The notes under the pieces: generated by a model
What the model saw: the letters and a program-made list of their open reading frames with translations, nothing else
Database searches by the model: none
What the model was told of the DNA's origin: nothing
Origin: a virus
Taxonomy: Duplodnaviria > Heunggongvirae > Uroviricota > Caudoviricetes
Strand: one strand, 5' to 3'
IMG/VR virus record: IMGVR_UViG_2671180637_000025
Coordinates: 1-40,163 of that record
DNA: 40,163 nucleotides
Shown: piece by piece, positions 1 through 40,163 of the stretch
Layout of the letters: every line of letters begins with the position of its first letter
Position numbering within the stretch: the stretch's first letter is position 1
Translations under genes and position numbers: made by a program

Positions 1-1251
1 GTGCTTACCGATACAAAATTAAAGAACCTCAAGCCACAGGACAAACTGTACAAAGTTTCCGATCGTGACGGGCTGTATGTAGCTGTGCTTACGTCAGGTA
101 CGGTCTCGTTTCGCTATGACTACCGTATCAACGGTCGCCGCGAAACACTGGTAATCGGGCAGTATGGGCGTGACGGTATCAGCCTGGCAGAAGCGCGAGA
201 AGAACTGATTGCTGCAAAGAAGCTGCTTAAAGCAGGCCAGTCGCCGGCTGCGGCTAAACGTGACGGTATCAAAAAGATTCGTGGTGCCGAGACGTTTGCG
301 GTACATACCGACAGTTATATGAAACACGTCATCCTGGCTGACAGTACCCGCGCAATGAAGCAGGCGGTGATCGACCGTGACATATTTCCGGTTCTTGGCA
401 ACAAAATGATGGCTGAAATTACCACATCGATGGTTCGTGATTTGTGTGACCGGATTGTCGAACGCGGTGGCCGTGCAACAGCAGTACAGGCCAGGGAGAT
501 CATCAGCAGCGTATACCGTCACGCCAATGACCGTGGTCATGGTTTGTTTAATCCTGCGGCTGACATTAAACCTTCGTCTATCGCCATATTTAAACCACGA
601 GAGCGAACACTGACACCAGAAGAAATTGGCCTGTTCTTCCGCACGCTGGATGCCATTGGTGCTATGGGCACTATGAAAATGGCTTTAAAACTGGTGCTTA
701 TCACTATGGTTCGTAAGGGCGAATTCACCAATGCAACGTGGGATGAAATAGATTTTAAAAAATGGACATGGACAATTCCTCCAGACCGCATGAAGGGAAG
801 CCGGGCGCACGTTATTTACCTGCCTAAACAGGCACAGGATATATTGGTCGGGTTGCAGATGTGCGCTGGTGGAAGTGAATATCTGGTTCCTGGTCGTTAC
901 AATTTCCGGAAGCCATTATCTAATGCCGCGCTGAACTCTCTGATCGACAGAACGGTGAAAATAATAAATGAAGATGGTGAGCATATTCAGGGCTTCACCG
1001 TACACGATATGCGCCGTACAGCCAGTACATTGTTGCATGAGGCTGGTTATCCTTCAGACTGGATTGAAAAGGCTCTGGCACATGAGCAGAAAGGTGTGCG
1101 CGCCGTATATAACAAAGCGGAATACGCCAGACAGCGCGCCTACATGTTGCAGCAGTGGGCCGATATGATTGATTCCTGGATTAACGGGGAGCATACGGAT
1201 CTGATTCCGTTCTCCCCGTCGAAGTTTGAGAAGTGGATGGCGGGGGAATAA
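1..1251 (+). CDS. int: Tyrosine recombinase, P4-family phage integrase
   Basis: 416 aa starting at GTG at the window edge; N-terminal arm-binding signature (LTDTKLKNLKP...YKVSDRDGLYV); C-terminal catalytic signature HDMRRTAST and VYNKAEY. Confidence 0.9.
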   Translation: MLTDTKLKNLKPQDKLYKVSDRDGLYVAVLTSGTVSFRYDYRINGRRETLVIGQYGRDGISLAEAREELIAAKKLLKAGQSPAAAKRDGIKKIRGAETFAVHTDSYMKHVILADSTRAMKQAVIDRDIFPVLGNKMMAEITTSMVRDLCDRIVERGGRATAVQAREIISSVYRHANDRGHGLFNPAADIKPSSIAIFKPRERTLTPEEIGLFFRTLDAIGAMGTMKMALKLVLITMVRKGEFTNATWDEIDFKKWTWTIPPDRMKGSRAHVIYLPKQAQDILVGLQMCAGGSEYLVPGRYNFRKPLSNAALNSLIDRTVKIINEDGEHIQGFTVHDMRRTASTLLHEAGYPSDWIEKALAHEQKGVRAVYNKAEYARQRAYMLQQWADMIDSWINGEHTDLIPFSPSKFEKWMAGE

Positions 1252-1254
1252 CGT

Positions 1255-1449
1255 TTAATTATTCTGCTGATTTTCTTCCATCTCGGCTTCTGCTGCCAGT
1301 GATTCAATTTTATCTGTGAATATTGCTGACAGTGTTGCAAATTCAGCATCAGTGACAGCGGGAATTGGAACAAACCTGATCCCGCTGTGTGCAAGCATGT
1401 TTGCAGTTTCAAGGCATTTTCTTAAATCTGCTGGTGATGCCCTGTTCAT
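1255..1449 (-). CDS. Small acidic hypothetical protein (64 aa)
   Basis: ATG at 1449 overlaps the stop of the upstream methyltransferase as ATGA (translational coupling); acidic C-terminus EAEMEENQQNN; the longer track ORF to 1569 would overlap the methyltransferase. Confidence 0.45.
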   Translation of the reverse strand: MNRASPADLRKCLETANMLAHSGIRFVPIPAVTDAEFATLSAIFTDKIESLAAEAEMEENQQNN

Positions 1450-2096
1450 GCAGCACGCTCCCGCCCCTGGTTGTCTGTTGGTGACAGCGGAGAATTGCTG
1501 AATGCATTTGTTAATCCGCCAATATCCAACGCGTATCCAGGGTGTAGTTGCACTGCCGGGTCTTCGCACTGATTACCCCAAACATCGAAGCCATGAGACG
1601 ACTGGCGGGCGAATAGTTCAATGCGAGAAACATCGCCTAACAATTGCACAAGTTTTTCACGAACGACATCTGGTTTTCTTGAGTGCTCAAGCCGCGGTGC
1701 GGTAAATGACTGAACGATCCCTGCATTAATGCGCGGAGGTAGTTTTCCCTTTACCGCAAACAGGCAATCTTCACTATTGGCGCGAGTCATGTGTCCCATA
1801 CCCATAACCAGTTTATCTGGTTGTCGACTACCACATTTTATCCACGTGAATCCCTTCATGGTCATCAGACGGAATCCCCAGGCTTCAACAACTTTTAGTG
1901 CTTCGAGTGGTTGTGTTGGCACCCACCACATGGCCAACAGACAGTTTTCATCGGCCAAATCCCACACAGGAAGGCGGCAGATATCCAGCACACTCATAAC
2001 CGGATATTTAAAACCGGCACCGCGATTACCATCTGCGGCTTTATCCCGGTATACCCAGGGTGGATCTGCATAGATTAGCGTGTATTTCTTAGTCAT
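1446..2096 (-). CDS. DNA N6-adenine methyltransferase, MT-A70/phage Dam-like family (orphan, no cognate restriction gene seen)
   Basis: 216 aa; catalytic motif DPPW in LIYADPPWVYRD near the N-terminus. Confidence 0.8.
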   Translation of the reverse strand: MTKKYTLIYADPPWVYRDKAADGNRGAGFKYPVMSVLDICRLPVWDLADENCLLAMWWVPTQPLEALKVVEAWGFRLMTMKGFTWIKCGSRQPDKLVMGMGHMTRANSEDCLFAVKGKLPPRINAGIVQSFTAPRLEHSRKPDVVREKLVQLLGDVSRIELFARQSSHGFDVWGNQCEDPAVQLHPGYALDIGGLTNAFSNSPLSPTDNQGRERAA

Positions 2097-2355
2097 AAAC
2101 CACCCCGCAACATCCTATGCCGCTATAGTCGCCACGGCGAAGGCCGTTACCTTTTGTGATACATTGGTCCCTGCGAACCGCGATCCTTGCACGCTCAACA
2201 TCACCAGAAGCAACATCCATACACTGAAGCCAAAGGTGGGCAGCAATGCGGAACTGCCCTTTTTTCTCTCTTTCAATCGCGCGTTTTTCGATCTCTATCG
2301 CCGCAGGAGTAACGGCAACAACCTTTGAAGGGCTGCGCATTGAAACCTTGTTCAT
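2089..2355 (-). CDS. Hypothetical protein (88 aa)
   Basis: ORF 2089..2388 trimmed to the internal ATG at 2355; overlaps the methyltransferase start by 8 nt, same operon. Confidence 0.4.
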   Translation of the reverse strand: MNKVSMRSPSKVVAVTPAAIEIEKRAIEREKKGQFRIAAHLWLQCMDVASGDVERARIAVRRDQCITKGNGLRRGDYSGIGCCGVVYD

Positions 2356-2497
2356 GTGATATTTTTCAAGTCGGCTTAACTTTCTCACTTAATCCAACCC
2401 TCTCTGAAAATTAATGCCAGCAGATAAAGCCATGCTGAAACAGAGGCCAGGAATAAGTACCATCCTGACCATTTGCTCCAGTGCCTTAGCAGCACAC

Positions 2498-2746
2498 TCA
2501 TGCCGCGTTGCTCACAGGACGATATACACGTTGCTGAACAGGAGGTTTTTTACCCTGGAACTCTGCCGGGCTTGCTGCCTGACGTTCATCAAGCCAACGC
2601 TCAACTTCATCACGGTTCCATGCGCAGCGTTTGTCAGTGATATACCAGCGTTTAGGAAATTCCCCTGCGCGCTCCATACGGTCGATAGTGCTCCATGACA
2701 GTGGCACCACCGCCAGGAGTTCCTTCTTACCTAATGCACCTTTCAT
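2498..2746 (-). CDS. AlpA-family phage excisionase / transcriptional regulator
   Basis: 82 aa; HTH signature LLAVVPLSWSTIDRMERAGEFPKRWYITDKRCAWNRDEVERWL; usual partner of P4-type integrases. Confidence 0.7.
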   Translation of the reverse strand: MKGALGKKELLAVVPLSWSTIDRMERAGEFPKRWYITDKRCAWNRDEVERWLDERQAASPAEFQGKKPPVQQRVYRPVSNAA

Positions 2747-2795
2747 AAATACCTCTCTTGGTTGCAGTGCGGCGTGCGTGGCGCCGCGGTGGTGG

Positions 2796-3818
2796 TTACT
2801 CGAATTCTGGACGCATATCGTTAAGCGTCATCATGAATTTTTGGTGATATTCATCACCGAGCTTTTCAGCCATGGTGTTAATCTCATTTTCAGCGCGCTT
2901 GAACATCGTTTTTGCATCTTCAGCAGATGGATCTAGGCTATTAAGTATCGCGATGATATATTCTCGAGCTTCTTCTCGTTCTGAATCTGAAATTGGCGAC
3001 AGGTGTTGACGCTCATCGTCAACTACGGAATATTCACCAGTGATAACAGCTGCGTTATCTTGGCTAAGTCCAGCTTCAGCGCGCTCATCCATAACAACAG
3101 CCTTCTGCATTTCAATAGAAACAGGAAGATATTTGAACAGTCGGCGAATTACTGTTTTTTTAGCCATCTCATCGAAGTGATCAACCCATGGGCCACTGCT
3201 ACCGGCTTTGCTCAGTGCACGAACTTTCTCAACGTCTGCCCGGCTCATAACTTCAAATTGGACTCCGCCATCTTTCAGTCGTGCAACGGCGTAAACGTGC
3301 GTTAATTCTCCGCGGTCACCTGTTTCGCAAGGTAAATGCTCGAGCGTTTCTTCCAGGCCGTATGAGTAGCTGAATTTGTCGTTTGTATGTACGGTACGAG
3401 CCGAGATACTCAGGATCTGCCCAGAGCGGCGGGCAAGGTCAATCATTCCGCGATAGCCGATAATCAGCTGTGCTTCTGTAGATGCGGTTTCCCATCTTCC
3501 ATTTACTTTCTGGCGTTTGTCGAACGGTATCAGGTAAGCGTGTCCAAGAGCTCCGCCTGGTTCAAGACCCAATTGGGCACATTGCATGATTGCCCCCAGG
3601 AAGCTGGCTTGGTCGCATGATGCAAGTTTTGGAACCTTTCGGATCTCTGTGGTTGCTATGCGCGCCAGACGGTCTGCTGTCATGTGCTTTGGAAGTGCCA
3701 AAGCCATCTGAGCTTTAATTTTTGGGTCTGCCAGAAGTCCGGCCAGAGTTGTTGGTTTCTCATTATGATGTGCAACTTGGTTACCGGTAGCCGCTGCCTT
3801 AAGTGCATTGATAGACAT
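2796..3818 (-). CDS. recT: RecT-family single-strand annealing recombinase
   Basis: 340 aa; long collinear match to recalled E. coli RecT (HMTAERMIRIATTEIRKVP..., LIIGYRGMIDLARRSGQI..., THVYAVARLKDGG..QFEVM, KKTAIRRLFKYLPVSIE). Confidence 0.9.
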   Translation of the reverse strand: MSINALKAAATGNQVAHHNEKPTTLAGLLADPKIKAQMALALPKHMTADRLARIATTEIRKVPKLASCDQASFLGAIMQCAQLGLEPGGALGHAYLIPFDKRQKVNGRWETASTEAQLIIGYRGMIDLARRSGQILSISARTVHTNDKFSYSYGLEETLEHLPCETGDRGELTHVYAVARLKDGGVQFEVMSRADVEKVRALSKAGSSGPWVDHFDEMAKKTVIRRLFKYLPVSIEMQKAVVMDERAEAGLSQDNAAVITGEYSVVDDERQHLSPISDSEREEAREYIIAILNSLDPSAEDAKTMFKRAENEINTMAEKLGDEYHQKFMMTLNDMRPEFE

Positions 3819-3827
3819 TTTTTCTCC

Positions 3828-4727
3828 TTACTTCATTCTGAAGACGCGTTGTGTCGTTGTTGTTTTGAATTTTTCGAATAAATCAGGGTGTACTGACTGG
3901 AATAGCTTCTGGTCGAATCTGTTGCTGATCTGAGATTTCCATGTGCAGAGCGGCTTTCCGTCCAGTGTCAGGACTGAGTGCTCTTGCATGTACATCTTCA
4001 GCTTCTCTTCTGATATAGCTATTTCTTCTTCCAGTGATTTTCTGCGTGACTTCATGTCTCGTAGATCGTTGAATAGTGCGAGTGCCTTTCCGTCAGCCTC
4101 GATACTTGTCCCGGCATCTTTCTCAAACATCAGCGATACATCGCTTACGCTGGTAGCTTCCGGCGGGTTAAGATTTTTCACTCGGTCCCAGAAAGCGATT
4201 TCTTTTTCTAAGATCGCCTGGATAGTTTCTTCATCACGCTCAACCCGATAGATTCGGAAGTCGTCGCCACCGATAAGCACACCGAAAACGCATACCTGTT
4301 TGTTTGTAACCATCAACCCGTGCATGGCCTGGGCCGTGTAATGCACAGGAATTGCATCTGTCTGGATTTCTCCCCATTCTTTGGCTTTGAACGGACTAAC
4401 TGTTTTGATCTCAATGTTCTCGCCTGACGCTGCTTCTGCATCGATCTCAGCTGCAATAAAATCGTAATCACGGTGGATATAGCGGTTTCCGCGATGAACG
4501 ATTTCCATCCCCGTTTCCTCAGAAAGCAGGTCTATTACGTATGGCTCCATACGCTGGCCACGCGTGAAAACTTTCTGCTTGCTTGGGTCTACTGGTTTGA
4601 CACGTGGCTGGACCTTATCCAGATAAACCTCAAGCGGGGTGCGCCATGGGCTAATTCCAAGAATCCCTGCAACATCGCTTCCTCCGATGTATTTTGTTCT
4701 ATCCATGATTCCTGCGTTCCGCATCAT
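3828..4727 (-). CDS. YqaJ-type (lambda-exonuclease-like, PD-(D/E)XK) recombination exonuclease, partner of RecT
   Basis: 299 aa; N-terminal GGSDVAGILGISPWRTPLEVYL signature; directly upstream of recT; ATGA start/stop overlap with upstream ORF at 4724..4727. Confidence 0.85.
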   Translation of the reverse strand: MMRNAGIMDRTKYIGGSDVAGILGISPWRTPLEVYLDKVQPRVKPVDPSKQKVFTRGQRMEPYVIDLLSEETGMEIVHRGNRYIHRDYDFIAAEIDAEAASGENIEIKTVSPFKAKEWGEIQTDAIPVHYTAQAMHGLMVTNKQVCVFGVLIGGDDFRIYRVERDEETIQAILEKEIAFWDRVKNLNPPEATSVSDVSLMFEKDAGTSIEADGKALALFNDLRDMKSRRKSLEEEIAISEEKLKMYMQEHSVLTLDGKPLCTWKSQISNRFDQKLFQSVHPDLFEKFKTTTTQRVFRMK

Positions 4728-5038
4728 GCCGCGTCCCTCTGTCCATCAAGCTGATCCGCCAGATCCCAGCGGGCGATAATTGCCATTGCCTCTCGCCGGT
4801 AGGCATCCATCAGTTCTTCGAACTCAGGGCTGTCTTTAGCAGCCTCCAGTACTTCCTGACGAACGCCTTTGCCTGTTACAACGTCGAAAGTTGAGGACAG
4901 TTGATGAAGTCGGATGCTCTCAATCAGTTCAACTTGTCGGTCATATAGCTGTTCTGACAGGCGGTAGTCCTTGTCGAATGCCAGCATGATTTTTTGAAGA
5001 TTTTTCTGCTGATTAATGTTCATTATCAGCCCTCCCAT
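4724..5038 (-). CDS. Hypothetical early protein (104 aa)
   Basis: ORF in the leftward early operon between OL and the exonuclease; no recognisable motif. Confidence 0.5.
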   Translation of the reverse strand: MGGLIMNINQQKNLQKIMLAFDKDYRLSEQLYDRQVELIESIRLHQLSSTFDVVTGKGVRQEVLEAAKDSPEFEELMDAYRREAMAIIARWDLADQLDGQRDAA

Positions 5039-5178
5039 ATCTCGTTATCGTTGGCCACATCGCGAGCTTCTTTGCTGACGAAAGCCCACTTAATGCCTTC
5101 CTGTAAGGTGCGGAACTTCCAGCTCATGAATCCGCATGCAGTAACGCAGTACCAACCGTTGATGATTTTCCACTGCAT
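5026..5178 (-). CDS. Small hypothetical protein (50 aa), first ORF downstream of OL
   Basis: Below the ORF-track length cutoff; translation MQWKIINGWYCVTACGFMSWKFRTLQEGIKWAFVSKEARDVANDNEIWEG; position only. Confidence 0.3.
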   Translation of the reverse strand: MQWKIINGWYCVTACGFMSWKFRTLQEGIKWAFVSKEARDVANDNEIWEG

Positions 5179-5197
5179 AATTTGTTACCTCGGTCTG

Positions 5198-5274
5198 TTA
5201 CCGTTGGGGTAATGATTATGCGTATCTGGTTTGATGTCAATAGATATGAGTTAAAAAAATTACCCGTTAGGTAA
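5198..5274. promoter_or_regulatory. OL-like operator pair: TTACCGTTGGGGTAA (5198..5212) and TTACCCGTTAGGTAA (5260..5274)
   Basis: Two dyad-symmetric TTACC-N5-GGTAA 15-mers 62 bp apart, between the 3' end of the repressor gene and the first gene of the leftward operon. Confidence 0.65.
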
Positions 5275-5331
5275 TCAAACAGGCAATAAAAAAGCCGCCA
5301 TAAGGCGGCTTACTTACTGAAAAATATGGTT

Positions 5332-5916
5332 TTATTGTTTGTTTTTTTCGTTCTGGCTGATGACAAATTCAATGTAACTTTCGATCTTTGCCTTCTCTGT
5401 TTCAGGTAACAATGCGTAGCGCGAGCGGTCATAGTTGATGGTCGCAGGGTCGTGCGGGTGAATCAGTAATTCATAGCCGTGACGCCCGAATGCGGATGCA
5501 ACATTCTCCAGGGTGGAAATGGAAACGCTGACCTCATTGTTTAACAGGCGGCTGATTGTCACCTGGGCGACGCCGGATGCGCGGTGAAGTTTTCCCTGCG
5601 TTGAAAGGTCGCGGCTTTCGCTCATCCAGCGTTCCAGGTTGTGAGCCGCCAGTTGACCAATGTCGCTTGGTCCGACAGGCTGAAAACCTTCCTGAGAAAG
5701 CGAGCGATCGATATCAAGCCAGTTACGGGGTTTATTGGCGGCAGCTTCAATTTTTCGCGCAACCTGGTCGCCGATAACCTTCTTGCCAAGAGCCCAGCGG
5801 TTTACCAGATTTGCCTGAGTTCCAAGTTTTTCTGCCATCCGCGTCTGAACACCATTGAATTCACGGTCGATCAAGTCGTTGAGATTTTGCCTGCGGACGT
5901 CCTGGATACTTTTCAT
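5332..5916 (-). CDS. Immunity repressor (CI analogue) with two HTH domains and no LexA/S24-type autocleavage domain
   Basis: 194 aa; divergent from the Cro-like gene across a three-operator region; XRE-like HTHs (MAEKLGTQANLVNRWALGKK and ASGVAQVTISRLLNNEVSVSISTL); no peptidase-like C-terminus. Confidence 0.75.
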   Translation of the reverse strand: MKSIQDVRRQNLNDLIDREFNGVQTRMAEKLGTQANLVNRWALGKKVIGDQVARKIEAAANKPRNWLDIDRSLSQEGFQPVGPSDIGQLAAHNLERWMSESRDLSTQGKLHRASGVAQVTISRLLNNEVSVSISTLENVASAFGRHGYELLIHPHDPATINYDRSRYALLPETEKAKIESYIEFVISQNEKNKQ

Positions 5917-5971
5917 TTTCTGGAAAATCGCCTCATATATGAATCGGTAGATGATTCAATTTAAAGCAATA

Positions 5972-6034
5972 TTACCCAACAGGTAAATGCACCCCATAGG
6001 TAACTATCCTTGATTTTTGTTACCTTATGGGTGA
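5972..6034. promoter_or_regulatory. OR-like tripartite operator: TTACCCAACAGGTAA (5972..5986), GCACCCCATAGGTAA (5989..6003, degenerate), TTACCTTATGGGTGA (6020..6034)
   Basis: Three TTACC-N5-GGTAA-type dyads in the 154-bp divergent region between repressor and Cro-like gene. Confidence 0.7.
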
Positions 6035-6070
6035 ATATTTATTATCTGAAATAAATATCAGGCAATAGCT

Positions 6071-6301
6071 ATGAGCGATAACGGACATTTCGATTTCAAA
6101 AAGCACTGGCTTGCACTTACTCCGGATGAGCGTGAAGCCTTCGCACAGGAAGCCGGAACGACGAGTCACTATATCCAGACTCACTTAACAGGTAAGCGCA
6201 AAATGCCAGGTAAAGTATTGATGAATGGGCTTTTTAAAGCCTGTAAAACAAGACAATGGCTGCGCTCAAAAGCAGAACTGGCATACTTCTTCTACTCATG
6301 A
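6071..6301 (+). CDS. Cro-like small regulator (HTH), first gene of the rightward operon
   Basis: 76 aa; divergent from repressor; position and size. Confidence 0.6.
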   Translation: MSDNGHFDFKKHWLALTPDEREAFAQEAGTTSHYIQTHLTGKRKMPGKVLMNGLFKACKTRQWLRSKAELAYFFYS

Positions 6302-6323
6302 TATCCAGCCACAACCCTCTGTA

Positions 6324-6346
6324 GACCGCCATCCGGCGGTCTTTTC
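6324..6346 (+). terminator. tR1-like intrinsic terminator after the Cro-like gene
   Basis: Stem GACCGCC / GGCGGTC with loop ATCC followed by TTTT. Confidence 0.55.
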
Positions 6347-6451
6347 ATATCTATTCGTACCTCAAAGGTAATAAAAAACCAAATCTGGTTGATCTTTTTT
6401 TTGTGTCAGCACAAAATAACCGTAATCCCAATACTAATAACAGGGCTTACC

Positions 6452-6652
6452 ATGGAAATCATTACACGTATTGATGCCGCAAAGCGCGGACTTAAACGCT
6501 ACTACACCGGAAAACCATGTAAGCACGGACATGACAGTGAACGCTGGGTTTACAACGGACACTGTGTTGAGTGCACCATGGAATCAAACCGTCGCATCAG
6601 GGCAGAGATTAAGCAGATCATGATTAATTCCTCCCCACAACATTCAAGCTGA
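6452..6652 (+). CDS. Small zinc-ribbon-like protein in the lambda cII position
   Basis: Internal ATG of ORF 6389..6652; 66 aa; CKHGH...CVEC cysteine/histidine cluster; no resemblance to lambda CII itself. Confidence 0.45.
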   Translation: MEIITRIDAAKRGLKRYYTGKPCKHGHDSERWVYNGHCVECTMESNRRIRAEIKQIMINSSPQHSS

Positions 6653-6667
6653 TAGCGGAGATTAATC

Positions 6668-7459
6668 ATGAGCAGACATGCAACAGATTGGGCCTGGGAG
6701 ACAGATCCAGGTAGCTCGTCATTAAAGCTCATACTGCTCTCGATGGCTGACAGAGCCGATGAATATAACCTCTGCTACCCCAGCATAGAACGCCTCGTTA
6801 AAGACACCTGCCTGAATAAAAAAACCGTACAGGCCGGGCTTATATCGCTCATGAAAATGGGGCTTATTTCAGATACCGGAGAGAGAAAGGGAGCGACGAA
6901 AAGAGTGCGGGTTTTCTCTCTTAATATAACCAAAAACGGGAACATTAAAGGCAACCGGGAAGGGAGCAATGAACCCGAAAACGGTAATGTTACCGAAAAC
7001 GGGAATATACCCAAAAACGGGATGTTGAATGATCCCAAAAACGGGATCCAGAACCAGTCATATAACCAGTCATTTAACCAAGAGAGGGAGAGCAGGACAA
7101 AAAGCGGGGATTCTGTGCCTCATGACCCCGGCGCAAACAACGCCGTGATGAATAACTTTGTTCCTCCTGGTGGGCCAGGGCAATTAGGCAAATTTGTCAT
7201 GCATGAACAATGGCAACCATCAGATGACTTTCTTCGGAAAAGCTCATTGCAGGGGATCTACCTGGACAGTCTGCCAACGGCACAGGAACTTGCAGAGTTC
7301 AGAATTTACTGGATGGCTGAGGGTAAGGCATACCATCAGGCACAGTGGGAGCTGAAGCTGGCAAGGCGGCTGCAGATTAGCAGACAGAAGCAATCAACAT
7401 TACCTGATAACAACGTTCCGCACTGGAACAGCCCTGAAGCGTGGGAGGATTTCTTGTGA
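6668..7459 (+). CDS. Replication initiator, lambda O-like, with origin iterons inside the gene
   Basis: 263 aa; N-terminal HTH; central NGN/KNG peptide repeats mirror five DNA iterons; immediately upstream of the P-like gene. Confidence 0.8.
   Translation: MSRHATDWAWETDPGSSSLKLILLSMADRADEYNLCYPSIERLVKDTCLNKKTVQAGLISLMKMGLISDTGERKGATKRVRVFSLNITKNGNIKGNREGSNEPENGNVTENGNIPKNGMLNDPKNGIQNQSYNQSFNQERESRTKSGDSVPHDPGANNAVMNNFVPPGGPGQLGKFVMHEQWQPSDDFLRKSSLQGIYLDSLPTAQELAEFRIYWMAEGKAYHQAQWELKLARRLQISRQKQSTLPDNNVPHWNSPEAWEDFL
6929..7048 (+). repeat. Replication-origin iterons: five direct repeats of C(A/G)AAAACGG(G/T)A(A/T)
   Basis: Cores at 6931, 6976, 6994, 7012, 7036 (spacings 45, 18, 18, 24 bp), all inside the O-like coding region. 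Confidence 0.75.
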
Positions 7460-8241
7460 ACAACGTTTTTACCGCGATACAAAACCGTGACGGAGAAGCC
7501 CTTTCTCGCATGTCAGGTTATGAGCATCAGTACGTCAACAATGACAATGTGGTGAACATGTCAGCAGAGAGGCTTGTTGATGCCCTTTTCAAACAGCTGA
7601 AACAACTGTTTCCGGCGGCAGTGGTAACCAACCTGAAGACGCCAGAGCAGGAAGTTGCTGCAAAACAGCAGTGGATTGCTGCGTTTGCCGAAGGGGGGAT
7701 CCGAACCCGTGAACAGGTTTCTGCTGGTATGCGCCACGCCCGCGCCAGTGAATCTCCGTTCTGGCCGTCGCCAGGGCAATTTATCAAGTGGTGTAAAGAC
7801 AGCAAGATGGTTCTTGGCGTCACCATTGACGATGTGATGGCGGAGTTTCACCGGTACAGCAAGGAAAAAAGTTTATATCCTGGTGGTCCCGAAAGATTCC
7901 CGTGGCGACATCCGGTTATGTACTGGGTCGTATGTGATACCCGCCGTGCAATGTATCAGCGCCAGCTTAGCGAGATTGAGGTTGAGAAACATGCGCGCAG
8001 GCTGCTCGATGATTGGGCGAAAAAGGTGGCTTCCGGACAGCAGATACCCGATCCGGTGATCAGCATACAGGCAAAGCCAGAACCCATGAGTACGCCTCCG
8101 GACACAGGGAGAGACGTTTACCATCCACCAGGGCGAAGTTTCGGGTGTATGCCTAACGCCGCTACCCTGGGGGGAATAACACCGGCGCAGTGGCTGATGG
8201 AGGAATACAGGCGGGGAAAGGCGGCAGGATTTATCAAGTAA
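7456..8241 (+). CDS. Replication protein P-like (helicase loader)
   Basis: Collinear with recalled lambda P (EQVSAGMRHARASESPFWPSPGQFIKWCKD vs lambda EQVNAGMRVARRQNRPFLPSPGQFVAWCRE); start placed at GTG 7456 behind GGGAGGA; track ORF starts at 7441. Confidence 0.8.
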   Translation: MNNVFTAIQNRDGEALSRMSGYEHQYVNNDNVVNMSAERLVDALFKQLKQLFPAAVVTNLKTPEQEVAAKQQWIAAFAEGGIRTREQVSAGMRHARASESPFWPSPGQFIKWCKDSKMVLGVTIDDVMAEFHRYSKEKSLYPGGPERFPWRHPVMYWVVCDTRRAMYQRQLSEIEVEKHARRLLDDWAKKVASGQQIPDPVISIQAKPEPMSTPPDTGRDVYHPPGRSFGCMPNAATLGGITPAQWLMEEYRRGKAAGFIK

Positions 8242-8278
8242 TACCAGCGCGATAGCGCATTTTTTTACGTCTTGATAA

Positions 8279-8355
8279 TTACCTGTTGGGTAATAAAATA
8301 TTCTAAAATCTATTGATTTCGTGTCTTATGTGGTTTTTAATTACCTCGTGGGTAA
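8279..8355. promoter_or_regulatory. Second OL-type operator pair: TTACCTGTTGGGTAA (8279..8293) and TTACCTCGTGGGTAA (8341..8355)
   Basis: Two perfect TTACC-N5-GGTAA dyads, again 62 bp apart, bracketing TTGATT-N17-TTTAAT just upstream of the ATG at 8359. Confidence 0.6.
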
Positions 8356-8358
8356 ATC

Positions 8359-8703
8359 ATGAGAAAACAGATACAGGCTCTTGGTCGACTCAAAACAGGC
8401 CAGATGAACAAAACAGAATCTGCGTATTGCCAGCACCTTGAGCTGCGTAAACGTGCAGGGGAAATCGCCTGGTATCGATTCGAGGGTATCAAGCTGCGGT
8501 TAGCTGATAACACGTTCTATACGCCAGATTTCGCTGTGATGCTCGCCACCGGAGAGATGGAACTGCACGAAGTGAAAGGTTTCTGGACCGACGACGCCAG
8601 GGTGAAAACCAAAGTCGCCGCAGATCAATATCCGTTCCGAATCATCGGGGTAACTGTTAAGCCAAAGAAAGCAGGTGGTGGCTGGAAAATCGAAGAGTTC
8701 TGA
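8359..8703 (+). CDS. VRR-NUC / PD-(D/E)XK-type nuclease (possible junction resolvase)
   Basis: 114 aa; motif YTPDF...(17 aa)...ELHEVKG, and GFWTDDARV resembling RusA GFWLDDAQV. Confidence 0.55.
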   Translation: MRKQIQALGRLKTGQMNKTESAYCQHLELRKRAGEIAWYRFEGIKLRLADNTFYTPDFAVMLATGEMELHEVKGFWTDDARVKTKVAADQYPFRIIGVTVKPKKAGGGWKIEEF

Positions 8704-8764
8704 ATCGACGATCTTTTTAGTTATCAATGTAATCAATAAGTTATGTGGATAAGCGAGGGTAAAG

Positions 8765-9466
8765 ATGGAAAGTAATATCAAAGGGTTAGTTGCCGCCGGG
8801 CATGAGATGGCTTCGGAACTGAAAGCAGAATGTGGTGCCGTTGATATGCGTAGTGTGGCAAAGCTGATCAGCGATTTGGCAACGCAACTGGAAGTGCAAC
8901 TGGTGCGTGCTAATGCGCTGGCCGAAGACCAACAGAAAGCGATTGAGTCAATTAAGCAGGCTGATGCAGCTGTTAAGTTGGCACACGAGAAGTTTTCAGC
9001 GCTGGCGGCGGAGAATGCTGGGCTGAAGTCTGATATTCCACTTGGTGCCATCGAGAATGGCAGAGCGTTTGCAGACCGTTTAGAGAATTACCAGTTCGAG
9101 TGTGAAGGCGGAAATCTAAACATGTGCAGTGATTGGCAGGAGTTTCGCCGTTGCTTCGAGTACTTATCTGAATGGGCAATGCATAGCCAGACAGAGCACC
9201 CAGCCACCGACGCTTTCCTGGCTGAAGTACGTGCTGAGGCGCGCAACGAGGGGATTAACTATACCGCAAGTCGTCTTGCTGCTGCTTTCAACCACGGATT
9301 TATCAATAAGTCTTTACGTGAAGTTTTCGACGTTACGCGCATGATTCTGTCAGCGAAAGAAGAGTTGGCTAATGAACCGCATCCGATTGATGGCCTGTCT
9401 GGTGAATATGCGGAAAAATCCCTAGAAGAATGGGCGGAACAGATTCGCAAAGGAGGCAACCAGTGA
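8765..9466 (+). CDS. Hypothetical protein (233 aa), coiled-coil N-terminus
   Basis: ORF with RBS; nin-like accessory block. Confidence 0.5.
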   Translation: MESNIKGLVAAGHEMASELKAECGAVDMRSVAKLISDLATQLEVQLVRANALAEDQQKAIESIKQADAAVKLAHEKFSALAAENAGLKSDIPLGAIENGRAFADRLENYQFECEGGNLNMCSDWQEFRRCFEYLSEWAMHSQTEHPATDAFLAEVRAEARNEGINYTASRLAAAFNHGFINKSLREVFDVTRMILSAKEELANEPHPIDGLSGEYAEKSLEEWAEQIRKGGNQ

Positions 9467-10092
9467 GCGAAATTAACTATCAGGCACTGCGTGAAGCGGC
9501 AGAGCAGGCAATGCATGACGACTGGGGATTTGACGCAGACCTTTTCCATGAATTGGTAACACCATCGATTGTGCTGGAACTGCTGGATGAACGGGAAAGA
9601 AACCAGCAATACATCAAACGCCGCGACCAGGAGAACGAGGATATTGCGCTAACAGTAGGGAAGCTGCGCGTTGAGCTTGAGGAGACAAAATCAAAATTCA
9701 ACGAGCAGCGTGAATATTACGAAGGTGTTATCTCGGATGGAAGTAAGCGTATTGCTGAACTGGAGAAAAGCGAAGAGCAACTCATTAACGAGCGTGACCA
9801 TGCTGAGTCTGCTTTAGCTGATATGTATTTTGCAGCAACCGGGGATAGGCCTGAGTGGAGTAACTGGTTCGGTTTTTCAGATGCAGTAGATGCCGTAGTT
9901 GACAGAATTGCTGATTTAGAAGCTAAACAGCCATCGCCAGTAGTACCTGAAGGACTGATTAAAGCGGTGCGTTTTTATGAGCAGGTAAAACGTGAGAACC
10001 CGCCAGTCGAAACCGGAGCATGGAAAGACGCTGTTGACTGGGTGCTCAAAGAGGCTTGCCAAGCTGTAAACATTGGCATCAAAGGAGAGTGA
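9463..10092 (+). CDS. Ead/Ea22-like protein
   Basis: GTG start overlapping upstream stop, RBS AAAGGAGG; N-terminus SEINYQALREAAEQA typical of the family as recalled. Confidence 0.6.
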   Translation: MSEINYQALREAAEQAMHDDWGFDADLFHELVTPSIVLELLDERERNQQYIKRRDQENEDIALTVGKLRVELEETKSKFNEQREYYEGVISDGSKRIAELEKSEEQLINERDHAESALADMYFAATGDRPEWSNWFGFSDAVDAVVDRIADLEAKQPSPVVPEGLIKAVRFYEQVKRENPPVETGAWKDAVDWVLKEACQAVNIGIKGE

Positions 10093-10093
10093 G

Positions 10094-10849
10094 ATGATTC
10101 ACTATCACGGCGGTCCTATTACTCCGGATACGTGCGCCATGAGAGCATGGAAAGGACGACATGCGTTTATCAGTTTTGCGCATTCAGGCCAGATCAATCT
10201 CGCGGCTGAATACTGTCAGTCGTTCGCGCTGGACAACGGTGCATTCACCGCCTGGAAAGCAGCTGGCAAAAACAAAATCGACTGGAGCGATTACTACGAG
10301 TTTGTTGCTCGCTGGAAGAATCACCCAGGATTCGATTTCGCCATTATCCCGGATGTTATTGATGGCGGAGAGGAGGAAAATGATGCGCTTCTGAATGAGT
10401 GGCCTCACGGAAAACTAGCTGGCGTTCCAGTGTGGCACATGAATGAAAGTGACGAGCGATTTATTCATTTGTGCAATGAGTTTCCGCGAGTGGCTATCGG
10501 TAGTTGTGGCGACTATGACGTAAAGCGCCCAACTCTTGCGGTAGCCAGAATGAAAGACCTGATTCGTCACATTGTTGATGAGCATGGTCAGCCGGTTACG
10601 AAACTACATGGATTGCGCATGTTAAATCCGCTGATATTCACAAAATTACCCTTAGCCAGCGCAGATAGTACGAACGTCGCTCGAAACATCGGTATTGATA
10701 AAGCCTGGTCTGGGGCTTATGCACCTGCAAGTAAAGAGACACGCGCAGCATTAATGGTAGAACGGATTGAGGCACACAATAGCCCTGGTTCTCTTGCGTA
10801 TTGTGAACAACGCGACCGTTTTGAAATGCAATTGCAACTAGCAGTTTAA
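10094..10849 (+). CDS. Hypothetical protein, candidate TGT-fold / DpdA-like transglycosylase
   Basis: 252 aa from ATG 10094 (RBS AAGGAG); ALDNGAF and ASADSTNVARN loosely resemble tRNA-guanine transglycosylase motifs; no zinc motif; assignment tentative. Confidence 0.4.
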   Translation: MIHYHGGPITPDTCAMRAWKGRHAFISFAHSGQINLAAEYCQSFALDNGAFTAWKAAGKNKIDWSDYYEFVARWKNHPGFDFAIIPDVIDGGEEENDALLNEWPHGKLAGVPVWHMNESDERFIHLCNEFPRVAIGSCGDYDVKRPTLAVARMKDLIRHIVDEHGQPVTKLHGLRMLNPLIFTKLPLASADSTNVARNIGIDKAWSGAYAPASKETRAALMVERIEAHNSPGSLAYCEQRDRFEMQLQLAV

Positions 10850-10859
10850 GGACTAACAA

Positions 10860-11609
10860 ATGACCACTATTACCAAAGAACGTATCAAATTATTCATTAA
10901 AAATCCGCTTGATAACGGACTTACTCGTGGCGAACAAATGGAACTGGCACGGATTGCGCTGGCATCGCTTGAATCGGAACCAGTTGCATGGGCTGATAAC
11001 GAGGAGTTACTTGATATCGAGAGTATTGGTTGCGGATATTTATTGCCGTATCCGCCAGATAAAGATGTAGACCCGCGTCGTGTTATCCCGCTGTATCGGG
11101 TGTCGTCAACGCAGATAGCGCGGGAGGCCATTGAAAACGCAATTGAATACATCCGCAGTATCGCTTTTCACATCGATGAAGACGATTACCACGGCAAACA
11201 TATTGCGTATTTCATGCGACAAGCATTGGCCTGGCTGGAAGGGCATTCATGCAGCGACGACAGACTGGGTAAAGCCGAGAATCAAACAGTACACGGCAAC
11301 CAGGCTGCCGAATCCAATCGCGGTAATGAGTGGACCGGCAATCCTGATATTGATAACGCCATCATCATGCTCGATCGCATAGATACGCTGGAAAGTTGCG
11401 ATGATGACCGTATTGAGACTGTTAAGGCTGTTTTGCGTAGACTGGCTGGCAACTATCCGGTAACTCCGGATAGTTGGGTTATGGTTCCTAAACAGGTAAC
11501 GCCGGAAATCAGCAACGCGATAAACGTTGTGGGTCAACGCTGTACATGCGGAAATTGCTCTCAGCGGTTGTGGGATTTATTACTCGACGCCACACAGCAA
11601 GGAGGTTAA
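10860..11609 (+). CDS. Hypothetical protein (249 aa), C-terminal CTCGNC cluster
   Basis: ORF with RBS; no confident family. Confidence 0.5.
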   Translation: MTTITKERIKLFIKNPLDNGLTRGEQMELARIALASLESEPVAWADNEELLDIESIGCGYLLPYPPDKDVDPRRVIPLYRVSSTQIAREAIENAIEYIRSIAFHIDEDDYHGKHIAYFMRQALAWLEGHSCSDDRLGKAENQTVHGNQAAESNRGNEWTGNPDIDNAIIMLDRIDTLESCDDDRIETVKAVLRRLAGNYPVTPDSWVMVPKQVTPEISNAINVVGQRCTCGNCSQRLWDLLLDATQQGG

Positions 11610-11611
11610 CC

Positions 11612-11839
11612 GTGGCTAACCTGCAACTTGCCGTAAAAGGTGAAAAAGATTTGAGGATTCGCATCATTAATAACACCGACAAGCATCCGGAAGATTATTT
11701 GGATTGCACGTTAGCAGAGTGCGGTATTTCCGTATGGGATGAGTTCGATGTGATGCGTAAAACCGCTTACGGCTATGTCGTAATTCATAACGGAGAAGAA
11801 TTATTTGTTCGTCGGTCAGAATGCGTGGAATTGATATAA
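11612..11839 (+). CDS. Hypothetical protein (75 aa)
   Basis: GTG start 3 nt after the upstream stop, RBS AGGAGG. Confidence 0.45.
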   Translation: MANLQLAVKGEKDLRIRIINNTDKHPEDYLDCTLAECGISVWDEFDVMRKTAYGYVVIHNGEELFVRRSECVELI

Positions 11840-11896
11840 GAGAATCTCCGTACATCGGCAACACACAGCTAAATATGTTCGCAATAAAGGTAAATA

Positions 11897-12238
11897 TTGA
11901 TGGCTAAATCAGCAGCAGAGCGCAAAGCCGCTCAGAGAGCCAGACAAGCTGCATCTGGTGTGCGTAAGCTGGAGATTGTGCTTGATGCTCAGGAAATTGA
12001 AATGCTGGAGCGTAACTGTGCCACGCGTCGCCCCGGGCGTGCGCCTTACGAATTTGGTGAGTATATAGCGTTACTGATCCGCCAGGATGATGCACGCGTG
12101 CGCGGGCGTATAAAATCGATCAGCAGAAAACGTTGCGGTAAGTGCGGCGAGAGAGTTCCTGTGAATTCATGCCCGTGTAATGGTGACTCGCAATGCTGGG
12201 TGACTAAAGGCTGGCATGAAACGAAATTAATAGTGTGA
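11897..12238 (+). CDS. Putative zinc-finger regulator; positional candidate for a late-gene regulator
   Basis: 113 aa; C-terminal CGKCGERVPVNSCPCNGDSQC; last gene before the terminase block; stop codon lies inside the 14-bp palindrome. Confidence 0.4.
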   Translation: MMAKSAAERKAAQRARQAASGVRKLEIVLDAQEIEMLERNCATRRPGRAPYEFGEYIALLIRQDDARVRGRIKSISRKRCGKCGERVPVNSCPCNGDSQCWVTKGWHETKLIV

Positions 12239-12247
12239 CATGTCACG
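12234..12247. repeat. Copy 1 of 14-bp motif TGTGACATGTCACG
   Basis: Exact 14-mer, one of three in the window. Confidence 0.8.
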
Positions 12248-12255
12248 AAGGTGTT

Positions 12256-12468
12256 ATGCCAAAAATACGCTACGACCTTGAAGATATGAGAGATAACTCA
12301 GCAAATTTTCCGAAAGAGGTTAAATTTCTCATGCATAAGTATGGTTGCGCCAGGAGGGATATAGTTATCGACAGTCAGCACCCTTGCGGCGAGGATGTAA
12401 TTTTCATTCGCGGTAAATGGGAAGGGTATCTTGACGAGAGTTTTTACGATGAATTTGATGGACTTTGA
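12256..12468 (+). CDS. Hypothetical protein (70 aa)
   Basis: Start placed at ATG 12256 behind GAAGGTG; the track start at 12235 lies inside the palindrome. Confidence 0.4.
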   Translation: MPKIRYDLEDMRDNSANFPKEVKFLMHKYGCARRDIVIDSQHPCGEDVIFIRGKWEGYLDESFYDEFDGL

Positions 12469-12510
12469 ATACTGCCGCCAACTATGGCGGCTTTATTTTG
12501 CATGGTACTA

Positions 12511-12543
12511 TTACCACAACGGTAACTATTACCACGGTGGTTA
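12511..12543. promoter_or_regulatory. Operator-like sites upstream of terminase: TTACCACAACGGTAA (12511..12525) and degenerate TTACCACGGTGGTTA (12529..12543)
   Basis: Part of direct repeat GGTA(A)CTATTACCAC x2; the Thr-rich track translation here looks non-coding. Confidence 0.5.
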
Positions 12544-13139
12544 TGATGCCTGCTGAACCTAAAACCTATAAACGCAAATCAACGCAATTTAAGCCGCTCA
12601 CAGCAATGCAGGAGGCTTATTGCCAGTCATACATCAAAACGCCTGAAAACCAGACTCAGGCAGCGATTAACGCAGGATTCTCCCCAAATACAGCGGCAGT
12701 TAAAGCCAGTGTAATGATGCGCGATGAACGCATTCAAAAACGGATTGCCGAGTTGATGGAGGAGCGCAACAAACGAATGCGCGTCAGTGCTGATTACGTT
12801 CTCATGCGCCTGGTGGAGATCGACCAGATGGACGTGATTGATATCCTCAACGACGATGGAAGCCTTAAGCCAATTCGCGAGTGGCCGAAAATCTGGCGCA
12901 CTACGCTTAGCGGCTTTGATCTGTCATCGACCATCATGAACATGAATGAGGATTCGATAGAGACAATCCTCAAAAAAATTAAATGGCCTGACAAGGTGAA
13001 GAACCTTGAGCTGATTGGTAAGCACGTCGATGTCAATGCATTCAAAGAACGCCTGGATGTTAATGTAAATGTGACAATTGCTGATCGCATAGCAGCAGCC
13101 AGGAAGAGACTGAAAGAACGTCAGGATGGCAATCAGTGA
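12543..13139 (+). CDS. Terminase small subunit
   Basis: AAINAGFSPNTAAVKASVMMRDERIQKRIAEL signature; start placed at ATG 12543 (track ORF begins at TTG 12465); ATGA overlap with large subunit. Confidence 0.7.
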   Translation: MMPAEPKTYKRKSTQFKPLTAMQEAYCQSYIKTPENQTQAAINAGFSPNTAAVKASVMMRDERIQKRIAELMEERNKRMRVSADYVLMRLVEIDQMDVIDILNDDGSLKPIREWPKIWRTTLSGFDLSSTIMNMNEDSIETILKKIKWPDKVKNLELIGKHVDVNAFKERLDVNVNVTIADRIAAARKRLKERQDGNQ

Positions 13140-14611
13140 CAGATACAGCGTTATCTCCTGAAGAGCAGTTAATCGAGGATATTGCAGGGTTCACTCACGA
13201 TCCGCTTGGTTATGCCCTCTATGCTTTCCCGTGGGGGGAAGAGGGTACTGAACTGGCACATGCCACCGGCCCACGTCAGTGGCAGGCCGATGCGTTCCGA
13301 GAGATACGTGATCACCTGCAGAATCCAGAGACGCGATATCAGCCGCTTATGCTGGCACGTGCTTCTGGTCACGGTATTGGTAAATCCGCATTCATCTCAA
13401 TGCTGATCAACTGGGGCATGTCCACTTGCGAGGATTGTAAGGTCGTGGTGACCGCCAACACCGACAACCAGCTACGAACGAAGACCTGGCCTGAAATTAT
13501 CAAGTGGTCGAACCTTGCTATCACGAAAGACTGGTTCACCTGCACCGCTACCGCGATGTACAGCAATGATCCTGGACACGACAAGCGGTGGCGAGCTGAC
13601 GCAATCCCCTGGTCTGAGCACAACACTGAGGCATTCGCAGGACTACACAACGAGCGCAAACGCATCATCGTGGTATTCGATGAAGCGTCGAACATTGCGG
13701 ATCTGGTGTGGGAAGTTGCTGAGGGTGCGCTTACGGACGAAGACACTGAGATTATCTGGGTGGCGTTCGGAAACCCGACGCGTAATACTGGGCGATTCCG
13801 TGAATGTTTCCGCAAGTATAAACACCGCTGGAAAACTGCGCAGATTGACAGCCGGACGGTGGAAGGCACCAACAAACAGCAGTTGCAGAAATGGGTTGAT
13901 GACTACGGGGAAGACAGTGACTTCGTTAAAATCCGTGTGCGCGGCATATTCCCTGATGCATCTGAATTGCAGTTTATCCCTACCGGACTTACTGACGAGG
14001 CAATGAAACGGGTGATAACCGCTGCGCAGGTGGCACATGCTCCGGTGATAATCGGCGTTGACCCGGCATACTCCGGTGTTGATGACGCTGTGATATACCT
14101 GCGGCAGGGGCTGCATAGTAAGGTGCTGTGGACCGGCAACAAGACCACTGACGATCTGATTATGGCGAAGCGTATCGCTGACTTTGAAGACCAGTACCAG
14201 GCTGACGCAGTGTTCATCGACTTCGGTTACGGAACTGGTCTGAAGTCAATCGGTGACGGCTGGGGTCGTACATGGCAACTTGTTCCGTTCGGTGGCGCGT
14301 CTACTGACCCGCAGATGCTCAACAAGCGTGGGGAGATGTTCAACTCATGCAAGACATGGCTGAGGCTGGGCGGCATGCTTGATGACCAGGAAACAGCGGA
14401 CGACCTGTCGGCAGCAGAGTACAAAGTTCGAGTGGACGGTAAAATCGTTATCGAACCGAAGGAAGATATCAAAGAGCGACTTGGGCGTTCTCCTGGTAAA
14501 GGCGATGCGCTACTGCTGACGTTTGCGTTCCCTGTGTCGAAGCGTCTGCGAATTCCCGGTCAGCAGAACCAGCAAGGCAAGGCCATCACAGATTACGATC
14601 CCTATGCTTAA
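13136..14611 (+). CDS. Terminase large subunit
   Basis: 491 aa; Walker A-like ARASGHGIGKSAF; ATPase and nuclease-sized domains. Confidence 0.85.
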   Translation: MTDTALSPEEQLIEDIAGFTHDPLGYALYAFPWGEEGTELAHATGPRQWQADAFREIRDHLQNPETRYQPLMLARASGHGIGKSAFISMLINWGMSTCEDCKVVVTANTDNQLRTKTWPEIIKWSNLAITKDWFTCTATAMYSNDPGHDKRWRADAIPWSEHNTEAFAGLHNERKRIIVVFDEASNIADLVWEVAEGALTDEDTEIIWVAFGNPTRNTGRFRECFRKYKHRWKTAQIDSRTVEGTNKQQLQKWVDDYGEDSDFVKIRVRGIFPDASELQFIPTGLTDEAMKRVITAAQVAHAPVIIGVDPAYSGVDDAVIYLRQGLHSKVLWTGNKTTDDLIMAKRIADFEDQYQADAVFIDFGYGTGLKSIGDGWGRTWQLVPFGGASTDPQMLNKRGEMFNSCKTWLRLGGMLDDQETADDLSAAEYKVRVDGKIVIEPKEDIKERLGRSPGKGDALLLTFAFPVSKRLRIPGQQNQQGKAITDYDPYA

Positions 14612-14653
14612 TCCGCTGGTGGGGATAATGTCGTTGATATCCTCTGGTGAGGA

Positions 14654-14681
14654 TAAAACAAAGCCAGCTCATAGGCTGGCT
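14654..14681 (-). terminator. Intrinsic terminator for the minus-strand tRNA/small-ORF transcript
   Basis: Stem AGCCAGC / GCTGGCT with 6-nt loop; T-run on the minus strand. Confidence 0.5.
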
Positions 14682-14684
14682 GAT

Positions 14685-14698
14685 TGTGACATGTCACG
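14685..14698. repeat. Copy 2 of 14-bp motif TGTGACATGTCACG
   Basis: Exact 14-mer, same orientation as copy 1. Confidence 0.8.
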
Positions 14699-14701
14699 GC
14701 G

Positions 14702-14896
14702 CTAGAAAGTAATTTTATCGAATGCGGCGTTGATCGCTTTGGCATCCTGCACGGCACCACGCTCATCGAGTAAAGATCTTTTACTAAGCACTTCAGCTAG
14801 GCATTGAAGCTTAGTGTGGTAGAGGTTCTCGCGGCGAATCTCTTCAGCAGGAGATTGTTTCTGAATGCCTTCAACTGTCTTCGTCATAATATTCAC
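14702..14896 (-). CDS. Hypothetical small protein (64 aa), opposite strand to the late genes
   Basis: ORF only; same strand as the adjacent tRNA. Confidence 0.35.
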   Translation of the reverse strand: MNIMTKTVEGIQKQSPAEEIRRENLYHTKLQCLAEVLSKRSLLDERGAVQDAKAINAAFDKITF

Positions 14897-15078
14897 CTTA
14901 AAAAAATGCCCGGACGAACTGGAAGCAATGAGTTATGCCTTCCGTGGCTGTACTGGTTTACAGCATGAAGTCATCGCAATGGCGTCCTGCTGTAAAAAGG
15001 GCGGTGATAGTCCTTCAAGGGAAACCATCACCGCCAAGCACCTGGAACTTCTGGCATCACGGTCCTTAGGCGTGATTC

Positions 15079-15155
15079 TGGCGTGGCATGCAGGATTCGA
15101 ACCTGCGACCAACCGCTTAGAAGGCGGTTGCTCTGTCCAACTGAGCTAATGCCAC
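15079..15155 (-). tRNA. tRNA-Arg (anticodon UCU), argU-like, phage-internal
   Basis: 77 nt GTGGCATTAGCTCAGTTGGACAGAGCAACCGCCTTCTAAGCGGTTGGTCGCAGGTTCGAATCCTGCATGCCACGCCA; perfect 7-bp acceptor stem, D stem GCTC/GAGC, anticodon stem ACCGC/GCGGT with loop CTTCTAA, T stem GCAGG/CCTGC with loop TTCGAAT, encoded CCA. Confidence 0.85.
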
Positions 15156-15477
15156 AACGCTGAGAGCACTTAGCCTGTTAAGGCGCCACACTTTGTCGCG
15201 GCTCCATAAATGCTCTCATCGTTGTACCCTCGTCTCTTCCGAGGCGTCACACCGAATCGCCGGGGTGGTGAATCCCCGTGCGCGGAATAAAACCGCTCGA
15301 CTTGCACATTCCGGCTACCTGGTTCGTTTGCCCGAGCAAGGGAGGGTGCCCCTTAAACGTACCCAGACCGCTATCGGCGCATGTGCCATACGCCGTACTA
15401 CTCAAAATAAAAGCTCACTCCACCTGTTCAATTTAACGACAAGCCAGTCAGGTTAATAACCGGAATGAATCCTTTAG

Positions 15478-15492
15478 TTACCTGAAGGGTAA
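15478..15492. promoter_or_regulatory. Operator-like site TTACCTGAAGGGTAA upstream of the virion operon
   Basis: Perfect TTACC-N5-GGTAA about 90 bp upstream of ATG 15583. Confidence 0.5.
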
Positions 15493-15582
15493 TAATTCGT
15501 GCGTTAAATGTCAACCATCTACGATAAATAAAACATATGTGGTTAAATTGGTAATAATTTAATTGCGTACGGAGTCATTGAT

Positions 15583-15789
15583 ATGTGCATGGGTAGCTCA
15601 CCATCAGTGCCTGCAACACCAGAAGTTCAGGCAGCACCACAGGAGCAGGATGCCGCCGTTGTTGATGCCCGCGACGAAGAAACTCGTCGCCGTCGCGCTG
15701 CTGCTGGTCGTAGTTCTACGCTGCTTACCGGTTCTCAGGGCGACACATCAACCGCTAATACCAGCGGTAAAACGCTGCTTGGTCAGTAA
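15583..15789 (+). CDS. Small virion protein, T7 gp6.7-like
   Basis: 68 aa; N-terminal MC... and basic, Ser/Thr-rich composition recalled for T7 gp6.7; sits just before the portal as in T7. Confidence 0.45.
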   Translation: MCMGSSPSVPATPEVQAAPQEQDAAVVDARDEETRRRRAAAGRSSTLLTGSQGDTSTANTSGKTLLGQ

Positions 15790-15803
15790 CCGGAGTCATT
15801 GAA

Positions 15804-17483
15804 ATGGCGGAAACAACTAAAGAGCGATTGAACAAACAGTTCGCACAACTTGAAAGCGAGCGTCAGTCGTTCGAGCCGCACTGGCGCGAGTTGAGTGATT
15901 ACATCAATCCGCGTGGTTCCCGCTTTCTGACTTCTGAGGTCAACCGTAACGATCGACGCAATACACGCATTATTGATTCGACCGGGACTATGGCGGCGCG
16001 CACTCTCGCCAGCGGAATGATGTCTGGCATCACAAGCCCAGCCCGTCCGTGGTTTCGCCTGGCTACGCCAGATCCTGAAATGATGGATTATGGCCCTGTT
16101 AAGTTGTGGCTTGAGGCGGTGCAGAACCGCATGAACGATATGTTCAATAAGTCGAATCTCTATCAGTCGCTGCCGCAGTTATACGGAAGCCTCGGCACAT
16201 ACAGCACTGGTGCAATGGCAGTGCTGGAGGATGACGAGGACATCATTCGCACAATGCCATTCCCGATAGGCAGTTACTACCTGGCTAACTCACCTCGTGG
16301 CAGTGTGGACACCTGTTTTCGCAAGTTCTCTATGACTGTTCGTCAGCTTGTTCAGGAGTTCGGGCTAAATAACGTCAGCGAATCCGTAAAAAGCATGTGG
16401 GAAAGCGGCACCTACGAGAAGTGGATTGAAGTGATGCATTCGGTTTACCCGAACATTGACCGCGACACATCGAAGCTGGATAGCAAGAACAAGCCATTCA
16501 AATCGGTTTATTACGAGGTTGGTGGCGACAACGACAAGTTGTTACGTGAATCCGGATTCGATGAGTTTCCAATTATGGCTCCGCGCTGGGAAGTTAACGG
16601 CGAAGATGTTTATGGATCATCATGCCCGGGCATGCTGGCGCTTGGACCTGTTAAGGCATTGCAGCTTCTTCAGAAGCGCAAGTCGCAGTTGATTGATAAA
16701 GCCACCAATCCGCCGATGGTTGCTCCGACTTCCCTCAAGAATCAGCGCGCCTCCCTTCTTCCTGGCGACATCACGTATATCGATCAGATTACTGGTCAGG
16801 ATGGTTTCAGGCCTGCTTATCTGGTTAACCCCAGTACAGCAGATCTGGTGGCAGACATTCAGGACACTCGTCAAATCATTAACAGTGCCTACTTTGTCGA
16901 TCTGTTCATGATGTTGCAGAACATCAATACCCGTTCGATGCCTGTTGAAGCGGTGATCGAAATGAAAGAAGAAAAACTTCTGATGTTGGGGCCGGTTCTG
17001 GAGCGTCTGAACGACGAATGTCTTAATCCTCTCATTGACCGCGCTTTCTCGATGATGGTGCGTAAAAACATGCTGCCGCCACCGCCTGACGCGATGGAAG
17101 GCATGCCCCTGAAGGTCGAATACATTTCCGTCATGGCTCAGGCGCAGAAGTCTATCGGCCTATCCAGTCTGGCGTCCACGGTTAACTTCATTGGTCAACT
17201 TGCGCAAGCGAAACCAGAAGCTCTCGACAAACTCAACGTTGATCAGGCGATCGATGCATTCGCTGATATGTCCGGAGTGTCTCCAACCGTCATTGTTCCG
17301 CAGGAACAGGTTGAGCAGGCTCGCCAGCAACGGGCACAGCAGCAACAGCAGCAACAAATGATGGCGATGGGGATGGCGGCGGCACAGGGTGCCAAGACGC
17401 TAAGCGAAGCTAAAACTTCGGATCCGAGTGTTTTGTCAGCTATGGCGAATGCAGTTAGTGGTCAGGGTGGGCAATCACAATGA
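15804..17483 (+). CDS. Portal (head-tail connector) protein, T7 gp8-like
   Basis: 559 aa; Gln/Ala/Met-rich C-terminal tail (QQRAQQQQQQQMMAMGMAAAQGA) as recalled for T7 gp8; gene order. Confidence 0.8.
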   Translation: MAETTKERLNKQFAQLESERQSFEPHWRELSDYINPRGSRFLTSEVNRNDRRNTRIIDSTGTMAARTLASGMMSGITSPARPWFRLATPDPEMMDYGPVKLWLEAVQNRMNDMFNKSNLYQSLPQLYGSLGTYSTGAMAVLEDDEDIIRTMPFPIGSYYLANSPRGSVDTCFRKFSMTVRQLVQEFGLNNVSESVKSMWESGTYEKWIEVMHSVYPNIDRDTSKLDSKNKPFKSVYYEVGGDNDKLLRESGFDEFPIMAPRWEVNGEDVYGSSCPGMLALGPVKALQLLQKRKSQLIDKATNPPMVAPTSLKNQRASLLPGDITYIDQITGQDGFRPAYLVNPSTADLVADIQDTRQIINSAYFVDLFMMLQNINTRSMPVEAVIEMKEEKLLMLGPVLERLNDECLNPLIDRAFSMMVRKNMLPPPPDAMEGMPLKVEYISVMAQAQKSIGLSSLASTVNFIGQLAQAKPEALDKLNVDQAIDAFADMSGVSPTVIVPQEQVEQARQQRAQQQQQQQMMAMGMAAAQGAKTLSEAKTSDPSVLSAMANAVSGQGGQSQ

Positions 17484-17776
17484 CAGATTACGAAGACGAT
17501 CAACTGAAAGAAGAAAACGCCCGTAAGCAACGTGACATGGCGCAGCGTGAAATTGATGACATTCGCTTTGTCATGAGCAGTGAACAGGGGCGTCGCGTTG
17601 TCTGGTCTGTGCTGGAGAAAGGCCGGGTGTTTTCCGCTATCTCTCCGATGGACGCTATGGCAATGGCATTTAATGAGGGGCAACGCAATCTGGCGCTGGA
17701 ACTGTTTCAGCGCGTTATGGCGCATTGCCCTGAACAGTATTTGAAGATGGCCAAAGAGGCCAGTGAACAGGAGTGA
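17480..17776 (+). CDS. Hypothetical protein (98 aa) between portal and scaffold
   Basis: ATGA overlap with portal stop. Confidence 0.45.
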   Translation: MTDYEDDQLKEENARKQRDMAQREIDDIRFVMSSEQGRRVVWSVLEKGRVFSAISPMDAMAMAFNEGQRNLALELFQRVMAHCPEQYLKMAKEASEQE

Positions 17777-17778
17777 TC

Positions 17779-18474
17779 ATGAATTTATTTGAGCGTTTGC
17801 TGTATCGCCGTCTTTGCAATGAGCAACCAGTCGATGGTGGAGCAGCTCCGGCTGCGTCAGAACCGTCAGCGCCTGCAGGTGATAACCCTGCTCCAGTTGG
17901 TGATCCATCACAACAGGAAGGTGATAAGCCACAACCTGTTGCTGATGGCGATAAACCTGCTGATGACAAAAAGCCTGAAAACGATAAGCAGGATGAAAAA
18001 AAGGACGGCAATAAACCAGAGGGTGCGCCTGAGAAGTACGAGTTTCAGGCTGCCGAAGGCGTAGAGCTGGATACAGAAGCGTTGAAGGAATTCGAGCCGG
18101 TGGCGCGAGAACTTAACCTGACCAACGAGCAAGCGCAAAAGCTGGTTGATGCTTATCCGAAGATTCTGGCAGGTGTTCAGCAGCGCCAGGCAGAAGCCTG
18201 GCAGAAAACAACCGAGCAGTGGGCTGCGGATGTAAAAGCTGACAAAGAAATCGGTGGCGACAAGTTGATTTCTAACCTTAGCGCCGCACAGCGTGCGCTT
18301 GACCAGTTTGGGACACCTGAACTCAAAGAATATCTGAACACCACCGGGCTGGGTAATCACCCTGATCTGGTCAAAACGTTCGTGAAAATCGGAAAGGCGA
18401 TGTCTGAAGATGGCATGGTCACCGGTGGTAATGAAGGCCAGCGTAGTGCGGCCGAAGTGCTCTATGGCAAATAA
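17779..18474 (+). CDS. Scaffolding protein (acidic, Pro/Asp/Lys-rich N-terminus)
   Basis: ATG 17779 behind GGAG; position between portal and capsid; low-complexity acidic region. Confidence 0.6.
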   Translation: MNLFERLLYRRLCNEQPVDGGAAPAASEPSAPAGDNPAPVGDPSQQEGDKPQPVADGDKPADDKKPENDKQDEKKDGNKPEGAPEKYEFQAAEGVELDTEALKEFEPVARELNLTNEQAQKLVDAYPKILAGVQQRQAEAWQKTTEQWAADVKADKEIGGDKLISNLSAAQRALDQFGTPELKEYLNTTGLGNHPDLVKTFVKIGKAMSEDGMVTGGNEGQRSAAEVLYGK

Positions 18475-18488
18475 GAGAGGAAATAACA

Positions 18489-19475
18489 ATGGCTGTTAAA
18501 GGCTTAACTGCGCTAACGCTGGCTGACTGGGGTAAGCGCGTCGATCCAAACGGGAAAGTCGATAAGATTATCGAGCTTCTCGGTCAAACTAACCCGATCC
18601 TTCAGGATATGCCTTTTGTCGAAGGGAACCTTCCTACCGGACACCGAACCACCATTCGTTCTGGTTTACCTTCAGCCACCTGGCGTTTGCTGAACTATGG
18701 CGTACAGCCAAGCAAATCAACCACAGTGCAGGTCACCGACTCCGTTGGCATGCTGGAAACCTATGCTGAAGTCGATAAGTCACTGGCTGATCTGAACGGT
18801 AATACCGCCGAATTCCGCCTGTCTGAAGACCGCGCATTTATTGAAGCGATGAATCAGCAGATGGCGCAGACGCTGTTTTATGGTGACTCCAGCGTTAACC
18901 CTCAGCAGTTTATGGGACTGTCCTCCCGCTATTCCAGCCTGTCTGCGGGTAATGCTCAGAACATCATTGATGCTGGTGGCACGGGTACAGATAACACCTC
19001 AATCTGGTTAGTGGTGTGGGGCGAAAACACCGTGCATGGCATCTTCCCGAAAGGGCAGAAGGCTGGCATCCAGATGGAAGATAAAGGCCAGGTGACACTG
19101 GAAGATGCTAATGGCGGCAAGTACGAAGGCTACCGTACCCATTACAAATGGGACAACGGACTTGCTCTGCGTGATTGGCGTTATGTTGTTCGCATTGCAA
19201 ACATCGATGTCAGCAATCTTTCAGAACCTTCCTCTGCCGCAAATATTGCGAAGTTGATGGTTAAAGCACTGCATCGCATTCCAAACCGTGGCATGGGCCG
19301 CCCGGTGTTCTACATGAACCGCACTGTAGGCCAGGCTCTTGATCTGCAGTCTCTGGAGAAAACATCTCTGGCTATCAGCGTAAAAGAGACTGAAGGCGAG
19401 TGGTGGACTTCATTCCGTGGTGTACCAATCCGTGAAACTGATGCGCTTCTGGAAACAGAAGCCCGCGTGGTGTAA
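18489..19475 (+). CDS. Major capsid protein
   Basis: 328 aa; position after scaffold; strong RBS; followed by a stem-loop. Confidence 0.7.
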   Translation: MAVKGLTALTLADWGKRVDPNGKVDKIIELLGQTNPILQDMPFVEGNLPTGHRTTIRSGLPSATWRLLNYGVQPSKSTTVQVTDSVGMLETYAEVDKSLADLNGNTAEFRLSEDRAFIEAMNQQMAQTLFYGDSSVNPQQFMGLSSRYSSLSAGNAQNIIDAGGTGTDNTSIWLVVWGENTVHGIFPKGQKAGIQMEDKGQVTLEDANGGKYEGYRTHYKWDNGLALRDWRYVVRIANIDVSNLSEPSSAANIAKLMVKALHRIPNRGMGRPVFYMNRTVGQALDLQSLEKTSLAISVKETEGEWWTSFRGVPIRETDALLETEARVV

Positions 19476-19526
19476 CGCCTGTTATTAACCTGTGGGTCGT
19501 AACAGACCCACTAATGGAGAAAGAAG

Positions 19527-19964
19527 ATGATCACCGACAAACTGTTGATGTTCTCCGAAGCTCAGGCGGTTACGAATACCGCGGCTTCTACTGACGTAAT
19601 CGATCTCGGTCCAATTGACGGAAAACGTCGTGATATCGGCGTGGGTTACCCGCTTGAGTTTTGGGCGCTGGTTAACACAGCCGCCGCAGCAAGCGGTGAT
19701 GCAACTGTAAACATCCAGTTGCAGACGAGTGAGGATAACAGCTCATGGACCACTATTTATGATAGTGGTGCACTGGCAAAGACCGCCCTGACAGCAGGTA
19801 AACGAGTTGTTTCAGCAAAGGTGCCTGCCGGTGTTCAGCGATATCTGCGTGTTAACTACTCCGTCGCAACTGGCCCACTAACGGCTGGCGAATTCACTGC
19901 GGGTATCAGTCTTGATGTTGATGCCAATACGCCGTATCCGATCCGCTCAAAAGTAACTGGTTAA
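19527..19964 (+). CDS. Hypothetical virion protein (145 aa)
   Basis: ORF with RBS inside the structural operon. Confidence 0.5.
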   Translation: MITDKLLMFSEAQAVTNTAASTDVIDLGPIDGKRRDIGVGYPLEFWALVNTAAAASGDATVNIQLQTSEDNSSWTTIYDSGALAKTALTAGKRVVSAKVPAGVQRYLRVNYSVATGPLTAGEFTAGISLDVDANTPYPIRSKVTG

Positions 19965-19974
19965 GGTGATATCG

Positions 19975-20310
19975 ATGTCAGGTGAGAAACCAAGATACCG
20001 CGTTCTGCGCCTCTCTCATATCCATAACACTCTGTGGCCGGAGGGGGCAGAAATCGAATACGAAGGTGAGCCTGGTAGCGCACTGGAACCTGTTAACGAT
20101 GCAGCCAGACAGGCAAAAGCAAAAGTTGCAGGAAAGGTGTCAATGGCAGCAACCAGCACCAAAATCATCAACGATGTGTCAGATGATGGTGAACTGGATA
20201 AGCTCCGTGAAGAGTACGAATTGCTCTTTAACGAGAAGCCACACCATAACGCCAAAGCCGAAACGCTCCGCGAGAAGATCGCAGATAAGCGTAAAGAACT
20301 GGGCGTGTAA
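19975..20310 (+). CDS. Hypothetical virion-module protein (111 aa)
   Basis: ATG 19975 behind AAGGTG; alternative-frame ORF 19982..20392 judged spurious. Confidence 0.45.
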   Translation: MSGEKPRYRVLRLSHIHNTLWPEGAEIEYEGEPGSALEPVNDAARQAKAKVAGKVSMAATSTKIINDVSDDGELDKLREEYELLFNEKPHHNAKAETLREKIADKRKELGV

Positions 20311-20326
20311 GCCTCGCGGATCAGAC

Positions 20327-20348
20327 AAGGGGCTTCGGCCCCTTTATT
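20327..20348 (+). terminator. Intrinsic terminator/attenuator inside the virion operon
   Basis: Stem AAGGGGC / GCCCCTT with TTCG tetraloop followed by TATT. Confidence 0.45.
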
Positions 20349-20360
20349 GCAGGAGTGTAT

Positions 20361-20696
20361 ATGGAACTCGTAAACCTCAAAACCGGCACTGACAGCTACC
20401 AGGATGAGAGCGGAGAAACCAGAACTCGCGATGAATACCCGTGGGGGCTGTGCATCACGCTGAATAACGACACATTGAATAAGCTGAAGGCGCAACCTAA
20501 GGGCGTCGGAACAGAAGTGATGATAACTGCAAAGGCTGTTATTCGAGGCCTGTCTGCCAGAGAAACTGACGATGGCGTTAATCGCAGCGCCGATCTGCAG
20601 ATCACTGATATGGCGATCGCTCCTGTTTCCGGGGATGTAGAAAAATCAGCGGCTGAAACTCTGTACGGTAACGGAGGTGAGCGATGGCCTCTGTAG
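20361..20696 (+). CDS. Hypothetical virion-module protein (111 aa)
   Basis: ATG 20361 behind AGGAG. Confidence 0.45.
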   Translation: MELVNLKTGTDSYQDESGETRTRDEYPWGLCITLNNDTLNKLKAQPKGVGTEVMITAKAVIRGLSARETDDGVNRSADLQITDMAIAPVSGDVEKSAAETLYGNGGERWPL

Positions 20697-21289
20697 TAGA
20701 GATCTGTAATCGTGCGCTGTCCAATATTGGCAACAGCCGCAGCATTAACAGCCTGACGGAAGCCAGCAAGGAAGCGGGGGAATGTTCGCTGCACTTTGAG
20801 GCCTGCCGTGATGCTGTGCTTTCTGATTTTGACTGGAACTTTGCTACCAAACGCGTGGCGCTTGCAGATACGAGCAATCCACCGCCTGACTGGGAATATG
20901 CGTACCAATACCCGTCAGATTGTCTGCGCATTACTGAAATTATGCTTCCTGGTGTACGCAATCCAACAGCATCAATGCGCGTTCAGTACGAAGTTGGTGC
21001 AGACACCAACGGAACAGGAAAGTTGATCTACACAGACCAGCCTCAGGCATGGCTCAAGTATGTCTCTCGCGTTTCAGATGTGAACATGTTTGATGCCATT
21101 TTTATGGAGGCGTTAGCCTGGCGTCTTGCGGCAGCTATTAACATGGCGCTGACTGGGAATGCAGACCTCGGTACGTTTGCCCTCAATATGTACAATCGCG
21201 TGATTCTTAGTGCTGGCTCGCATAGCCAGAATGAATCACAGGAACCACAGCCACCGGTTGACGAGTTTACCATTGCGAGGTTGTCCTGA
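20684..21289 (+). CDS. Tail tubular protein A-like (T7 gp11-like)
   Basis: 201 aa; size and position before a ~820-aa gp12-like gene; weak N-terminal resemblance to recalled gp11. Confidence 0.5.
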   Translation: MASVVEICNRALSNIGNSRSINSLTEASKEAGECSLHFEACRDAVLSDFDWNFATKRVALADTSNPPPDWEYAYQYPSDCLRITEIMLPGVRNPTASMRVQYEVGADTNGTGKLIYTDQPQAWLKYVSRVSDVNMFDAIFMEALAWRLAAAINMALTGNADLGTFALNMYNRVILSAGSHSQNESQEPQPPVDEFTIARLS

Positions 21290-23760
21290 TGGCTATCAGT
21301 TGGATCCAGCCCAGCTTTGCCGGTGGTGAGATTGGACCGTCGTTGTACGGTCGTATCGACATGGCGAAGTACCAGGTGGCATTGCGCAAGTGCGATAACT
21401 TTATCGTGCGGCAGTATGGCGGCGTTGAGAATCGACCTGGTACGCGTTTTGTCGGTGCCGCCAAATACCCAAATCGGAAATGCCGCCTGATCCCGTTCCA
21501 GTTCTCGACGGTTCAGACTTATGCTCTGGAGTTCGGACACCAGTACATGCGCGTTATCAAAGATGGTGCGTTGGTGCTGAACAGCAGCAATGTTATTTAT
21601 GAAATTGCCACGCCATATACTGAAGCCGATCTGTTCCGAATTAAATTCACGCAAAGCGCAGACGTGCTTACGCTGGTTCATCCGGCATACCCGCCGAAAG
21701 AGTTGCGCCGCTATGCGCATGACAACTGGCAACTGGTTGATGTGGTAACGAAGAACGGGCCATTTGAAGATATCAATATTGACGAGTCAGTGACGGTTTA
21801 TGCCAGCGCCAGCACCGGGACAATTACGTTAACGGCAAGCGCCTCTATTTTTGGCGCGGAGCAGGTAGGCAAATTGTTCTATCTGGAACAGCCAGCAGTG
21901 GATTCTGTGCCGGTATGGGAAACCAGTAAGAGTACGTCGATTGGCGATATTCGCCGTGCAGACAGTAACTACTATCGCGCCGTTACAGCAGGCAAAACAG
22001 GTACTTTGCGCCCTTCTCATACAGAAGGCACATCATGGGATGGTTGGGGCGGATCCGGTGATGATGATACTGGCATTGAGTGGGAATATCTGCACAGTGG
22101 TTTTGGCATTGCCCGTATCACTGCTGCAAATGGAACTACTGCAACTGCCGAGGTGATTTCCTATATCCCTTCGCAGGTAGTTGGTGAGGATAATGCCAGC
22201 TATAAATGGGCTAAATATGCCTGGAATAGTGTTAACGGTTATCCTGGCACTGTTGTTTATTATCAACAACGTCTTTACTTCGCCGCATCGACTGCGTTCC
22301 CTCAGACTATCTGGGCCAGCCGTACTGGGGATTATAAGGATTTTGGCAAAAGCAATCCTACGCAGGATGACGATAGAATTATCTACACCTATGCCGGGCG
22401 TCAGGTTAATGAGATCCGCCACCTGATTGATGTTGGTTCGCTGGTGGCGCTGACTTCCGGAGGTGAGTACGTCATCACCGGCGACCAGAACAAAGTGTTA
22501 ACCCCATCATCATTTGCATTCAGCTCTCAGGGATCAAATGGCTCAAGCAACGTCCCACCAATTGCCGTGGCGAATATTGCTCTGTTCGTCCAGGAGAAAG
22601 GCAGTGTTGTCCGTGATCTGGCCTATTCATTCGATGTTGACGCCTATCAGGGGAACGACCTTACTATCCTTGCCAATCATCTTTTTCAGAAGCACAGCAT
22701 TGTTGACTGGTGCTTCTCGATTGTCCCTTACTCCAGTGCCTTCTGCATTCGTGATGACGGTAAATTACTGGTGATGACCTATTTGCGTGATCAGCAGGTT
22801 TTTGCATGGGCACCACAATCCAGTACCGGAAAATATGAAAGCACATGCAGTATCAGCGAAGGTAATGAAGATGCGGTGTATTTCGTCGTTAACCGAACCG
22901 TTAACGGGCAAACAGTGAGATACATCGAGCGACTGTCCAGCCGTTTATTTACCAGCGATGAAGATGCTTTCTTTGTTGATTCTGGCCTTAGCTATGATGG
23001 AAGAAATACGTCTGACAGAACGATGATCATCACTGGTGGTTCTGGCGAATGGGATTACCGCGCGGAATATACAATCAGTGTTTCTGGTGGTGCGTACTTC
23101 ACCAGTAGTGATGTTGGTGCGCAACTACAGTTTCCTTATACCGGAACCGATCCTGATACTGGCGATGAAGTGTCAAAAAAATTACGTTGCGACATTGTTT
23201 CTGTAACCAGCAATACCGCTGTAGTGGTTCGTGCTAACAGGAACGTCCCGCCATCCCTCAGGAATGTGGACACCACGAACTGGCAGATGGCGCGCCGGAC
23301 ATTTGGAGGCCTGTCTCATCTTGAGGGCCAGACCGTAAACATTCTTTCTGATGCGAATGTTGAGCCACAGAAAGTTGTTTCCGGAGGTGCCGTCACACTG
23401 GAATCTCCGGGGGCTGTAGTGCACATCGGCCTGCCAATAACTGCTGAATTCGAAACACTGGATATCAACATTAACGGACAGGAAACGCTGCTGGACAAAA
23501 AACAGGTGATCCCGTCCGTTACTCTGGTTGTGAATGCCAGCCGCGGCATCTGGGCGACTACGCCCGGCGGTAAATGGTACGAATATCCACAGCGTGAATT
23601 CGAGTTCTACGATGATCCTGTTGATGACGCTACCGGAAAAGTAGAAGTGAAACTGGACAGTAACTGGGGCAAAAACGGACGTGTAAGAATCCGTCAGCTT
23701 GACCCGTTGCCGCTGTCTGTTCTTGCCGTTATTCCTCGCCTTACTGTTGGGGGATTCTGA
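21289..23760 (+). CDS. Tail tubular protein B-like (T7 gp12-like)
   Basis: 823 aa; size and order; start overlaps upstream stop. Confidence 0.55.
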   Translation: MAISWIQPSFAGGEIGPSLYGRIDMAKYQVALRKCDNFIVRQYGGVENRPGTRFVGAAKYPNRKCRLIPFQFSTVQTYALEFGHQYMRVIKDGALVLNSSNVIYEIATPYTEADLFRIKFTQSADVLTLVHPAYPPKELRRYAHDNWQLVDVVTKNGPFEDINIDESVTVYASASTGTITLTASASIFGAEQVGKLFYLEQPAVDSVPVWETSKSTSIGDIRRADSNYYRAVTAGKTGTLRPSHTEGTSWDGWGGSGDDDTGIEWEYLHSGFGIARITAANGTTATAEVISYIPSQVVGEDNASYKWAKYAWNSVNGYPGTVVYYQQRLYFAASTAFPQTIWASRTGDYKDFGKSNPTQDDDRIIYTYAGRQVNEIRHLIDVGSLVALTSGGEYVITGDQNKVLTPSSFAFSSQGSNGSSNVPPIAVANIALFVQEKGSVVRDLAYSFDVDAYQGNDLTILANHLFQKHSIVDWCFSIVPYSSAFCIRDDGKLLVMTYLRDQQVFAWAPQSSTGKYESTCSISEGNEDAVYFVVNRTVNGQTVRYIERLSSRLFTSDEDAFFVDSGLSYDGRNTSDRTMIITGGSGEWDYRAEYTISVSGGAYFTSSDVGAQLQFPYTGTDPDTGDEVSKKLRCDIVSVTSNTAVVVRANRNVPPSLRNVDTTNWQMARRTFGGLSHLEGQTVNILSDANVEPQKVVSGGAVTLESPGAVVHIGLPITAEFETLDININGQETLLDKKQVIPSVTLVVNASRGIWATTPGGKWYEYPQREFEFYDDPVDDATGKVEVKLDSNWGKNGRVRIRQLDPLPLSVLAVIPRLTVGGF

Positions 23761-24224
23761 TGATCGACGTTCAAATTATTCCCGCTACCGAAGAGCATCT
23801 TCAGATGATTTTGCCGGATGTTCGTCAGGCTGATATTGACGAACTGTATGCGGTATCACTGATGACTACCGAAGATGCGCTGCGTGTTGGTCTTCGCACT
23901 GCGACTATGGCCTGGTCAGGGTTCGCGAACGGAGAACTGGTAACCATGTTTGGTGTATCTCCGGCGTCAATGATCGGTGGCAATGGTACGCCCTGGCTGG
24001 TCGGGACCAGCCGTATTGAAAAATATCAGAAGACATTTCTTCGCCACTGCCGCCCTGTGTTGCAGCAGATGCTGGCAGTTTATCCGCGCCTGGAAAACTA
24101 TGTCGACGAGCGAAACCATGTTGCCAAAGCATGGCTGCACTGGCTTGGATTCAGGATTGAGGAAGCCGCGCCTTATGGTGCTCTTGGTCTTAATTTCCAC
24201 AGATTTCACATGGAGAGAAAATAA
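23760..24224 (+). CDS. Internal virion protein, gp13-like
   Basis: 154 aa; position in the gp11-gp16-like series. Confidence 0.4.
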   Translation: MIDVQIIPATEEHLQMILPDVRQADIDELYAVSLMTTEDALRVGLRTATMAWSGFANGELVTMFGVSPASMIGGNGTPWLVGTSRIEKYQKTFLRHCRPVLQQMLAVYPRLENYVDERNHVAKAWLHWLGFRIEEAAPYGALGLNFHRFHMERK

Positions 24225-24769
24225 TGTGCGATCCGGTTATTGCTGGTGGCGCAATGCTCGCCATGAGTGGCATTCAGGCATACACCCAGTACCAACAGGG
24301 AAAATATGCCTCGAAGGTTGCAGAAGCGAACGCAGATATAGCCACTGCTCAGGCAAATGATGCAATAAACAGAGGTAACGCTGAAGCTGAGCAACGGCGC
24401 AGAGAAACCCGACAGCGGCTTGGTACACAGGCGGCGACAATGGGGGCGACCGGCGCTGATTTATCTACCGGTAACGCGCTGGATATATTTGGCGACACTG
24501 CCCAGTTTGGCGCCCTTGATTCGCTGACGACGGTGAATAACGCGCAACGCGAGGCTTACGGTTATCAGGTTCAGGCTGCCAATTATAAAGCAGAAGCCAG
24601 TTCAGCCCGTAAACAGGGGAATGTGGGAGCAGCAACAACATTGCTCACTGCGCCTCTGAAGGCATACGGTGCGTACCAGATGTTTGGTGGGACGTGGAGT
24701 CCGTTTACTCAAAGCACTCCTGCGCCAATCGGGGCAGCAGCAGGAACCAGATTACCCGGAGGATTATAA
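24224..24769 (+). CDS. Internal virion protein, T7 gp14-like
   Basis: 181 aa; N-terminus MCDPVIAGGAMLAMSGIQAY resembles recalled T7 gp14 MCWAAAIPIAISGAQAI. Confidence 0.55.
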   Translation: MCDPVIAGGAMLAMSGIQAYTQYQQGKYASKVAEANADIATAQANDAINRGNAEAEQRRRETRQRLGTQAATMGATGADLSTGNALDIFGDTAQFGALDSLTTVNNAQREAYGYQVQAANYKAEASSARKQGNVGAATTLLTAPLKAYGAYQMFGGTWSPFTQSTPAPIGAAAGTRLPGGL

Positions 24770-27282
24770 TGCCAGTCGTACCAACAGTATCCGGACGTCA
24801 GGTTGAGAGTCGTGGAGTTCAGTCAGCAGGCTTGCAGACGTTTTCTCAGCCAGGTATTGGTGATGCTTTTGTTCGGGCAGGGACAGAGGCAATTGATGTT
24901 TTGGGGCAGGCAAAACAGCGTGCCAATATCGCTCTGGCTCAGGAGGCATCTCTTAACCTCAGTCAGATAAGCAGCGATCTGCTGAATAATCCTGAAACAG
25001 GTTTGCTTAACCTGAAAGGGAAAAATGCTATTGGAAAAGGTCAGGAGTATACGCAGCAGTTTGATGCTCAGATCGAACAACTGGCTATGTCGCTGCCGGA
25101 TGAACAGGCTCGTAATGCTTTCATGCAGCAGGCACAGCAGCAGCGCATTCAGTTCACTACGCAGGCCGGGAGGTACGAGATAGGGCAAATAAATGCCTAC
25201 GAAGAAGGCCAGTTTCAGGCTACGCTGCTGAACAATGGTAAAAATGCCGCAGCATTGTATGGCGACAACGCCGCATACGTATTGGCTAATAAGCAAACTT
25301 TCCAGCAAATTGAGGATTACGGCATTGCACATGGCTGGATTGACGAGCAAATCCAGGCCAAGAAAATCGAGTTTAAAGAAGCAACAGCAAAAGCAACTGC
25401 TCAAAATGCTATTGGAGCAAACTATCTTCAGGTAAGACAGCAAAACGGCGAGTTAAGCGATACTGCTGCTGGATCTCGCCGTGCTGTAGCAGATAGTGGC
25501 TCTTCCGATCGTACCCGCGGTATACGCAACAATAACCCCGGCAATCTTGAATACAGCAAAACTAATCCGTGGGTTGGGCAGACTGGTGATGATGGGCGCT
25601 TTGCCAAATTCGAAACCCCTGAACACGGTATTCGTGCATTAGGGCGGAACCTGATGTCGTATCAGCGCCAGGGTATTGATACCGTTAGTGAGATAATTAA
25701 TCGCTGGGCACCGCCTACTGATAAAAATGACACTATGTCGTATATCAAAGCAGTGTGCGAACAACTTGGCGTTTCTGCTGATGAGCCTCTCGATGCATCA
25801 AATCCTGATACCCTGAAGGCGCTTTGTGCAGCCATTATCCATCATGAAAACGGTAGCCAGCCATACAGTGATCAGCAGTTAACTGCAGGTGTTAGTGCTG
25901 CGCTTGGGCTTTCTCAGCTACCGACAAAAAATAAACGTTATACCGGTGTAGCCTGGTTCGATGCTTTAAGTGAATCAGATCAGGCCAGCGTGTTGCGACA
26001 GACTGATGCACTAGCCAGACAACAGCAGGCTGAATATAAAACGATGCTCGACAGCCGGGTTCGCGATGCGACGGCTGCGTATATGCGTGGCGTTGAATTT
26101 CCTAACCCACCTGGTGAGGATGATTTTATTGCAGCTTATGGAGTCAGAGAAGGAAACCTGCGATATACCGAGTTTAAGAATACGCAGATCGCCGGACAGT
26201 ATATAGGCTCTTTCCGCAACATGCCGACAAGCAACATTACAGCATATGTTGAGCAATTACGCCCGGATACTGGTGAGACAGGGGAGGGGTATGCGGCACG
26301 CGCAGCTCTTTATGACAACGTTGTTTCGGCTGCAAATCAGGTGATAAAGCAGCGGCAGTCGGATCCTGTGCAGTTCTCTCTTGCCTCCGGACAGGCAAAG
26401 CCTATCGACATGAGCAATAAGGATAACTTTGGACAGAGCGTTGCCTTGCGTGCCGCTCAGGTCAGTGACCTTGCTAAGTCATATGGCACTCCACTGACGT
26501 TCTTTTCCAAAGACGAGGCCAATCAGATCGGTGTTTTCTTTCGTGATGCTCCAGTTTCCCAACAGGCAGCATATCTCGATACCATCAGGCAGAGCACTGG
26601 TGGTGGGCAGGTGTATATGTCAGCACTACAGCAGATCAGTGCCAACGCTCCATCTGCTGCCGTTGCCGGGATACTGATGGACAAGCCTGGTGGTATTTTG
26701 GCAGAAAAAAACTGGTTTAATCCGGATGTTTCCGTGTCTCCTGAAACCGCTGCGCAGACAATTCTTGCTGGCGCGGCGGCTCGTAAAGGTACTGATGATG
26801 CGAAAGGTATTACGATGCCTAAAGATGCTGATCTTCGCCTTGAGTTTTCTGACATGGTGAAGGATGCATTTGCTGGTGATGCTCAGGGGGCATCAATGGC
26901 ATACGAGATCGCAAAGGACTATTACGCTGGTGTGATGGCGAAAAAAGGCGTGGTATCAGGCGAAATTGACAATGATGTCTGGAAACAGGCTGTTAACGTA
27001 GCTACAGGTGGCGTGCATGACTATAACGGAATGGGGAATGTCCTTTTGCCGTGGGGAATGTCTGCAGAGCAATTCGATAAGCAGGTTAATCAGGCTTGGA
27101 ATGAACAAGTTGTCGGCACCGGGATAAAAACACCGCCTGGTCAGTATGGTTTGCAAAGTTATGGTGATAGTCAGTACCTGGTGAAACTTGGTACTGGTTA
27201 TCTGCTGAAAGATGATGGTTATCCTGTTGTTCTTGATCTGACACAGAAGCGTCAGAGATTCTCCGGAGATATTCCGCAATGA
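24769..27282 (+). CDS. Internal virion / ejection protein, gp15-like
   Basis: ATG 24769 overlapping upstream TAA, RBS GGAGGA; 837 aa; conserved block RGIRNNNPGNLEY...IINRWAPPTDKNDT that I cannot assign. Confidence 0.55.
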   Translation: MPVVPTVSGRQVESRGVQSAGLQTFSQPGIGDAFVRAGTEAIDVLGQAKQRANIALAQEASLNLSQISSDLLNNPETGLLNLKGKNAIGKGQEYTQQFDAQIEQLAMSLPDEQARNAFMQQAQQQRIQFTTQAGRYEIGQINAYEEGQFQATLLNNGKNAAALYGDNAAYVLANKQTFQQIEDYGIAHGWIDEQIQAKKIEFKEATAKATAQNAIGANYLQVRQQNGELSDTAAGSRRAVADSGSSDRTRGIRNNNPGNLEYSKTNPWVGQTGDDGRFAKFETPEHGIRALGRNLMSYQRQGIDTVSEIINRWAPPTDKNDTMSYIKAVCEQLGVSADEPLDASNPDTLKALCAAIIHHENGSQPYSDQQLTAGVSAALGLSQLPTKNKRYTGVAWFDALSESDQASVLRQTDALARQQQAEYKTMLDSRVRDATAAYMRGVEFPNPPGEDDFIAAYGVREGNLRYTEFKNTQIAGQYIGSFRNMPTSNITAYVEQLRPDTGETGEGYAARAALYDNVVSAANQVIKQRQSDPVQFSLASGQAKPIDMSNKDNFGQSVALRAAQVSDLAKSYGTPLTFFSKDEANQIGVFFRDAPVSQQAAYLDTIRQSTGGGQVYMSALQQISANAPSAAVAGILMDKPGGILAEKNWFNPDVSVSPETAAQTILAGAAARKGTDDAKGITMPKDADLRLEFSDMVKDAFAGDAQGASMAYEIAKDYYAGVMAKKGVVSGEIDNDVWKQAVNVATGGVHDYNGMGNVLLPWGMSAEQFDKQVNQAWNEQVVGTGIKTPPGQYGLQSYGDSQYLVKLGTGYLLKDDGYPVVLDLTQKRQRFSGDIPQ

Positions 27283-29081
27283 GTTACTTTGGCCTTAATC
27301 CAGTAAACCAGAATCAGCAGCTTGACGAAGCAGCATCAAATCCAGCTGGCTTTAACAGCGATGTTGGTTTTTTCGACAATGCTGCAGGAGCGGCATTGTC
27401 TGGTTTGTACTCCGGGCTGGTGGCAAAGCCAGATCAGTTGCTATGGGCAGGGATGGATAAAATCGTATCCCCGATTGCTCAGTTTGTTAACGAAAACACC
27501 TCGCTCAATGACACTTCAGTTTCATACATTGCTGAGCAGAGAAAACTAGCAGAGCAGCAGGTTAAGCGGCTGACGCCTGATGCCGCGACAACCGGAACCG
27601 CCGGGCAGGTCCTTTATGGGTTGTTCGATATGGGCGGGCAGGCTGTTGTCGGTACAACGCTCGGTGGTCCGGTCGGAGGTGCTGCGGCGGTAACTTCGCT
27701 ACAGGGTTTTTCTGAGTTTGAACGGCTGACAGCACAGGGTGTTGATTTCAGGACGGCGCAGGAAGCGGGATTAGTGCTGGGTATTACTGCTGGTGCCGGA
27801 ACACTGATCCCTATGAGCCTCGGGTTACGTGCTGGTGGTGCGCTGGCGGAAGGTGTGGCGGCTCAGCTTGCACGGACGGGTGAGAGTTCAGTGCGACGCG
27901 CCGCAGCAACAGCAGTACGTGCAACGCCAGATATTGCCTATGCCGCAGGTACAAATATTGCGTTCGGTATGGCACAGCGTGGGCTTACTGCAAAAACGCT
28001 TCGTGATGGTGGCTATAGCGAAATGGCTAACCAGTATGATGTGTTGGATCGACAGGCAATTGCTATTGATGCTGTTCTTGGGGTGGCGTTTGGTGGTGTC
28101 GGCAGATTTATTAACTCTCGCGGCGAGTCTACAAGCGCCCCAAATTTTTCACCAGTTGATATCGATGCTGCACTGGCGGCGAATGCCGCTCATCATGCTG
28201 AAATTGATATTGCTCCCGGCGTGCCGATCAACGTGCTTTCGCGCAATTCTCACATTCAGGCTCTGCGAAAAGCTATGTCTGATGTTAGCCAGGGGAGACC
28301 TGTAGACGTTGCCAGCATTGTTGAGCCTGCATCTTTCAGTGAAATTCCTGGGCGCAAGAATCTGCTGTCTCAGGCAGTTAATGAGGCTCTGTCATCTGTA
28401 GATGATGGAGTAACGGCGCGTGCTATCGAAAATCGGTTGCTTGAAGAACAGGCTGCGCAGCTTTTGCCGCGTGGCGATAGACAGGTTTACCAGTCTGAAA
28501 TCGCTAATAGCCAACGAATTATCGACAATCTCACTGAACAGCGCGCACAAATTCTTGCAGAAGAGTCAACTGGTAGCGGTAAAGCTTTGTCTCGTGCTCG
28601 ATCAGATAAACAGGTCAGACTTCGCGATATTGACCAACGAATCCGGCAGGCACAAGAACGCCTGGAATTTTCCCGTAACGCGTTGGCACCGCATGAGCCT
28701 GGCGGTCAGTTTTTTGAAGCTCGAGCAGAACTGGCACGGAGACAGCAGGCTGAAAGTGAACTTAATGCTCAGGCTGTTTCATTCTATAAAACAGCAGAGG
28801 TCAGGACGCCAGACGAAGTAGCTCCTTTTGAGCCCGGTAAGATATTGCAACAGGCAGAACAAAAGATGATGGCAGATCCGGCAGGAGATATTGATCTGCG
28901 CATAGCTGAAGACTCGCTGCTTGAATCACCTGACATGATAATCACCGTGCTGGATGATGATGGTAATCCACAATCGCGCAGTGCGCGTGAAGTACTGGAT
29001 GAAGCGAACATGGAAAGTGAGCAGGCAATACAGGATTCCAGCCTGTTTGATGTCGCTGTGGCGTGTTTCTTGAGAGGTTAA
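27279..29081 (+). CDS. Internal virion / ejection protein (gp16-like, part 1)
   Basis: 600 aa; Gly/Ala-rich N-terminal region; ATGA overlap with upstream gene. Confidence 0.5.
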   Translation: MSYFGLNPVNQNQQLDEAASNPAGFNSDVGFFDNAAGAALSGLYSGLVAKPDQLLWAGMDKIVSPIAQFVNENTSLNDTSVSYIAEQRKLAEQQVKRLTPDAATTGTAGQVLYGLFDMGGQAVVGTTLGGPVGGAAAVTSLQGFSEFERLTAQGVDFRTAQEAGLVLGITAGAGTLIPMSLGLRAGGALAEGVAAQLARTGESSVRRAAATAVRATPDIAYAAGTNIAFGMAQRGLTAKTLRDGGYSEMANQYDVLDRQAIAIDAVLGVAFGGVGRFINSRGESTSAPNFSPVDIDAALAANAAHHAEIDIAPGVPINVLSRNSHIQALRKAMSDVSQGRPVDVASIVEPASFSEIPGRKNLLSQAVNEALSSVDDGVTARAIENRLLEEQAAQLLPRGDRQVYQSEIANSQRIIDNLTEQRAQILAEESTGSGKALSRARSDKQVRLRDIDQRIRQAQERLEFSRNALAPHEPGGQFFEARAELARRQQAESELNAQAVSFYKTAEVRTPDEVAPFEPGKILQQAEQKMMADPAGDIDLRIAEDSLLESPDMIITVLDDDGNPQSRSAREVLDEANMESEQAIQDSSLFDVAVACFLRG

Positions 29082-29086
29082 ATTAA

Positions 29087-31534
29087 ATGAGACAGGAATG
29101 TATACAAGCGGTTCAGCAGGCGGCGCAGCGCACGTTAACGGCGCGAGAAATACAGAACATTGAAGACCGCATTTATCGAAATATGCGCTCCATTGCTCGT
29201 GATGACCCGATGTCGTGGAGACAACTTTCCGAATCAGAGCGGCTATATCGAGCAGCACAATTGGCATCTGAAGAATTACAGCGAGAAGCGGCATTAAAGA
29301 AACGTCGTGTGGCCCTCACTATAGCTGCACGTCAGAGATTGGATAAATTTATCAATAGCTATCAAGGGGCTGATGGGAAACTTGGCGCTCTTAACCGTAC
29401 TATTGCTTTTAATGCAGACGGTAAATCGAATTTCCTCTCTGTTGAATCCAGAACAAAAGCCACTCGTGATTATGCATTGAGTCAATTGCAGGAGGCATTC
29501 GAAGCAGTTGATCCCCGCTTTTTTGGTCTGTTTGAAGATGAAGCGGGCGTACGTGACCTGGTATATGAAATGCGGGGGCAAAATACTGGCAATGCTAAAG
29601 CAAGAAAAGGTGCTAAGGCATGGAGAGAAGTTACAGAGCTGCTGCGCCGCCGGTTTAATGATGCTGGTGGGGACATTGGCTATCTCGAAAACTGGGGGAT
29701 CCCTCAACATCATTCTATGGAAAAGGTTGGGGCGGTATCAAAAGATAAATGGGTTAGCGATGTTATAGGTAAGCTGGATCGCAAATATTATACCCGAGCC
29801 GATGGACAACTGATGAACGATGCCGAGTTGTCTGCATTTCTTGGAGAGGCTTATAACACGATCGCTACTGGTGGGCTGAATAAGCTTACTGATACCGGAA
29901 TGCGAATTTCCGGCGCACGTGCTAACCGTGGTAATGCATCACGACAGATACATTTCAAAGATGCAGATTCCTATCTGCAATATCAGCAACTTTATGGCGA
30001 TCGCTCTCTATGGGAAATCATGGTCGGTCACCTGGAAGGTATCAGTAAAGATATTGCACTGGTGGAAACATATGGCCCAAACCCCGATCATGTTTTCCGC
30101 TCTCTTCTTGATCAGGTGAAGGCAGAAACGGCAACAGCTAACCCGAGTAAAACCGGTAAAGTCGAGCGGCTGGCGAACAACACAGAGAATCTGTACAACT
30201 TTATTTCCGGAAAGACACAGCCTGTAGCGAATCCGCACATCGCGCGATGGTCTGACAATATCCGCAACTGGCTGGTTGCCAGCAGACTCGGATCCGCGTT
30301 GCTGTCATCGTTCTCTGATCTTGGAACCATGTATCTGTCTGCGAAGGTTACCAACCTTCCAATGAACCAGTTATTCCGCAACCAGCTTGAAGCTATGGAC
30401 CCAACGAACCGTACAGAACTTGCGCGGGCGCGCCGCGCTGGTCTGGCGATGGAATCTCTACTTGGCAGCGTTAACCGCTGGGCGATGGATAATATGGGGC
30501 CGTCAGTGTCTCGTTGGGCGGCAACGGCGGTAATGCGTGCCAGTGGGCTTACAGCATGGTCAGATGCGCACAAGCGCGCCTATGGCGTAACCATGATGGG
30601 AAGCCTGGGAGAAGTAGTGTCACTGACACCAGACCTTCGTAGCCTCGATGACTCTGATTTTCGTATCCTGAAAAGCAAAGGGATTACTGACACAGACTGG
30701 AGCGTATGGAAGCTGGCGCAACAGGAGGACTGGGGGAACGGTAATAATACGATGCTGACACCGGAAAGCATTATGCGTATCCCTGATTCAGCAGTTAAAC
30801 ATCTTGGTGAGCCTGAGCGCGTGAAATTTGAGGCAATGCGTAAATTGCTCGGTGCCGTAACTGAAGAAGTTGATATGGCTGTTATTACACCGGGAGCTCG
30901 TGAGCAACTGATAACCGGTTCTGGTATTCAGCGTGGAACATGGAAAGGTGAATTAACGAGAAGTGTTTTCCTGTTTAAATCGTTCCCTATCTCGGTTGTT
31001 ATGCGTCACTGGTCACGCGCTATGGGTATGCCGTCTGCTGGTGGGCGTGCGGCATATATTGCGACGTTTATTGCCAGTACGACCATTCTTGGCGCTTTGT
31101 CGCAGCAACTTAACGACCTTGCGTCTGGTCGTAATCCTCGAGAGATGACAGGAGAAGATGCCGCAAAATTCTGGCTTGGTGCTCTACTGAAAGGTGGTGG
31201 TCTTGGCCTTTACGGTGACTTTTTATTGTCAGATCACACTAGGTACGGAAGCGGCGCGCTGGCGTCGATGCTTGGCCCGGTAGCTGGTCTGGTTGATGAC
31301 GTAGTGAAGATTGCTCAGGGCATACCGTTAAATGCTGTGGAAGGGAAGAGTGAGCAGACTGGTGGTGATCTGGTGAAGCTGGGGAAAGGTTTGATGCCAG
31401 GTGCGAATCTCTGGTACTTGAAGGCGGCTCTCGATCACATGATCTTTAACCAGATGCAGGAGTATTTTTCACCAGGCTATTTGCGTAAAATGGAGCAACG
31501 TTCGAAGAAAGAGTTTAATCAGACATACTGGTAG
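29087..31534 (+). CDS. Internal virion / ejection protein (gp16-like, part 2)
   Basis: 815 aa; Gly-rich C-terminal segment; last large gene before the accessory island. Confidence 0.5.
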   Translation: MRQECIQAVQQAAQRTLTAREIQNIEDRIYRNMRSIARDDPMSWRQLSESERLYRAAQLASEELQREAALKKRRVALTIAARQRLDKFINSYQGADGKLGALNRTIAFNADGKSNFLSVESRTKATRDYALSQLQEAFEAVDPRFFGLFEDEAGVRDLVYEMRGQNTGNAKARKGAKAWREVTELLRRRFNDAGGDIGYLENWGIPQHHSMEKVGAVSKDKWVSDVIGKLDRKYYTRADGQLMNDAELSAFLGEAYNTIATGGLNKLTDTGMRISGARANRGNASRQIHFKDADSYLQYQQLYGDRSLWEIMVGHLEGISKDIALVETYGPNPDHVFRSLLDQVKAETATANPSKTGKVERLANNTENLYNFISGKTQPVANPHIARWSDNIRNWLVASRLGSALLSSFSDLGTMYLSAKVTNLPMNQLFRNQLEAMDPTNRTELARARRAGLAMESLLGSVNRWAMDNMGPSVSRWAATAVMRASGLTAWSDAHKRAYGVTMMGSLGEVVSLTPDLRSLDDSDFRILKSKGITDTDWSVWKLAQQEDWGNGNNTMLTPESIMRIPDSAVKHLGEPERVKFEAMRKLLGAVTEEVDMAVITPGAREQLITGSGIQRGTWKGELTRSVFLFKSFPISVVMRHWSRAMGMPSAGGRAAYIATFIASTTILGALSQQLNDLASGRNPREMTGEDAAKFWLGALLKGGGLGLYGDFLLSDHTRYGSGALASMLGPVAGLVDDVVKIAQGIPLNAVEGKSEQTGGDLVKLGKGLMPGANLWYLKAALDHMIFNQMQEYFSPGYLRKMEQRSKKEFNQTYW

Positions 31535-31570
31535 CGACCTCAGGATGTCACTCCGCAATAAGGAAGTGTT

Positions 31571-31744
31571 GTGTTTTTAATTATTTTGAGTGTGATAATT
31601 TCTGGTGGGTTGTTATTTATTGACCGCTACAAATATTTTCTTAACCCTCAGACTCAAGCTATTTGCTGGTTCATCTTTGTTGTGCAGGGAATAGTTCTTG
31701 TTGCAAGCCTTATTGAGGGGAGGCCTCTGATTTTTACTGGGTAA
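31571..31744 (+). CDS. Small membrane protein (57 aa, two predicted TM helices)
   Basis: Not in ORF track; GTG 31571 behind AAGGAAG; translation VFLIILSVIISGGLLFIDRYKYFLNPQTQAICWFIFVVQGIVLVASLIEGRPLIFTG; AT-rich. Confidence 0.35.
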   Translation: MFLIILSVIISGGLLFIDRYKYFLNPQTQAICWFIFVVQGIVLVASLIEGRPLIFTG

Positions 31745-31756
31745 ATAGGTGACTAC

Positions 31757-32047
31757 ATGCAAGCTATAGGATTCATTGTTTATATCGTCGTTGGTCTTTT
31801 TCAGTTGGCAGCAATTATGGCTGGGCTTGAATCATGGTGGGGATTGCACTGGATAATTGCAGCCCCCATTGCTTTCATCGTGAGCTATATTCCATTTGTT
31901 GGAGCGATTGTTGGTATGGTTGGTGCTGTGGATGTATGGCTGTGGGAGTGGTGGCAGGCTGGCCTTCTCTTCTTTGGTGGGATCATCTTTGCTATTGTCT
32001 GCGGTGGAATGTCATCATTTTTCGAACGGCTATCATTCAGAAAATGA
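31757..32047 (+). CDS. Small Trp-rich membrane protein (96 aa, about three TM helices)
   Basis: RBS AGGTGA; strongly hydrophobic; followed by an intrinsic terminator. Confidence 0.55.
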   Translation: MQAIGFIVYIVVGLFQLAAIMAGLESWWGLHWIIAAPIAFIVSYIPFVGAIVGMVGAVDVWLWEWWQAGLLFFGGIIFAIVCGGMSSFFERLSFRK

Positions 32048-32048
32048 A

Positions 32049-32062
32049 CGTGACATGTCACA
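32049..32062. repeat. Copy 3 of 14-bp motif TGTGACATGTCACG (reverse orientation)
   Basis: Plus strand reads CGTGACATGTCACA, the exact reverse complement of copies 1 and 2. Confidence 0.8.
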
Positions 32063-32087
32063 GGCCGCTTTCGCGGCCTTGTTTTTA
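32063..32087 (+). terminator. Intrinsic terminator after the membrane-protein gene
   Basis: Stem AGGCCGC / GCGGCCT with loop TTTC followed by TGTTTTT. Confidence 0.6.
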
Positions 32088-32247
32088 ACGAATGCCACCG
32101 CCGCCAGGGCGGGAATCCGCAGAACGCCCACCGCAGCGGGAGCCGTCAGCAGCAGTGTCGCTGTCGTGCTGACAACGACCGGCAAAGGCCTGAGTTGAAG
32201 CTACCAGAGACAACAAAACGAACAGTGCAGCAAATGCTTTTTTCATT
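32085..32247 (-). CDS. Possible small secreted peptide (53 aa)
   Basis: MKKAFAALFVLLSLVASTQAFA looks like a signal peptide; the mature part is short and another frame is also protein-like, so possibly frameshifted. Confidence 0.25.
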
Positions 32248-32315
32248 GTGAAATTTCCATCTATAAGCCACCTCAATGTGGCGTCAATGAGTGTAGCACT
32301 GACTTTTGTTTCGTC

Positions 32316-32340
32316 CACAAAAAAGCCCGCGGCGCGGGCT
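32316..32340 (-). terminator. Intrinsic terminator closing the two-gene minus-strand operon
   Basis: Stem AGCCCGC / GCGGGCT overlapping the stop codon, T-run on the minus strand. Confidence 0.55.
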
Positions 32341-32717
32341 TAATTAACTTCGAGGATAATAGAATCTTTAGACTTGAATCCCACTTTCCTCATGGCTGTA
32401 ATGACGTTTTGGATAATCCACGTTTTCCCAAACTCTCTTTCGTGTACAATGGCGCAAGGAAAATGAAGGGCGCTTTTGTTGCACTTTATGGTGAAAGTTG
32501 TACCTTCGGCAAAATCCAAAACAGTCTGCAGATGTGCAGATATAAACGATTTAAACACATCTTCAAGCTCAGCAAGAGTAATTGGCGGTTTGTTCCTCTC
32601 GTCGTTCAGGCGTTCATATGCTGCATGAAATGAAAAGTGAATTCTTGCCGCATCTTCTTGCAAGATCTCGTTAATCTCATCCTCAAGATCAATGAGTTGT
32701 TGTTCTGTTATAGACAT
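32340..32717 (-). CDS. Hypothetical protein (125 aa), distal gene of the island operon
   Basis: Overlaps the proximal gene by 10 nt; AT-rich; no recognisable motif. Confidence 0.5.
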   Translation of the reverse strand: MSITEQQLIDLEDEINEILQEDAARIHFSFHAAYERLNDERNKPPITLAELEDVFKSFISAHLQTVLDFAEGTTFTIKCNKSALHFPCAIVHEREFGKTWIIQNVITAMRKVGFKSKDSIILEVN

Positions 32718-32926
32718 AGATAACGGGAGGTCGCCTCACTTATTTTTTGATTTAATTCATCATCATTGGATGCACGTACAGTAGCAACATGCTTACTTTG
32801 GCGTAGGGTCCCAATTCTGATATCAAATTCTTCATTATCGAAAGAGTCAACGAAAACAGCTTTACCAGTTTCTGGATGGTAAAAAGAGGCATAGTTTTGG
32901 TTGAGTTGCATATCAAATTTAAACAT
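32708..32926 (-). CDS. Hypothetical protein (72 aa), proximal gene of the island operon
   Basis: Strong RBS GGGAGG before ATG 32926; operator-like site and TTGATT -35 upstream. Confidence 0.5.
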   Translation of the reverse strand: MFKFDMQLNQNYASFYHPETGKAVFVDSFDNEEFDIRIGTLRQSKHVATVRASNDDELNQKISEATSRYLCL

Positions 32927-33043
32927 ATCATCCTCCCATACGGGAACAGACGTGACTTACATACGGTGTGATTTTGACTAGTTAACTTTCTGCAGCAAAA
33001 CCATCACGGTAACTACAAACTAAAATGTTACAAATCAACTTTC

Positions 33044-33058
33044 TTACCTTTGGGGTAA
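33044..33058. promoter_or_regulatory. Operator-like site TTACCTTTGGGGTAA upstream of the island operon
   Basis: Perfect TTACC-N5-GGTAA about 120 bp upstream of ATG 32926; a degenerate copy at 33003..33017. Confidence 0.5.
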
Positions 33059-33123
33059 TAGTACGCTATTCACCTGCAATCTGTACAGAATTATTTAAAG
33101 GCACATCCCTGTGCCGCCGCCCG

Positions 33124-33810
33124 TCAGAAGAACCATGCCTTGTCGTTGATGTACTCCGCGTGCGTCTGGATATCACGCAGGCATTTGCTCACACCGACGA
33201 TGTAGCAGAACATGGTGGTCAGTTCCGCCGCCGCGCCCGATACATCATGCCCGTCGTCCTGCAACTGGTTTAGCAGATTCATCAGCAGTGAGTTCTCCGT
33301 CAGGCCGAGAACACCAGACGGCGAGTGAATCAGGCTACGGTAGCCTGGCTTCAGTGGGGCACTGTAGGTTTTGTTCTCTATCTTCATTGCCTGCATCACT
33401 GCTGATGCTGTGGCGTTGGCTACCTGGTCGGCAACCATCTTTATGCGTTCTTCCTGCGGGAGCGAGTTTTTAATGTAACTTCCGGTGCGGCGGATCTGAG
33501 GAAGAACCTCACCTGTAACCCATTTACGAAAGCGGTAGGGGATAGTGCCTGGTGTCACTGCGTCGCGGCAGCGGAGGATCAGTGTGTAGAGGCCTGACTC
33601 GTTGATAATATTGGTTTCGCCTTGACGGCCTAAGTTAAATTTAGCCCTTTCATCATCATCAAGAGATTTTATTGACATAGTGGGGTTTGTCAGTTGAAGA
33701 GCTTTAATAACGTCTTTGGCAACAAACCAAGGATTTCCATCAATAACAATGGCTCGAATGGTTGCTTCTGATTCAAAATGAAAAACAGATGGGGTTACGT
33801 TAGCAGTCAT
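33124..33810 (-). CDS. Antirepressor, Bro-N-type N-terminal domain plus C-terminal domain shared with the neighbouring small ORF
   Basis: Start at ATG 33810 behind AGGTGA (track extension to 33963 runs through a terminator); Bro-N signature VFHFESEATIRAIVIDGNPWFVAKDV. Confidence 0.7.
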   Translation of the reverse strand: MTANVTPSVFHFESEATIRAIVIDGNPWFVAKDVIKALQLTNPTMSIKSLDDDERAKFNLGRQGETNIINESGLYTLILRCRDAVTPGTIPYRFRKWVTGEVLPQIRRTGSYIKNSLPQEERIKMVADQVANATASAVMQAMKIENKTYSAPLKPGYRSLIHSPSGVLGLTENSLLMNLLNQLQDDGHDVSGAAAELTTMFCYIVGVSKCLRDIQTHAEYINDKAWFF

Positions 33811-33962
33811 AGTGATCACCTTTGTAGTTAGGTTAATCACCACTACCGACGCCAATCGGTTGGTGGTGAACTGTGCAGGGTTGGCGTAACCGGCTACAAA
33901 GGACCCGGCGCACCTTTCGGTGCCCCCACACAGCCCACCATAGAATAGGTGCGCTTTACACA

Positions 33963-33982
33963 TAAAAAAACCGCTTATGCGG
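33963..33982 (-). terminator. Intrinsic terminator between the two antirepressor genes
   Basis: Stem CCGC / GCGG with loop ATAA followed by eight T on the minus strand. Confidence 0.55.
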
Positions 33983-34076
33983 CATATGTGCCTCTGTAGT
34001 AATCCGGGACGCCAATCCCGGCACTGGATTTTGCCAGTGCCCGATTACTATGGCACAAGAGGAGTGCGATGTAAAT

Positions 34077-34091
34077 TTACCGTAAAGGTAA
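34077..34091. promoter_or_regulatory. Operator-like site TTACCGTAAAGGTAA upstream of the Bro-N antirepressor gene
   Basis: Perfect TTACC-N5-GGTAA. Confidence 0.5.
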
Positions 34092-34122
34092 ATATAAGCA
34101 CTCCTCTTGGTAATTTCAAATC

Positions 34123-34380
34123 TTATCTGGTTTGTTTTCGTAATTGTTCGGCACAATAGTCGAGATGTGTTTGCAGATCCCGCATAGACATCTGTGAGCT
34201 GGTGACGTAGTTAATCAGTGCAGTCAGTTCGGCAAGTGGGCCATCGACATTAAATCCATCCTTATCGAGATCCAGGAGTAATTTCATCAAGTGCGATCCC
34301 TCCACTAGTGATCTGACGCCTCCCGGCGTGTGAATCCTTTCGGTAAATCCGTCTTCCAGTGGATAGTGATACTGCTGCAT
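34123..34380 (-). CDS. Small antirepressor-domain protein (85 aa), SOS-regulated candidate
   Basis: Start at ATG 34380 behind GGAGAAG (track extension to 34503 would cross the LexA box and operator); by-eye ~40-45% identity to the C-terminal ~80 aa of the adjacent antirepressor. Confidence 0.55.
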   Translation of the reverse strand: MQQYHYPLEDGFTERIHTPGGVRSLVEGSHLMKLLLDLDKDGFNVDGPLAELTALINYVTSSQMSMRDLQTHLDYCAEQLRKQTR

Positions 34381-34399
34381 CTTATCTTCTCCATGCAAT

Positions 34400-34419
34400 A
34401 ACTGTATATTTATACAGTA
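34400..34419. promoter_or_regulatory. LexA (SOS) box AACTGTATATTTATACAGTA
   Basis: 19/20 match to the recalled consensus TACTGTATATATATACAGTA; 20 bp upstream of ATG 34380 on the minus strand. Confidence 0.8.
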
Positions 34420-34456
34420 GCAAATAATTTGTTTGCTATCCAGCACGTTTTGCAAA

Positions 34457-34471
34457 TTACCCGAAAGGTAA
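34457..34471. promoter_or_regulatory. Operator-like site TTACCCGAAAGGTAA in the divergent region between small antirepressor gene and tailspike
   Basis: Perfect TTACC-N5-GGTAA; GGTAA half-site also at 34517..34521. Confidence 0.5.
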
Positions 34472-34575
34472 TATCTGTTCGTATTTATAGGTTGTCTATC
34501 CATATGTGGTTTTTCGGGTAATAGAATAACCGGATATGCGGCGCAACGGGTGCTGCGACTATCTGGAGAATTAAC

Positions 34576-36978
34576 ATGACAGTCTCAACCGAAATCAGCC
34601 ACAATGAGTATCTCGGGAATGGAGTCACGACATCATTCCCATATACTTTCAGAATTTTTAAAGACACAGATCTTGATGTAAGCACAATAACCGCTGACGG
34701 TCTTGTTTCTCCAATGATCCTGGGGACAGATTACATGGTTACAGGTGCTGGCTTATCTTCCGGTGGAAGCGTTATTACGTCATCTCCTGTTTTGCCAGGC
34801 ATTACAATATCAATCACTCGTAACCTTCCAGCAGTGCAGGAAACTGATTTAAGAAATCAGGGGAAATTTTTTGCAGAGGTCCATGAGGATGCATTCGACT
34901 ACCTGACCATGCTTATTCAGCATGCGATGTTCAACATCGGTGCTCTTCAGAGAAATACGCTTAGGGTTCCTGAAAACAGTGTAAACCTGGTGCCAAAGGT
35001 ATCAAGTCGCCGGAATATGATTTTTGGCTGGGATGACAGTGGGCAGCCTATAGCCATTCTCCCTCCGAGTGCTTCTGCCAGTGAAGTGCTGATTCTTCTT
35101 GCTCAGCCTGACGGATGGAAAAAGATCGGTGGCGTGGATAAATTTGAGCCGATACCAATCACCGTTATGCCATCTTACAATCAATCAAACGTTGTTGCAG
35201 CATGGGTGGAGAGTGTAAATCTCTATGGCTATGTTTATTTCCCTTGCCACTCTGCAACAAAGAAAACTTATACAATACCAGGAACGGCCTCACAGGCAGG
35301 AAATCTGCAAAACTCCCGTGTAATCGTTGATAAAAACGTCATTCTTAAATTCGACAGCGATCTTTACTCGCTTTATAAGTCGCTGAAGTTTGAAGGTGAA
35401 TGCACTTTTGAGTTTTCCCATCTTAATTTCACAACAACCGGTGGAGAGGTGGATTACCTGGCTAAGCAGGCTATCCTCAACCGAAACCCTATTCGCATGA
35501 AGCGAGTGGAATGGTCAGATTGTAAAGTTTATTCCATAAATGGTGACACGTTCTTCTATGAAGGTGAAGTCACCATATCCTCAGATAGCGCAGCTATCTT
35601 CCCCTTAACTACTGACCGTACAACAGGCCTGTTCGCACCAATAGATATTGGAGAGCATATTTCTGCACATATTCGTATGGAGTCTCAGGCCGCCTCAGAA
35701 GTTGGGATTGTTCTGCGATGCTCTGGTGGTTGGATGATGTTCTATGGGGCACCAGGTGCTACACAGTGGTCTTATAGACAGAAACCAATTGGTGGTCCAG
35801 TAGCAGAAGGAACTCCATTCCCGCTGCCAGGAGGTTTACTGTCGTACGCCCCGGGCAAAGCAACCGTTGGCGTATCACTGCAAGGTAAAAACTGGGCGCA
35901 GATAACGATGAATGGCGTTGGGATACGTTTGCCCTTTGATACTGCTGATGTAGGGGATGTATACGAAGTTGGGTTTGTTGCACTGACCACGGCATCTGGA
36001 GGTTCTGCGCGTGTAACTGGATTATGCAGCTACACCTCTGATAATGGCGTGCACGGTAAGCCTCCACTTAATATCCTTATCCACGGTGATAGTACAGCTG
36101 AGGATTTCATTTCCGCGTTCAGCTCGTACATTCCGCAATTAATGGATGGAGCGAACGGCCACCGTTCATATAGCATTGTAAACAAGGCGGTTGCCGGACA
36201 GACAATGAGGCAACAGTTAGATCTCCTGAAGGCTCAGGGGCCGGGTGATGCTTACATCGTTATTATGGTTGCCGGAACTAACGAAGGGCAGGCAAACCAA
36301 AACGGCGATTATATGGCGGCACTGATAGATGAGTTTGTCTTATATTGCAATGGCCTTGGTCGTATCCCTGTTTGGGTTGAGCCGTGGATGTGGTATAGCC
36401 AATCATTTATTGGAGGGGCTGGCCAGCCATCTTCTAACTACGACGGTGTCGCAGAGTTGCGAGAAGCTGGTAAACGCCAGATGATGAAATATGGCAATAA
36501 CGTCATTTGTGTAACAACAACTCACCAGCTCCCGGCCCCATATCCAGAGTATTTCAACACGCAATACGACCCACTTCTGCGTGATGACATTCACCAAAGC
36601 CAGTTAGGGTATCGTCTGTATGCGGAAATTATCTGCTCTGCCATTATCGACTGGTGGTCGCGTGTTGATTACACGCCAAGAGCAGCTGTTCAATGGTGGG
36701 CTGGAACAAACGTAACAGTACAGGAACCGTCAAGTTTAACTGCCAATTCAATTAATATTAAACTGGCAGCCACTTCATTTGCGAATGGCAATACTGTTCT
36801 AACGCTTCCGAGGTGGTGCAGACCAAAAGTAACCAAAAATGTCCCTGTACTGTTCACTGCTGATGGCGTTTCATTTGGCATGGCAATGGCCACCATTAAC
36901 GCTTCAACAGGACAAATATCGATTGATGGGTCCACAACTACATCTCCAACGTTCTACATAGATGCGACATGGGCGTGA
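34576..36978 (+). CDS. Tailspike/tail fibre with T7 gp17-like N-terminal anchor and C-terminal SGNH/GDSL esterase domain
   Basis: 800 aa; N-terminus EYLGNGVTTSFPYTFRIF; SGNH blocks ILIHGDSTAE, MVAGTNEG, RDDIHQS. Confidence 0.8.
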   Translation: MTVSTEISHNEYLGNGVTTSFPYTFRIFKDTDLDVSTITADGLVSPMILGTDYMVTGAGLSSGGSVITSSPVLPGITISITRNLPAVQETDLRNQGKFFAEVHEDAFDYLTMLIQHAMFNIGALQRNTLRVPENSVNLVPKVSSRRNMIFGWDDSGQPIAILPPSASASEVLILLAQPDGWKKIGGVDKFEPIPITVMPSYNQSNVVAAWVESVNLYGYVYFPCHSATKKTYTIPGTASQAGNLQNSRVIVDKNVILKFDSDLYSLYKSLKFEGECTFEFSHLNFTTTGGEVDYLAKQAILNRNPIRMKRVEWSDCKVYSINGDTFFYEGEVTISSDSAAIFPLTTDRTTGLFAPIDIGEHISAHIRMESQAASEVGIVLRCSGGWMMFYGAPGATQWSYRQKPIGGPVAEGTPFPLPGGLLSYAPGKATVGVSLQGKNWAQITMNGVGIRLPFDTADVGDVYEVGFVALTTASGGSARVTGLCSYTSDNGVHGKPPLNILIHGDSTAEDFISAFSSYIPQLMDGANGHRSYSIVNKAVAGQTMRQQLDLLKAQGPGDAYIVIMVAGTNEGQANQNGDYMAALIDEFVLYCNGLGRIPVWVEPWMWYSQSFIGGAGQPSSNYDGVAELREAGKRQMMKYGNNVICVTTTHQLPAPYPEYFNTQYDPLLRDDIHQSQLGYRLYAEIICSAIIDWWSRVDYTPRAAVQWWAGTNVTVQEPSSLTANSINIKLAATSFANGNTVLTLPRWCRPKVTKNVPVLFTADGVSFGMAMATINASTGQISIDGSTTTSPTFYIDATWA

Positions 36979-37092
36979 TCGTTAAAAATATGCCATAGAT
37001 ATAATTAATCACAGCCAACCATATATGGTTAAAATGTGTATGATAAACTCTCCAACTAAGGAGGTTATTATGCACAATAGATGGTGGTCACT

Positions 37093-37497
37093 ATGGCAAC
37101 CACGCTGACAACGGAGTCACTTAATCAGGGGCTTAGCCTTGGTGCGCTGGCTTCCGTTGTTGCCGGGGTTCCTCCAGAAGTAGCGTTAGGTGCTCTTGCT
37201 GGCGCGGTAATTTTTGTTACCTCGGCAGTTGAGTACCCAATAAAAAGGCGGCTGCTCCTGGCTATTCTCAGCTTCCTCTGCGGAGTTCTCTTCTACAAAG
37301 CGACAGCATCAATTCTCATCGGTGTTGCCAGCCTTATACCAACGATCACGCAGGATTCTTTTGAGAAGGGCATTGTGTTTTCTGCCGGTGCTTTCGTATC
37401 AGCAATCGTTGCTGTCCGCATTGGTATCTGGCTGTATCACAGCTCTGAAAATCCGCGCGACCTTATCCCGGGGAGAAAAGACGATGGCCAGTCCTGA
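37093..37497 (+). CDS. Holin-like membrane protein (possible dual-start holin/antiholin)
   Basis: About three TM segments; in-frame Met codons at 37081 and 37093 (MVVTM...); first gene of the lysis cassette. Confidence 0.5.
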   Translation: MATTLTTESLNQGLSLGALASVVAGVPPEVALGALAGAVIFVTSAVEYPIKRRLLLAILSFLCGVLFYKATASILIGVASLIPTITQDSFEKGIVFSAGAFVSAIVAVRIGIWLYHSSENPRDLIPGRKDDGQS

Positions 37498-37777
37498 GCT
37501 ACTTCTCATCCTGAACGCCGCAATCTGCGGCGGAATTGCAATCAGAGTCCTGCTGTTCCGTCGTGACGGGGCACGCCATCGCTGGTGGGGCGGGTGGCTG
37601 GCTTACCTTCTTATTGTCTCTGCTGCCAGCGTGCCTATTCGTACTTTTTACGGGCATTACATATGCGCAGATTGGTCAGAAATCATCATCAAAGCCGTGT
37701 TCCTGGCAGCCCTTATCAAGACAAAAGGGAACGTGGTGCAAATTTTCAAGATAACGAGGTCTCAGCATGGACATTAA
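37484..37777 (+). CDS. Second holin-like small membrane protein
   Basis: ATG 37484 behind GGGAG; 97 aa; two hydrophobic segments; overlaps both neighbours. Confidence 0.5.
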
Positions 37778-38396
37778 ACAATTCCAGCGAGCTGCTGGTA
37801 TTAGCGAGGCGCTGGCCGCTCGCTGGTTCTCGCATATAACTTCTGCAATGAAAGAGTTTGGCATCAGCAAAGCAGAAGATCAGGCAATGTTTATTGCTCA
37901 AGTCGGGCATGAGTCTGGTGGCTTCACCAGGTTGCAGGAGAATTTCAACTACAGCGTCACAGGACTGGCTAACTTTGTTCGGGCAGGACGTCTCACTCAG
38001 GGACAGGCCAACGCACTGGGTCGCCGTGCTGGTGAACCACCATTGCCACTCGAGCGCCAGCGCGCGATCGCAAATCTGGTGTACAGCAAACGCATGGGTA
38101 ACAATGCCCCAGGCGATGGATGGAATTACCGTGGGCGCGGACTTATCCAGATTACCGGTTTGAATAACTATCGTGACTGCGGAAACGGCCTGAAAGTGGA
38201 CCTGCTGGAGAATCCTGAACTGCTGGCGCAGGACGAATATGCGGCTCGTAGCGCGGCGTGGTTTTTCTCCAGCAAAGGCTGCATGAAGTATTCCGGAGAT
38301 ATTGTACGTGTAACTCTGATTATCAATGGTGGCAGGAACGGCATCGACGACCGGCGGGCGCGTTACATCACTGCCAGTAAGGTGCTGGCGGTATGA
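37767..38396 (+). CDS. Endolysin, glycoside hydrolase family 19 (chitinase-like) type
   Basis: 209 aa; [12 protein letters not shown] and [12 protein letters not shown] motifs; between holins and spanins. Confidence 0.8.
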
Positions 38397-38875
38397 TCTG
38401 GGCATTCGTAAAAGCATACTGGAAACAGTTGGTTATCATGGCGATCCTTGCTGTTCTGGTCATGTCAGGAGTTGTAGCCTGGAATGCACACGGCAGTCGT
38501 CAGTACGACGCCGGGTATGCGCAGGCGAAAGAAGACCGCAAAGCCGAAGAAGAAAAGGCTCGTCAGCACTACGAACAGGAGAAAGCGACCAATGAACGTG
38601 AAGCGCAGCAGAGGATCGATCAGGCGCGCAGCGATGCTCTTGATGCTGCCGCTCGCGCTGGCAGGTTGCAGCAACAGCTCGTTGCCATCCGTGAGCAGCT
38701 CAGGCAGTATAACGCCATTGTCGGCGCTGGGGCGTCAGCCGCAGATACCGGAGTTTTGCTTGCCGACGTGTTCAGCAAATCTCTCGAGAGAAATAGACAA
38801 CTGGCAGAGTATGCTGACCGGGCAGCCGAAGCCGGAAGAGTCTGCGAAAAACAGTACGACACCCTGACCAGATAG
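38393..38875 (+). CDS. Inner-membrane spanin, Rz-like
   Basis: 160 aa; N-terminal TM helix then coiled-coil-like charged region; ATGA overlap with endolysin. Confidence 0.65.
38592..38867 (+). CDS. Outer-membrane lipoprotein spanin, Rz1-like, embedded in the +1 frame of the Rz-like gene
   Basis: Signal [26 protein letters not shown] with lipobox LAGC; Pro/Ser-rich mature part; wholly inside 38393..38875. Confidence 0.5.
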   Translation: MNVKRSRGSIRRAAMLLMLPLALAGCSNSSLPSVSSSGSITPLSALGRQPQIPEFCLPTCSANLSREIDNWQSMLTGQPKPEESAKNSTTP

Positions 38876-39022
38876 CATGGCATTTTTCATGGTACTGATT
38901 TTTGTTGACGGTATATAAAACGGTATGGTGAAAATCAAGTTGCAGAAAGTTGTTATCAGTCAATTGGTTATGTATGTCGTAAATAATTGAGTGGGAATGA
39001 TTTGACCCTGCACTATGAATGA

Positions 39023-39054
39023 ACAAAACCCTCTGTTACTACAGAGGGTTTTTT
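39023..39054. terminator. Bidirectional intrinsic terminator after the lysis cassette
   Basis: A-run, stem CCCTCTGT / ACAGAGGG with loop TACT, then TTTTTT. Confidence 0.7.
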
Positions 39055-39092
39055 ATCTTCAAGAATTATAGGATTGAAGTTACTAACATCGA

Positions 39093-39632
39093 TTAATTAA
39101 ACCAGCTGTCCGATTTGTTCTCTTCTGCTTTGCCCACGCTTTTCATCAGATCGCGACCGCCTTCAGTCATATTTCTGTTGGCGTCAGCTTCAGATTGCAC
39201 CACATCGGTTTGCGCAGCTTTGTGCTTCAGTTCCTGATCGATAAATTCGTTTTCTCGCTTAACGCGGGCTTCTTCTTTCGCCAGCGCCAGTTTTTGTTTC
39301 TGAATCTCTAAGCTGCGTAGCTCATCTTCATAACTTTGATCGCGTTTTTTGTCCGCAGAGGCTTCGGCGTCCAGTTTATCCTGACGAGCTTTCTTATTTG
39401 CCGCTGCCGTTGCCGCTCTTTTGTTAGCGGCGGCCTGGGCATTTGCGCGACGTTGCTTCTCTTGCTGGATTTCCCTGTTGCGCTCCGCGACCCATTCGTC
39501 ATGCTGCCTTTGCTCTTCATTTTTACCTTGCTGTTCCGCTTCTGCGACAGCAGAGAGTTGATCCTGCAATGATGAGGCGATAGCCGGATAGCTTAAGGAG
39601 GCTAAGATGGCGCAAAGAAAAACTTTCTTCAT
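39093..39632 (-). CDS. Secreted/periplasmic coiled-coil protein (179 aa); host flank or phage cargo
   Basis: Signal peptide MKKVFLCAILASLSYPAIA without lipobox; Lys/Glu/Gln/Ala-rich. Confidence 0.5.
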   Translation of the reverse strand: MKKVFLCAILASLSYPAIASSLQDQLSAVAEAEQQGKNEEQRQHDEWVAERNREIQQEKQRRANAQAAANKRAATAAANKKARQDKLDAEASADKKRDQSYEDELRSLEIQKQKLALAKEEARVKRENEFIDQELKHKAAQTDVVQSEADANRNMTEGGRDLMKSVGKAEENKSDSWFN

Positions 39633-39647
39633 GACTCCTCCTGATTA

Positions 39648-40163
39648 TTAGCTCTTTTCAGGACATTTGGTATTTGGCTGAATACGCGTTTCGTTATACG
39701 TCGTGGTAATAACAACGGCTAAACCTGTCGTAAACTGGCACTCTTTACCCACCTGGGTAGAGGTATACACTTTGGTGCCTTCCTTATAGGTTAAAGAAAC
39801 ACCTTCCACTAAGGTTTTATCATTCACCATAGAACCCGCTGCCGCGCCTACAGCTCCGCCGCCAACTGCACCTGCCGTCGTTCCGGAATTGCTGCCAGAC
39901 CCGACGTTGTGGCCGATAACACCGCCAGCGACTGCGCCAATAAGCGCGCCGAAGGCTTGTGCGTTCCGTTTATTTTGGGAGTTGTCTACGGCAACTTTTG
40001 CGGGAAGAATGGAAATAATATTAACGGTTTTAGTTTCTTGTTTGGTATTCAGTTGATCGGTTTGATAAACATCGGCAGCATGATCGTCAGCATTTGACTG
40101 GCATCCTGCCAGAGTGAATGACGCTAACATTGCCACAGGCAGAAGACATTTTTTAAATTTCAT
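39648..40163 (-). CDS. Lipoprotein with glycine-zipper-like segment (171 aa); host flank or phage cargo
   Basis: ATG at the last base of the window; lipobox LAGC; Gly/Ala-rich GALIGAVAGGVIGHNVG...GAVGGGAVGAAAG. Confidence 0.5.
   Translation of the reverse strand: MKFKKCLLPVAMLASFTLAGCQSNADDHAADVYQTDQLNTKQETKTVNIISILPAKVAVDNSQNKRNAQAFGALIGAVAGGVIGHNVGSGSNSGTTAGAVGGGAVGAAAGSMVNDKTLVEGVSLTYKEGTKVYTSTQVGKECQFTTGLAVVITTTYNETRIQPNTKCPEKS

Follow-up and report, generated by a model that had tools for sequence, protein, structure and literature searches.

A repeated TTACC-N5-GGTAA dyad as the probable immunity-switch operator at most lytic transcription units of an epsilon15-like Uetakevirus prophage

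The dyad A-TTACC-W5-GGTAA-T, repeated across the 40,163-nt stretch of viral DNA analysed here (the window), is very probably the operator of the epsilon15-like (Uetakevirus) immunity switch, which would be bound by the repressor Rep in the lysogen at most lytic transcription units; a probability of about 85% was assigned to this reading. The window corresponded to a Uetakevirus prophage ~97% identical to phiV10. A first-pass annotation of this DNA had proposed that a single immunity-switch operator was present not just at PL and PR but at many other lytic promoters, and this core reading was supported, at the level of sequence, by four lines of evidence: the sites form OL and OR around rep and recur at the starts of other units, in or adjoining promoter hexamers or ribosome-binding sites; five other Uetakevirus lineages keep them at corresponding positions within diverged flanking intergenic DNA; seven orthologous sites carry a repressor-binding annotation in the GenBank record of epsilon15; and distant homologues of the Rep DNA-binding domain in unrelated phages have the core dyad beside their own cI genes. 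The broader proposal that essentially every lytic unit is gated in this way goes too far: sites mark most units, but none was found before the lysis operon of this prophage even when 3 mismatches were allowed.

Ten exact copies of TTACC-N5-GGTAA were counted in the window, against 0.02 expected by chance, and 13 sites were found with at most one mismatch, against 0.76 expected (Table 1). The dozen or so repeats noticed earlier were thereby borne out, each exact copy lying where it had been placed, and the opinion that a chance origin is very unlikely agreed with these counts. Only the N5 spacer was enriched, with 10 dyads against 0-1 at each other spacer from 0 to 15 and in the everted form, and when the 5-N(0-12)-5 dyads were all scanned de novo, TTACC-N5-GGTAA came first with 10 copies, the runner-up reaching 3. 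Non-coding DNA represented 8% of the window, yet it held all 13 of the exact and one-mismatch dyads. No exact copy was found in lambda or in two 50-kb pieces of E. coli K-12, control sequences in which any dyad reached 3 copies at most; the motif was thus not equally frequent in host DNA (0 in 100 kb of K-12). The extended consensus was A-TTACC-WWWWW-GGTAA-T, with A/T at the central base in 110 of 114 symmetrised cases, and the spacer was free in sequence apart from its A/T richness, which is what a protein-bound dyad would show.

Table 1. Candidate operators and associated genes and signals of the prophage (positions in the window)
Feature	Position	Strand	Match to dyad	Remarks
OL1 operator	5198-5212		exact	on the last base of the PL -10 and the start region
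PL, leftward candidate promoter	-35 TTGACA 5240-5235; -10 AATCAT 5217-5212			
OL2 operator	5260-5274		exact	62 bp from OL1, 20 bp upstream of the PL -35
rep, immunity repressor, 194 aa	5332-5916	-		full-length homologue of SPC32H Rep
OR operator closest to rep	5972-5986		exact	
Middle OR site, weak	5989-6003		2 mismatches	
OR operator	6020-6034		1 mismatch	occupies the spacer of rightward promoter-like TTGTTA-17-TATTAT (6017-6045)
Cro-like small repressor, 76 aa	6071-6301	+		phrog_35
Extra operator	6357-6371		1 mismatch	overlooked by the first-pass annotation
Operator	8279-8293		exact	immediately after a conserved terminator; occupies the spacer of TTGATA-16-TAAAAT (8272-8299)
Operator	8341-8355		exact	62 bp downstream of 8279; ends 3 nt before the DUF1064 start codon (8359)
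Operator upstream of terS	12511-12525		exact	follows terminator 12474-12491
Operator	12529-12543		1 mismatch	18 bp from 12511; adjoins the likely terS start (ATG 12544)
Lone operator	15478-15492		exact	upstream of the gp3/portal virion operon
Lone operator	33044-33058		exact	upstream of two small leftward accessory genes (32926-32340)
Bro-N protein	33124-33963	-		C-terminal residues 196-276 in the same PHROG family as Ant
Operator upstream of the Bro-N/Ant-like gene	34077-34091		exact	start region of leftward promoter-like TTGAAA-17-TATATT (34119-34091)
ant, small antirepressor	34123-34380	-		homologue of SPC32H Ant
LexA box (predicted) AACTGTATATTTATACAGTA	34400-34419			~20 bp upstream of ant
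Operator	34457-34471		exact	divergent ant/tailspike intergenic region

In the immunity region, rep was flanked by dyads on both sides, as OL and OR. OL2 was located immediately after the rep terminator (5311-5292). The site at 6357, which was also found in phiV10, directly followed the cro terminator (6323-6342) and preceded the replication genes. The OR triplet previously described stood for 5972 and 6020, while its middle member was found to be weak; the ortholog of 5989 is exact in epsilon15, SPC32H and BUCT711, and 5989 is credible solely because of the exact ortholog in epsilon15.

Similar arrangements were found at other transcription units. The pair 8279/8341 had been noted to be spaced like the OL pair, and both distances were exactly 62 bp, the two sites constituting a cassette in register with OL2-PL-OL1; the downstream gene, previously read as VRR-NUC, scored as DUF1064 instead. 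The 18-bp pair of the 12511/12529 type was kept in phiV10, epsilon15 and Tyrion, and 15478 was a conserved island in otherwise unalignable upstream DNA. No counterpart of 33044 was identified in the five other Uetakevirus genomes, in which this position was not aligned. A further degenerate site that had been listed at 33003 was rejected, since it differed at 7 of 10 positions and retained GGTAA alone, and the nearest two-mismatch match, at 32998, was at background level. Thus, the earlier list of sites was retained for the ten exact copies, 6020, 12529 and the weak 5989, lost 33003 and gained 6357.

Regarding promoter geometry, the operators occupied the spacers at 8279 and 6020, began at the last T of the -10 at 5198, 33044 (a weak TACTAT) and 34077, and adjoined start codons at 8341 and 12529, and terminators directly preceded 5260, 6357, 8279 and 12511. 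These promoter calls are consensus matches, which occur at background frequency, and no sigma-70-like promoter above threshold was found at 12511/12529, 15478 or 33044. No dyad was present inside the 16-kb virion operon. The site at 34457 was kept in six of six genomes, its ortholog being marked as a repressor site in the epsilon15 record, and it overlapped a -10 by two bases. Since the conserved candidate -10 of the tailspike gene lies ~55 bp downstream of it, and repressors do not classically act from such a position, this operator more plausibly serves ant than the tailspike gene. The consensus-based assignment of the ant and tailspike promoters was itself ambiguous.

Conservation was assessed among six Uetakevirus genomes (this prophage, phiV10, Tyrion, BUCT711, epsilon15 and SPC32H). 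The top palindrome in all six was the same dyad, with 8-11 exact copies in each (10 in SPC32H), and orthologous positions were found at OL, OR, the DUF1064/RuvC promoter, terS, the portal operon and ant/tailspike. The pair spacings of 62, 17/18 and 48 bp were preserved among genomes, and the dyads appeared as conserved islands within diverged intergenic DNA. In the epsilon15 record (GenBank AY150271.2), seven orthologous sites are marked as protein_bind 'repressor' (upstream of terS, of gp3 and of RuvC, between gp19 and the tailspike gene, and three at OL), and IHF sites adjoin two of them. Because this record already annotates the same scattered sites as repressor-binding, dispersed repressor operators are an already known feature of the genus. 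Moreover, every enteric relative with this capsid also had a Rep homologue and the same half-sites. Predicted repressor-binding sites of epsilon15 were reportedly described by Kropinski et al. in 2007; one form of the epsilon15 operator consensus had no match in literature full text.

The same core dyad was also found with distant homologues of the Rep DNA-binding domain, there only beside their own cI genes. The cI of Pseudomonas phage PseuP_224 combines a Rep-like N-terminus (E=1e-12) with an S24 peptidase C-terminus, and TTACC-N4-GGTAA occurs 3-4 times in this phage, all within ~900 bp around cI (31.7 kb scanned). Likewise, Psychrobacter pOW20-A carries (A/T)TACC-N5-GGTAT 4-5 times, at its own OR and OL, and Moraxella Mcat9 carries TTACC-N5-RRTAA-like sites at its own OR. 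The H-19B cI, with a DNA-binding domain 34% identical, has TTATC/GATAA-type operators, which speak neither for nor against this association, and in BcepC6B, which has a related capsid and a cI-type repressor, no dispersed operator was found, its dyads being just GC-rich and compositional. Since PseuP_224 also has a Cro-like (YdaS-type) protein beside cI, read from an unannotated ORF, the association between domain and dyad does not separate Rep from Cro.

Concerning the proteins, Rep matched 5D50_A over residues 1-190 (E=4e-42), and its Pfam search returned HTH families only, the S24 peptidase domain being absent. The NLVNRW segment of its N-terminal HTH was invariant across the genus, as was AGTTSHYIQ.HLT in the HTH of the Cro-like protein (58-84% identical overall), and the invariance of both HTHs matches half-sites that stay unchanged. 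Ant matched 5D50_E (E=1.6e-45), and its gene was placed as SPC32H ant, divergent from the tailspike gene. The core of the predicted LexA box, CTGT-N8-ACAG, was invariant in the six genomes, and AACTGTATATTTATACAGTA was its sole match in the window. The Bro-N protein is probably a second antirepressor, as suggested by its Ant-like C-terminus. In this way, the Uetakevirus Rep-operator-Ant features were present together: a full-length Rep homologue, with an N-terminal HTH and a C-terminal tetramerisation/Ant-binding domain but no S24 peptidase, an Ant divergent from the tailspike gene, a predicted LexA box, and dyads at the positions annotated in epsilon15.

These features suggest a mechanism in which Rep, of the SPC32H type and without a self-cleavage domain, would occupy the dyads in the lysogen, Ant, under LexA control, would inactivate it, and in lytic growth the Cro-like protein would probably bind these sites as well. 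The genome would be split into short units, most of them beginning with a terminator followed by a promoter with its operator, which lies within the promoter spacer or covers either the start point or the ribosome-binding site. An operator at most unit starts implies that Rep would silence most lytic units directly, beyond PL and PR, namely the early-left, early-right, replication, DUF1064-to-regulator, terminase, virion, ant, Bro-N/Ant-like and small accessory units. According to PMC9638917, which cites Kim et al. 2016, the DNA-bound form of Rep is a tetramer that contains two DNA-binding dimers, and in SPC32H Ant disassembles tetrameric Rep. Such a tetramer fits the conserved pairs at 62 bp and 17-18 bp, the former corresponding to about six helical turns and to a pair bracketing a promoter. 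The counts, placement and conservation of the motif, the homology of Rep and Ant, and the association of the DNA-binding domain with the dyad were observed directly; that Rep binds the dyads, represses from every one of them and bridges paired sites is what we infer. When the ZX5 repressor, 99.5% identical to Rep of this prophage, was overexpressed, endolysin and holin transcripts fell by more than 99.9% (PMC9782041), an effect that could be indirect.

It is unlikely that the Cro-like protein, or some other small HTH protein, is the main ligand of the dispersed sites, which would then lower early and middle promoters in lytic growth instead of silencing the prophage through Rep. The Cro-like protein is conserved even beyond Rep, with an invariant HTH; its PHROG family is annotated as transcriptional repressor; PseuP_224 has a Cro-like gene next to the same dyads; and in lambda-type switches the operators are common to Cro and CI. 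As the binder, Rep and the Cro-like protein are indistinguishable in silico, and the first-pass annotation had allowed both. However, repression restricted to the lytic phase would hardly account for operators at the virion, terminase and antirepressor promoters, rep itself is bracketed by sites, the Rep N-terminal domain accompanies the dyad even when its C-terminus is swapped for an S24 peptidase, and the epsilon15 annotators credited the sites to the repressor.

Two other explanations were considered highly improbable. The dyads might be roadblocks inside transcripts, comparable to the gp71 stoperators of mycobacteriophage L5, rather than promoter operators: they are many and genome-wide, and some of them (8341, 12529 and, in epsilon15, the third OL site) are downstream of the likely start, adjoining start codons. 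Nevertheless, L5 stoperators are said (Brown et al., 1997) to be asymmetric, orientation-biased and often within or between genes of long operons, whereas the sites described here are symmetric and all intergenic, with 0 inside the 16-kb virion operon, and most overlap promoter hexamers. Slightly less probable still is a structural or host-factor element apart from immunity, whether a hairpin in RNA, a host site of the IHF type, or a signal for packaging or replication. A 5-bp hairpin could indeed be formed by the dyad, IHF sites are found beside two sites in the epsilon15 record, and one pair directly precedes terS, a possible place of pac-related elements; however, the stem is just 5 bp with an A/T-rich loop, the sites fall on both sides of likely start points in units on either strand, the motif is not enriched in host DNA, the spacer is as free as in a protein-bound dyad, and the motif follows a specific HTH domain through unrelated phages.

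If the dyads are Rep operators, the silence of a common prophage type, whose immunity region is present in ~10% of complete E. coli genomes, would be explained without a lambda-style antitermination cascade: one repressor would act on most lytic promoters, and one LexA-controlled antirepressor would free them all together. This would help in the annotation of phiV10-like prophages, in whose records these features are missing, and in the engineering of phiV10-based reporter phages, although the finding opens no new question. A more speculative joint reading, considered possible but doubtful, combines a frozen switch specificity, one genus-wide immunity group, mobile promoter-operator cassettes and a late-promoter mark. 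Since about a dozen operators are scattered and there is no swappable immunity cassette, the switch may be fixed in its DNA specificity; the enteric Uetakeviruses examined (of E. coli, Salmonella, Klebsiella and Enterobacter) all have identical half-sites and invariant recognition helices, although Rep is only 42-45% identical overall, and they would then be one immunity group. The promoter-operator cassette would be a duplicated unit, as in PL and the 8272 module in register, and such cassettes would extend immunity control to newly acquired accessory genes (33044, 34077). Another conserved element, CATATgTGGTT (the CATATGTGGTT element), was sometimes fused to an operator half-site; it might mark late promoters with competition between an activator and Rep.

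Among the closest known systems, epsilon15 shares with this prophage the genus, the dyad, its positions (terS, gp3/portal, ant/tailspike, OL and RuvC/DUF1064) and the 62-bp and 18-bp pair spacings, with Rep proteins 42% identical (53% in the DNA-binding domain), although the epsilon15 sites are themselves apparently predictions. In epsilon15, unlike in this prophage, OL includes a third site, the middle OR site is exact and the lysis operon is preceded by a site; relative to epsilon15, this prophage has additional sites at 6357 and, within an accessory region of its own, at 33044 and 34077. The Rep-Ant lytic switch of SPC32H, reportedly the subject of Kim and Ryu in 2013 and Kim et al. in 2016 (PDB 5D50, 5D4Z), is alike in its full-length rep and ant homologues, the LexA box before ant and the 10 exact dyads; as regards the published work, the comparison covers its protein mechanism (tetrameric Rep, disassembly by Ant), and this prophage has an additional gene, in which Bro-N is fused to an Ant-like domain.

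In the plasmid prophage P1, one immunity repressor, C1, acts on many dispersed operons through asymmetric 17-bp operators bound by the C1 monomer. Direct control of scattered operons with no single cascade is the only logic in common, since the dyad is symmetric and the repressor of this prophage, unrelated to C1, is homologous to SPC32H Rep. The L5 gp71 stoperators, which are asymmetric and orientation-dependent and stop elongation, resemble the present sites in their many genome-wide repressor sites and global prophage silencing, but perfect dyads, 13 of 13 intergenic and none within long operons, do not belong to that class. As with lambda CI, operators around the repressor gene would be common with Cro, and an oligomeric repressor would bridge separated sites; in lambda, however, operators are confined to the immunity region and later genes are controlled via N and Q antitermination.

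The dyad TTACC-N5-GGTAA, a putative operator whose copies are named here by their first window coordinate, had been proposed in the first-pass annotation to recur far beyond chance, and this was borne out by ten exact copies in 40,163 bp against 0.02 expected from dinucleotide-preserving shuffles. Thirteen sites carried at most one mismatch, against 0.76 expected, and all 13 were non-coding, in a window where non-coding DNA makes up 8%. When spacers of 0 to 15 nt were scanned, enrichment was found at N5 only (10 sites vs. 0–1 for the others) and never for the everted half-site arrangement, and the dyad ranked first in an unbiased count of all 5-N(0–12)-5 palindromes. No exact copy was present in phage lambda or in two 50-kb stretches of E. 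coli K-12, and no dyad of such kind rose above three copies there; thus, the objection that the motif might be equally frequent in host DNA fails. All ten exact coordinates first listed were matched, and 6020 and 12529 were recovered as one-mismatch sites, whereas a third such site, 6357, was absent from that list. In the proposed OR triplet, 5972 is exact and 6020 has one mismatch, but 5989 has two; a degenerate copy placed at 33003 mismatches at 7/10 positions and is no site, and the gene after 8341, named VRR-NUC, scores as DUF1064.

The prophage belongs to the genus Uetakevirus, is ~97% identical to phiV10, PAS61 and phiv142-3, and shares ~76% identity with epsilon15 in virion genes. Its integration site adjoins yfgI/yfgH, and its immunity region is present in 558 of 5,426 complete E. 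coli genomes. This dyad also far outnumbered every other palindrome in phiV10 (8 exact copies), epsilon15 (11), SPC32H (10), Enterobacter phage Tyrion (9) and Klebsiella phage BUCT711 (9), and its positions were orthologous in all, or nearly all, six genomes. OL carried a pair spaced by 62 bp and OR two or three sites; a further pair with 62-bp spacing preceded the DUF1064 or RuvC gene, and one with 18-bp spacing preceded terS. Single sites lay ahead of the gp3/portal operon and in the ant/tailspike intergenic region, and four lineages had another shortly downstream of ant. In intergenic alignments the operators stood out as islands of identity with unalignable upstream flanks, and 57 pooled sites gave the consensus A-TTACC-WWWWW-GGTAA-T, with A or T as the central base in 96% of symmetrised cases. 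It was also observed that phiV10 and epsilon15 have in common a one-mismatch site 57 bp ahead of int; this position falls just beyond the left edge of the window, which opens with the int start codon. The annotated phiV10 terS (41-715) begins upstream of both operators (window 12465-12544), but, judging by epsilon15, the gene probably starts instead with the ATG at 12544, directly after the second operator.

Switch genes and putative operators (window coordinates unless a phage is named)
Feature	Position	Strand	Context
rep (immunity repressor)	5332-5916	minus	full-length SPC32H Rep homologue (5D50_A, E=4e-42)
ant (small antirepressor)	34123-34380	minus	SPC32H Ant homologue (5D50_E, E=1.6e-45)
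LexA box, near-consensus	34400-34419		AACTGTATATTTATACAGTA, ~20 bp upstream of ant
Bro-N protein	33124-33963	minus	C-terminal residues 196-276 in Ant's PHROG family (phrog_450, E=1.5e-35)
Site	5198 (OL1)		starts at last T of PL -10 (TTGACA-17-AATCAT)
Site	5260 (OL2)		directly 3' of intrinsic terminator
Site	6020 (OR)		fills candidate promoter spacer TTGTTA-17-TATTAT
Site	6357		directly 3' of intrinsic terminator
Site	8279		fills candidate promoter spacer TTGATA-16-TAAAAT; directly 3' of intrinsic terminator
Site	8341		adjoins start codon
Site	12511		directly 3' of intrinsic terminator
Site	12529		adjoins start codon
Site	33044		starts at last T of weaker -10 match
Site	34077		starts at last T of -10 (TTGAAA-17-TATATT)
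Site	34457		two-base overlap with -10 (TAGACA-17-GATATT)
Pre-int site	phiV10 26870-26884		TTACCTTAAAGGTAT, one mismatch
Pre-int site	epsilon15 26882-26896		TTACCCTAAAGGTAT, one mismatch

The placement of these putative operators on candidate promoters is the geometry of repression. In the promoter scans, whose matches overall occurred at background frequency, neither terS, nor the portal operon, nor 33044 showed a sigma-70-like promoter above threshold. The terminators and operator-bearing promoters thus depict the genome as a chain of insulated units, most of which would resume transcription from a Rep-guarded promoter. The spacing of 8279 and 8341 had been likened to that of the OL pair (62 bp), which holds: the OL2-PL-OL1 and 8279-8341 modules are in register over 81 bp (47/81 positions identical), with a common block, ATCTATTGA, at the -35, and the shared spacing therefore reflects a duplicated operator-promoter-operator cassette. 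A tetramer with two DNA-binding dimers could fill both sites of such a pair, whose separation is about six helical turns. The gating of essentially every lytic unit, as first proposed, is supported for most units, but not for all, since no dyad within three mismatches precedes the lysis operon of this prophage, unlike epsilon15 (exact site) and phiV10 (one mismatch). The 34457 site lies ~55 bp upstream of a conserved candidate tailspike -10 (TAGAAT, 34522-34527) and more plausibly controls ant than the tailspike gene. Also present, in the ~1 kb that separates terL from the portal operon, is a tRNA-Arg (anticodon TCT, 15079-15155, minus strand).

The repressor-antirepressor switch of epsilon15-like phages has already been solved structurally. 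According to PMC9638917, citing Kim et al. 2016, the DNA-bound form of Rep is a tetramer in which the DNA-binding dimers form across dimers, and Ant disassembles this tetramer. A domain search revealed no peptidase domain in the Rep of this prophage. The LexA-box core before ant is invariant in six genomes, and the box is the sole such match within the window; because Rep is without a self-cleavage domain, this predicted box fits SOS induction through the antirepressor. The C-terminal segment of the Bro-N protein belongs to the Ant family, and the prophage therefore carries two Ant-type domains, each of which is behind a candidate promoter with a putative Rep operator. Ant is near-identical to that of SPC32H over 83 residues, whereas Rep is only ~40% identical in its Ant-binding C-terminal domain and 53% in its DNA-binding domain, an odd asymmetry for interacting partners. 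An 11-bp perfect inverted repeat (AAGAGGAGTGC ... GCACTCCTCTT; 34047-34108), noticed by eye, brackets the 34077 operator and could form a long hairpin in ant read-through RNA, with the operator in the loop.

Every enteric relative combined a Rep homologue with the same half-sites, so the genus offered no covariation contrast; NLVNRW in the N-terminal helix-turn-helix (HTH) of Rep and AGTTSHYIQ.HLT in the Cro-like protein were invariant, consistent with unchanged half-sites. The Rep N-terminal domain was therefore sought outside the genus. In Pseudomonas siphovirus PseuP_224 it is fused to an S24 peptidase (39% identity, E=1e-12), and three to four copies of TTACC-N4-GGTAA, the only ones in the 31.7 kb scanned, cluster within ~900 bp around cI. 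This phage has a Q antiterminator gene and, over the length scanned, confines its operators to the immunity region. Psychrobacter phage pOW20-A carries (A/T)TACC-N5-GGTAT four to five times at OR and OL, and Moraxella phage Mcat9 has TTACC-N5-RRTAA-like sites at OR, whereas H-19B, whose homologue is the most remote, has operators of the TTATC/GATAA type. Thus, the HTH domain and a TACC/GGTA dyad travel together in unrelated phages, which is the best available in-silico evidence for the motif as a switch operator, and the comparison shows that what sets Uetakeviruses apart is the dispersal of the putative operators, not the motif. An unannotated ORF of PseuP_224, however, reads as a Cro-like (YdaS-type) protein, and therefore the domain-dyad link does not separate Rep from Cro; probably both use the sites, as in lambda.

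A second conserved motif, CATAT(G/A)TGGTT (15534-15544, 34501-34511, 8325-8335, 37017-37030), was observed at a distance of 40-75 bp ahead of the gp3/portal, tailspike and lysis operons, and also inside the 8279/8341 operator pair. Most of the six genomes have it in matching places, and neither lambda nor 100 kb of K-12 contains it. The copies at 15534 and 34501 are each succeeded, 5 nt further on, by the operator half-site GGTAAT. This motif may be a late-promoter or activator element; a conserved regulator gene (phrog_536, 11897-12238) ends the early-right operon. Next to the one-mismatch operator after the cro terminator, the minus strand carries a degenerate copy of this motif (6357-6390), forming the composite CAGATTTGGTT-N5-TTACC-N5-GGTAC (one mismatch in phiV10), which is the same as that at 8325-8355 but directed leftward, towards the Cro-like gene, and might serve as an antisense promoter comparable to lambda oop.

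That such dyads are dispersed in epsilon15-like phages is known and has already been annotated. In fact, the epsilon15 record AY150271.2 holds seven protein_bind features, labelled 'repressor / lysogeny', exactly on these dyads (one each ahead of terS, gp3 and RuvC, one in the gap that separates the Ant homologue gp19 from tailspike, and three at OL); thus, the dispersed operator set was already documented for the genus, and the phiV10 record is without such features. Overexpression of the ZX5 repressor, 99.5% identical to this Rep, is described in PMC9782041 as abolishing free phage and lowering holin and endolysin mRNA by >99.9%. Gating of most lytic units by dispersed putative operators is supported, and the residual novelty is modest: the sites at accessory genes that are particular to this lineage (33044, 34077), the duplicated cassette and the possibility that dispersal froze immunity specificity across the genus. 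This logic resembles that of P1, whose C1 repressor has dispersed operators, and the sites differ from the stoperators of L5, which are asymmetric and sit within transcribed regions.

Follow-up and report, generated by a model that had tools for sequence, protein, structure and literature searches.

A predicted stand-alone DpdA-like DNA transglycosylase encoded by a BPP-1-like prophage of Escherichia coli

A small gene in the early region of a complete E. coli prophage encodes a protein that is very probably a member of the phage DpdA family. The function that we favour, and judge to be probable, is that of a stand-alone phage DpdA: a zinc-less, minimal (beta/alpha)8 DNA transglycosylase of the tRNA-guanine transglycosylase (TGT) superfamily, predicted to insert preQ0 supplied by the host into phage DNA. 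That this protein is active, which base it inserts, that DNA is its target, when it is expressed and what protection it gives are predictions drawn from homology. This type of gene is already known, as near-identical "DpdA only" phage genes were catalogued in 2019 (PMC6884629).

The gene and its prophage

The DNA analysed, referred to here as the window, is the 40,163-nt IMG/VR record IMGVR_UViG_2671180637_000025 (positions 1 to 40,163). It comprises a complete E. coli prophage of ~39 kb, extending from the integrase to the lysis cassette, plus the flanking host genes yfgI and yfgH. The carrier is a BPP-1-like podovirus prophage that adjoins guaA, with the following layout:

1–1251: integrase, on the guaA side
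1446–2096, minus strand: MT-A70 methyltransferase
2796–4727, minus strand: RecT and YqaJ recombination genes
5332–5916, minus strand: repressor-like HTH protein
6668–8241: DnaT-like and lambda-P-like replication genes
8359–8703: DUF1064 protein
8765–10092: two Ea22-like (Ead/Ea22-like) ORFs
10083–10087, plus strand: Shine-Dalgarno sequence AGGAG, 6 nt 5' of ATG 10094, read directly from the sequence
10094–10849, plus strand: dpdA-like CDS (251 aa, 28.1 kDa, pI 6.2), predicted minimal TGT-superfamily barrel of the "singleton DpdA" clade
10860–12468: four small ORFs with no assigned function
From 12465: terminase, followed by BPP-1-like podovirus head and core genes
34576–36978: tail protein
37081–38875: holin, endolysin and spanin
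From 39093: host yfgI and yfgH

The dpdA-like ORF runs on the plus strand from ATG 10094 to a TAA stop codon ending at 10849 and specifies 251 residues plus the stop; the original prediction had the ORF itself right, and its length of 252 aa included the stop codon. Numerous stop codons interrupt the reverse strand across 10094–10849. An alternative start exists at TTG 10073, but ATG 10094 is preferred because the homologues begin at the same MIHYHG. The upstream Ea22-like ORF terminates at a TGA codon (10090–10092) near the Shine-Dalgarno sequence, an arrangement that fits translational coupling between the two ORFs, and the next ORF after the dpdA-like gene begins at 10860. Simple scans of the plus strand showed 8299–11011 to be free of promoter-like sites and 6342–11450 to be free of terminator-like sites. 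Given this tight packing and the absence of promoter- or terminator-like sites around it, the dpdA-like gene is taken to lie inside an operon.

The gene is 82% identical at the nucleotide level to its orthologue in Salmonella phage BTP1, with 94% (93.6%) protein identity, and the dN/dS ratio against the BTP1 gene is ~0.02, with dS saturated. The gene is under strong purifying selection and is a functional, selected gene.

Family membership, fold and predicted active site

The window protein matches phrog_887, the "queuine tRNA-ribosyltransferase" family of PHROGs, with an E-value of 2.9e-103, and a tblastn search of 50,697 phage records located a homologue in 108 of them. Identities in this search reached 98.8% for a Stx1a-converting phage and 93–94% for BTP1, SPN3UB (93%) and other Salmonella phages, falling to 68% for SfI and to 36–38% for HK106, 7-11 and Pantoea phage MED16. 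The family is very large: at 90% identity it comprises more than 7800 scored protein clusters, and an exhaustive HMMER scan retrieved 823 representatives (at 50% identity) at E≤1e-3, 148 of which were at E≤1e-30. A profile built from 141 family members was aligned by hhalign with the validated DpdA of phage CAjan (gp35) over 150 columns (probability 97.3%, E 1.8e-11), pairing LDNGAF with LDSGAFS, KLHGLR with KLHAFG, and SADSTN with SCDSSS. The DpdA-like identity first proposed from short motif matches is thus supported by similarity to both catalogued and validated phage DpdAs, and the protein falls with the "DpdA only" clade of gamma-proteobacterial phages.

General databases were silent. Scans of the window protein against Pfam and NCBIfam gave no match, nor did PADLOC, including its DpdA model, at E≤10; phmmer against PDB sequences returned nothing, and an hmmsearch of PDB with a 46-sequence profile returned only spurious GCN4 coiled-coil matches (E>0.2). 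The protein matched neither the Pfam TGT model PF01702 nor any TGT or DpdA with a solved structure at the sequence level, and hhalign found no relationship between the family profile and the single E. coli Tgt sequence. The profile similarity to TGT and DpdA families expected under the original prediction was borne out for CAjan DpdA and was missing for Pfam, PDB and E. coli Tgt. Because the validated CAjan DpdA likewise has no Pfam or PDB match and reaches the PADLOC DpdA model only marginally (E 0.0013), this silence is not counter-evidence to membership; the MED16, 7-11 and HK106 proteins have no Pfam match either. Since hhalign to E. coli Tgt fails, it is the fold, together with phage DpdA as an intermediate, that connects the family to TGT.

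An AlphaFold2 model computed from a 141-sequence alignment (mean pLDDT 89.7, pTM 0.87) shows strands and helices alternating as in a (beta/alpha)8 barrel, in agreement with the TGT-like fold that had been suggested from the motifs and size of the protein. Foldseek comparison of the model to predicted viral structures (BFVD) yielded 31 matches at E≤1e-3, and nearly every named match is a phage "queuine tRNA-ribosyltransferase" protein; weaker matches include unnamed proteins of Vibrio phage nt-1 (E 2.7e-3) and Cellulophaga phage phiST (E 5.8e-3). Foldseek against PDB was non-discriminating, with Cap10 as the best structural match. Taken together, the modelled fold, the profile alignment and the motifs assign the protein to the phage DpdA branch of the TGT superfamily. 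That the protein is instead an unrelated TIM-barrel enzyme (e.g., aldolase-like) with coincidental motif matches is extremely improbable: the hhalign alignment of the family to CAjan DpdA sets the catalytic motifs opposite each other, the BFVD matches are specific to phage DpdA-like proteins, and both aspartates are invariant, while the lack of Pfam and PDB matches is uninformative given that CAjan DpdA is equally silent.

Four conserved segments make up the predicted active site:

10229–10246, plus strand: codons of L46-D47-N48-G49-A50-F51 (LDNGAF), from conservation in alignments
10346–10366, plus strand: codons of I85-P86-D87-V88-I89-D90-G91 (IPDVIDG), at the C-terminal end of a beta-strand; P86, D87, I89 and G91 at least 90% conserved
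10601–10618, plus strand: codons of K170-L171-H172-G173-L174-R175 (KLHGLR), aligning with KLHAFG of CAjan DpdA
10658–10675, plus strand: codons of S189-A190-D191-S192-T193-N194 (SADSTN), with S189, D191 and S192 invariant

The two motifs on which the original prediction was built, ALDNGAF (residues 45–51) and ASADSTNVARN (residues 188–198), are present and fall on the positions that vary least within the family. Among 46 aligned full-length representatives, which share 34–55% identity with the window protein, D47, H172, S189, D191 and S192 never vary, and conservation reaches 90% or more at H5, A50, W54, P86, D87, I89, G91, N96, P112, V113, H115, E118, G136, G173, L174 and P186. The motif matches are not coincidental, as D47, S189, D191 and S192 do not vary and A50 is conserved at this level. 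A direct alignment of the window, BTP1, MED16, HK106, 7-11, DMCA and CAjan proteins gave a similar picture. The residues L46, D47, G49, A50 and F51 are invariant with respect to the CAjan, MED16, 7-11, HK106 and DMCA proteins, and D191 and S192 with respect to CAjan DpdA and the other phage proteins; the predicted catalytic Asp pair (D47 and D191) and the DpdA-family histidine (H172) are shared with all five. Across more than 800 representative clusters, little or no variation is seen at the residues predicted to act in catalysis or base binding.

Putative roles for these residues were assigned by matching D47, F51, D87, (H115), H172, L174 and D191 to bDpdA and Cap10 residues by order and spacing. 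In bDpdA, Asp95 is the general acid/base, Phe99 and Leu236 are base stackers, Asp256 is the nucleophile, and Asp130 and His181 read the Watson-Crick edge (PMC10164549); the Cap10 equivalents are D73, D122, K154, H226 and D248 (bioRxiv 2025.04.06.647259). By this comparison D47 would be the general acid/base and base-recognition Asp (cf. bDpdA D95, Cap10 D73 and the TGT motif DSGGFQ), F51 and L174 would be the stacking Phe and Leu (cf. bDpdA F99 and L236, respectively), and D191 would be the catalytic nucleophile that forms the covalent enzyme-DNA intermediate (cf. bDpdA D256 and Cap10 D248). The presumed counterpart of D191 in E. coli Tgt, as read from the Tgt sequence, is D264 in FDCVMPTRNARNG. 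H172 is probably the histidine that hydrogen-bonds the nucleophile, a role taken from the literature on Cap10 H226; it precedes D191 by 19 residues, and H226 precedes D248 by 22. In the AlphaFold2 model the IPDVIDG segment is preceded by a strand at residues 80–84, and its register against the CAjan protein is uncertain, with the sole Asp of the equivalent CAjan segment aligning with D90 and not D87.

The CxCxxC zinc motif, represented in E. coli Tgt by C302-C304-C307, is absent from the window protein, which has five scattered cysteines at 14, 41, 127, 138 and 237. Nor does it occur in the CAjan, MED16, 7-11 and HK106 proteins. The missing zinc site separates the phage DpdAs from TGT and bDpdA and is no argument against activity.

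Known relatives, gene neighbourhoods and precursor supply

There is no essential difference between the window protein and the "DpdA only" phage proteins. It has the length class, motifs and PHROG of group 3 of Hutinet et al. 2019, the examples of which, listed as DpdA in the Supplementary Data of that study, are Salmonella phage BTP1 gp23 (SIU02687 / YP_009639228), SPN3UB, SfI, HK106, SEN1 and 7-11 (PMC6884629); Pantoea phage MED16 gp38 is a further singleton DpdA (PMC8306585). As in the window prophage, the BTP1 gene is found in an early operon of a temperate phage and adjoins Ead/Ea22-like genes. In BTP1, which is P22-like, the gene occupies the leftward "ea" region, whereas in the window it is part of a rightward operon between the replication genes and the terminase.

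CAjan gp35 and the DpdA of phage 9g (DpdA1, Queuovirinae) are validated DNA preQ0 transglycosylases, and have LDxGAF, KLH and (S/C)DS in common with the window protein; CAjan DpdA also resembles it in having neither a CxCxxC motif nor a Pfam match. The two proteins are only ~21–25% identical, with no tblastn or phmmer connection at E≤1e-5, and CAjan DpdA is longer (306 aa, with N- and C-terminal extensions, vs. 251 aa). CAjan DpdA is encoded inside a FolE-QueD-QueC-QueE-YhhQ cluster, whereas the window gene has no such cluster; ~32% of G is modified in CAjan (PMC6884629), in contrast to at most 0.13% of G in the singleton phages measured.

The bacterial enzyme bDpdA (PDB 7UI4), of the Dpd restriction-modification system, is a 413-aa protein with a structural zinc site and four insertions that requires the ParB-like ATPase DpdB (PMC10164549) and works with DpdC and the restriction genes DpdD-K. 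None of DpdB, DpdC and dpdD-K was found among the prophage ORFs, and the window protein does not belong with bDpdA. The dependence of bDpdA on DpdB, for which the prophage has no partner gene, is a counter-point to activity of the phage protein.

A TGT-like pocket could also serve a target other than DNA, namely tRNA, in the manner of a phage-encoded Tgt, or a protein-linked 7-deazaguanine, as in Cap10; a protein of the latter kind might, for example, act in counter-defence by binding or removing the deazaguanine tag of a CD-NTase. Cap10 (PDB 9NTN), the TGT-family protein of type IV CBASS, acts on the CD-NTase N-terminus tagged by the QueC-like Cap9, and is 9% identical to the window protein. 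Cap9, CD-NTase and effector genes are absent from the surroundings of the window gene, which consist of Ead/Ea22-like, DUF1064, replication and terminase genes, and no PADLOC match was obtained. [quoted passage not shown] We consider a target other than DNA to be very unlikely.

Genes for the synthesis of preQ0 were sought throughout the prophage and around its relatives. tblastn searches of the whole prophage with CAjan FolE, QueD, QueC, QueE and YhhQ and with DMCA QueD returned only noise (E≥0.2), and a Pfam scan of the accessory ORFs found none of the FolE, QueD, QueE, QueC and YhhQ families. ArcS and QueF were not found by Pfam scans or among the PGAP gene names of the matching genomes. 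The relatives comprised 80 IMG/VR loci with homologues at least 67% identical to the window protein (1.07 Mb including flanks), and these also contained no FolE, QueD, QueE, QueC or YhhQ genes. The original observation that no preQ0 genes are linked to the gene thus extends from the window to its relatives, and the prophage encodes neither a preQ0 nor a G+ pathway by these searches.

A conserved partner gene was likewise not found in the 80 loci, where the flanking ORFs fall into dozens of unrelated clusters of variable phage genes; Ea22-like and DUF551-like neighbours are common to the closest relatives only. The functional theme that recurs beside the homologues is DNA modification: for 20 of the flanking ORFs, the representative checked for the cluster is a DNA adenine methyltransferase, i.e., Dam PF05869 (10), MT-A70 (7) or D12 (3). 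A direct tie to the deazaguanine pathway is seen occasionally: in Caulobacter phage DMCA, QueD is located directly upstream of the homologue, and a Pseudomonas prophage has a PTPS/QueD gene at its edge. In a P. aeruginosa prophage, the homologue is situated between a PAPS-reductase-family gene and an SRA/ScoMcrA-domain gene. Two fusions were seen among the long representatives, one of a D12 methyltransferase to a DpdA-like domain and one of a DpdA-like domain to a baseplate-hub protein; domain fusions were dropped as a functional clue, as the domains are truncated and may be artefacts of gene calling or assembly.

The host itself is a plausible source of precursor. Of 5426 complete E. coli genomes, 5425 carry queC, and host supply of preQ0 has precedent, by analogy, in two phage enzymes: 9g DpdA expressed alone in E. 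coli produced 790 dPreQ0 per 10^6 nt in plasmid DNA (PMC6884629), and nt-1 DpdA2 alone in E. coli gave 926–1607 per 10^6 nt, which was abolished by deletion of queD (PMC10516641). The free preQ0 pool in E. coli may be small, because QueF drains preQ0 to preQ1.

Proposed function and significance

Under the preferred reading of a preQ0-inserting DNA transglycosylase, the protein would be made from the early rightward operon after induction, while the phage DNA replicates. [quoted passage not shown] The incoming base would most likely be preQ0 from the host FolE-QueD-QueE-QueC pathway, held by Asp47, Asp87, Phe51 and Leu174, and the final product may be dADG. The two "DpdA only" phages with measured DNA lead us to expect a sparse mark, on well under 1% of G and probably tied to a motif, that would shield phage DNA from some restriction systems.

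The two phages in question are 7-11, with 50 dADG per 10^6 nt (0.02% of G) in its virion DNA (PMC6884629), and MED16, with 354 dADG per 10^6 nt (0.13% of G) (PMC8306585). These values are indirect, family-level evidence of activity, as the propagation hosts are unsequenced and there is no genetic tie to DpdA, so the dADG could come from a host Dpd system. Formation of dADG requires a step after preQ0 insertion, and 7-11 and MED16 have no known gene for that step.

The main rival to preQ0 insertion retains the same chemistry and changes the base: the protein would be an active DNA transglycosylase that inserts another 7-deazaguanine of the host, either preQ1 or ADG. In E. coli the free-base pathway ends with preQ1, and ADG (7-amido-7-deazaguanine) is an intermediate of the QueC reaction. 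Accumulation of free ADG is not known from E. coli, which counts against the ADG form of this alternative. Insertion of ADG would form dADG directly, without a DpdC-like step, and 7-11 and MED16 DNA contain dADG with little or no dPreQ0 (<6 and ~3 per 10^6 nt, respectively) in the absence of a DpdC homologue (PMC6884629, PMC8306585). The VH7D DpdA2 inserts preQ1, preQ0 or CDG according to which of these its E. coli host accumulates (PMC10516641), the Cap10 pocket holds a 7-amido-7-deazaguanine moiety (bioRxiv 2025.04.06.647259), and the window protein has Asn48 at the second motif position, where TGT, Cap10 and CAjan DpdA have Ser. On the other hand, every DpdA tested up to 2023 inserts preQ0 (PMC10516641), and sequence analysis does not discriminate between the candidate bases. 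A base other than preQ0 is, on balance, unlikely.

It is also conceivable, and in our estimation quite unlikely, that base exchange has been lost and a TGT-fold relic is left, be it an inactive protein, a factor that binds DNA or a simple DNA glycosylase, in which case the virion DNA would be unmodified. Several members of the wider family would be in keeping with this: the DNA of mycobacteriophage Orion, which has DpdA only, is unmodified (PMC6884629), phiSM DpdA1 is inactive in E. coli (PMC10516641), the modification in 7-11 and MED16 is near trace, and MED16 DNA is cut by all tested G-containing, Dam-methylation-insensitive restriction enzymes (PMC8306585). However, the host of Orion has no preQ0 pathway (PMC6884629), whereas E. 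coli has one, and the near-invariance of the predicted catalytic and base-binding residues over the family argues against loss of function. The low dN/dS would also be unexpected for a relic, though it is compatible with a changed chemistry.

A bolder reading of the preferred transglycosylase function, which we put forward tentatively and think rather unlikely, is that the zinc-less, partner-less DpdA clade of temperate enterobacterial phages is a dedicated writer of a rare, motif-specific 7-amido- or 7-cyano-7-deazaguanine mark and not a weak version of the lytic-phage enzyme. Such a clade would work from host precursors only, perhaps by direct insertion of ADG or by reproducing the "self" mark of bacterial Dpd restriction-modification systems. 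If this is true, induced phage DNA, and perhaps the lysogen chromosome, would pass as self in Dpd-carrying hosts.

Hutinet et al. reported that singleton DpdAs cluster separately, with one cluster consisting of phages of gamma-Proteobacteria, and noted that preQ0 synthesized by the host could serve such phages and that their modification status is hard to predict (PMC6884629). The use of host-derived 7-deazaguanine by near-identical proteins was thus proposed in print in 2019 (PMC6884629), and the original prediction is an independent re-derivation of it. A literature search on the DpdA of BTP1-type and other temperate phages turned up only the 2019 catalogue and the study of MED16 (PMC8306585).

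The gene occurs in 204 complete E. coli genomes, where its PGAP name is "hypothetical protein" in 25 of 25 cases among the matches listed, while PHROGs and some RefSeq phage records already name the family. With more than 7800 clusters and no Pfam or NCBIfam model, the family represents an annotation gap. An inducible E. coli prophage, combined with the full Que genetics of its host, provides a convenient system for asking whether a lone DpdA of a temperate phage modifies DNA, with which base, and against which defences.

Extent and gene content of the prophage

The entire prophage, ~39 kb (window 1-38875), lies within the window. It is bounded at one end by the integrase gene, which adjoins guaA in matching genomes, and at the other by the lysis cassette, beyond which the host genes yfgI and yfgH are found. 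The structural genes are those of a BPP-1-like podovirus, encoding Bbp16 and Bbp19 family proteins and a T7 gp14-like core protein.

Features of the prophage and its flank
1-1251, integrase
1446-2096 (-), MT-A70 family methyltransferase (Pfam E 7e-22)
15079-15155 (-), tRNA-Arg, anticodon TCT, between the terminase and portal genes
32340-34503 (-), region with a BRO-N protein and two ORFs of unknown function
34576-36978 (+), tail protein, 800 aa
37081-38875, lysis cassette
39093-40163, host yfgI and yfgH

The same site is occupied by related prophages in many E. coli genomes. The accessory region carrying the DpdA gene differs among these related prophages, and the best matches cover only 88% of the query; the region containing the BRO-N gene and its two companion ORFs is also unlike that of the closest prophages. 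The tRNA-Arg gene is oriented opposite to the structural operon and is annotated in related prophages as well. Residues 504-681 of the 800-aa tail protein have a weak match to the GDSL lipase/esterase family (E 1e-3, below the Pfam cut-off), and this protein is possibly a tailspike that carries a deacetylase or esterase domain. The MT-A70 methyltransferase gene, adjoined by DUF1382 and PerC-like genes and close to the integrase, is a second DNA-modification gene in the prophage that carries the DpdA gene.

Irregular records in the DpdA family

The annotated DpdA of Salmonella phage 7-11, gp032 (L002 3986-4690, 234 aa), starts internally with respect to the phage HK106 and window proteins and lacks the conserved N-terminal HxHG strand; its start codon was probably mis-called in the record. 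Two long family representatives, P0233 and P0266, appear as fusions, D12 methyltransferase::DpdA-like (421 aa) and DpdA-like::baseplate hub GPD (399 aa). The domains are truncated in both proteins, and these fusions may be artefacts of assembly or gene calling.

Genes neighbouring DpdA homologues

In Caulobacter phage DMCA (L004 5705-6726), the gene for QueD (6-carboxytetrahydropterin synthase) directly adjoins the DpdA homologue; within the 12.7 kb examined there, it is the sole preQ0-pathway gene. Another Pseudomonas prophage with a DpdA homologue has a PTPS/QueD gene (L092 13607-13963) near one of its ends. QueD on its own might boost the flux of host precursor.

In a P. aeruginosa prophage (L089 8523-11899), a homologue with 46% identity has a PAPS-reductase-family protein (406 aa) on one side and, on the other, an SRA/ScoMcrA-domain protein and then putAbiC. 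QueC and the PAPS-reductase family belong to the same ATP-pyrophosphatase superfamily, and the 406-aa neighbour could be a functional partner in the L089 lineage.

Among the 80 IMG/VR loci encoding close relatives of the window protein (L009-L088), DNA adenine methyltransferases often flank the DpdA homologue (e.g., L036, L048 and L029), and these belong variously to the Dam PF05869, MT-A70 and D12 families, all three unrelated to one another. With 20 such flanking ORFs present in the 80 loci, a "DNA modification corner" appears to recur in these temperate phages.

Follow-up and report, generated by a model that had tools for sequence, protein, structure and literature searches.

A palindromic site that recurs with p55-family genes in temperate phages and its possible role as an operator and boundary element in an epsilon15-like prophage

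MatP at matS and lambda CI between OL and OR are the architectural parallels for a protein that would bridge distant DNA sites, and MatP contains a ribbon-helix-helix element. The matS consensus is the 13-bp sequence GTGAC-RNY-GTCAC, in which two arms are separated by a 3-bp spacer (PMC6907758). The site that is the subject of this report has the same 5-bp arms (GTGAC...GTCAC), is likewise palindromic and is likewise present in several copies dispersed over kilobases, and the gene that accompanies it encodes a protein with a ribbon-helix-helix-like sequence pattern. It differs from matS (GTGACRNYGTCAC) in having a spacer of 2 rather than 3 bp (77 sites against 1 in the phage loci described below), and the accompanying protein differs from MatP in being phage-encoded, about 112 aa long and equipped with a Cys4 tail. 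Profile comparison finds no similarity between the two proteins (hhalign against E. coli MatP returns a probability of 0.2%), so we reject MatP homology. The window, by which we mean the whole 40,163-nt stretch of DNA that was analysed, is an epsilon15/phiV10-like prophage (Uetakevirus).

Three copies of a 14-bp palindrome in the window

A scan of the whole window found exactly three exact copies of TGTGACATGTCACG, at 12234..12247 and 14685..14698 on the plus strand and at 32049..32062 on the minus strand, the same coordinates and strands that an earlier note on this DNA had recorded. The note had called a chance origin negligible, and the count bears this out: when up to two mismatches to TGTGACATGTCACG are allowed (palindrome matches tallied on both strands) the window holds seven matches, while 100 dinucleotide-preserving shuffles gave a mean of 0.44 and none of them reached seven. 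As had been claimed, the palindrome is perfect over a 12-bp core, GTGACATGTCAC. The earlier remark that the spacing is unfit for CRP also stands, since the window has TGTGA-N4-TCAC(G/A) where a CRP site has TGTGA-N6-TCACA; in addition, the N2 between the GTGAC arms is invariant across the 77 sites below. In the GTGAGTACTCAC-type 12-mer of the SlmA-binding site, positions 5 and 8 are G and C. The window core has C at 5 and G at 8 and agrees with that consensus only in the outer 4+4 bases, and an SlmA site was rejected as well.

The contexts of the three copies proved to be those first given for them, with the following details. Site 1 includes the TGA stop (12236..12238) of a plus-strand p55-family gene of 112 aa (11900..12238; the open reading frame is also listed from 11897), which is a homolog of phiV10 p55, epsilon15 gp49 and N15 gp46. 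The plus-strand intrinsic terminator at 12474..12491 closes the operon that holds this gene, and between site 1 and the terminator lies a variable small plus-strand open reading frame (12256..12468, 70 aa, PHROG 1541) that is shrunk to an 8-codon remnant in phiV10-type phages. Site 2, which is 2.45 kb from site 1, lies between the terL terminator hairpin and the stop of a minus-strand cassette gene, 73 nt past the stop of terL (14611); the hairpin at 14662..14681 is 3 nt away from it. This hairpin has a minus-strand T tract and is a good intrinsic terminator for that strand, where it ends the variable cassette gene (14702..14896, 64 aa, PHROG 4846), whose stop codon and site 2 are 3 nt apart; read on the plus strand, the hairpin leads into site 2 rather than a T tract. 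Site 3 carries this 14-mer on the minus strand; it begins 2 nt past the stop of a variable plus-strand gene (31757..32047, 96 aa, PHROG 3075) and abuts a plus-strand intrinsic terminator at 32062..32079, whose first base is the last base of the site. Sites 2 and 3 are both 0-3 nt from terminator hairpins. A degenerate fourth copy, TGCGCCATGTCACG, with two mismatches, is found on the minus strand at 17531..17544 within a coding region; it has only one mismatch in phiV10 and TL-2011b and is possibly a decaying or weak site.

The 14-mer search among related phages that the earlier note had called for finds the motif in the same three places in epsilon15, phiV10, ZX5 and Tyrion. Epsilon15, ZX5 and Tyrion have the full 14-mer without change at each place, while in phiV10 copies 2 and 3 are exact and copy 1 has a single mismatch (TGTGACATGTTACG). 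The layout in which the stop codon falls within site 1 is common to epsilon15, TL-2011b, ZX5 and Tyrion, and also to phiV10 with its one mismatch. Site 2 is conserved in phiV10, epsilon15, ZX5 and Tyrion in spite of diverging flanks, and site 3 in phiV10, TL-2011b, ZX5, epsilon15 and Tyrion, where its CG side is unrelated. Among the closer relatives the T-side flank is conserved and the CG-side flank is unrelated at all three copies (CG-side identities of 13-22/60, a random level); in the distant relatives the T side is at random-level identity as well. On this comparative evidence the motif is under strong selection. Copy 2 is missing or mutated in some viable relatives and is thus dispensable.

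Pairing of the site with p55-family genes across phages

Is the proximity of the palindrome to the p55-family gene peculiar to this phage group? We collected 61 prophage loci from different species, 1.17 Mb in all, around p55-family homologs, and found GTGAC-N2-GTCAC 77 times in them where 1.1 would be expected, a 70-fold enrichment; the spacers N0, N1, N3 and N4 gave 5, 1, 1 and 0 sites in the same loci, which is background. The three window sites and 77 of the 78 sites with N2 or N3 in the homolog loci carry the 2-bp spacer, and a matS site was rejected accordingly. About 44 of the 61 loci have a site at -17 to +11 nt from the gene stop, mostly with the TGA of the site serving as the stop. 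We repeated the count independently with the N15-type 14-mer CGTGACTGGTCACG: of 28 homolog-bearing loci, 27 have it 0-9 nt away from the homolog's 3' end. A palindrome linked to the gene, as in a ribbon-helix-helix regulator-operator pair, is thus found in 44/61 and 27/28 loci.

The phages that share the pair are otherwise unrelated. The myovirus ZF40 has a homolog of 66% identity and three copies of TGTGACATGTCACA (one pair is 2.5 kb apart), the linear-plasmid phage N15 has a homolog of 35% identity and three copies of GTGACYRGTCAC, and the siphovirus Vibrio phage K233 has a homolog of 31% identity and three N2 sites; none of the sites in ZF40, N15 or the Vibrio siphovirus is tied to terminase. 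Lambda has no N2 site and no homolog among its annotated genes. The arms of the site are invariant and its center varies (AT, AC/GT, CT, GC or GG) with no compensatory changes, a pattern that points to the site of a dimeric protein and not to an RNA helix. The pairing is statistical and not absolute: in a cII-like phage group 26 of 75 loci keep sites with no homolog within 10 kb, and the homologs of that group have no site at their own stop, so another binder is possible. The suggestion of the earlier note that the motif is a regulator-binding site, with the neighboring zinc-finger open reading frame as the candidate regulator, gains support from this co-occurrence in unrelated phages, usually at the gene stop, and the recurrent protein and site most likely constitute a conserved regulatory module.

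The p55-family protein encoded at 11900..12238 belongs to PHROG 536 (E=8e-55) and matches no Pfam family; a weak NCBIfam match is to the LexA-regulated protein YbfE (E=0.05). Its sequence reads as a basic arm (AERKAAQRARQ), a ribbon-helix-helix-like core with the strand/helix/helix pattern RKLEIVLD / AQEIEMLERNCA / EFGEYIALLIRQD, and a CxxC...C...C tail. The basic N-terminal arm is highly conserved in the family, as are the four Cys. An AF2 monomer has helices at 30-43 and 52-77, though at low confidence (pLDDT 59), and searches of PDB sequences with phmmer and hmmsearch gave no meaningful relative of solved structure (CpcG matches had E>0.06), so the fold assignment is drawn from the sequence pattern. 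Among 209 representative clusters the only domain fusions were gene-calling artefacts, and no conserved partner gene was found downstream, where the genes are unrelated to one another. GenBank and RefSeq name the protein "hypothetical" or, with no stated evidence, "transcriptional regulator". To us it looks like a DNA binder.

The proposed operator and its alternatives

Our preferred reading, to which we give a probability of roughly 60%, is that the 14-mer is the operator of the p55-family protein and would act as a boundary or roadblock element in this phage; conservation of the site and its link to the gene family are observed, and from them we infer both the identity of the binder and the effect of its binding. 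The mechanism would be as follows: a dimer of the p55-family protein would read the invariant arms YGTGAC and GTCACR and leave the central two bases free. The gene and its sites would form a portable module of many unrelated temperate phages of Enterobacterales and Vibrionales; a genome usually carries two or three sites, whose places are specific to the lineage. In this prophage the three sites lie at the 3' borders of three transcription units, each beside an intrinsic terminator hairpin, namely the end of the Rep-controlled "nin-like" operon (site 1), the junction of terL with a convergent cassette (site 2) and the junction of the structural operon with a convergent cassette (site 3). The bound protein would be a roadblock that reinforces the adjacent terminators or makes them bidirectional and so insulates convergent units. 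Over the whole collection of sites, 29% have a terminator-like hairpin within 45 nt compared with 4.8% of random positions, so that adjacency to a terminator holds for under one third of sites, and 45% lie within long open reading frames against 81%, a depletion. In the ZF40-type and the Proteus/Xenorhabdus-type prophages the other two sites lie on both arms downstream of the divergent early promoters, one in the 3' end of the cII-like gene and the other at the end of an early-left open reading frame, which also fits a boundary position. Against the roadblock reading weigh the dispensability of copy 2 and the positions of the sites relative to promoters, which are inconsistent between lineages. 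Sites also occur inside conserved coding sequence (cII-like genes, repA of N15 and Q-like genes); the lambda "ice" element in cII bears no resemblance to the site and was set aside.

A wider formulation, which we regard as only a tentative possibility, is that the pair is a portable, protein-dependent system that marks the borders of operons and modules in Uetakevirus, ZF40, N15, Vibrio siphoviruses and Proteus/Xenorhabdus lambdoids, through a roadblock or insulator action or through MatP-like bridging. Such a system might feed back on early transcription, on replication (through the N15 repA site) and on antirepressor expression, and might channel, as a side effect, where mosaic exchange survives. 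In a sharper variant of the same idea, a site equal to matS minus one base could let the phage interact or compete with the MatP-organized Ter region of its host.

The same binder may have a different function, although we think this unlikely: as a dimer of dimers it could bridge two or three distant sites and loop the DNA, or it could activate or repress promoters in its vicinity in the conventional way. Each genome has two or three sites separated by kilobases (sites 1 and 2 by 2.45 kb here, and a pair by 2.5 kb in ZF40), and their arms are identical to those of matS, but nothing observed points to tetramerization and the protein has no sequence similarity to MatP. In the ZF40-type and Proteus-type prophages, two sites lie on either side of the immunity region. 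In N15-like phages one site keeps a constant distance of 23 nt from the -35 box downstream of it, which puts the site at about -66. The box belongs to a predicted promoter that lies between genes, ahead of the antirepressor genes (30-32), and that we take to be the published promoter of the antirepressor operon; this constant position suggests control at the level of the promoter rather than a roadblock. Across Uetakeviruses, site 1 and the terS promoter are separated by ~75 to ~270 nt, so a fixed distance was rejected and the site is not a fixed promoter element in this group.

Could the motif belong to the host, with a MatP-like or other chromosomal protein as its binder and a phage gene that merely tends to end there? 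In length matS exceeds the site by one base, a single Vibrio phage site has the true matS spacing (N3), and the 26 cII-group loci mentioned above keep sites with no homolog nearby. The homolog-bearing phages have hosts in Enterobacterales, Vibrio and Aeromonas, a range that presumably matches the MatP-bearing clade. Against this explanation, the spacer is strictly N2 (77 sites, with a single N3, in 1.17 Mb), lambda has no N2 site, and the site tracks the stop of the phage gene in 44/61 and 27/28 loci, which would not be expected of a host site; we consider a host factor improbable.

Equally improbable in our estimate is that the motif is a recombination signal at which site-specific exchange or homing swaps cassettes, the p55-family gene among them. 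The earlier note had proposed a recombination junction, and part of that proposal stands, as all three copies are exact mosaic breakpoints. In the manner of a boundary sequence the motif is short, conserved and next to interchangeable cassettes, with one flank conserved and the other unrelated; at least seven unrelated cassette types adjoin copy 2 and end 2-6 nt from it, and the p55-family gene itself is flush against a site in differing contexts with unrelated downstream genes. The improbable part is exchange directed at the motif. The protein has no recombinase or nuclease motif (the single His in its C-terminal region is not conserved), nothing is swapped at the sites within the conserved cII-like, repA and Q-like sequences, which argues against recombination as the primary role, and a junction exactly at a stop codon is also expected from selection on compact genomes. 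The junctions are best seen as a by-product of selection on the sites: they fall at the site edge because a selected non-coding site sits flush against gene ends, and the sites are the fixed points of visible mosaic exchange because they are selected and their neighbors are not.

An action as RNA, in which the motif would form a small hairpin beside terminators and modulate termination or processing, is very improbable. On the cassette-gene transcript copies 2 and 3 do directly precede a terminator hairpin, but the stem has only 4 bp (-2.7 kcal/mol, no better than shuffles), the invariant arms show no compensatory changes, many sites are away from terminators or in coding DNA, and the palindrome is kept on both strands regardless of the direction of transcription. 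Finally, a terminase pac recognition or cleavage signal, which the earlier note had raised and which we reject as the least probable of all, is suggested by copies 1 and 2 bracketing terS-terL with copy 1 upstream of terS, and by phiV10 and Tyrion GenBank records that begin and end inside copy 1, but both records end 0 or 2 nt past the stop of the last gene, which lies within copy 1, and Tyrion is reported as circularly permuted, so that the break is best read as an arbitrary opening of a circular map and not a physical end. Moreover, each genome has three copies, viable relatives can do without copy 2, and the sites are far from terminase in ZF40, N15 (a cos phage) and the cII-group and Proteus/Xenorhabdus-type prophages.

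Novelty and comparison with known systems

Full-text searches with sequence strings found no published description of any variant of the site, and the literature covered on phiV10/epsilon15, SPC32H and N15 gene 46 (a scope that excluded the epsilon15 and phiV10 genome papers) holds no description of the pair, which thus appears to be undescribed so far. Regulators paired with an operator are well known; this pair is conserved in enterobacterial and vibrio phages of the podo-, myo- and siphovirus types and in a linear-plasmid prophage. Its site is nearly invariant, easy to mutate and, in most lineages, overlaps the stop of its own gene. It offers a handle on how operons are delimited in epsilon15-like phages, whose promoters all share one repressor operator, on N15 biology (sites within repA and ahead of the predicted promoter beside the antirepressor genes) and on why mosaic junctions cluster at certain points. 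Annotators of these phage genomes can also mark GTGAC-N2-GTCAC as a feature.

Beyond MatP, the protein resembles P22 Arc and Mnt, CopG and omega in that these are small strand-helix-helix proteins with a palindromic operator close to the gene; their operators are at promoters, whereas the sites here are at gene 3' ends, one of them within the stop codon of the gene itself, and the phage protein carries a basic arm and a Cys4 domain in addition. KorB of IncP plasmids with its OB sites is likewise a small protein of a mobile element with identical palindromes scattered among different operons, but KorB is of the ParB family, has 12 sites and has a partition role, while the phage protein has no ParB features and 2-3 sites. 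Roadblock termination, for example by LacI, would be the same action as that proposed here, a tightly bound dimer downstream of a gene stopping RNA polymerase, although for the phage pair such action is purely our proposal. The PeSL cassettes of T4-type phages and the boundary sequences of lambdoid phages are, like the present sites, short conserved elements (with a stem-loop) that flank variable genes at mosaic junctions; those elements are promoters or terminators whose presumed mode of action is homology, whereas the palindrome described here is tied to one gene family and is also found inside conserved genes.

A 14-bp site at gene ends in the window

A motif scan of the window found TGTGACATGTCACG exactly three times, at 12234..12247 (+), 14685..14698 (+) and 32049..32062 (-) (copies 1, 2 and 3), and the 12-bp core of this 14-mer is a perfect palindrome, as the earlier note had claimed. 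With up to 2 mismatches allowed there were 7 matches, a count that is inflated by tallying a near-palindrome on both strands, versus a mean of 0.44 in 100 shuffles, none of which reached 7. The contexts previously described for the copies also stand: the TGA stop (12236..12238) of ORF 11900..12238 is inside copy 1; copy 2 is 3' of terL (stop at 14611) and 3 nt from a hairpin (14662..14681) that makes a good minus-strand intrinsic terminator; and copy 3, which directly adjoins the terminator at 32062..32079, starts 2 nt after ORF 31757..32047 ends. The 14-mer set is a real, strongly selected feature.

The window region shares ~96-97% identity with Escherichia Uetakevirus phages (phiV10, TL-2011b, ZX5, PAS61) and ~81% with Salmonella phage epsilon15. 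Its genes run in the order integrase, early-left genes, repressor and replication genes, then a "nin-like" operon whose last gene is ORF 11900..12238 (homolog of phiV10 p55 and epsilon15 gp49), terS, terL, portal and virion genes, a cassette region of variable genes, tail fibre and lysis genes. A separate dispersed palindrome, the Rep operator TTACC-N5-GGTAA, has 13 matches (0.76 expected) spread over 5198..34471, examples being 5198, 5260, 5972, 8279, 8341, 12511, 15478, 33044, 34077 and 34457. Some of them adjoin the starts of several operons, late ones included: the repressor/cro region (5198..6371), ahead of the nin-like operon (8279/8341), just upstream of terS (12511), 15478, and upstream of the tail-fibre gene (34457). 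The 14-mer is therefore a second, independent site set. The epsilon15 annotation carries "repressor" protein_bind features that the Rep palindrome matches, a sign that lytic promoters are directly under repressor control.

Other features were seen near copies 1 and 2. A tRNA-Arg gene (anticodon TCT; 15079..15155, -) lies in the cassette region between copy 2 and the portal operon and is followed by a strong minus-strand terminator (15035..15000). The mechanical call of terS and the phiV10 annotation begin at a TTG upstream of the terminator at 12474..12491 (window 12465..12548); the true start is probably ATG 12543 or 12546, which is 3' of an extended -10, TGgTACTAT (12503..12511), overlapped by a Rep operator, and a start after this -10 is annotated in epsilon15, TL-2011b and ZX5. 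Of the ORF after copy 1 (12256..12468; 70 aa, PHROG 1541), phiV10 (L001 1..60), TL-2011b and ZX5 have just an in-frame remnant of 8 codons, ATG CAT GAT GAA TTT GAT GGG TTT TGA, in which the start and last codons are retained.

The 14-mer is present at the same three places in epsilon15, ZX5 and Tyrion; phiV10 has exact copies 2 and 3 and one mismatch in copy 1, and TL-2011b has copies 1 and 3. The earlier note had placed the copies at module junctions, and comparison of relatives agrees: in anchored alignments of close relatives, identity is 45-60/60 in the T-side flank of the motif and 13-22/60, the random level, in the CG-side flank. For copies 2 and 3 in the more distant epsilon15 and Tyrion, identity drops to 15-27/60 in both flanks, yet the motif is 14/14 (13/14 for epsilon15 copy 3). 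On the CG side of copy 2, 80 IMG/VR relatives have between them at least 7 unrelated sequences; 2-6 nt from the motif, each opens with the reverse-strand stop of a cassette gene of its own. The simplest cause of mosaic breakpoints here is a selected non-coding element that, in a compact genome, sits flush with the ends of genes. Copy 2 is not essential, since relatives have lost it through a cassette swap (TL-2011b type) or carry it mutated (TGTGATATGTCACG).

Co-occurrence of the site with the p55-family gene

An IMG/VR search with the exact 14-mer gave many contigs in which the 3' end of a homolog of ORF 11900..12238 (down to ~50% identity) falls on the motif or a few bases from it; center variants such as GTGACCTGTCAC occur in some of them. 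Pectobacterium myovirus ZF40 has a homolog, gp22 (66% identity), in its nin region 9 kb from terminase, and three TGTGACATGTCACA sites: one 2 nt beyond the stop codon of gp22, one close to the 3' end of a cII-like gene, and one within early-left gene gp08. The homolog in linear-plasmid phage N15 is gene 46 (35% identity), whose stop codon falls within CGTGACTGGTCACG; this phage has two further copies, one in repA and the other, ahead of the antirepressor genes (30-32), in the gap between genes 33 and 32. In Vibrio siphovirus K233, whose homolog has 31% identity, there are three GTGAC-N2-GTCAC (N2) sites and one N3 site like matS, the site of MatP; a Yersinia P2-like phage has one site. The K233 (L207) 13-mer, GTGACACCGTCAC at 19491..19503, is truly matS-like, and its TGA is the stop codon of gene 0027. 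The two further N15 (L205) sites, which occupy 28548..28561 and 33236..33249 and of which one is in repA and the other 23 nt upstream of the -35 box of a predicted promoter ahead of genes 30-32, are kept exactly in N15-like L282, L289, L300, L305, L368 and L375, in which synonymous and spacer positions beside them vary.

Is this pairing general? A set of 61 homolog loci, all from different species (1.17 Mb), contains 77 GTGAC-N2-GTCAC sites (1.1 expected), while the N0, N1, N3 and N4 spacers occur 5, 1, 1 and 0 times. A site lies at -17..+11 nt from the homolog's stop codon in ~44 of the 61, and that stop is mostly the site's own TGA; in a replicate with the N15-type 14-mer, 0-9 nt separate a site from the 3' end of the gene in 27 of 28 homolog-bearing loci. 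As a control, 75 unrelated viral loci (0.74 Mb) contain 8 N2 sites, and no N2 site was found in the genome of lambda, in which no homolog is annotated. Lambda (L400) does have two GTGAC-N1-GTCAC sequences, at 9747 and 19010 (GTGACCGTCAC, GTGACAGTCAC; ~0.05 expected), which may be chance. That N2 sites track the homologs favors a suggestion of the earlier note, a regulator-binding site with the adjoining zinc-finger ORF as candidate regulator, and the 14-mers are most likely the operator set of the p55-family protein, an uncharacterized but widely distributed phage DNA-binder. The arms are invariant and the center variable across sites, and no compensatory changes were seen; as sequence patterns go, this is the signature of a dimeric DNA-binding protein, not an RNA helix. 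Folded as RNA, the motif gives no more than a 4-bp stem (-2.7 kcal/mol).

Prophages with a ZF40-like cII gene limit the pairing. The site is inside 75 of 80 cII-like genes, where it encodes R/C-D-M-S-H/Q ~25 codons before the stop, and 5-6 kb off, where a small early-left ORF ends, there is a second site. A homolog is within 10 kb in 49 loci and absent in 26, and a site at the homolog's own stop is missing in 49 of 52 cases. Therefore the invariant is "homolog present, two or three sites in the genome"; where the sites lie depends on the lineage, and in recent mosaics they can persist after the gene is gone. The 26 loci that keep sites with no homolog in this range also give a binder other than the p55-family protein some standing as a formal alternative.

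Two other settings of the motif were found. Q-like antiterminator genes in six IMG/VR loci (L096, L101, L152, L091, L193, L202) start ATG CGTGACATGTCACA G.. (MRDMSQVLERW), which places the site over codons 2-5. One of the six, L152, has a p55 homolog as well, 11.7 kb away. In high-GC viral contigs the 14-mer is within arrays of GTGAC/GTCAC half-sites inside replication-organizer-like ORFs, one of which starts like DUF1376 (L150 ~1880..1960; L103 ~10760..10870; L121 ~755..800; L131 ~3140..3185; L188 ~10810..10895; L326 ~7750..7800). Directly before each array is coded a peptide such as AERKRRQRER that resembles the p55-family basic arm, and the arrays may represent an origin-iteron system with a related arm for reading DNA.

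ORF 11900..12238 encodes 112 aa and matches PHROG 536; no Pfam family was found for it. Its most conserved segment is the basic arm AERKAAQRARQ, and its strand-helix-helix pattern, RKLEIVLD / AQEIEMLERNCA / EFGEYIALLIRQD, is typical of ribbon-helix-helix proteins; the rest reads as a linker helix and a CxxC...C...C tail. PDB sequence searches found no relative, the sole family hint is a weak match to YbfE "LexA-regulated protein" (E=0.05), and the AF2 monomer is poor (pLDDT 59; helices 5-18, 30-43 and 52-77). The family is small and phage-restricted, with 209 clusters at 50% identity among 1.84 billion representatives and no informative fusions among them. The genes downstream are unrelated between phages (terS, NinB, AlpA-like, PrtN-like, HigB-like), so gene and site behave as a self-contained module.

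What binding might do

In the window every site is at the 3' border of a transcription unit beside a hairpin that in one direction leads to a T tract (an intrinsic terminator) and in the other to the site. Among all sites, 29% have a terminator-like hairpin within 45 nt versus 4.8% of random positions, and long ORFs are depleted of sites. In ZF40-type and Proteus-type prophages the other two sites are downstream of the divergent early promoters, one per arm; there the distal pR operon product, bound at the sites, would feed back on delayed-early transcription. Because of these placements we prefer, tentatively and with roughly 0.3 of the probability within the binder hypothesis, that the bound protein would act as a boundary or roadblock element. 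The same binder might instead exert promoter-level control, for which the N15-like site speaks, being always 23 nt upstream of -35 TTGACG and centered near -66, or might bridge or loop between sites.

The packaging-related signal that had also been proposed was not borne out and is rejected: the sites are distant from terminase in ZF40, N15 (a cos phage) and the cII group, and there are three copies, of which copy 2 is dispensable. The phiV10 (L001) and Tyrion (L279) records are linearized mid-palindrome in copy 1 (...TGTGA/CATGT... and ...TGTGACA/TGTCACG...), which could mislead searches for physical termini. These ends are at, or 2 nt past, the last annotated gene's stop codon and the Tyrion genome is circularly permuted according to the Tyrion paper, so they are best read as arbitrary openings of a circular map.

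Comparison with known systems

A sequence-string search of searchable full texts found no description of the site variants. CRP and SlmA sites are ruled out, as the phage site fits neither, and the earlier remark that its spacing does not suit CRP was correct. The matS site, GTGACRNYGTCAC (PMC6907758), shares its arms with the phage site, but its spacer is 3 bp and that of the phage site strictly 2 bp, and MatP has no similarity to the p55-family protein in our comparison. PeSL-type or boundary sequences are an analogue at phage mosaic junctions, here as a by-product only. The gene-and-site module is shared across very different phages and is easy to test; in function its closest analogues are Arc, Mnt and CopG, ribbon-helix-helix repressors with linked palindromic operators, and KorB, a global regulator with dispersed palindromes.

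Follow-up and report, generated by a model that had tools for sequence, protein, structure and literature searches.

Organization of the locus

The window analysed here, namely the whole 40,163-nucleotide stretch of the Caudoviricetes record IMGVR_UViG_2671180637_000025, carries at 14654..15514 on its minus strand what its sequence shows as a single predicted transcription unit, running from a promoter to the terminator T3 (Table 1). In order, the unit consists of the promoter, an RNA of ~320 nt (hairpin P0, a core of helices P1 to P6, and helix P7), a tRNA-Arg(UCU), a trailer hairpin, the terminator T1, a damaged terminator T2, a cargo ORF, and T3. The tRNA and the GC-rich "spacer" upstream of it had been listed as distinct items in a preliminary description made from the letters alone; they are parts of one conserved module. 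The spacer is GC-rich, as had been stated (0.57–0.59 at 15100..15400 vs 0.36 at 15400..15600), and the stretch at 15160..15470 is structured, but the structured element is wider than that: it begins at the inferred transcription start, and conserved modules run past the tRNA to T1. The view that this locus is not the attachment site is supported.

Table 1. Features of the minus-strand transcription unit and their positions in the window
Feature	Position	Strand	Basis or remark
Sigma-70 promoter (predicted)	15486..15514	-	-35 TTGACA 15514..15509, 17-nt spacer, -10 TACCCT 15491..15486; start inferred at ~15479
Operator palindrome TTACCTGAAGGGTAA	15478..15492	.	Overlaps -10 box and transcription start
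5' leader hairpin P0 (AAAGGAUUCAUUCC ... GUCGUUAAAU ... GGAGUGAGCUUU)	15410..15475	-	Copy of P7-type module
RNA core, helices P1 to P6	15228..15398	-	Covariance model R1 and covariation
Near-invariant 19-mer GGUAGCCGGAAUGUGCAAG	15319..15301	-	Within core
Pseudoknot, CACC with GGUG	15270..15267 with 15253..15250	-	Within core
Hairpin P6, loop GAAGAGA	15244..15228	-	Within core
Long closing helix P7 (CAACGAUGAGAGCAUU ... AGUGCUCUCAGCGUUG)	15156..15226	-	Lineage-variable insert; ends exactly at tRNA 5' end
tRNA-Arg(UCU), 77 nt, CCA encoded	15079..15155	-	ARAGORN and Rfam tRNA; fills the module's "tRNA slot"
Conserved trailer hairpin AUCACGccuaaggacCGUGAU	15056..15076	-	Follows tRNA as well as tRNA-like domains in many lineages
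Intrinsic terminator T1 (GGCGGUGAUGG...CUAUCACCGCC + CUUUUU)	14994..15035	-	14 pairs; homologous across lineages
Second terminator T2, remnant	14901..14921	-	Alignment with phiV10
Cargo ORF	14702..14887	-	61 aa from ATG 14887 (64 aa from GTG 14896), SD AAGGTGA
Terminator T3	14654..14681	-	Closes unit tail-to-tail with terL; phiV10 annotates a terminator here

The promoter is given as a predicted one, because a consensus scan listed no promoters in 14550..15650; its -35 box and spacing are kept in ~25 distinct Uetakevirus copies, and in other phages the RNA is preceded by analogous, better promoters (e.g., TTGACA-16-CATAAT). The operator-like site reported earlier is borne out, as the motif TTACC-N5-GGTAA occurs in 13 copies in the window, 10 of them exact, against 0.76 expected, and 0 of 100 shuffles scored as high. 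These copies cluster round an HTH repressor ORF at 5332..5916(-), and the epsilon15 record labels the homologous operator site "repressor / lysogeny". Since the promoter appears to be repressor-controlled, the unit is read as early and outside the late programme. In phage P1, the element lies within the ban operon, which the P1 record marks as C1 repressor-controlled.

The minus strand has its own terminators, as claimed, in the form of terminator-like hairpins at 15035..15000 and 14681..14662. The T1 hairpin is valued at -22 kcal/mol, and a terminator-like site is found in 93 of 128 distinct downstream contexts, lying a median of 324 nt beyond the 19-mer; core and terminator are ~100 to 400 nt apart, a spacing that can accommodate a tRNA. 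T2 is intact in phiV10 (GCCCGGttcgCCGGGC + U7), and its stem in the window carries an 8-nt deletion. The small ORF behind these terminators (14702..14896), previously given as 64 aa, does exist on the minus strand, although its likely start is the ATG that yields 61 aa; it matches the C-terminal part of phrog_4846 with an E-value of 2.7e-16 and bears no relation to p03 of phiV10, a gene found between identical flanks in the corresponding slot. The cargo slot behind the terminators is swappable, in that several unrelated genes occupy it.

Fold and conservation of the RNA

Covariance model R1 gives 136.7 bits at 15220..15398(-), its only copy in the window. In the fold, 98.4% of the cells are paired and 12 pairs show compensatory changes, a result equalled by 0 of 500 shuffles, with slid controls reaching at most 3 pairs; the core includes one covarying pseudoknot. 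The pairings drawn for P2/P3 are proposals, and a second pseudoknot, between CUUG of the P3 loop and an invariant CAAG, is a candidate. Helix P7 adds 18 pairs, five of them with compensatory changes, around an insert of ~30 to 100 nt across representative sequences. Of 918 paired cells, approximately 116 contain G·U; read from the opposite strand these would become A·C, and the minus strand is therefore fixed as the RNA strand. The 19-mer is exact in 22 of the 23 loci that were found independently of it. A P0-like module of the P7 type also precedes the core in Klebsiella, Tyrion, PAT1, and the homologous locus L172, and a YCCUU(G) motif is common to the loops of T1 and P3, extending to as many as 17 identical nucleotides in PAT1-type copies. 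The first covariance model was built on an RNAalifold consensus in which P1/P2 were mis-drawn; it is adequate for homology search and is not a structure model.

The "many local inverted repeats" noted earlier are thus helices of a conserved RNA, and the covariation found in the spacer supports the suggestion of an undefined structured RNA at this place. The alternative suggestion, a remnant of an inserted element, is contradicted, because the RNA core is intact and constrained. A search of Rfam 15 at E ≤ 10 gave no match for 15156..15480; at gathering thresholds, nothing was reported over the element in 14 homologous loci, and the lambdoid leader had no meaningful match at E ≤ 10. Elsewhere on the window and the homologous loci, the only Rfam matches are tRNA, C4, and isrK. 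An early-leader RNA with a tRNA slot is proposed as a new family, known by its core P1–P6, the 19-mer, the pseudoknot, and the GAAGAGA loop. Two further readings of short motifs, namely a CsrA sponge (GGA motifs) and a "specifier" for the tRNA anticodon (AGA in the GAAGAGA loop), found no support past the motif matches themselves.

The tRNA and the tRNA slot

The tRNA-Arg of the preliminary description is upheld both by ARAGORN, which places the anticodon tct at position 35, and by the Rfam tRNA model (RF00005), with 73.3 bits vs a gathering score of 29. The same tRNA occurs at the same junction (GCGUU|GUGG) in ~32 of 132 loci. A functional tRNA is absent from ~80 of the 132 homologous loci, in which the core is still 70–100% identical and shows compensatory changes; codon supply therefore cannot be the function of the RNA. 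Some other loci hold a tRNA-like domain in the slot, and P1-type copies have a tRNA-Ile(CAU) upstream of the element instead. The pseudo-tRNAs keep acceptor-, D-, and T-like stems and have lost the anticodon arm (the stems were judged by eye); compensatory changes are seen in both the D-like and the T-like stem, and the slot of L172 contains a perfect D arm and a perfect T arm. In the lambdoid tRNA-like domain, ARAGORN finds no tRNA, and the Rfam tRNA model has no match at E ≤ 10 on positions 2650..3350 of the lambdoid locus L002, which contains it; this domain is not a tRNA and is at most a tRNA mimic.

The phage ORFs use AGA and AGG at 7.3 and 3.8 per 1000 codons, approximately three times the level of E. 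coli K-12. An enrichment of the kind that a codon-usage moron, as proposed earlier, would call for is present. Non-virion genes use the two codons more often (8.9 and 5.4 per 1000) than do the terminase and virion genes (5.8 and 2.3), where the comparison had been suggested. The proposal itself holds only in part: the tRNA is real, but it belongs to a single module whose RNA is kept where the tRNA is missing.

Distribution and natural variants

The RNA family is widespread in Enterobacterales phages, being present in phage P1, Stx2 (Shiga-toxin) phages, other lambdoid prophages, and Uetakeviruses. By blastn, 1839 of 5426 complete E. coli genomes (34%) carry a copy. R1 matches 23 loci in Enterobacterales species-representative genomes and 18 metagenome contigs at 132 bits or more, with two divergent matches at 78–84 bits; a looser metagenome pattern was mostly chance, since 22 of the first 100 loci matched R1 at E ≤ 0.01, one of these (18.6 bits) being doubtful. 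In lambdoid prophages with no apparent N gene, Stx2 phages among them, the RNA begins 30–100 nt past an early promoter, the promoters concerned representing at least 10 operator types, and in P1 a short form lies between trnI and ban. There is one copy per phage, with no second, PR-side copy in the whole mEp460 genome or in the window. An origin as a host gene was considered and rejected: the E. coli matches, confined to 34% of the genomes, fall either on plasmids resembling P1 or at chromosomal sites that vary, which suggests mobile-element contexts rather than a core gene.

No annotation of the element appears in the records examined, and no paper was found to contain the 19-mer or the P1 hairpin as DNA or RNA strings. 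Similarly, the element is not described in the literature consulted on P1 ban/trnI, put, lambdoid leaders, and tRNA-like structures with RNase P, nor is it mentioned in the papers on Pas sRNA, P1 delta-hfq, and ZX5.

Natural variants lacking the core exist. In epsilon15, the core and the 5' arm of T1 were lost in a single deletion, and the phage still works. SfIV keeps the tRNA-like domain, T1, and the PL genes but has no core between PL and that domain; its leader contains instead a boxB-boxA site of the rrn type (GCUCUUUAACAAUCUGG) together with a small ORF and genes on the opposite strand. A near-perfect rrn-type boxA stands in this leader in SfIV and in the homologous loci L092 and L150, and because boxA and core occur together in the latter two, they are not strict alternatives.

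Possible functions of the RNA

The reading tentatively put first, by analogy with HK022 put, is that the RNA acts in cis as an elongation-control leader and lets polymerase pass T1 and T2. The 5' RNA would fold on being transcribed from the derepressed early promoter, and the folded RNA would alter the very polymerase that made it, resulting in readthrough of T1/T2 or, in lambdoid phages, of the terminator standing between PL and the entire early-left operon; the downstream genes would be expressed solely from the early promoter upstream of the RNA. RNase P, by cutting where the tRNA (or tRNA-like domain) begins, would mature the tRNA and part the leader from the downstream RNA, which need not abolish the effect if, as with put, no tethering is required; the tRNA may additionally supply AGA decoding. 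The put RNA suppresses termination without a phage protein and without the need for a tether to polymerase (PMC9378689).

Several features agree with such a leader. At least 10 unrelated promoter/operator contexts have the same order, with a cI-like gene and its terminator first, then a sigma-70 promoter, and then the core, in the position of nutL or putL; every PL gene is separated from the RNA by a strong terminator; and mEp460, the sole carrier whose whole genome was examined, has no annotated N gene and only a Q-like protein. Phages of the phiV10 type hold intact and diverse cargo ORFs with a good SD behind T1 and T2. The variable distance from core to terminator, with a tRNA intervening, fits a processive mechanism and not a riboswitch-type one, and the near-invariant junction sequences point to a contact with a conserved host machine. 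Moreover, the leader swap of SfIV, in which boxB-boxA is present and the core absent, marks the leader region as a site of elongation signals. Other features weigh against the leader. The RNA is 3–5 times larger than put and shows no homology to it in the HK022 stretch searched (22000–29000), and each phage has a single copy with none on the PR side. The conservation of T1 within the module and the compensatory changes in the slot stems fit a discrete processed RNA at least as well. Uetakeviruses have one small cargo ORF downstream, and readthrough of T3 would go antisense into the terminase genes; the P1 short form has no obvious terminator before ban; epsilon15 works despite the loss of the core; and boxA and core coexist in L092 and L150.

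A second reading, only slightly less probable, takes the element as a stable trans-acting RNA. A folded RNA of ~200–330 nt would be freed by RNase P at the start of the tRNA or tRNA-like domain, whereas in P1 3' processing of trnI would set its 5' end instead; the product would build up early after infection or induction and bind or titrate a host factor (e.g., a component of defence, translation, or RNA decay). T1 would then be the end of the operon, and the downstream genes would receive leak-through only. In keeping with this, the junction after P7, at which a tRNA or tRNA-like domain begins in every case, is constant (U at -1, G at +1); the pseudo-tRNAs keep their three stems with compensatory changes; T1 and the trailer hairpin are conserved in the module; the Uetakevirus unit is nearly free-standing; and the rrn-type boxA of some of these leaders is typical of stable-RNA operons. 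Precedents exist in the GOLLD and ROOL RNAs, which are phage-associated and adjoin tRNAs, and in MALAT1, whose 3' end is cut by RNase P at a tRNA-like structure. However, antisense matches within the window are limited to chance-level 11- to 12-mers, just one of them reaching 12 nt, and pairing with the C4 or isrK RNAs of the window does not rise above shuffles. A trans-acting RNA also leaves unexplained its place between PL and the early-left operon in many independent immunity contexts, and because the lambdoid tRNA-like domain is missed by the Rfam tRNA model even at E ≤ 10, RNase P cleavage there is only putative.

The layout of promoter, complex pseudoknotted domain with near-invariant junctions, intrinsic terminator, and genes would also suit an attenuator, in which the core senses a host metabolite, a tRNA, or a protein of either phage or host and sets the stop at T1, gating the early-left genes; the YCCUU(G) motif in the P3 and T1 loops would permit cross-talk between core and terminator. 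Such an attenuator is unlikely, since core and T1 stand 100–400 nt apart with a tRNA or long insert between them, no conserved alternative pairing with the T1 stem was seen, P1 has the core without T1, and the flanks examined revealed no phage protein shared by P1, lambdoids, and Uetakeviruses. It is likewise improbable that the leader merely helps tRNA-Arg, or the mRNA downstream, to be expressed, processed, or stabilized, so that the unit would amount to a codon-supply moron. The authenticity of the tRNA, the enrichment of AGA/AGG in phage ORFs, and the tRNA-operon shape of the module speak for this idea, but the core is retained, at the identity and with the compensatory changes given above, in the ~80 loci without a functional tRNA; the invariant loops and junctions together with the pseudoknot exceed the needs of mere stability; and the neighbouring tRNA of P1 is a different one on the other side of the element. 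That there is no RNA at all, and that the element is a plus-strand protein gene, as the hypothetical ORFs annotated across it in several records imply (mEp460 gp37, phiV10 p04, Tyrion gp54), or a DNA site such as pac or ori, is scarcely credible: the plus-strand 87-aa ORF at 15193..15456 has no Pfam or PHROG match, in line with the earlier impression of a GC-skew artefact, homologues differ by frame-shifting indels that are not multiples of three, the compensatory base-pair changes and G·U cells argue for an RNA, and the element is always on the strand of the nearby early promoter.

Wider significance

If the cis-acting leader is correct, the family may constitute an undescribed class of phage RNA that reprograms the transcribing polymerase, which would make it a second RNA-only antitermination system, structurally unrelated to put; in a variant of this tentative proposition, it would be the first long bacterial RNA with a 3' end made by RNase P at a tRNA-like structure. 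A large and constrained RNA would then have gone unannotated in much-studied elements such as P1, Shiga-toxin phages, and E. coli prophages. Its location at the first transcribed position of early operons could explain how lambdoid phages showing no N gene express their early-left genes past a strong terminator; these genes include excision and recombination functions, and the RNA would thus bear on prophage induction and the mobility of Stx phages. Furthermore, argU-like phage tRNAs may be re-read as cargo of an RNA module rather than as free-standing codon-usage morons, and several opposite-strand "hypothetical protein" ORFs are flagged as probably spurious. Clear covariation, the pseudoknot, and the natural deletion and swap variants of epsilon15 and SfIV make the family directly testable.

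Comparison with known systems

The element occupies the same spot in the early-left leader as lambda nutL and the rrn-type boxB-boxA sites. No boxA (GCUCUUUA) is present on the strand of the unit in the window; the 3' strand of P7 contains a boxA-like run (UGCUCUCA) that agrees at 5–6 of 8 positions. Being base-paired and free to covary, this run was rejected as a boxA/Nus site.

Like GOLLD and ROOL, the new RNA is a prophage RNA of complex fold and unknown function that lies near tRNA genes, which those large RNAs typically adjoin and sometimes enclose; the picture of them as "ornate" ncRNAs reportedly goes back to Weinberg and co-workers in 2009 and 2017. Unlike them, it is smaller, belongs to Enterobacterales hosts, and is fixed just downstream of early promoters, and the GOLLD and ROOL models of Rfam do not match the element. 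The C4 RNA of P1/P7, the CI RNA of P4, and MALAT1-mascRNA are RNase P-matured and resemble it as non-tRNA transcripts with an end defined by a tRNA or a structure like one. Members of the C4 family occur in the window and in lambdoid carriers; C4 and CI are nonetheless far smaller and unrelated, and cleavage of the new RNA is predicted from its anatomy. The argU-like tRNAs of typing phages 9 and 10, phiv142-3, SPC32H, and other phages are the same 77-nt gene annotated as a lone tRNA, in contrast to the tRNA considered here, for which a larger, conserved RNA module provides a fixed slot.

Another close counterpart may be HK022 putL/putR. R1 has no match in HK022 22000–29000, a 7-kb stretch intended to take in the immunity region, although the place of putL in it was not pinpointed. 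The put RNA is ~70 nt long with two stems and has two copies (L and R), whereas RNAs of the type in the window measure ~200–330 nt, with at least seven helices, a pseudoknot, a tRNA slot, and their own conserved terminator, in one copy. Both are phage RNAs placed just after a repressor-controlled early promoter, in lambdoid phages showing no N gene and with terminators beyond; the new RNA thus lies, as put does, promoter-proximal in an early operon and upstream of terminators.

Organization of the minus-strand unit

The locus lies in a phiV10/epsilon15-type podophage (genus Uetakevirus) and is 94–97% identical to phiV10, O157 typing phages 9 and 10, TL-2011b and others. As a whole, the observation made in the preliminary description is confirmed: ARAGORN and Rfam both call the tRNA-Arg(UCU), the strand has its own terminators and small ORF, and the site is not an attachment site, because terL and the virion operon flank it. 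The tRNA, the structured leader RNA formerly regarded as a GC-rich spacer, the terminators and the ORF constitute one unit, larger than that spacer, in which the tRNA 5' end falls exactly at the junction GCGUU/GUGG after P7. The ORF is cargo, and different genes occupy its place in relatives: in phiV10 these flanks enclose an unrelated gene of 123 aa, and others carry DUF2829, DUF551 or other genes.

Features of the unit and of related sites (window positions unless a homologous locus is named)
Feature	Position	Strand	Remark
terL	13136..14611		flank of locus
SD and 61-aa ORF, then T3		-	3' end of unit
T2		-	intact in phiV10; 8-nt deletion in window
T1	15035..14994	-	hairpin -22 kcal/mol
Trailer hairpin AUCACG...CGUGAU		-	directly after tRNA
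tRNA-Arg(UCU)	15079..15155	-	77 nt; CCA end encoded
P0 hairpin, then core, then P7		-	5' part of unit, before tRNA
Covariance-model hit	15220..15398	-	136.7 bits; only copy in window
Palindrome TTACC-N5-GGTAA	15478..15492		overlaps -10 box and transcription start
-10 TACCCT	15491..15486	-	
-35 TTGACA	15514..15509	-	then 17-nt spacer
Virion operon	from 15583		other flank; first gene epsilon15 gp3 family, phrog_831
All palindrome copies	5198, 5260, 5972, 6020, 6357, 8279, 8341, 12511, 12529, 15478, 33044, 34077, 34457		
ORFs at C4/isrK site	33124..33963; 34123..34503	-	
P7-like modules	15410..15475; L172 2960..3020		also after T1 in L017, L041, L067 and similar
Post-T1 long hairpin	L002 (mEp460) 2690..2830 (-); L172 2330..2440 (-); L286 (SfIV) 1860..1960		
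rrn-type site	L286 840..880		L092, ~129 nt after 19-mer; L150, 743 nt upstream of core

Repressor control

The operator-like site proposed earlier is borne out: the window contains 13 copies of the palindrome, 10 of them exact, although chance alone would give 0.76, and the epsilon15 record annotates the homologous site as a repressor site. Copies flank an HTH repressor ORF (5332..5916, minus strand), cluster at other likely promoter regions and appear again ahead of terS and close to the ant/C4 region, a distribution which suggests that a single repressor controls many promoters, possibly including that of the terminase genes. With such a site across its -10 box and start, the unit should be silent in the lysogen and expressed at induction or infection; the preliminary description overlooked this repressor control, which implies early expression. 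Beside an Ant-type anti-repressor (Bro-N, phrog_130), C4 antisense RNA (79.5 bits) and isrK (76.8 bits) are found at 33859..34040(-), and the cluster is a P1 immI-like module; C4-type RNAs also occur in the lambdoid carriers mEp460 and WGPS2 and in phage P1.

Structure and strand of the leader RNA

The former spacer is a conserved minus-strand RNA. Its structure, hand-refined on an 18-sequence alignment, comprises P1; P2a and P2b around a variable P3; P4 around a variable hairpin and P5, whose loop forms a pseudoknot with a downstream strand; P6, with the loop GAAGAGA; and P7, a long closing helix with a variable insert. Paired cells reach 98.4% in this alignment, 12 pairs show compensatory changes (56 cells), none of 500 shuffles was as good, and slid controls gave at most 3 compensatory pairs; the pseudoknot itself covaries, from CACC:GGUG to AACC:GGUU in lambdoid copies. 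G·U accounts for about 116 of 918 paired cells, several of them invariant; read from the plus strand, they would become A·C. The RNA is therefore the minus strand, as is the tRNA. This covariation substantiates the structured RNA suspected in the spacer, and the spacer's sole ORF, earlier read as an artefact, is an 87-aa plus-strand frame that has no family match and whose homologues carry disrupting indels. Hypothetical ORFs annotated over the module on the opposite strand in mEp460 (gp36/gp37, L002 2749..3302) and phiV10 (p04, L001 2672..2923), or overlapping it in Tyrion (gp54, L007 1850..2011), are, like the epsilon15 'RNaseIII' feature, probably mis-annotations. The leader looks built from repeated modules, because P7-like hairpins (CAAC-nGAAAGCGC...GUCGUUAAAU...GGAGUGCGCUUCCAG-UUG, with the recurring motif GUCGUUAAAU) precede the core and, in some lineages, reappear beyond T1.

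Distribution of the family

Sensitive blastn with 15156..15500 as the query matched 86 phage records: all phiV10-like phages; the lambdoid mEp460, cdtI, 2H10, Stx2c and some Stx2a converting phages (82–83% over 240 nt); P1, P7, D6, SJ46 and RCS47 (~79% over 163 nt); phages of Klebsiella and Enterobacter; and, according to its record, one phage of Stenotrophomonas. Copies are present in 1839 of 5426 complete E. coli genomes, 551 of the match places being on plasmids, mostly of P1-like size; among the matches listed, the underlying annotation was only the neighbouring tRNA-Arg and, once, a hypothetical protein. The invariant 19-mer GGUAGCCGGAAUGUGCAAG (15319..15301) retrieved 120 viral contigs. 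Independently, a pattern built from hairpin P1 found 31 loci in species-representative genomes, 23 of which the covariance model confirmed (22 with the exact 19-mer), all in Enterobacterales except for one 1.7-kb contig assigned to a Bacillota bin. This contig (L161, JAIIAN010000430.1, 'Bacillota bacterium' MAG, 1753 nt) holds a full enterobacterial-type copy at 151.7 bits, and its binning is probably wrong. Zero Rfam 15 families covered the leader RNA, even at E<=10, its most conserved strings had no occurrence in a literature text search, and we know of no published description; its absence from Rfam 15, the annotations examined and the searchable literature supports, without proving, that it was previously undescribed. 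The earlier hedged interpretation was right in its essentials and overlooked that these parts make up a single module of a widespread RNA family lacking an Rfam entry.

The tRNA slot and codon supply

The slot after P7 holds tRNA-Arg(UCU) at the identical junction in about 32 of 132 loci; P1-type copies are instead directly preceded by tRNA-Ile(CAU), and the remainder hold no detectable tRNA. Most tRNA-free slots contain an acceptor-like helix (GUGGUGA...UCACCAC), a D-like arm (compensatory changes GCGC/GCGC, GCCC/GGGC), a T-like arm (GCCGG/CCGGC, GCUGG/CCAGC, GUCGG/CCGAC) and a long insert in place of the anticodon arm; tRNA models fail to recognise these domains, and both arms are perfect in L172, a divergent metagenomic relative. 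On the simplest reading, the slot would preserve a signal for RNase P, the enzyme that processes tRNAs. The AGA/AGG comparison envisaged earlier gave 7.3 AGA and 3.8 AGG per 1000 codons in window ORFs, roughly threefold the usage of E. coli K-12, with terminase and virion genes below non-virion genes. For the tRNA, AGA decoding is a reasonable role; for the leader RNA, codon supply is not, because the RNA persists in tRNA-free loci.

Contexts and natural variants

In lambdoid prophages, the order is a cI-like gene with its own terminator, a sigma-70 promoter with phage-specific operator palindromes, the leader RNA 30–100 nt past that promoter, T1 and the early-left genes; at least 10 promoter/operator types precede the same RNA. 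A conserved long hairpin (ACAAAACAGAGAAGA...UCUUCUCUGUUUUGU, ~60 nt enclosed) follows T1, the first PL gene after it is YfdP-like (phrog_204), and the untranslated leader is ~600 nt in all. mEp460 has a single copy, a Q-like gene and no annotated N gene. In one prophage, STnc100 and a five-tRNA cluster (L095 686..1522) lie ~10 kb from the leader RNA. Phage P1 carries a short form, helices P1–P6 only, between trnI and ban, within an operon that its record marks as C1-controlled; a 14-codon upstream ORF, MPIISDIQHAWVEC (L004 2897..2960(-)), ends in UAAUG, and because this overlaps the ban start codon, translational coupling to ban is suggested just downstream of the RNA.

Epsilon15 derives by deletion from a PAT1-like ancestor. 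A 17-nt repeat, UUCCCUUGAUGCU..., is common to the P3 and T1 loops (L008 PAT1 versus L005 epsilon15), and a single recombination event there deleted the slot, the T1 5' arm and the greater part of the core. This accounts for the weak match of 17.9 bits that is left and for the 'RNaseIII' site of the record (L005 2031..2130), a truncated leader RNA. In the window, a YCCUU(G) motif resembling an anti-Shine-Dalgarno sequence occurs in the P3 loop (~15335..15345) and the T1 loop (~15015..15025), loops identical over up to 17 nt in PAT1-type copies; the motif could also give the two loops a docking or binding site in common. SfIV lacks the core. Its leader contains instead a boxB-boxA site of the rrn type, together with a small ORF and genes on the opposite strand; the tRNA-like domain, T1 and PL genes are kept. 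The boxA module and core occur together in loci L092 and L150. The rrn-type site is near-perfect (hairpin AGCGCCC-NNNN-GGACGCU, then GCUCUUUAACAAUCUGG), and no N-like protein is evident in prophages with it in the early-left leader.

Possible mechanisms

With the anatomy, conservation, covariation, strand and contexts of the leader RNA established, its action may be read in several ways. Tentatively, and by analogy, we favour a cis-acting, put-like leader that would make polymerase read through T1 and T2, because it keeps a fixed promoter-proximal position in immunity regions unrelated to one another, its carriers show no N gene, each gene downstream lies behind terminators (as do the intact cargo ORFs, for which the scan lists no promoter), the core-terminator distance varies, and the junction nucleotides are near-invariant. 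Nearly as likely is a stable RNA that RNase P would release to act in trans: the tRNA or pseudo-tRNA in the slot, the conserved trailer hairpin and T1, the boxA sites and a unit that in Uetakeviruses stands almost alone would fit it, and it and the put-like reading are not mutually exclusive. A sensing attenuator is improbable, and a leader serving tRNA or transcript stability only would be equally so. The leader RNA is likened to HK022 put, the known antiterminator RNA, by its predicted action, and put activity is reported to be independent of tethering via the nascent transcript (PMC9378689).

Follow-up and report, generated by a model that had tools for sequence, protein, structure and literature searches.

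The T7-like gene order in an Escherichia coli prophage of the phiV10/epsilon15 type very probably reflects ancient common descent

Introduction

How does a temperate, integrase-bearing prophage come to carry its virion genes in the order of those of T7? The question is raised by positions 15583-31534 of a 40,163-nucleotide stretch of DNA (the window), which the initial annotation described as a T7-like morphogenetic gene order inside a lambdoid-regulated prophage, and as a "mosaic of two lifestyles". Here, we identify this region as the virion-assembly operon of a temperate, short-tailed phage of the phiV10/epsilon15 type (genus Uetakevirus). We hold with high confidence that this identification is correct and that the likeness to T7 is one of ancient common descent.

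Results

The region comprises 15 genes on the + strand in one gap-free operon, with a coding density of 99%, intergenic gaps of -13 to +51 nt and four consecutive ATGA overlaps (Table 1). Its edges are exact, from the ATG of the 68-aa gene at 15583 to the stop of the 815-aa gene at 31534. The block is matched over 100% of its length at 97-98% nucleotide identity in the Uetakevirus phages HEMP4, phiv142-3, vB_EcoP_ZX5 and phiV10, and the structural module of PAS61 is equally similar and full length; all five agree with the window in gene order, in the position of the terminase and in their integrase, repressor and attP/attR core. For any single phage, the match covers just 51-70% of the early region (1-15582) and 45-60% of the tailspike/accessory region (31535-39002). 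Compared to the phiV10 group, the tailspike has a different distal part and is not followed by an O-acetyltransferase gene, and the 815-aa protein differs from phiV10p20 in its last residues. The block is also matched in 570 of 5,426 complete E. coli genomes, with at least 80% of it present in 298 of these.

Table 1. Positions of the features in the window and the main support for each
Feature	Position	Strand	Support
Tyrosine integrase, left prophage end in window	1..1251	+	PF13356, PF00589, PF22022; collinear with phiV10p31
Terminase small subunit (to 13139) and large subunit (13136-14611)	12543..14611	+	PF03592; phrog_51, phrog_2
Repressor-type palindrome TTACCTGAAGGGTAA, 91 nt upstream of the first ATG of the operon	15478..15492	.	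TTACC-N5-GGTAA
68-aa protein, epsilon15 gp3 homologue, directly upstream of portal	15583..15789	+	88% identity to gp3; phrog_831
Portal protein, T7 gp8 type, Q-rich C-terminal barrel tail	15804..17483	+	PF12236 E 1.6e-187
Bbp19-like small protein, 98 aa	17480..17776	+	PF25181 E 2.8e-17; phrog_528
Probable scaffolding protein, 231 aa, database label "peptidase"/"protease"	17779..18474	+	Position between portal and capsid genes
Major capsid protein, epsilon15/BPP-1 lineage	18489..19475	+	PF20911 E 2e-149
Bbp16-like capsid cement protein (jellyroll)	19527..19964	+	PF21190 E 2.8e-47; PGAP "Bbp16 family capsid cement protein"
111-aa protein, epsilon15 gp9 homologue	19975..20310	+	phrog_590 E 3.5e-61; 40% identity to gp9
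epsilon15 gp10-like capsid staple protein	20361..20696	+	PF21628 E 7.8e-52; PGAP "capsid staple protein"
Tail adaptor (tubular tail protein A), 201 aa, T7 gp11 fold	20684..21289	+	AlphaFold pLDDT 87, Foldseek
Tail nozzle (tubular tail protein B), 823 aa, T7 gp12 homologue	21289..23760	+	Profile and structure-chain matches
Internal virion protein A, T7 gp13 homologue, 154 aa	23760..24224	+	phrog_308 E 1.3e-62
Internal virion (ejection) protein B, T7 gp14 family, 181 aa	24224..24769	+	PF24072 T7_gp14 E 2.5e-7
837-aa putative internal/ejection protein, T7 gp15 by position	24769..27282	+	epsilon15 gp15, 57% identity
600-aa putative internal/ejection protein, role by position only	27279..29081	+	epsilon15 gp16, 33% identity; phrog_1145
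815-aa putative internal/ejection protein	29087..31534	+	phrog_684 "virion structural protein"; epsilon15 gp17, 28% identity
Tailspike, same virion, beyond the 15583-31534 block	34576..36978	+	Residues 1-117 vs Carin-1 Dpo31 domain D1, E 3.8e-23
attR core ATTGAGTGGGAATGATT, right prophage boundary	38986..39002	+	Exact match to attP core of phiV10, epsilon15 and ZX5 (PMC9782041)

The gene map is collinear with the RefSeq records of phiV10 and epsilon15, and epsilon15 has homologues, in order, of 15 of 15 module proteins (28-88% identity). The likeness to epsilon15 extends to the portal (81%), adaptor (84%) and nozzle (88%), whereas identity falls to 36-43% for the capsid, cement, gp9 and staple proteins and to 28-33% for the last two large proteins; the capsid protein is closer to BPP-1 Bbp17 than to epsilon15 gp7. 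A P22-like module would fit a phage that is temperate, podoviral and enterobacterial and that carries a tailspike and ejection proteins, as this one does, and gp13/gp14-type proteins are syntenic in P22 too (PMC4819975). However, P22 is absent from the nucleotide matches listed, all of which belong to the phiV10/epsilon15 group, the portal and capsid fall into PF12236 and PF20911 (the epsilon15 gp7 family), and the ordered best match of every protein is epsilon15. These matches refute a P22-like module, to which we give next to no credence.

Elsewhere, the window encodes an integrase, a repressor, RecT/exonuclease, lambda-P-like replication genes, lysis genes and a tailspike, a gene content that agrees with the prophage setting first proposed. 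The early region (1-15582) is mosaic with lambdoid and Stx phages, parts of it being matched by 530 phage records. The insertion site of the prophage in E. coli is the 3' end of guaA, and the host genes yfgI and yfgH come after attR. The window spans the integrase gene to attR, with attL outside it, and the prophage is probably complete. Between the terminase and the operon lies a truncated Gp49-family ORF (14702-14896, - strand), which matches only the C-terminal third of the family profile. A holin pseudogene is present in a related strain.

The truncated ORF, this pseudogene and the absence of attL from the window would fit a defective or cryptic remnant with non-functional virion genes. 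Against such a remnant, none of the 15 module ORFs is disrupted or shortened with respect to phiV10 and epsilon15, and the genes are tightly coupled. The window retains the integrase, repressor, terminase, tailspike and lysis genes as well as attR, and the identity of 97-98% is to plaque-forming isolates (PMC9782041). phiV10, ZX5 and others have already been isolated and are short-tailed; ZX5 is temperate, and its repressor keeps the lysis genes silent (PMC9782041). We therefore regard a defective prophage as unlikely.

The control of the operon is not of the T7 kind. As initially noted, no phage RNA polymerase was found (tblastn, best E-value 1.3), and neither was a T7 promoter; therefore, transcription of the operon must rely on host RNA polymerase. 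Host-type promoters had been proposed initially, but a sigma-70 consensus scan gave none adjoining the operator at 15478. This operator is one of 13 TTACC-N5-GGTAA sites (0.76 expected), so that the shared operator first described is real; the epsilon15 RefSeq record labels this motif a repressor binding site, and in this prophage as in epsilon15 it precedes the terminase, gp3 and tailspike genes. The position of the palindrome suggests that the prophage repressor could shut the operon off directly. The terminase genes do precede the virion genes, starting with ATGATG at 12543 after a terminator hairpin (12474-12491) and two operator sites. Their products share 77% and 94% identity with epsilon15 gp1 and gp2 and gave no match to T7 gp18/gp19.

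Among the head proteins, the portal is of the T7 gp8 type. T7 gp8 belongs to the same Pfam family, and there are reciprocal matches to phrog_332 and phrog_449. The Q-rich tail had been called T7-like, and local alignment of the last 110 aa of the portal to T7 gp8 upheld this (score 76 vs 34.7 +/- 6.1 for shuffled sequences, equaled in 0 of 2000 shuffles; z ~6.8 for the tail and ~10 for the whole protein). The portal also matches that of Carin-1 (8ck0_A, E 5.7e-179). T7 has no counterpart of the Bbp19-like protein, which, together with the three genes between capsid and adaptor, was omitted from the initial list.

The 231-aa "peptidase" has no protease family match in Pfam or NCBIfam. Its C-terminal half is helical and conserved and is preceded by an indel-rich Pro/Asp/Lys linker, and its AlphaFold model is all-helical at low confidence (pLDDT 44). 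The capsid protein lacks a long N-terminal propeptide, PF20911 spanning its residues 19-328. The 231-aa protein is probably the scaffold, as its position also suggests. The capsid protein matches the structures of BPP-1 (3j4u_A, 9.6e-129), Carin-1 (8cjz_Y, 1.2e-87) and epsilon15 (3j40_A, 2e-85), a lineage with permuted HK97 topology (PMC3863775), whereas T7 gp10 belongs to PF21703. Judged by sequence, the head is thus not T7-like but has an epsilon15/BPP-1 capsid with cement and staple proteins.

For portal, adaptor, nozzle, capsid and tailspike anchor, the nearest solved structures come from the marine phage Carin-1 (8CK0, 8CK1, 8CJZ) and the Legionella phage LME-1 (9EFK). Their hosts differ from that of this E. 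coli prophage, and their portal-tail complexes are described as T7-like (PMC12407071). Identity to Carin-1 is 33% for the adaptor, the only chain measured; its other matches have E-values of 3.8e-23 to 9.6e-217, and direct matches to LME-1 are weaker (E 3.9e-5 and 1.4e-15). In Foldseek searches, the adaptor matched the Carin-1 connector (8ck1_E, E 2.1e-16), LME-1 (4.7e-9) and T7 gp11 (7box_M, 2e-6, probability 1.0), while its sequence gave no signal to T7 gp11; further matches of the adaptor are to phrog_394 and phrog_9239, "tail tubular protein". The nozzle matches that of Carin-1 (8ck1_A, E 9.6e-217), and its family profile finds the LME-1 nozzle (3.2e-58) and cyanophage A4 "tail tubular protein B" (3.8e-10). 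With T7 gp12, residues 322-439 align to 351-466 (hhalign, E 6.8e-5), the central domain reported in PMC4819975.

The tailspike N-terminus is 45% identical to epsilon15 gp20 and matches D1 of the Carin-1 tailspike, the virion-anchoring domain (PMC13317679); residues 504-681 weakly match GDSL/SGNH esterases. A resemblance to T7 gp17 had been proposed, but no sequence signal to gp17 was found, and the tailspike lies beyond the range given for the module.

The resemblance to gp14 was substantiated: PF24072 covers residues 1-160 of the 181-aa protein at 31.2 bits (cut-off 27), T7 gp14 is a member as well, and PGAP names the protein "virion core protein, T7 gp14 family". Similarly, T7 gp13 matches phrog_308 (E 1.1e-42) and aligns to the 154-aa protein (hhalign, E 1.2e-3), with PF11090 below threshold (E 0.095). 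The 68-aa protein, by contrast, did not bear out its proposed resemblance to gp6.7. M1, C2 and a C-terminal KTLLG are invariant across 25 homologues, but PF17570 was not found, hhalign gave E 0.018 (probability 2.6%), and the pairwise score was no higher than that of shuffles, with Met-Cys and a few residues alike. This conserved protein may be a gp6.7 counterpart by position.

No module protein has detectable similarity to T7 gp15. The 837-aa protein contains a central cell-wall-lytic domain (residues ~249-403) that matches residues 3-151 of the 1295-aa Gp29 chain 9vvp_L (E 7.5e-39) and endolysin 7q47 (E 2.1e-17), and its PHROG matches are "tail injection transglycosylase" and "endolysin". 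The 600-aa protein has two hydrophobic segments (residues 165-183 and 260-278). For the 815-aa protein, hhalign with T7 gp16 gave E 0.18 from a shallow 3-sequence profile; epsilon15 gp17 has been assigned as IVP-D, equivalent to T7 gp16 (PMC4819975).

Discussion

The gene identities confirm the T7-type order of portal, scaffold position, capsid, tubular proteins A and B, gp13/gp14 and large proteins, the relative order of T7 genes 6.7-17. Homology to T7 holds for the portal with its Q-rich tail, the adaptor (by fold), the nozzle (by its central domain), gp13 and gp14; for the 68-aa and the three large proteins, the correspondence is positional. Unlike T7, this phage is temperate, has neither a phage polymerase nor phage promoters, and carries an unrelated terminase upstream, a capsid of a different family and permuted fold (PMC3863775), four extra head genes, three rather than two large internal proteins, and a tailspike in place of the fibre. 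Its lytic domain lies inside the first large protein, whereas that of T7 is at the N-terminus of the last.

By sequence or fold, the portal is a T7-type dodecamer, and the gp11-type adaptor and gp12-type nozzle form the short tail. From gene position, virion studies of epsilon15, in which a T7-like core stack is present (PMC8954989), and the T7 model, the 68-, 837-, 600- and 815-aa proteins would be packaged on the portal as an internal core. During infection, this core may be ejected through the nozzle to form a trans-envelope channel, while the 837-aa protein would cut the cell wall with its lytic domain.

Could the structural module have passed recently from a T7-like lytic phage to a temperate, lambdoid backbone? 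The order shared with T7 from portal, adaptor and nozzle through gp13 and gp14 to the large proteins fits such a chimera, as does the mosaic early region. However, when each module protein was compared with T7 by BLASTP and phmmer, no significant ordered match resulted, the similarity being visible only with profiles or folds, and capsid, cement, staple and terminase are of non-T7 families (PMC4819975, PMC3863775). Moreover, the same arrangement is fixed across the whole genus and the distant relatives epsilon15, Carin-1 and LME-1, and occurs in BPP-1 and BcepC6B (Table 2 of PMC4819975), and the nozzle family comprises 18,326 representative clusters. A recent chimera is thus very improbable, and we conclude that the T7 resemblance reflects ancient common descent of the short-tail/ejection machinery. 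The "mosaic of two lifestyles" overstates the case, because the tail/ejection ensemble is common to most short-tailed phages and a 2016 publication (PMC4819975) and a 2022 review (PMC8954989) already relate the tail and internal proteins of epsilon15 to those of T7; what stands is a T7-type order within a temperate prophage, not a recent T7/lambdoid mosaic. Altogether, the finding is a known one: the prophage is of a common, described E. coli type, and its T7-like gene order is that already published.

Results

The window holds a single Uetakevirus prophage, i.e., one of the phiV10/epsilon15-like genus, and several lines of evidence bear on this identification. First, across its whole length the virion operon at 15583-31534 (the module) shares 97-98% identity with Escherichia phages HEMP4, phiv142-3, vB_EcoP_ZX5, phiV10, and PAS61 (97.3% identity to phiV10, NC_007804, over 100% of 15583-31534), while it matches Salmonella phage epsilon15 at ~75% nucleotide identity over 46% of its length; the early region (1-15582) is ~97% identical to Uetakevirus members over 51-70%. 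Second, judged against the RefSeq gene tables of phiV10 and epsilon15, the genes follow the Uetakevirus map, i.e., terS-terL-gp3-portal through the large virion proteins to tailspike, lysis genes, int, and early genes, and all 18 proteins compared (15 of the module, the terminase subunits, and the tailspike N terminus) have epsilon15 homologues in the same order. Third, ATTGAGTGGGAATGATT is the published attP core of phiV10, epsilon15, and ZX5, with integration at the 3' end of guaA (PMC9782041). Near-identical isolates are short-tailed (PMC9782041). The module is matched in 570 of 5,426 complete E. coli genomes, 298 of which carry at least 80% of it.

The prophage may be lambdoid, a group marked by a divergent repressor/cro pair with repeated operators, lambda-type replication genes, and N/Q antitermination: it has an HTH repressor gene flanked by operator sites and a lambda-P-like gene. 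An assignment as P22-like was rejected because the nucleotide matches listed are to the phiV10/epsilon15 group and the portal and capsid proteins fall in PF12236 and PF20911; an assignment to the T7 family was rejected because the window lacks an RNA polymerase.

Features of the prophage, with the 15 module genes in order
Feature	Position in window	Family or remark
Integrase	1-1251
RecT, exonuclease, MT-A70 methylase	after integrase
DnaT-like and lambda-P-like replication genes	after integrase
Two-HTH repressor	5332-5916, minus strand
Terminase	12543-14611
Module gene 1, 68-aa protein	15583-15789	phrog_831, function unknown
Module gene 2, portal	15804-17483	PF12236, E 1.6e-187
Module gene 3, 98-aa protein		Bbp19-like
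Module gene 4, 231-aa protein	17779-18474	database label 'protease'
Module gene 5, major capsid protein	18489-19475	PF20911, E 2e-149
Module gene 6, cement protein		Bbp16-like
Module gene 7, 111-aa protein		function unknown
Module gene 8, staple		gp10-like
Module gene 9, 201-aa protein (adaptor)	20684-21289	'tail protein'
Module gene 10, 823-aa protein (nozzle)	21289-23760	'tail protein'
Module gene 11, 154-aa protein	23760-24224	'internal virion protein'
Module gene 12, 181-aa protein	24224-24769	'internal virion protein', PF24072 T7_gp14
Module gene 13, 837-aa protein	24769-27282	large protein
Module gene 14, 600-aa protein	27279-29081	large protein
Module gene 15, 815-aa protein	29087-31534	large protein
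Tailspike	34576-36978
Lysis genes	between tailspike and attR
attR core	38986-39002	ATTGAGTGGGAATGATT, exact match; host yfgI, yfgH follow
Operator palindromes, TTACC-N5-GGTAA	5198, 5260, 5972, 6020, 6357, 8279, 8341, 12511, 12529, 15478, 33044, 34077, 34457

Some side observations concern this prophage and a relative. The minus-strand ORF at 14702-14896 aligns to no more than the C-terminal 52 residues of the 140-position phrog_4846 profile and is probably a truncated accessory gene; it adjoins a tRNA-Arg(TCT) at 15079-15155. Between the terminase and the 68-aa gene, the window has ~190 nt less than E. coli Z1323CEC0007. In that strain (NZ_CP148463; stretch 1-41737), lysis genes precede the integrase and are found again at the far end, indicating two related prophages in tandem at guaA, and the module is matched at two places in NZ_CP148463.

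According to the ORF map, 15 genes on one strand fill the module at a coding density of 99%, with gaps of -13 to +51 nt and four ATGA start/stop overlaps in succession. The initial annotation had placed the ends of the module exactly, at the first ATG (15583) and the last stop codon (31534), and the T7-type virion gene order that it described is seen in family scans of the module proteins. When all module proteins were compared with all T7 structural proteins by BLASTP and phmmer, no significant ordered match was obtained, and pairwise sequence comparison is therefore unable to test the claimed T7 likeness. More sensitive tests reveal five module proteins as homologous to T7 proteins, i.e., those of the portal, adaptor, nozzle, gp13, and gp14 types.

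The portal and T7 gp8 are both in PF12236, have reciprocal PHROG matches (window portal to phrog_449, E 1.6e-23; T7 gp8 to phrog_332, E 1.5e-31), and align locally with a score of 103 vs. 41.6 +/- 5.8 in shuffles. The Q-rich, T7-like portal tail noted earlier is borne out, as the C-terminal tails alone score 76 vs. 34.7 +/- 6.1 in shuffles. The AlphaFold model of the adaptor is confident (pLDDT 87) and matches the Carin-1 connector (E 2.1e-16), the LME-1 adaptor, and T7 gp11 in four entries (best 7box_M, E 2e-6, probability 1.0, TM 0.55-0.58). Neither hhalign nor the adaptor family profile, run against PDB sequences, reached T7 gp11, and the link to it is through the predicted fold only. A nozzle profile of 32 sequences matches the Carin-1 and LME-1 nozzles and 'tail tubular protein B' of cyanophage A4, and hhalign aligns it over the central domain to residues 351-466 of T7 gp12 (E 6.8e-5); Hardies et al. 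reported homology to gp12 in the same central domain (PMC4819975). The nozzle protein has no match to PF25675, and a scan of viral contigs for it returned 80 loci, all 99% identical and of no use for profiles. The nozzle family comprises 18,326 representative clusters, which makes this a very widespread tail type. The gp13 and gp14 homologues immediately follow the nozzle gene: the 154-aa protein and T7 gp13 are both in phrog_308 (hhalign E 1.2e-3), and the 181-aa protein and T7 gp14 both score above the PF24072 cut-off, in agreement with the resemblance to gp14 proposed initially.

The remaining module proteins, i.e., the 68-aa protein and the large internal proteins, are tied to T7 by position only. 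An N-terminal resemblance of the 68-aa protein to T7 gp6.7 had been proposed; it finds no support, as PF17570, the gp6.7 family, is not matched even at E <= 10, hhalign gives E 0.018 at a probability of 2.6%, and pairwise alignment scores no higher than shuffled sequences. The two proteins have in common their position and size, a few residues, and a Met-Cys start that is invariant. Homology of the 68-aa protein to T7 gp6.7 or gp7.3 was not supported. In T7, gp6.7 belongs to the core, is wrapped around the Q-rich portal barrel, and leaves the virion together with gp14 upon ejection (PMC11784390).

For the large proteins, hhalign of the 815-aa protein against T7 gp16 gives E 0.18 with a profile of only 3 sequences, and this protein has no match among PDB sequences; BLASTP and phmmer detected no protein similar to T7 gp15 in the module. 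The 837-aa protein contains a cell-wall-lytic domain (residues 249-403) that matches residues 3-151 of the 1295-aa Gp29 chain 9vvp_L (E 7.5e-39). Because the T7 counterpart, an SLT domain, forms the start of gp16, the module has the lytic domain as well, though in another protein. Previously, an extended IVP-D family including epsilon15 gp17 was described, in which two joined profile sets match at E 8e-19, and gp15 and gp16 were assigned by synteny only (PMC4819975).

The head and the DNA-packaging genes differ from those of T7. The capsid protein is a member of the epsilon15/BPP-1 family (BPP-1 3j4u, E 9.6e-129; epsilon15 3j40, E 2e-85), whereas T7 gp10 is in PF21703, and the PF20911 capsid protein is combined with a Bbp16-type cement and a gp10-type staple as is typical of epsilon15/BPP-1 capsids, a lineage with a non-circularly permuted HK97 fold (PMC3863775). 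The cement, the staple, and two small genes have no counterparts in T7. The terminase is unrelated to T7 gp18/gp19 and, as had been pointed out, lies upstream of the virion genes rather than at the right end as in T7; the epsilon15 terminase and capsid have been placed with siphovirus lineages (PMC4819975). The reported lack of a phage RNA polymerase holds, as tblastn of T7 gp1 against the window gave a best E of 1.3, and the T7 promoter consensus has 0 matches in the window at <=3 mismatches. Finally, Autographiviridae are strictly lytic with genes on one strand, whereas the window has an integrase, a repressor, attR, and genes on both strands.

The capsid protein, cement, gp9-like protein, and staple (18489-20696) share only 36-43% identity with epsilon15, compared with 81-88% for the portal, adaptor, and nozzle on either side, and the capsid protein resembles that of BPP-1 more than that of epsilon15, suggesting that the head-shell cassette was exchanged within the genus. 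The tailspike has a conserved 117-residue anchor domain and a distal part with a weak GDSL/SGNH esterase match. In phiV10 and strain Z1323CEC0007, an O-antigen acyltransferase gene follows the tailspike gene; this gene is absent here, and only ~100 nt separate the tailspike gene from the next ORF, at 37081, a membrane-protein gene heading the lysis cluster.

The operator palindrome occurs 13 times in the window vs. 0.76 expected, and at equivalent places in the epsilon15 RefSeq record this motif is entered as a repressor binding site. Thus, the shared operator of the initial annotation is real, and a relative already carries its annotation. Two sites separate a terminator hairpin (12474-12491) from the likely terS start, site 15478 lies 91 nt upstream of the portal operon, and site 34457 lies upstream of the tailspike gene, with others at the immunity region and the antirepressor unit. 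Direct action of a single repressor on the late operons is suggested by the copies before terS, before the portal operon, at the antirepressor unit, and before the tailspike gene. A simple sigma-70 consensus scan found no promoter next to 15478, and within or ahead of the module none rose above background. The regulator gene upstream of terS is in phrog_536 ('transcriptional regulator'). In phiV10, terS is annotated from a TTG equivalent to window 12465; this start would enclose the hairpin and two operators within terS, and the ATGATG at 12543, the equivalent of the epsilon15 start, is more plausible. On the minus strand, a C4 antisense RNA (33859-33945, 79.5 bits) and isrK (33964-34040, 76.8 bits) match Rfam at gathering level directly upstream of a Bro-N antirepressor-like ORF (33124-33963, minus strand), with an operator palindrome at 34077. 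The minus-strand unit at 33859-34040 looks like P1/P7-type immI antirepressor control inside a Uetakevirus.

Hundreds of database entries name the 231-aa protein 'peptidase' or 'protease'. Family scans matched no protease family, and its family profile has zero matches in the PDB. In the protein, a Pro/Asp/Lys-rich linker prone to indels precedes a conserved helical half, its AlphaFold model is all-helical at low confidence (pLDDT 44), and its gene lies between those of the portal and of a capsid protein that lacks a long propeptide. From these features and this position, we infer that the protein is probably a scaffold, as first labeled, which is more likely than a peptidase, and that the database label may be wrong.

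Discussion

Here, we confirm the T7-like order of the virion genes in this prophage, support its interpretation in part, and find that the feature was already known. In 2016, epsilon15 gp11, gp12, gp13, gp14, and gp17 were described as homologous to T7 gp11, gp12, gp13, gp14, and gp16 (PMC4819975), and a 2022 review of ejection proteins took up this homology, with epsilon15 having a T7-like core stack (PMC8954989). The resemblance to T7 is due to an ancient common ancestry of the short-tail and ejection ensemble, which here goes with a different head and terminase. The proposal of a "mosaic of two lifestyles" does not hold in the sense of a recent hybrid, as similarity to T7 is found only by profile or fold and the head and terminase are non-T7. 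A fuller reading, in which the 68-aa protein is the functional counterpart of gp6.7, the 231-aa protein is the scaffold, and the repressor directly silences the terS, portal, and tailspike operons through the palindromes ahead of them, is, taken as a whole, possible but less likely than not.

This is a common type of E. coli prophage, relatives of which have already been isolated, sequenced, and in part solved by cryo-EM, and the analysis has little import beyond correct annotation. Its practical value is that the module is put in the right family, the deep tie to T7 having been published. Labels could be mended accordingly, with 'peptidase' becoming probable scaffold and 'hypothetical' genes becoming adaptor, nozzle, and ejection proteins, and the small Met-Cys 68-aa protein is marked out as a possible constituent of the core.

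What the first reader, a model, noticed from the sequence alone, without database searches (positions are those of the whole stretch)
32085..32247. Short signal-peptide ORF with a second protein-like frame
A convincing signal peptide is followed by only ~31 residues, while a different frame over the same DNA encodes a hydrophobic helix-like stretch. This could be a frameshifted remnant of an exported or membrane protein, or a genuine secreted peptide.
Basis: seen in the sequence. Interest (0 to 1): 0.2.

Follow-up and report, generated by a model that had tools for sequence, protein, structure and literature searches.

The report
Small exported prophage peptide gene
This is a real, full-length 53-codon gene carried as a self-contained add-on in an E. 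coli prophage. It makes a 31-residue exported peptide of a widespread, already annotated family whose function nobody has studied, and the overlapping "second frame" is a by-product of G+C-rich codons.

Summary
The ORF is real. It encodes a 22-residue Sec-type signal peptide (MKK, 13-residue hydrophobic core, AFA|G) and a 31-residue mature peptide.

It is not a frameshift remnant. It matches phrog_14503 end to end (53/53). RefSeq annotates it at this length, and the exact protein occurs on at least 1000 public contigs as "transmembrane anchored protein".

Homologues of 45-55 aa occur in Enterobacterales, Rhizobiales, cyanobacteria, Vibrio, Bacteriovorax and Polyangiaceae. They share the core C-x4-D-x-A-x-DGSRCG-x-R-x4-RPGG, almost always at the C-terminus.

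Codon-level selection fits this frame (dN/dS 0.09). It rejects the overlapping 50-aa hydrophobic frame (3.9).

The gene sits in a 292-bp cassette between two terminator hairpins, with a predicted promoter. The cassette is in 422 of 5426 complete E. coli genomes. The gene itself also occurs on plasmids and in a lambdoid prophage, but not in phiV10.

No Pfam, NCBIfam, PDB, fold or literature match exists, and there is no conserved partner gene.

Best reading: a mobile add-on gene (moron) for a disulfide-looped periplasmic mini-protein. Its target is unknown.

The parts
32085..32246 (-). Coding sequence, 53 codons plus a TAA stop. It encodes the precursor of the small exported peptide (database name 'transmembrane anchored protein', phrog_14503).
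   Evidence: Searches give the ORF. One search gives the 53/53 match to phrog_14503 (E = 2e-40). Searches show the same 162-nt CDS annotated in ETEC H10407, TL-2011b (gp43) and phiv142-3 (Orf11). One search finds the exact protein on at least 1000 contigs. One search gives dN/dS 0.087 in this frame.
32181..32246 (-). Signal peptide, residues 1-22 (MKKAFAALFVLLSLVASTQAFA). The predicted signal peptidase I cut is after A22.
   Evidence: over 81 family members: position -3 is A, S, V or T in all 81; position -1 is A in 79; position +1 is G in 75. There are 1-2 Lys/Arg before an uncharged stretch of 19-22 residues. This part varies freely in sequence while the mature part does not.
32088..32180 (-). 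Mature peptide, residues 23-53 (GRCQHDSDTAADGSRCGGRSADSRPGGGGIR): 31 aa, 3060 Da, pI 8.1, hydrophilic.
32100..32174 (-). Conserved family core, C25 to G49 (CQHDSDTAADGSRCGGRSADSRPGG). C25 and C38 are invariant, which suggests one disulfide closing a 12-residue loop.
   Evidence: Searches list the invariant columns C25, A32, G35, S36, C38, R41, G48, G49. Searches show the residues kept through synonymous changes, including Ser TCN/AGY and Arg CGN/AGR codon switches.
32290..32317 (-). Predicted sigma-70 promoter: -35 TGGACG (32317..32312), 16-nt spacer, -10 TACACT (32295..32290). The inferred transcription start is near 32283.
   Evidence: One search gives the coordinates. In some searches, a TA...T hexamer lies at the same place in 11 of 14 Enterobacterales-type loci. 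The site is below the threshold of the consensus scan, so it is inferred, not shown.
32267..32282 (-). 5'-UTR hairpin GCCAC-ATTGAG-GTGGC at the predicted 5' end of the mRNA.
   Evidence: five consensus pairs, each kept through changes on both sides in at least one sequence; the hairpin forms in the minimum-free-energy fold, but the 54-nt segment as a whole folds no better than shuffles (z = -0.95). Its role as an mRNA stabiliser or regulator is a guess.
32254..32258 (-). Weak Shine-Dalgarno-like GGAAA, 7 nt upstream of the ATG.
   Evidence: A purine-rich GG(A/T)AA or AGGA element lies at a similar distance from the ATG in most of the other 13 loci.
32062..32079 (.). G+C-rich hairpin AGGCCGC-TTTC-GCGGCCT, starting 6 nt after the stop codon. 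It is a terminator shared with the convergent 96-aa membrane-protein gene (31757..32047, + strand). The T-run is on the + strand only.
   Evidence: One search reports the + strand terminator. In one search, a G+C-rich hairpin follows the stop closely in 13 of 14 Enterobacterales-type loci (not evident in L008), and L003, L004, L011 and L014 have a T-run on the ORF's own strand.
32323..32341 (-). Intrinsic terminator of the upstream 125-aa gene (32340..32717). It marks the upstream edge of the cassette.
   Evidence: In some searches, homology between prophages with different upstream genes breaks near 32340.
32049..32340 (-). The whole 292-bp cassette: promoter, 5' UTR, ORF and terminator.
   Evidence: at least 80% of it is present in 422 of 5426 complete E. 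coli genomes. The features annotated beside it differ between genomes (YafO toxin, DUF2335, DUF4760, hypothetical proteins); it is absent from phiV10.
32033..32185 (-). Overlapping 50-aa ORF in the +1 frame, the 'hydrophobic helix-like' frame. It is not a gene.
   Evidence: One search gives dN/dS 3.9 and one search gives 26-40% amino-acid identity. It reads through the stop codon and the terminator hairpin of the real gene. Its match to phrog_16238 shows only that gene callers have sometimes picked this frame.

Best explanation
This is an intact gene of a phiV10/epsilon15-like (Uetakevirus) E. coli prophage.

Shown here:
- The gene is full length and under strong purifying selection in this frame.
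- It belongs to a large family of 45-55-residue precursors. Each has a variable Sec-type signal peptide with a conserved A-x-A|G site. The mature part is about 27-31 residues with the core C-x4-D-x-A-x-DGSRCG-x-R-x4-RPGG.
- It lies in a 292-bp cassette between two terminator hairpins.
- That cassette recurs in E. coli prophages with different upstream neighbours. The gene itself also occurs in other mobile elements.

Inferred:
- The cassette is transcribed from its own sigma-70 promoter in the lysogen.
- The precursor is exported by Sec and cut by signal peptidase I after Ala22.
- The 3.06-kDa peptide is oxidised to a single C25-C38 disulfide and stays in the periplasm.

Guess:
- The family has no conserved partner gene.
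- The same module is fused to the predicted outer-face end of larger membrane proteins.
- So the free peptide most likely works alone as a small binding module. Its target would be a conserved envelope component or ion, giving the carrier cell envelope protection or exclusion.
For: Real gene:
- Full-length phrog_14503 match.
- Same CDS annotated in RefSeq and GenBank records.
- Exact protein on at least 1000 contigs.
- dN/dS 0.087 in this frame. Third-position entropy is 1.68 bits against 0.67 and 0.49 for positions 1 and 2, over 54 loci.

Family breadth: 57 loci in one-genome-per-species contigs, from Enterobacterales to Rhizobiales, cyanobacteria, Vibrio, Bacteriovorax and Polyangiaceae. There are 393 clusters at 50% identity and 717 at 90%.

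Signal peptide: positions -3, -1 and +1 are conserved in 81, 79 and 75 of 81 members.

Outer-face location: fusion proteins place the module between a signal peptide and a transmembrane helix that is followed by a Lys/Arg-rich stretch. Others place it after a C-terminal transmembrane helix.

Cassette and mobility:
- Terminators on both sides.
- Conserved -10 hexamer and 5' hairpin.
- Present in 422 of 5426 E. coli genomes with differing neighbours and absent from phiV10.
- Gene found in Klebsiella podophages.
- The only non-mobilisation gene in the partial gene table of a 3.36-kb MOBP plasmid.
- Lying between two IS26 copies on an IncFII/IncR plasmid.
- Between the Q antiterminator and the holin of a Rahnella lambdoid prophage.

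No partner gene: Pfam scan of 114 neighbours and all-against-all BLAST of neighbours.
Against: - No expression, export, cleavage or disulfide data exist for any member. No paper was found.
- In phiv142-3 the orthologue (Orf11) is not among the 14 serum-induced prophage genes of PMC7724020. That says nothing about its basal expression.
- The promoter scores 8 of 12 and fails the consensus scan.
- The hairpin after the stop has no T-run on the ORF's strand in this window.
- The AlphaFold model is only moderately confident (pLDDT 76) and mostly coil. It has no structural neighbour.
- The proposed binding or protective role rests on architecture and context only.
Confidence: 0.85

Rival explanations
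1. Frameshifted or truncated remnant of a larger exported or membrane protein. The hydrophobic stretch in the other frame would be the lost continuation.
For: A 50-aa hydrophobic ORF overlaps in the +1 frame and matches phrog_16238. One database entry (P0057) is a disrupted copy.
Against: - The ORF matches its family profile end to end.
- Homologues across phyla stop at the same point: 54 of 73 end one residue after the GG.
- The +1 frame has dN/dS 3.9 and 26-40% amino-acid identity. It also reads through the terminator hairpin.
- The exact +1 product is not in a collection of 15 billion proteins.
Confidence: 0.02
2. N-terminally anchored membrane protein. The hydrophobic segment would be an uncleaved signal-anchor, as the database name 'transmembrane anchored protein' implies, and would tether the 31-residue tail to the inner membrane.
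For: The name is used by NCBI and UniProt and PHROGs calls the family 'membrane associated protein'. The uncharged stretch before the core Cys is 19-22 residues in most members.
Against: The strictly hydrophobic core is only 13 residues. It is followed by a polar region and an A-x-A|G site that is among the best conserved features of the precursor (79 of 81 Ala at -1, 75 of 81 Gly at +1). The rest of the N-terminal segment drifts freely. That is the pattern of a cleaved signal peptide. The name has no experimental source that I could find.
Confidence: 0.1
3. Released bacteriocin-like toxin or phage communication peptide (arbitrium-like) that acts on other cells.
For: It is small, exported, contains cysteines and is carried on phages and small plasmids.
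Against: - No immunity, receptor, transporter or modification gene is conserved next to it in 57 loci.
- A Sec signal delivers the peptide only to the periplasm of a diderm cell. From my own knowledge, a 3-kDa peptide is above the porin size limit.
- Near-invariance of 25 residues across phyla is unlike strain-specific signals or toxins.
Confidence: 0.05
4. Small lipoprotein, such as a colicin-lysis-protein-like release factor or a Cor/Llp-type exclusion lipoprotein.
For: The precursor size (45-55 aa) and a Cys shortly after the signal peptide resemble bacteriocin release proteins. One distant member gave a Lysis_col hit at E = 0.11. A few cyanobacterial members have a lipobox-like ...TSC.
Against: In this window the Cys is preceded by A-G-R, and by A-G-N in most members. 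That does not fit the lipobox [LVI][ASTVI][GAS]C, known to me from the literature. There is no Pfam match to Lysis_col for the window protein. The Cys is paired with a second invariant Cys.
Confidence: 0.02
5. Not a protein at all. The conserved element would be an RNA or a DNA site, or the antisense 'shadow' frame would be the gene.
For: The antisense frame that shares third codon positions shows an equally low dN/dS (0.096). It appears as a recurrent ORF in 9 loci.
Against: - That symmetry is expected for the shadow frame.
- The shadow frame is only 26 codons long here (32092..32172) and has stops in 3 of 54 loci.
- Its amino-acid identity is lower than that of the sense frame (0.64 against 0.75).
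- Ser TCN/AGY and Arg CGN/AGR switches preserve the sense residues.
- No Rfam family reaches its threshold.
Confidence: 0.01

Closest known systems
PHROG phrog_14503 ('membrane associated protein', moron category), which is the NCBI/UniProt 'transmembrane anchored protein' family (e.g. TL-2011b gp43 YP_007001994.1, ETEC H10407 WP_000708858.1, UniProt A0A0A1A7U0_ECOLX)
   Same: It is a member. The match covers 53 of 53 profile positions and the identical sequence is already deposited. Length, signal peptide and core motif are the same.
   Different: Nothing differs. However, the family has only a name, with no Pfam or NCBIfam model, no structure and no paper. The name probably misdescribes a cleaved signal peptide.
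Phage morons: autonomous promoter-gene-terminator insertions expressed from the prophage, as described for lambdoid phages such as HK97/HK022, e.g. lambda bor and lom (my own knowledge)
   Same: It is a discrete cassette between two terminators, present or absent among otherwise related phages. Its G+C content differs from the surroundings (55-57% against 49%). In a Rahnella lambdoid prophage it lies between the Q antiterminator and the lysis genes, which by my own knowledge is a classical moron site. It encodes an envelope-directed product.
   Different: Expression from the prophage was not tested. The promoter is only a moderate consensus match. Bor is a lipoprotein and Lom an outer-membrane barrel, both much larger and unrelated in sequence.
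Small periplasmic phage proteins that protect the lysogen or infected cell, e.g. T4 Spackle (an inhibitor of the incoming tail lysozyme)
   Same: A Sec signal peptide, a small soluble periplasmic product, phage-borne, and no partner gene needed.
   Different: There is no sequence relationship. One distant family member gave a T4_Spackle hit at E = 0.065, far below the threshold. By my own knowledge Spackle is about three times larger. No exclusion phenotype is known here. The family is also common in non-phage chromosomal settings in Rhizobiales and cyanobacteria.
Excalibur extracellular calcium-binding domain (Pfam PF05901, motif DxDxDGxxCE)
   Same: A short, Cys-containing, Asp/Gly-rich extracytoplasmic module with a ...D-G-x-x-C... 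element. It occurs both free and fused to other domains.
   Different: There is no Pfam match at E <= 1. The motif here is D-x-A-x-D-G-S-R-C-G, not DxDxDGxxCE. Calcium binding was not tested. The resemblance is recalled from memory and is only a lead.

Membership tests
phrog_14503 / 'transmembrane anchored protein' family | Full-length profile match | tested here: met
   E = 2.3e-40, residues 1-53 against profile positions 1-53 of 53.
phrog_14503 / 'transmembrane anchored protein' family | Core motif C-x4-D-x-A-x-DGSRCG-x-R-x4-RPGG at or near the C-terminus, with two Cys | tested here: met
   Searches give the invariant columns. In one search, all 73 members that fit the core search pattern have exactly two Cys. 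The 8 left out of that count differ only at the D30 position.
phrog_14503 / 'transmembrane anchored protein' family | Precursor of about 45-55 residues with an N-terminal hydrophobic signal | tested here: met
Sec / signal peptidase I secretory precursors | Positively charged n-region, hydrophobic h-region of about 10-15 residues, small residues at -3 and -1 | tested here: met
   MKK, the 13-residue AFAALFVLLSLVA (mean hydropathy 2.7), and A-F-A. Across 81 members, -3 is A/S/V/T in all 81 and -1 is Ala in 79.
Sec / signal peptidase I secretory precursors | Demonstrated export and cleavage | not testable with these tools
   This needs PhoA fusions or mass spectrometry of periplasmic extract.
Phage moron | Present or absent between otherwise collinear genes of related phages | tested here: met
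   phiV10 lacks it at the same place. TL-2011b, phiv142-3, HEMP4, EC.W1-9, ZX5 and Klebsiella podophages carry it.
Phage moron | Own terminator | tested here: met
   a hairpin starts 6 nt after the stop, and a similar hairpin follows the stop in 13 of 14 related loci. Here its T-run is on the opposite strand only.
Phage moron | Own promoter | tested here: inconclusive
   TGGACG-16-TACACT matches 8 of 12 positions and was not reported by the scan. The -10 position is conserved in 11 of 14 loci.
Phage moron | Expressed from the repressed prophage | not testable with these tools
   PMC7724020 lists only the serum-induced genes of phiv142-3. Orf11 is not among them.
Bacterial lipoproteins, including colicin lysis proteins (PF02402) | Lipobox [LVI][ASTVI][GAS]C at the end of the signal peptide | tested here: not met
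   The sequence before C25 is A-G-R here and A-G-N in 56 of 81 members. There is no PF02402 match for the window protein.
Excalibur (PF05901) | Pfam profile match and the DxDxDGxxCE motif | tested here: not met
   no match at E <= 1. The motif differs.
Peptide signalling or bacteriocin loci (arbitrium AimP/AimR, microcin plus immunity, RiPP clusters) | A conserved adjacent receptor, immunity, transporter or modifying-enzyme gene | tested here: not met
   no neighbour family recurs outside the shared phage backbone.
Known anti-phage defence systems (PADLOC) | Profile match | tested here: not met
   no match for the peptide. The only hit among the four flanking ORFs scanned is a chance-level Cas8b match for the 125-aa protein (E = 0.009, 13 bits).

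The most novel reading that the evidence does not exclude
The 25-residue core (C-x4-D-x-A-x-DGSRCG-x-R-x4-RPGG) may define an unrecognised, ancient extracytoplasmic mini-domain of diderm bacteria. It occurs free, in tandem, and fused to the outer-face ends of membrane proteins. Phages and plasmids would spread it as a stand-alone cassette because the free module binds a universally conserved envelope component or ion. That binding would change envelope behaviour, for example by blocking superinfection or incoming envelope-targeting toxins.
Probability: 0.25. Interest if true: 0.55.

Novelty: already known. Interest (0 to 1): 0.3.

Why it matters
For this window the result is mostly tidying up. 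The ORF is a correctly sized, already annotated gene. The 'second frame' should not be annotated, although a PHROG family (phrog_16238) matches that out-of-frame ORF.

The wider point is modest but real:
- A 27-31-residue exported, disulfide-looped peptide is conserved almost residue for residue from E. coli prophages to rhizobia and cyanobacteria.
- It moves on phages and plasmids.
- It has no Pfam model, structure or publication.

Small exported proteins are under-studied, and this one is cheap to synthesise and test. A defined target would explain why about 8% of complete E. coli genomes carry the cassette.

Tried and rejected
- Pfam, NCBIfam and PADLOC scans of the peptide gave nothing meaningful. 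The weak MarB and HxsA3 NCBIfam hits are far below their thresholds and fall mostly on the signal peptide.
- A Pfam scan of 36 diverse members and of 10 fusion proteins found no model covering the module.
- A profile search of PDB sequences found nothing.
- Four literature searches on the family found nothing: the database name with 'phage', the name alone, accession numbers and phrog id, and the motif string. One search was swamped by the term 'prophage'.
- The phiv142-3 paper (found) tests the neighbouring orf10 but not the orthologue Orf11.
- Guilt by association failed. Neighbours are unrelated across loci, and two Rap1a immunity-protein neighbours were too few to build on.
- Cluster look-ups of the fusion proteins returned only 'hypothetical protein'.
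- An Rfam scan of the region gave only a sub-threshold Leu_leader hit on the upstream terminator.
- I first read TTGACG-16-TATAGA (32287..32260) as the promoter. I dropped it because TTGACG is not seen in the related loci and it would leave about 7 nt of leader without the Shine-Dalgarno-like element.
- I considered a lasso-peptide reading (Gly1...Asp8 of the mature peptide). I rejected it because the N-terminal spacing varies and no maturation genes are present.

Full report
**Observation**

The minus strand carries an ORF with ATG at 32246 and a TAA stop at 32087..32085, which is 53 codons.

The product is MKKAFAALFVLLSLVASTQAFA|GRCQHDSDTAADGSRCGGRSADSRPGGGGIR. Residues 1-22 look like a Sec signal peptide: MKK, a 13-residue hydrophobic core with mean hydropathy 2.7, and A-F-A at -3 to -1. 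The remaining 31 residues are hydrophilic (3060 Da, pI 8.1).

Two other ORFs overlap it. One is a 50-aa ORF in the +1 frame (32033..32185, minus strand), which is hydrophobic and rich in Ala, Val and Thr. The other is a 100-aa ORF on the plus strand (31896..32198).

**Which frame is real**

I extracted the conserved 20-codon core from 54 homologous loci (the window plus 53 genomes) and compared the frames.

- Column entropy by codon position is 0.67, 0.49 and 1.68 bits for positions 1, 2 and 3.
- Serine and arginine residues are kept through TCN/AGY and CGN/AGR codon switches.
- Among the window and 13 related gammaproteobacterial loci (12 Enterobacterales and one Tolumonas MAG), dN/dS is 0.087 in the ORF frame.
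- In the +1 frame (the 50-aa hydrophobic ORF), dN/dS is 3.9 and amino-acid identity is 26-40%.
- The plus-strand 100-aa frame has stop codons in 27 of 54 loci.
- The antisense frame that shares third codon positions has a similarly low ratio (0.096), as expected for a shadow frame. Here it is only 26 codons long, it has stops in 3 loci, and it is less conserved as protein than the sense frame (0.64 against 0.75).

The alternative frames stay open because the mature-peptide DNA is 69% G+C in a window of 49%. The +1 ORF also runs through the stop codon and the terminator hairpin. Its match to phrog_16238 means only that gene callers have sometimes chosen that frame. Its exact product is absent from a collection of 15 billion proteins.

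**Not a remnant**

- The ORF matches phrog_14503 ('membrane associated protein', moron category) over 53 of 53 positions, E = 2e-40.
- A 162-nt CDS is annotated at the corresponding place in ETEC H10407 (WP_000708858.1), phage TL-2011b (gp43, 'putative transmembrane anchored protein') and phage phiv142-3 (Orf11).
- The exact protein is on at least 1000 contigs, for example as UniProt A0A0A1A7U0.
- Homologues of 50-55 aa occur in Escherichia, Shigella, Klebsiella, Citrobacter, Cronobacter, Franconibacter, Salmonella, Pectobacterium and Dickeya.
- Of 73 members, 54 end one residue after the conserved GG and 15 end four residues after it.
- In a Pantoea locus (L010) the short form ends at a stop codon, and reading through it gives ...RPGGK*VR*, which resembles the longer tail. 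Both lengths therefore look like natural variants.

**The family is much wider than prophages of enterics**

A scan of one genome per species found 57 loci. They include Rahnella, Rouxiella, Pantoea and Tolumonas, and many Rhizobiales: Mesorhizobium, Rhizobium, Agrobacterium, Bradyrhizobium, Devosia, Methylobacterium, Microvirga, Kaistia and Aureimonas. They also include cyanobacteria (Dolichospermum, Anabaena, Nostoc, Synechococcales), Vibrio, Bacteriovorax, Rhodoferax and Polyangiaceae.

An exhaustive profile search found 393 clusters at 50% identity. A word-indexed search found 717 clusters at 90%.

The shared core is C-x4-D-[TR]-A-[AS]-D-G-S-R-C-G-x-R-[SA]-[AS]-x-x-R-P-G-G-x, normally at the very C-terminus. 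C25, A32, G35, S36, C38, R41, G48 and G49 are invariant. The signal peptide drifts freely in sequence, but its cleavage site does not. Over 81 members, position -3 is A, S, V or T in all 81, position -1 is Ala in 79, and position +1 is Gly in 75. That is the pattern of a cleaved secretory precursor, not of a membrane anchor, so the database name is probably a misnomer.

**The module in larger proteins**

- Signal peptide, module, transmembrane helix, then a cytoplasmic region of about 150 residues that begins with a Lys/Arg-rich stretch (P0073, P0094, P0120 and others).
- Signal peptide, module, a proline-rich linker, then another domain (P0087; P0100 from Leclercia).
- At the C-terminus, after a transmembrane helix (P0103).
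- In tandem (P0078, P0083).
- A more distant four-Cys version, CPCPY...NGSRCGGRSAYS.PGG..P.CY (P0123, P0177, P0178; P0202 also has an SH3_3 domain).

These arrangements place the module outside the cytoplasm, which fits two invariant cysteines forming a disulfide. P0071 is a possible exception.

No Pfam model covers the module. There is no NCBIfam model and no PDB sequence relative. An AlphaFold2 model from an 81-sequence alignment has pLDDT 76. It shows the signal-peptide helix, then a mostly irregular mature part with short bridges and turns. It has no structural neighbour. No paper mentions the family or its motif.

**Local anatomy**

The window is a phiV10/epsilon15-like (Uetakevirus) prophage. 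On the plus strand, the structural operon ends with the 815-aa virion protein, a 57-aa ORF and a 96-aa membrane protein (31757..32047), followed by a terminator at 32062..32079.

Converging on that terminator from the minus strand are an anti-repressor (Bro-N/Ant) gene, a 72-aa ORF and a 125-aa ORF. The 125-aa ORF ends in its own terminator (32341..32323). The peptide gene follows.

Between that terminator and the ATG lie three elements:
- a candidate promoter (TGGACG, 16 nt, TACACT; 32317..32290);
- a 5-bp hairpin, GCCAC-N6-GTGGC (32282..32267), which would sit at the 5' end of the mRNA;
- a weak GGAAA ribosome-binding element.

In the 13 related loci, a TA...T hexamer is at the same place in 11 of 14 sequences. 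The hairpin is kept through compensatory changes, for example GCCGC/GCGGC, TTGCC/GGCAA and CGCCGC/GGCGG. A G+C-rich hairpin follows the stop closely in 13 of the 14 loci (not evident in L008), and four of them have a T-run on the ORF's strand.

The promoter is below the threshold of the consensus scan. The 54-nt leader as a whole folds no better than shuffled sequence (z = -0.95). These elements are therefore inferred, not shown.

**Mobility**

- The 292-bp cassette (32049..32340) is at least 80% present in 422 of 5426 complete E. coli genomes. The features annotated beside it differ: YafO toxin, DUF2335, DUF4760 or hypothetical proteins.
- phiV10 itself lacks the cassette at the same position.
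- The gene also occurs in Klebsiella podophages.
- It is the only non-mobilisation gene listed on a 3.36-kb MOBP plasmid of K. pneumoniae, where it has a different promoter region. That plasmid gene table is incomplete.
- It lies between two IS26 copies on an IncFII/IncR plasmid.
- It lies between the Q antiterminator and the holin of a Rahnella lambdoid prophage.
- Outside the shared phage backbone, no neighbouring gene family recurs.

So it is an autonomous accessory gene without a partner. It fits the description of a phage moron, apart from the untested promoter and expression.

**Mechanism**

Shown here: the gene is intact, it is under purifying selection in this frame, it belongs to the family, it has a conserved cleavable-signal pattern, and it is modular and mobile.

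Inferred from established Sec, signal peptidase I and DsbA biology: the precursor is exported and cut after Ala22. The 31-residue product is oxidised to one C25-C38 disulfide and stays in the periplasm.

Guess: there is no partner gene, the core is nearly invariant across phyla, and the same module is attached to outer-face ends of membrane proteins. The free peptide therefore probably acts alone as a small binding module for a conserved envelope component or ion, to the benefit of the carrier cell (envelope protection or exclusion).

I put about 0.85 on the shown and inferred parts together, and about 0.25-0.3 on the functional guess.

**Rivals**

- Frameshift remnant: 0.02.
- Uncleaved membrane anchor: 0.1.
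- Released toxin or signal peptide: 0.05.
- Lipoprotein: 0.02.
- Not a protein-coding gene: 0.01.

The reasons are given under each rival explanation.

**Related experimental literature**

Only one paper touches this region. In phiv142-3 the neighbouring gene orf10 is strongly induced in chicken serum, and its deletion lowers serum resistance. The orthologue of this peptide (Orf11) is not among the 14 induced genes and was not mutated (PMC7724020). This window has a different gene (125 aa) at the orf10 position.

**Verdict**

The 'remnant' reading is rejected and the 'genuine exported peptide' reading is supported.

The gene is already known as a database entry but has never been characterised. 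Interest is low to moderate. The case is ordinary for this window. The family is a reasonable target for small-protein work, because it is so widely conserved, so mobile and so easy to synthesise.

Noticed in passing
window 32050..32061: A perfect 12-bp palindrome, GTGACATGTCAC, abuts the shared terminator hairpin, between the stop of the 96-aa membrane-protein gene and the peptide gene. The same palindrome follows the hairpin in the Kluyvera (L006), Klebsiella (L007) and Buttiauxella (L015) loci. Its function is unknown; it could be a protein-binding site or an extension of the terminator stem.
   Followed up: partly
window 32267..32282 (minus strand): A 5'-UTR hairpin, GCCAC-N6-GTGGC, is kept through compensatory changes in related loci from other genera. 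It may stabilise the mRNA 5' end or regulate translation. It was not tested beyond RNAalifold and a single fold.
   Followed up: partly
window 32033..32185 (minus strand) and PHROG phrog_16238: The out-of-frame 50-aa ORF matches phrog_16238 (E = 4e-25). That PHROG family therefore appears to include mis-called overlapping ORFs of this gene. The antisense shadow ORF likewise recurs in 9 loci.
   Followed up: yes
proteins P0073, P0094, P0095, P0115, P0120, P0125, P0138, P0142, P0161, P0163, P0192, P0201: This is a separate family of 220-290-aa proteins from metagenomes. Each has a signal peptide, the same Cys-loop module, the stretch 'RNPDTDW', a transmembrane helix, and a conserved cytoplasmic domain of about 150 aa (...GGN.YDAA..Y...) with no Pfam match. 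The layout resembles that of a transmembrane sensor.
   Followed up: partly
L142 (K. pneumoniae plasmid NZ_CP138754.1, 3360 bp), 2104..2265: A tiny MOBP mobilisable plasmid lists this peptide gene as its only non-mobilisation gene. The plasmid gene table is incomplete. Similar contigs of about 3 kb carry close variants (P0033).
   Followed up: partly
window 31571..31744 and 31757..32047 (plus strand): Two small hydrophobic ORFs (57 aa and 96 aa) close the structural operon. The 96-aa protein matches phrog_3075 (E = 6e-52), which has no known function, and has a weak sub-threshold resemblance to a holin family (Phage_holin_5_2, E = 0.04). phiV10 has a 2-TM 'putative integral membrane protein' at this position.
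   Followed up: partly
window 33124..33963 and 34123..34503 (minus strand): The Bro-N/Ant anti-repressor and the 126-aa ORF next to it share the same C-terminal module (phrog_450 and phrog_15539). This suggests a partial duplication or domain shuffling in the accessory region before the tail fibre gene.
   Followed up: no
L141 (phage phiv142-3) 5793..5951, upstream of the orthologue Orf11: In phiv142-3 the gene just upstream (orf10, 52 aa) is the second most serum-induced of the listed prophage genes (log2 4.12; orf41 is 4.56). It contributes to serum resistance and colonisation (PMC7724020). This window has an unrelated 125-aa gene there, which shows rapid turnover of small accessory genes at this spot.
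   Followed up: partly
L010 (Pantoea) 4001..4162: The homologue ends ...RPGGK, then a stop, then VR and a second stop. A nonsense change may have converted the 53-aa form into the 50-aa form. The last residues therefore seem dispensable.
   Followed up: no
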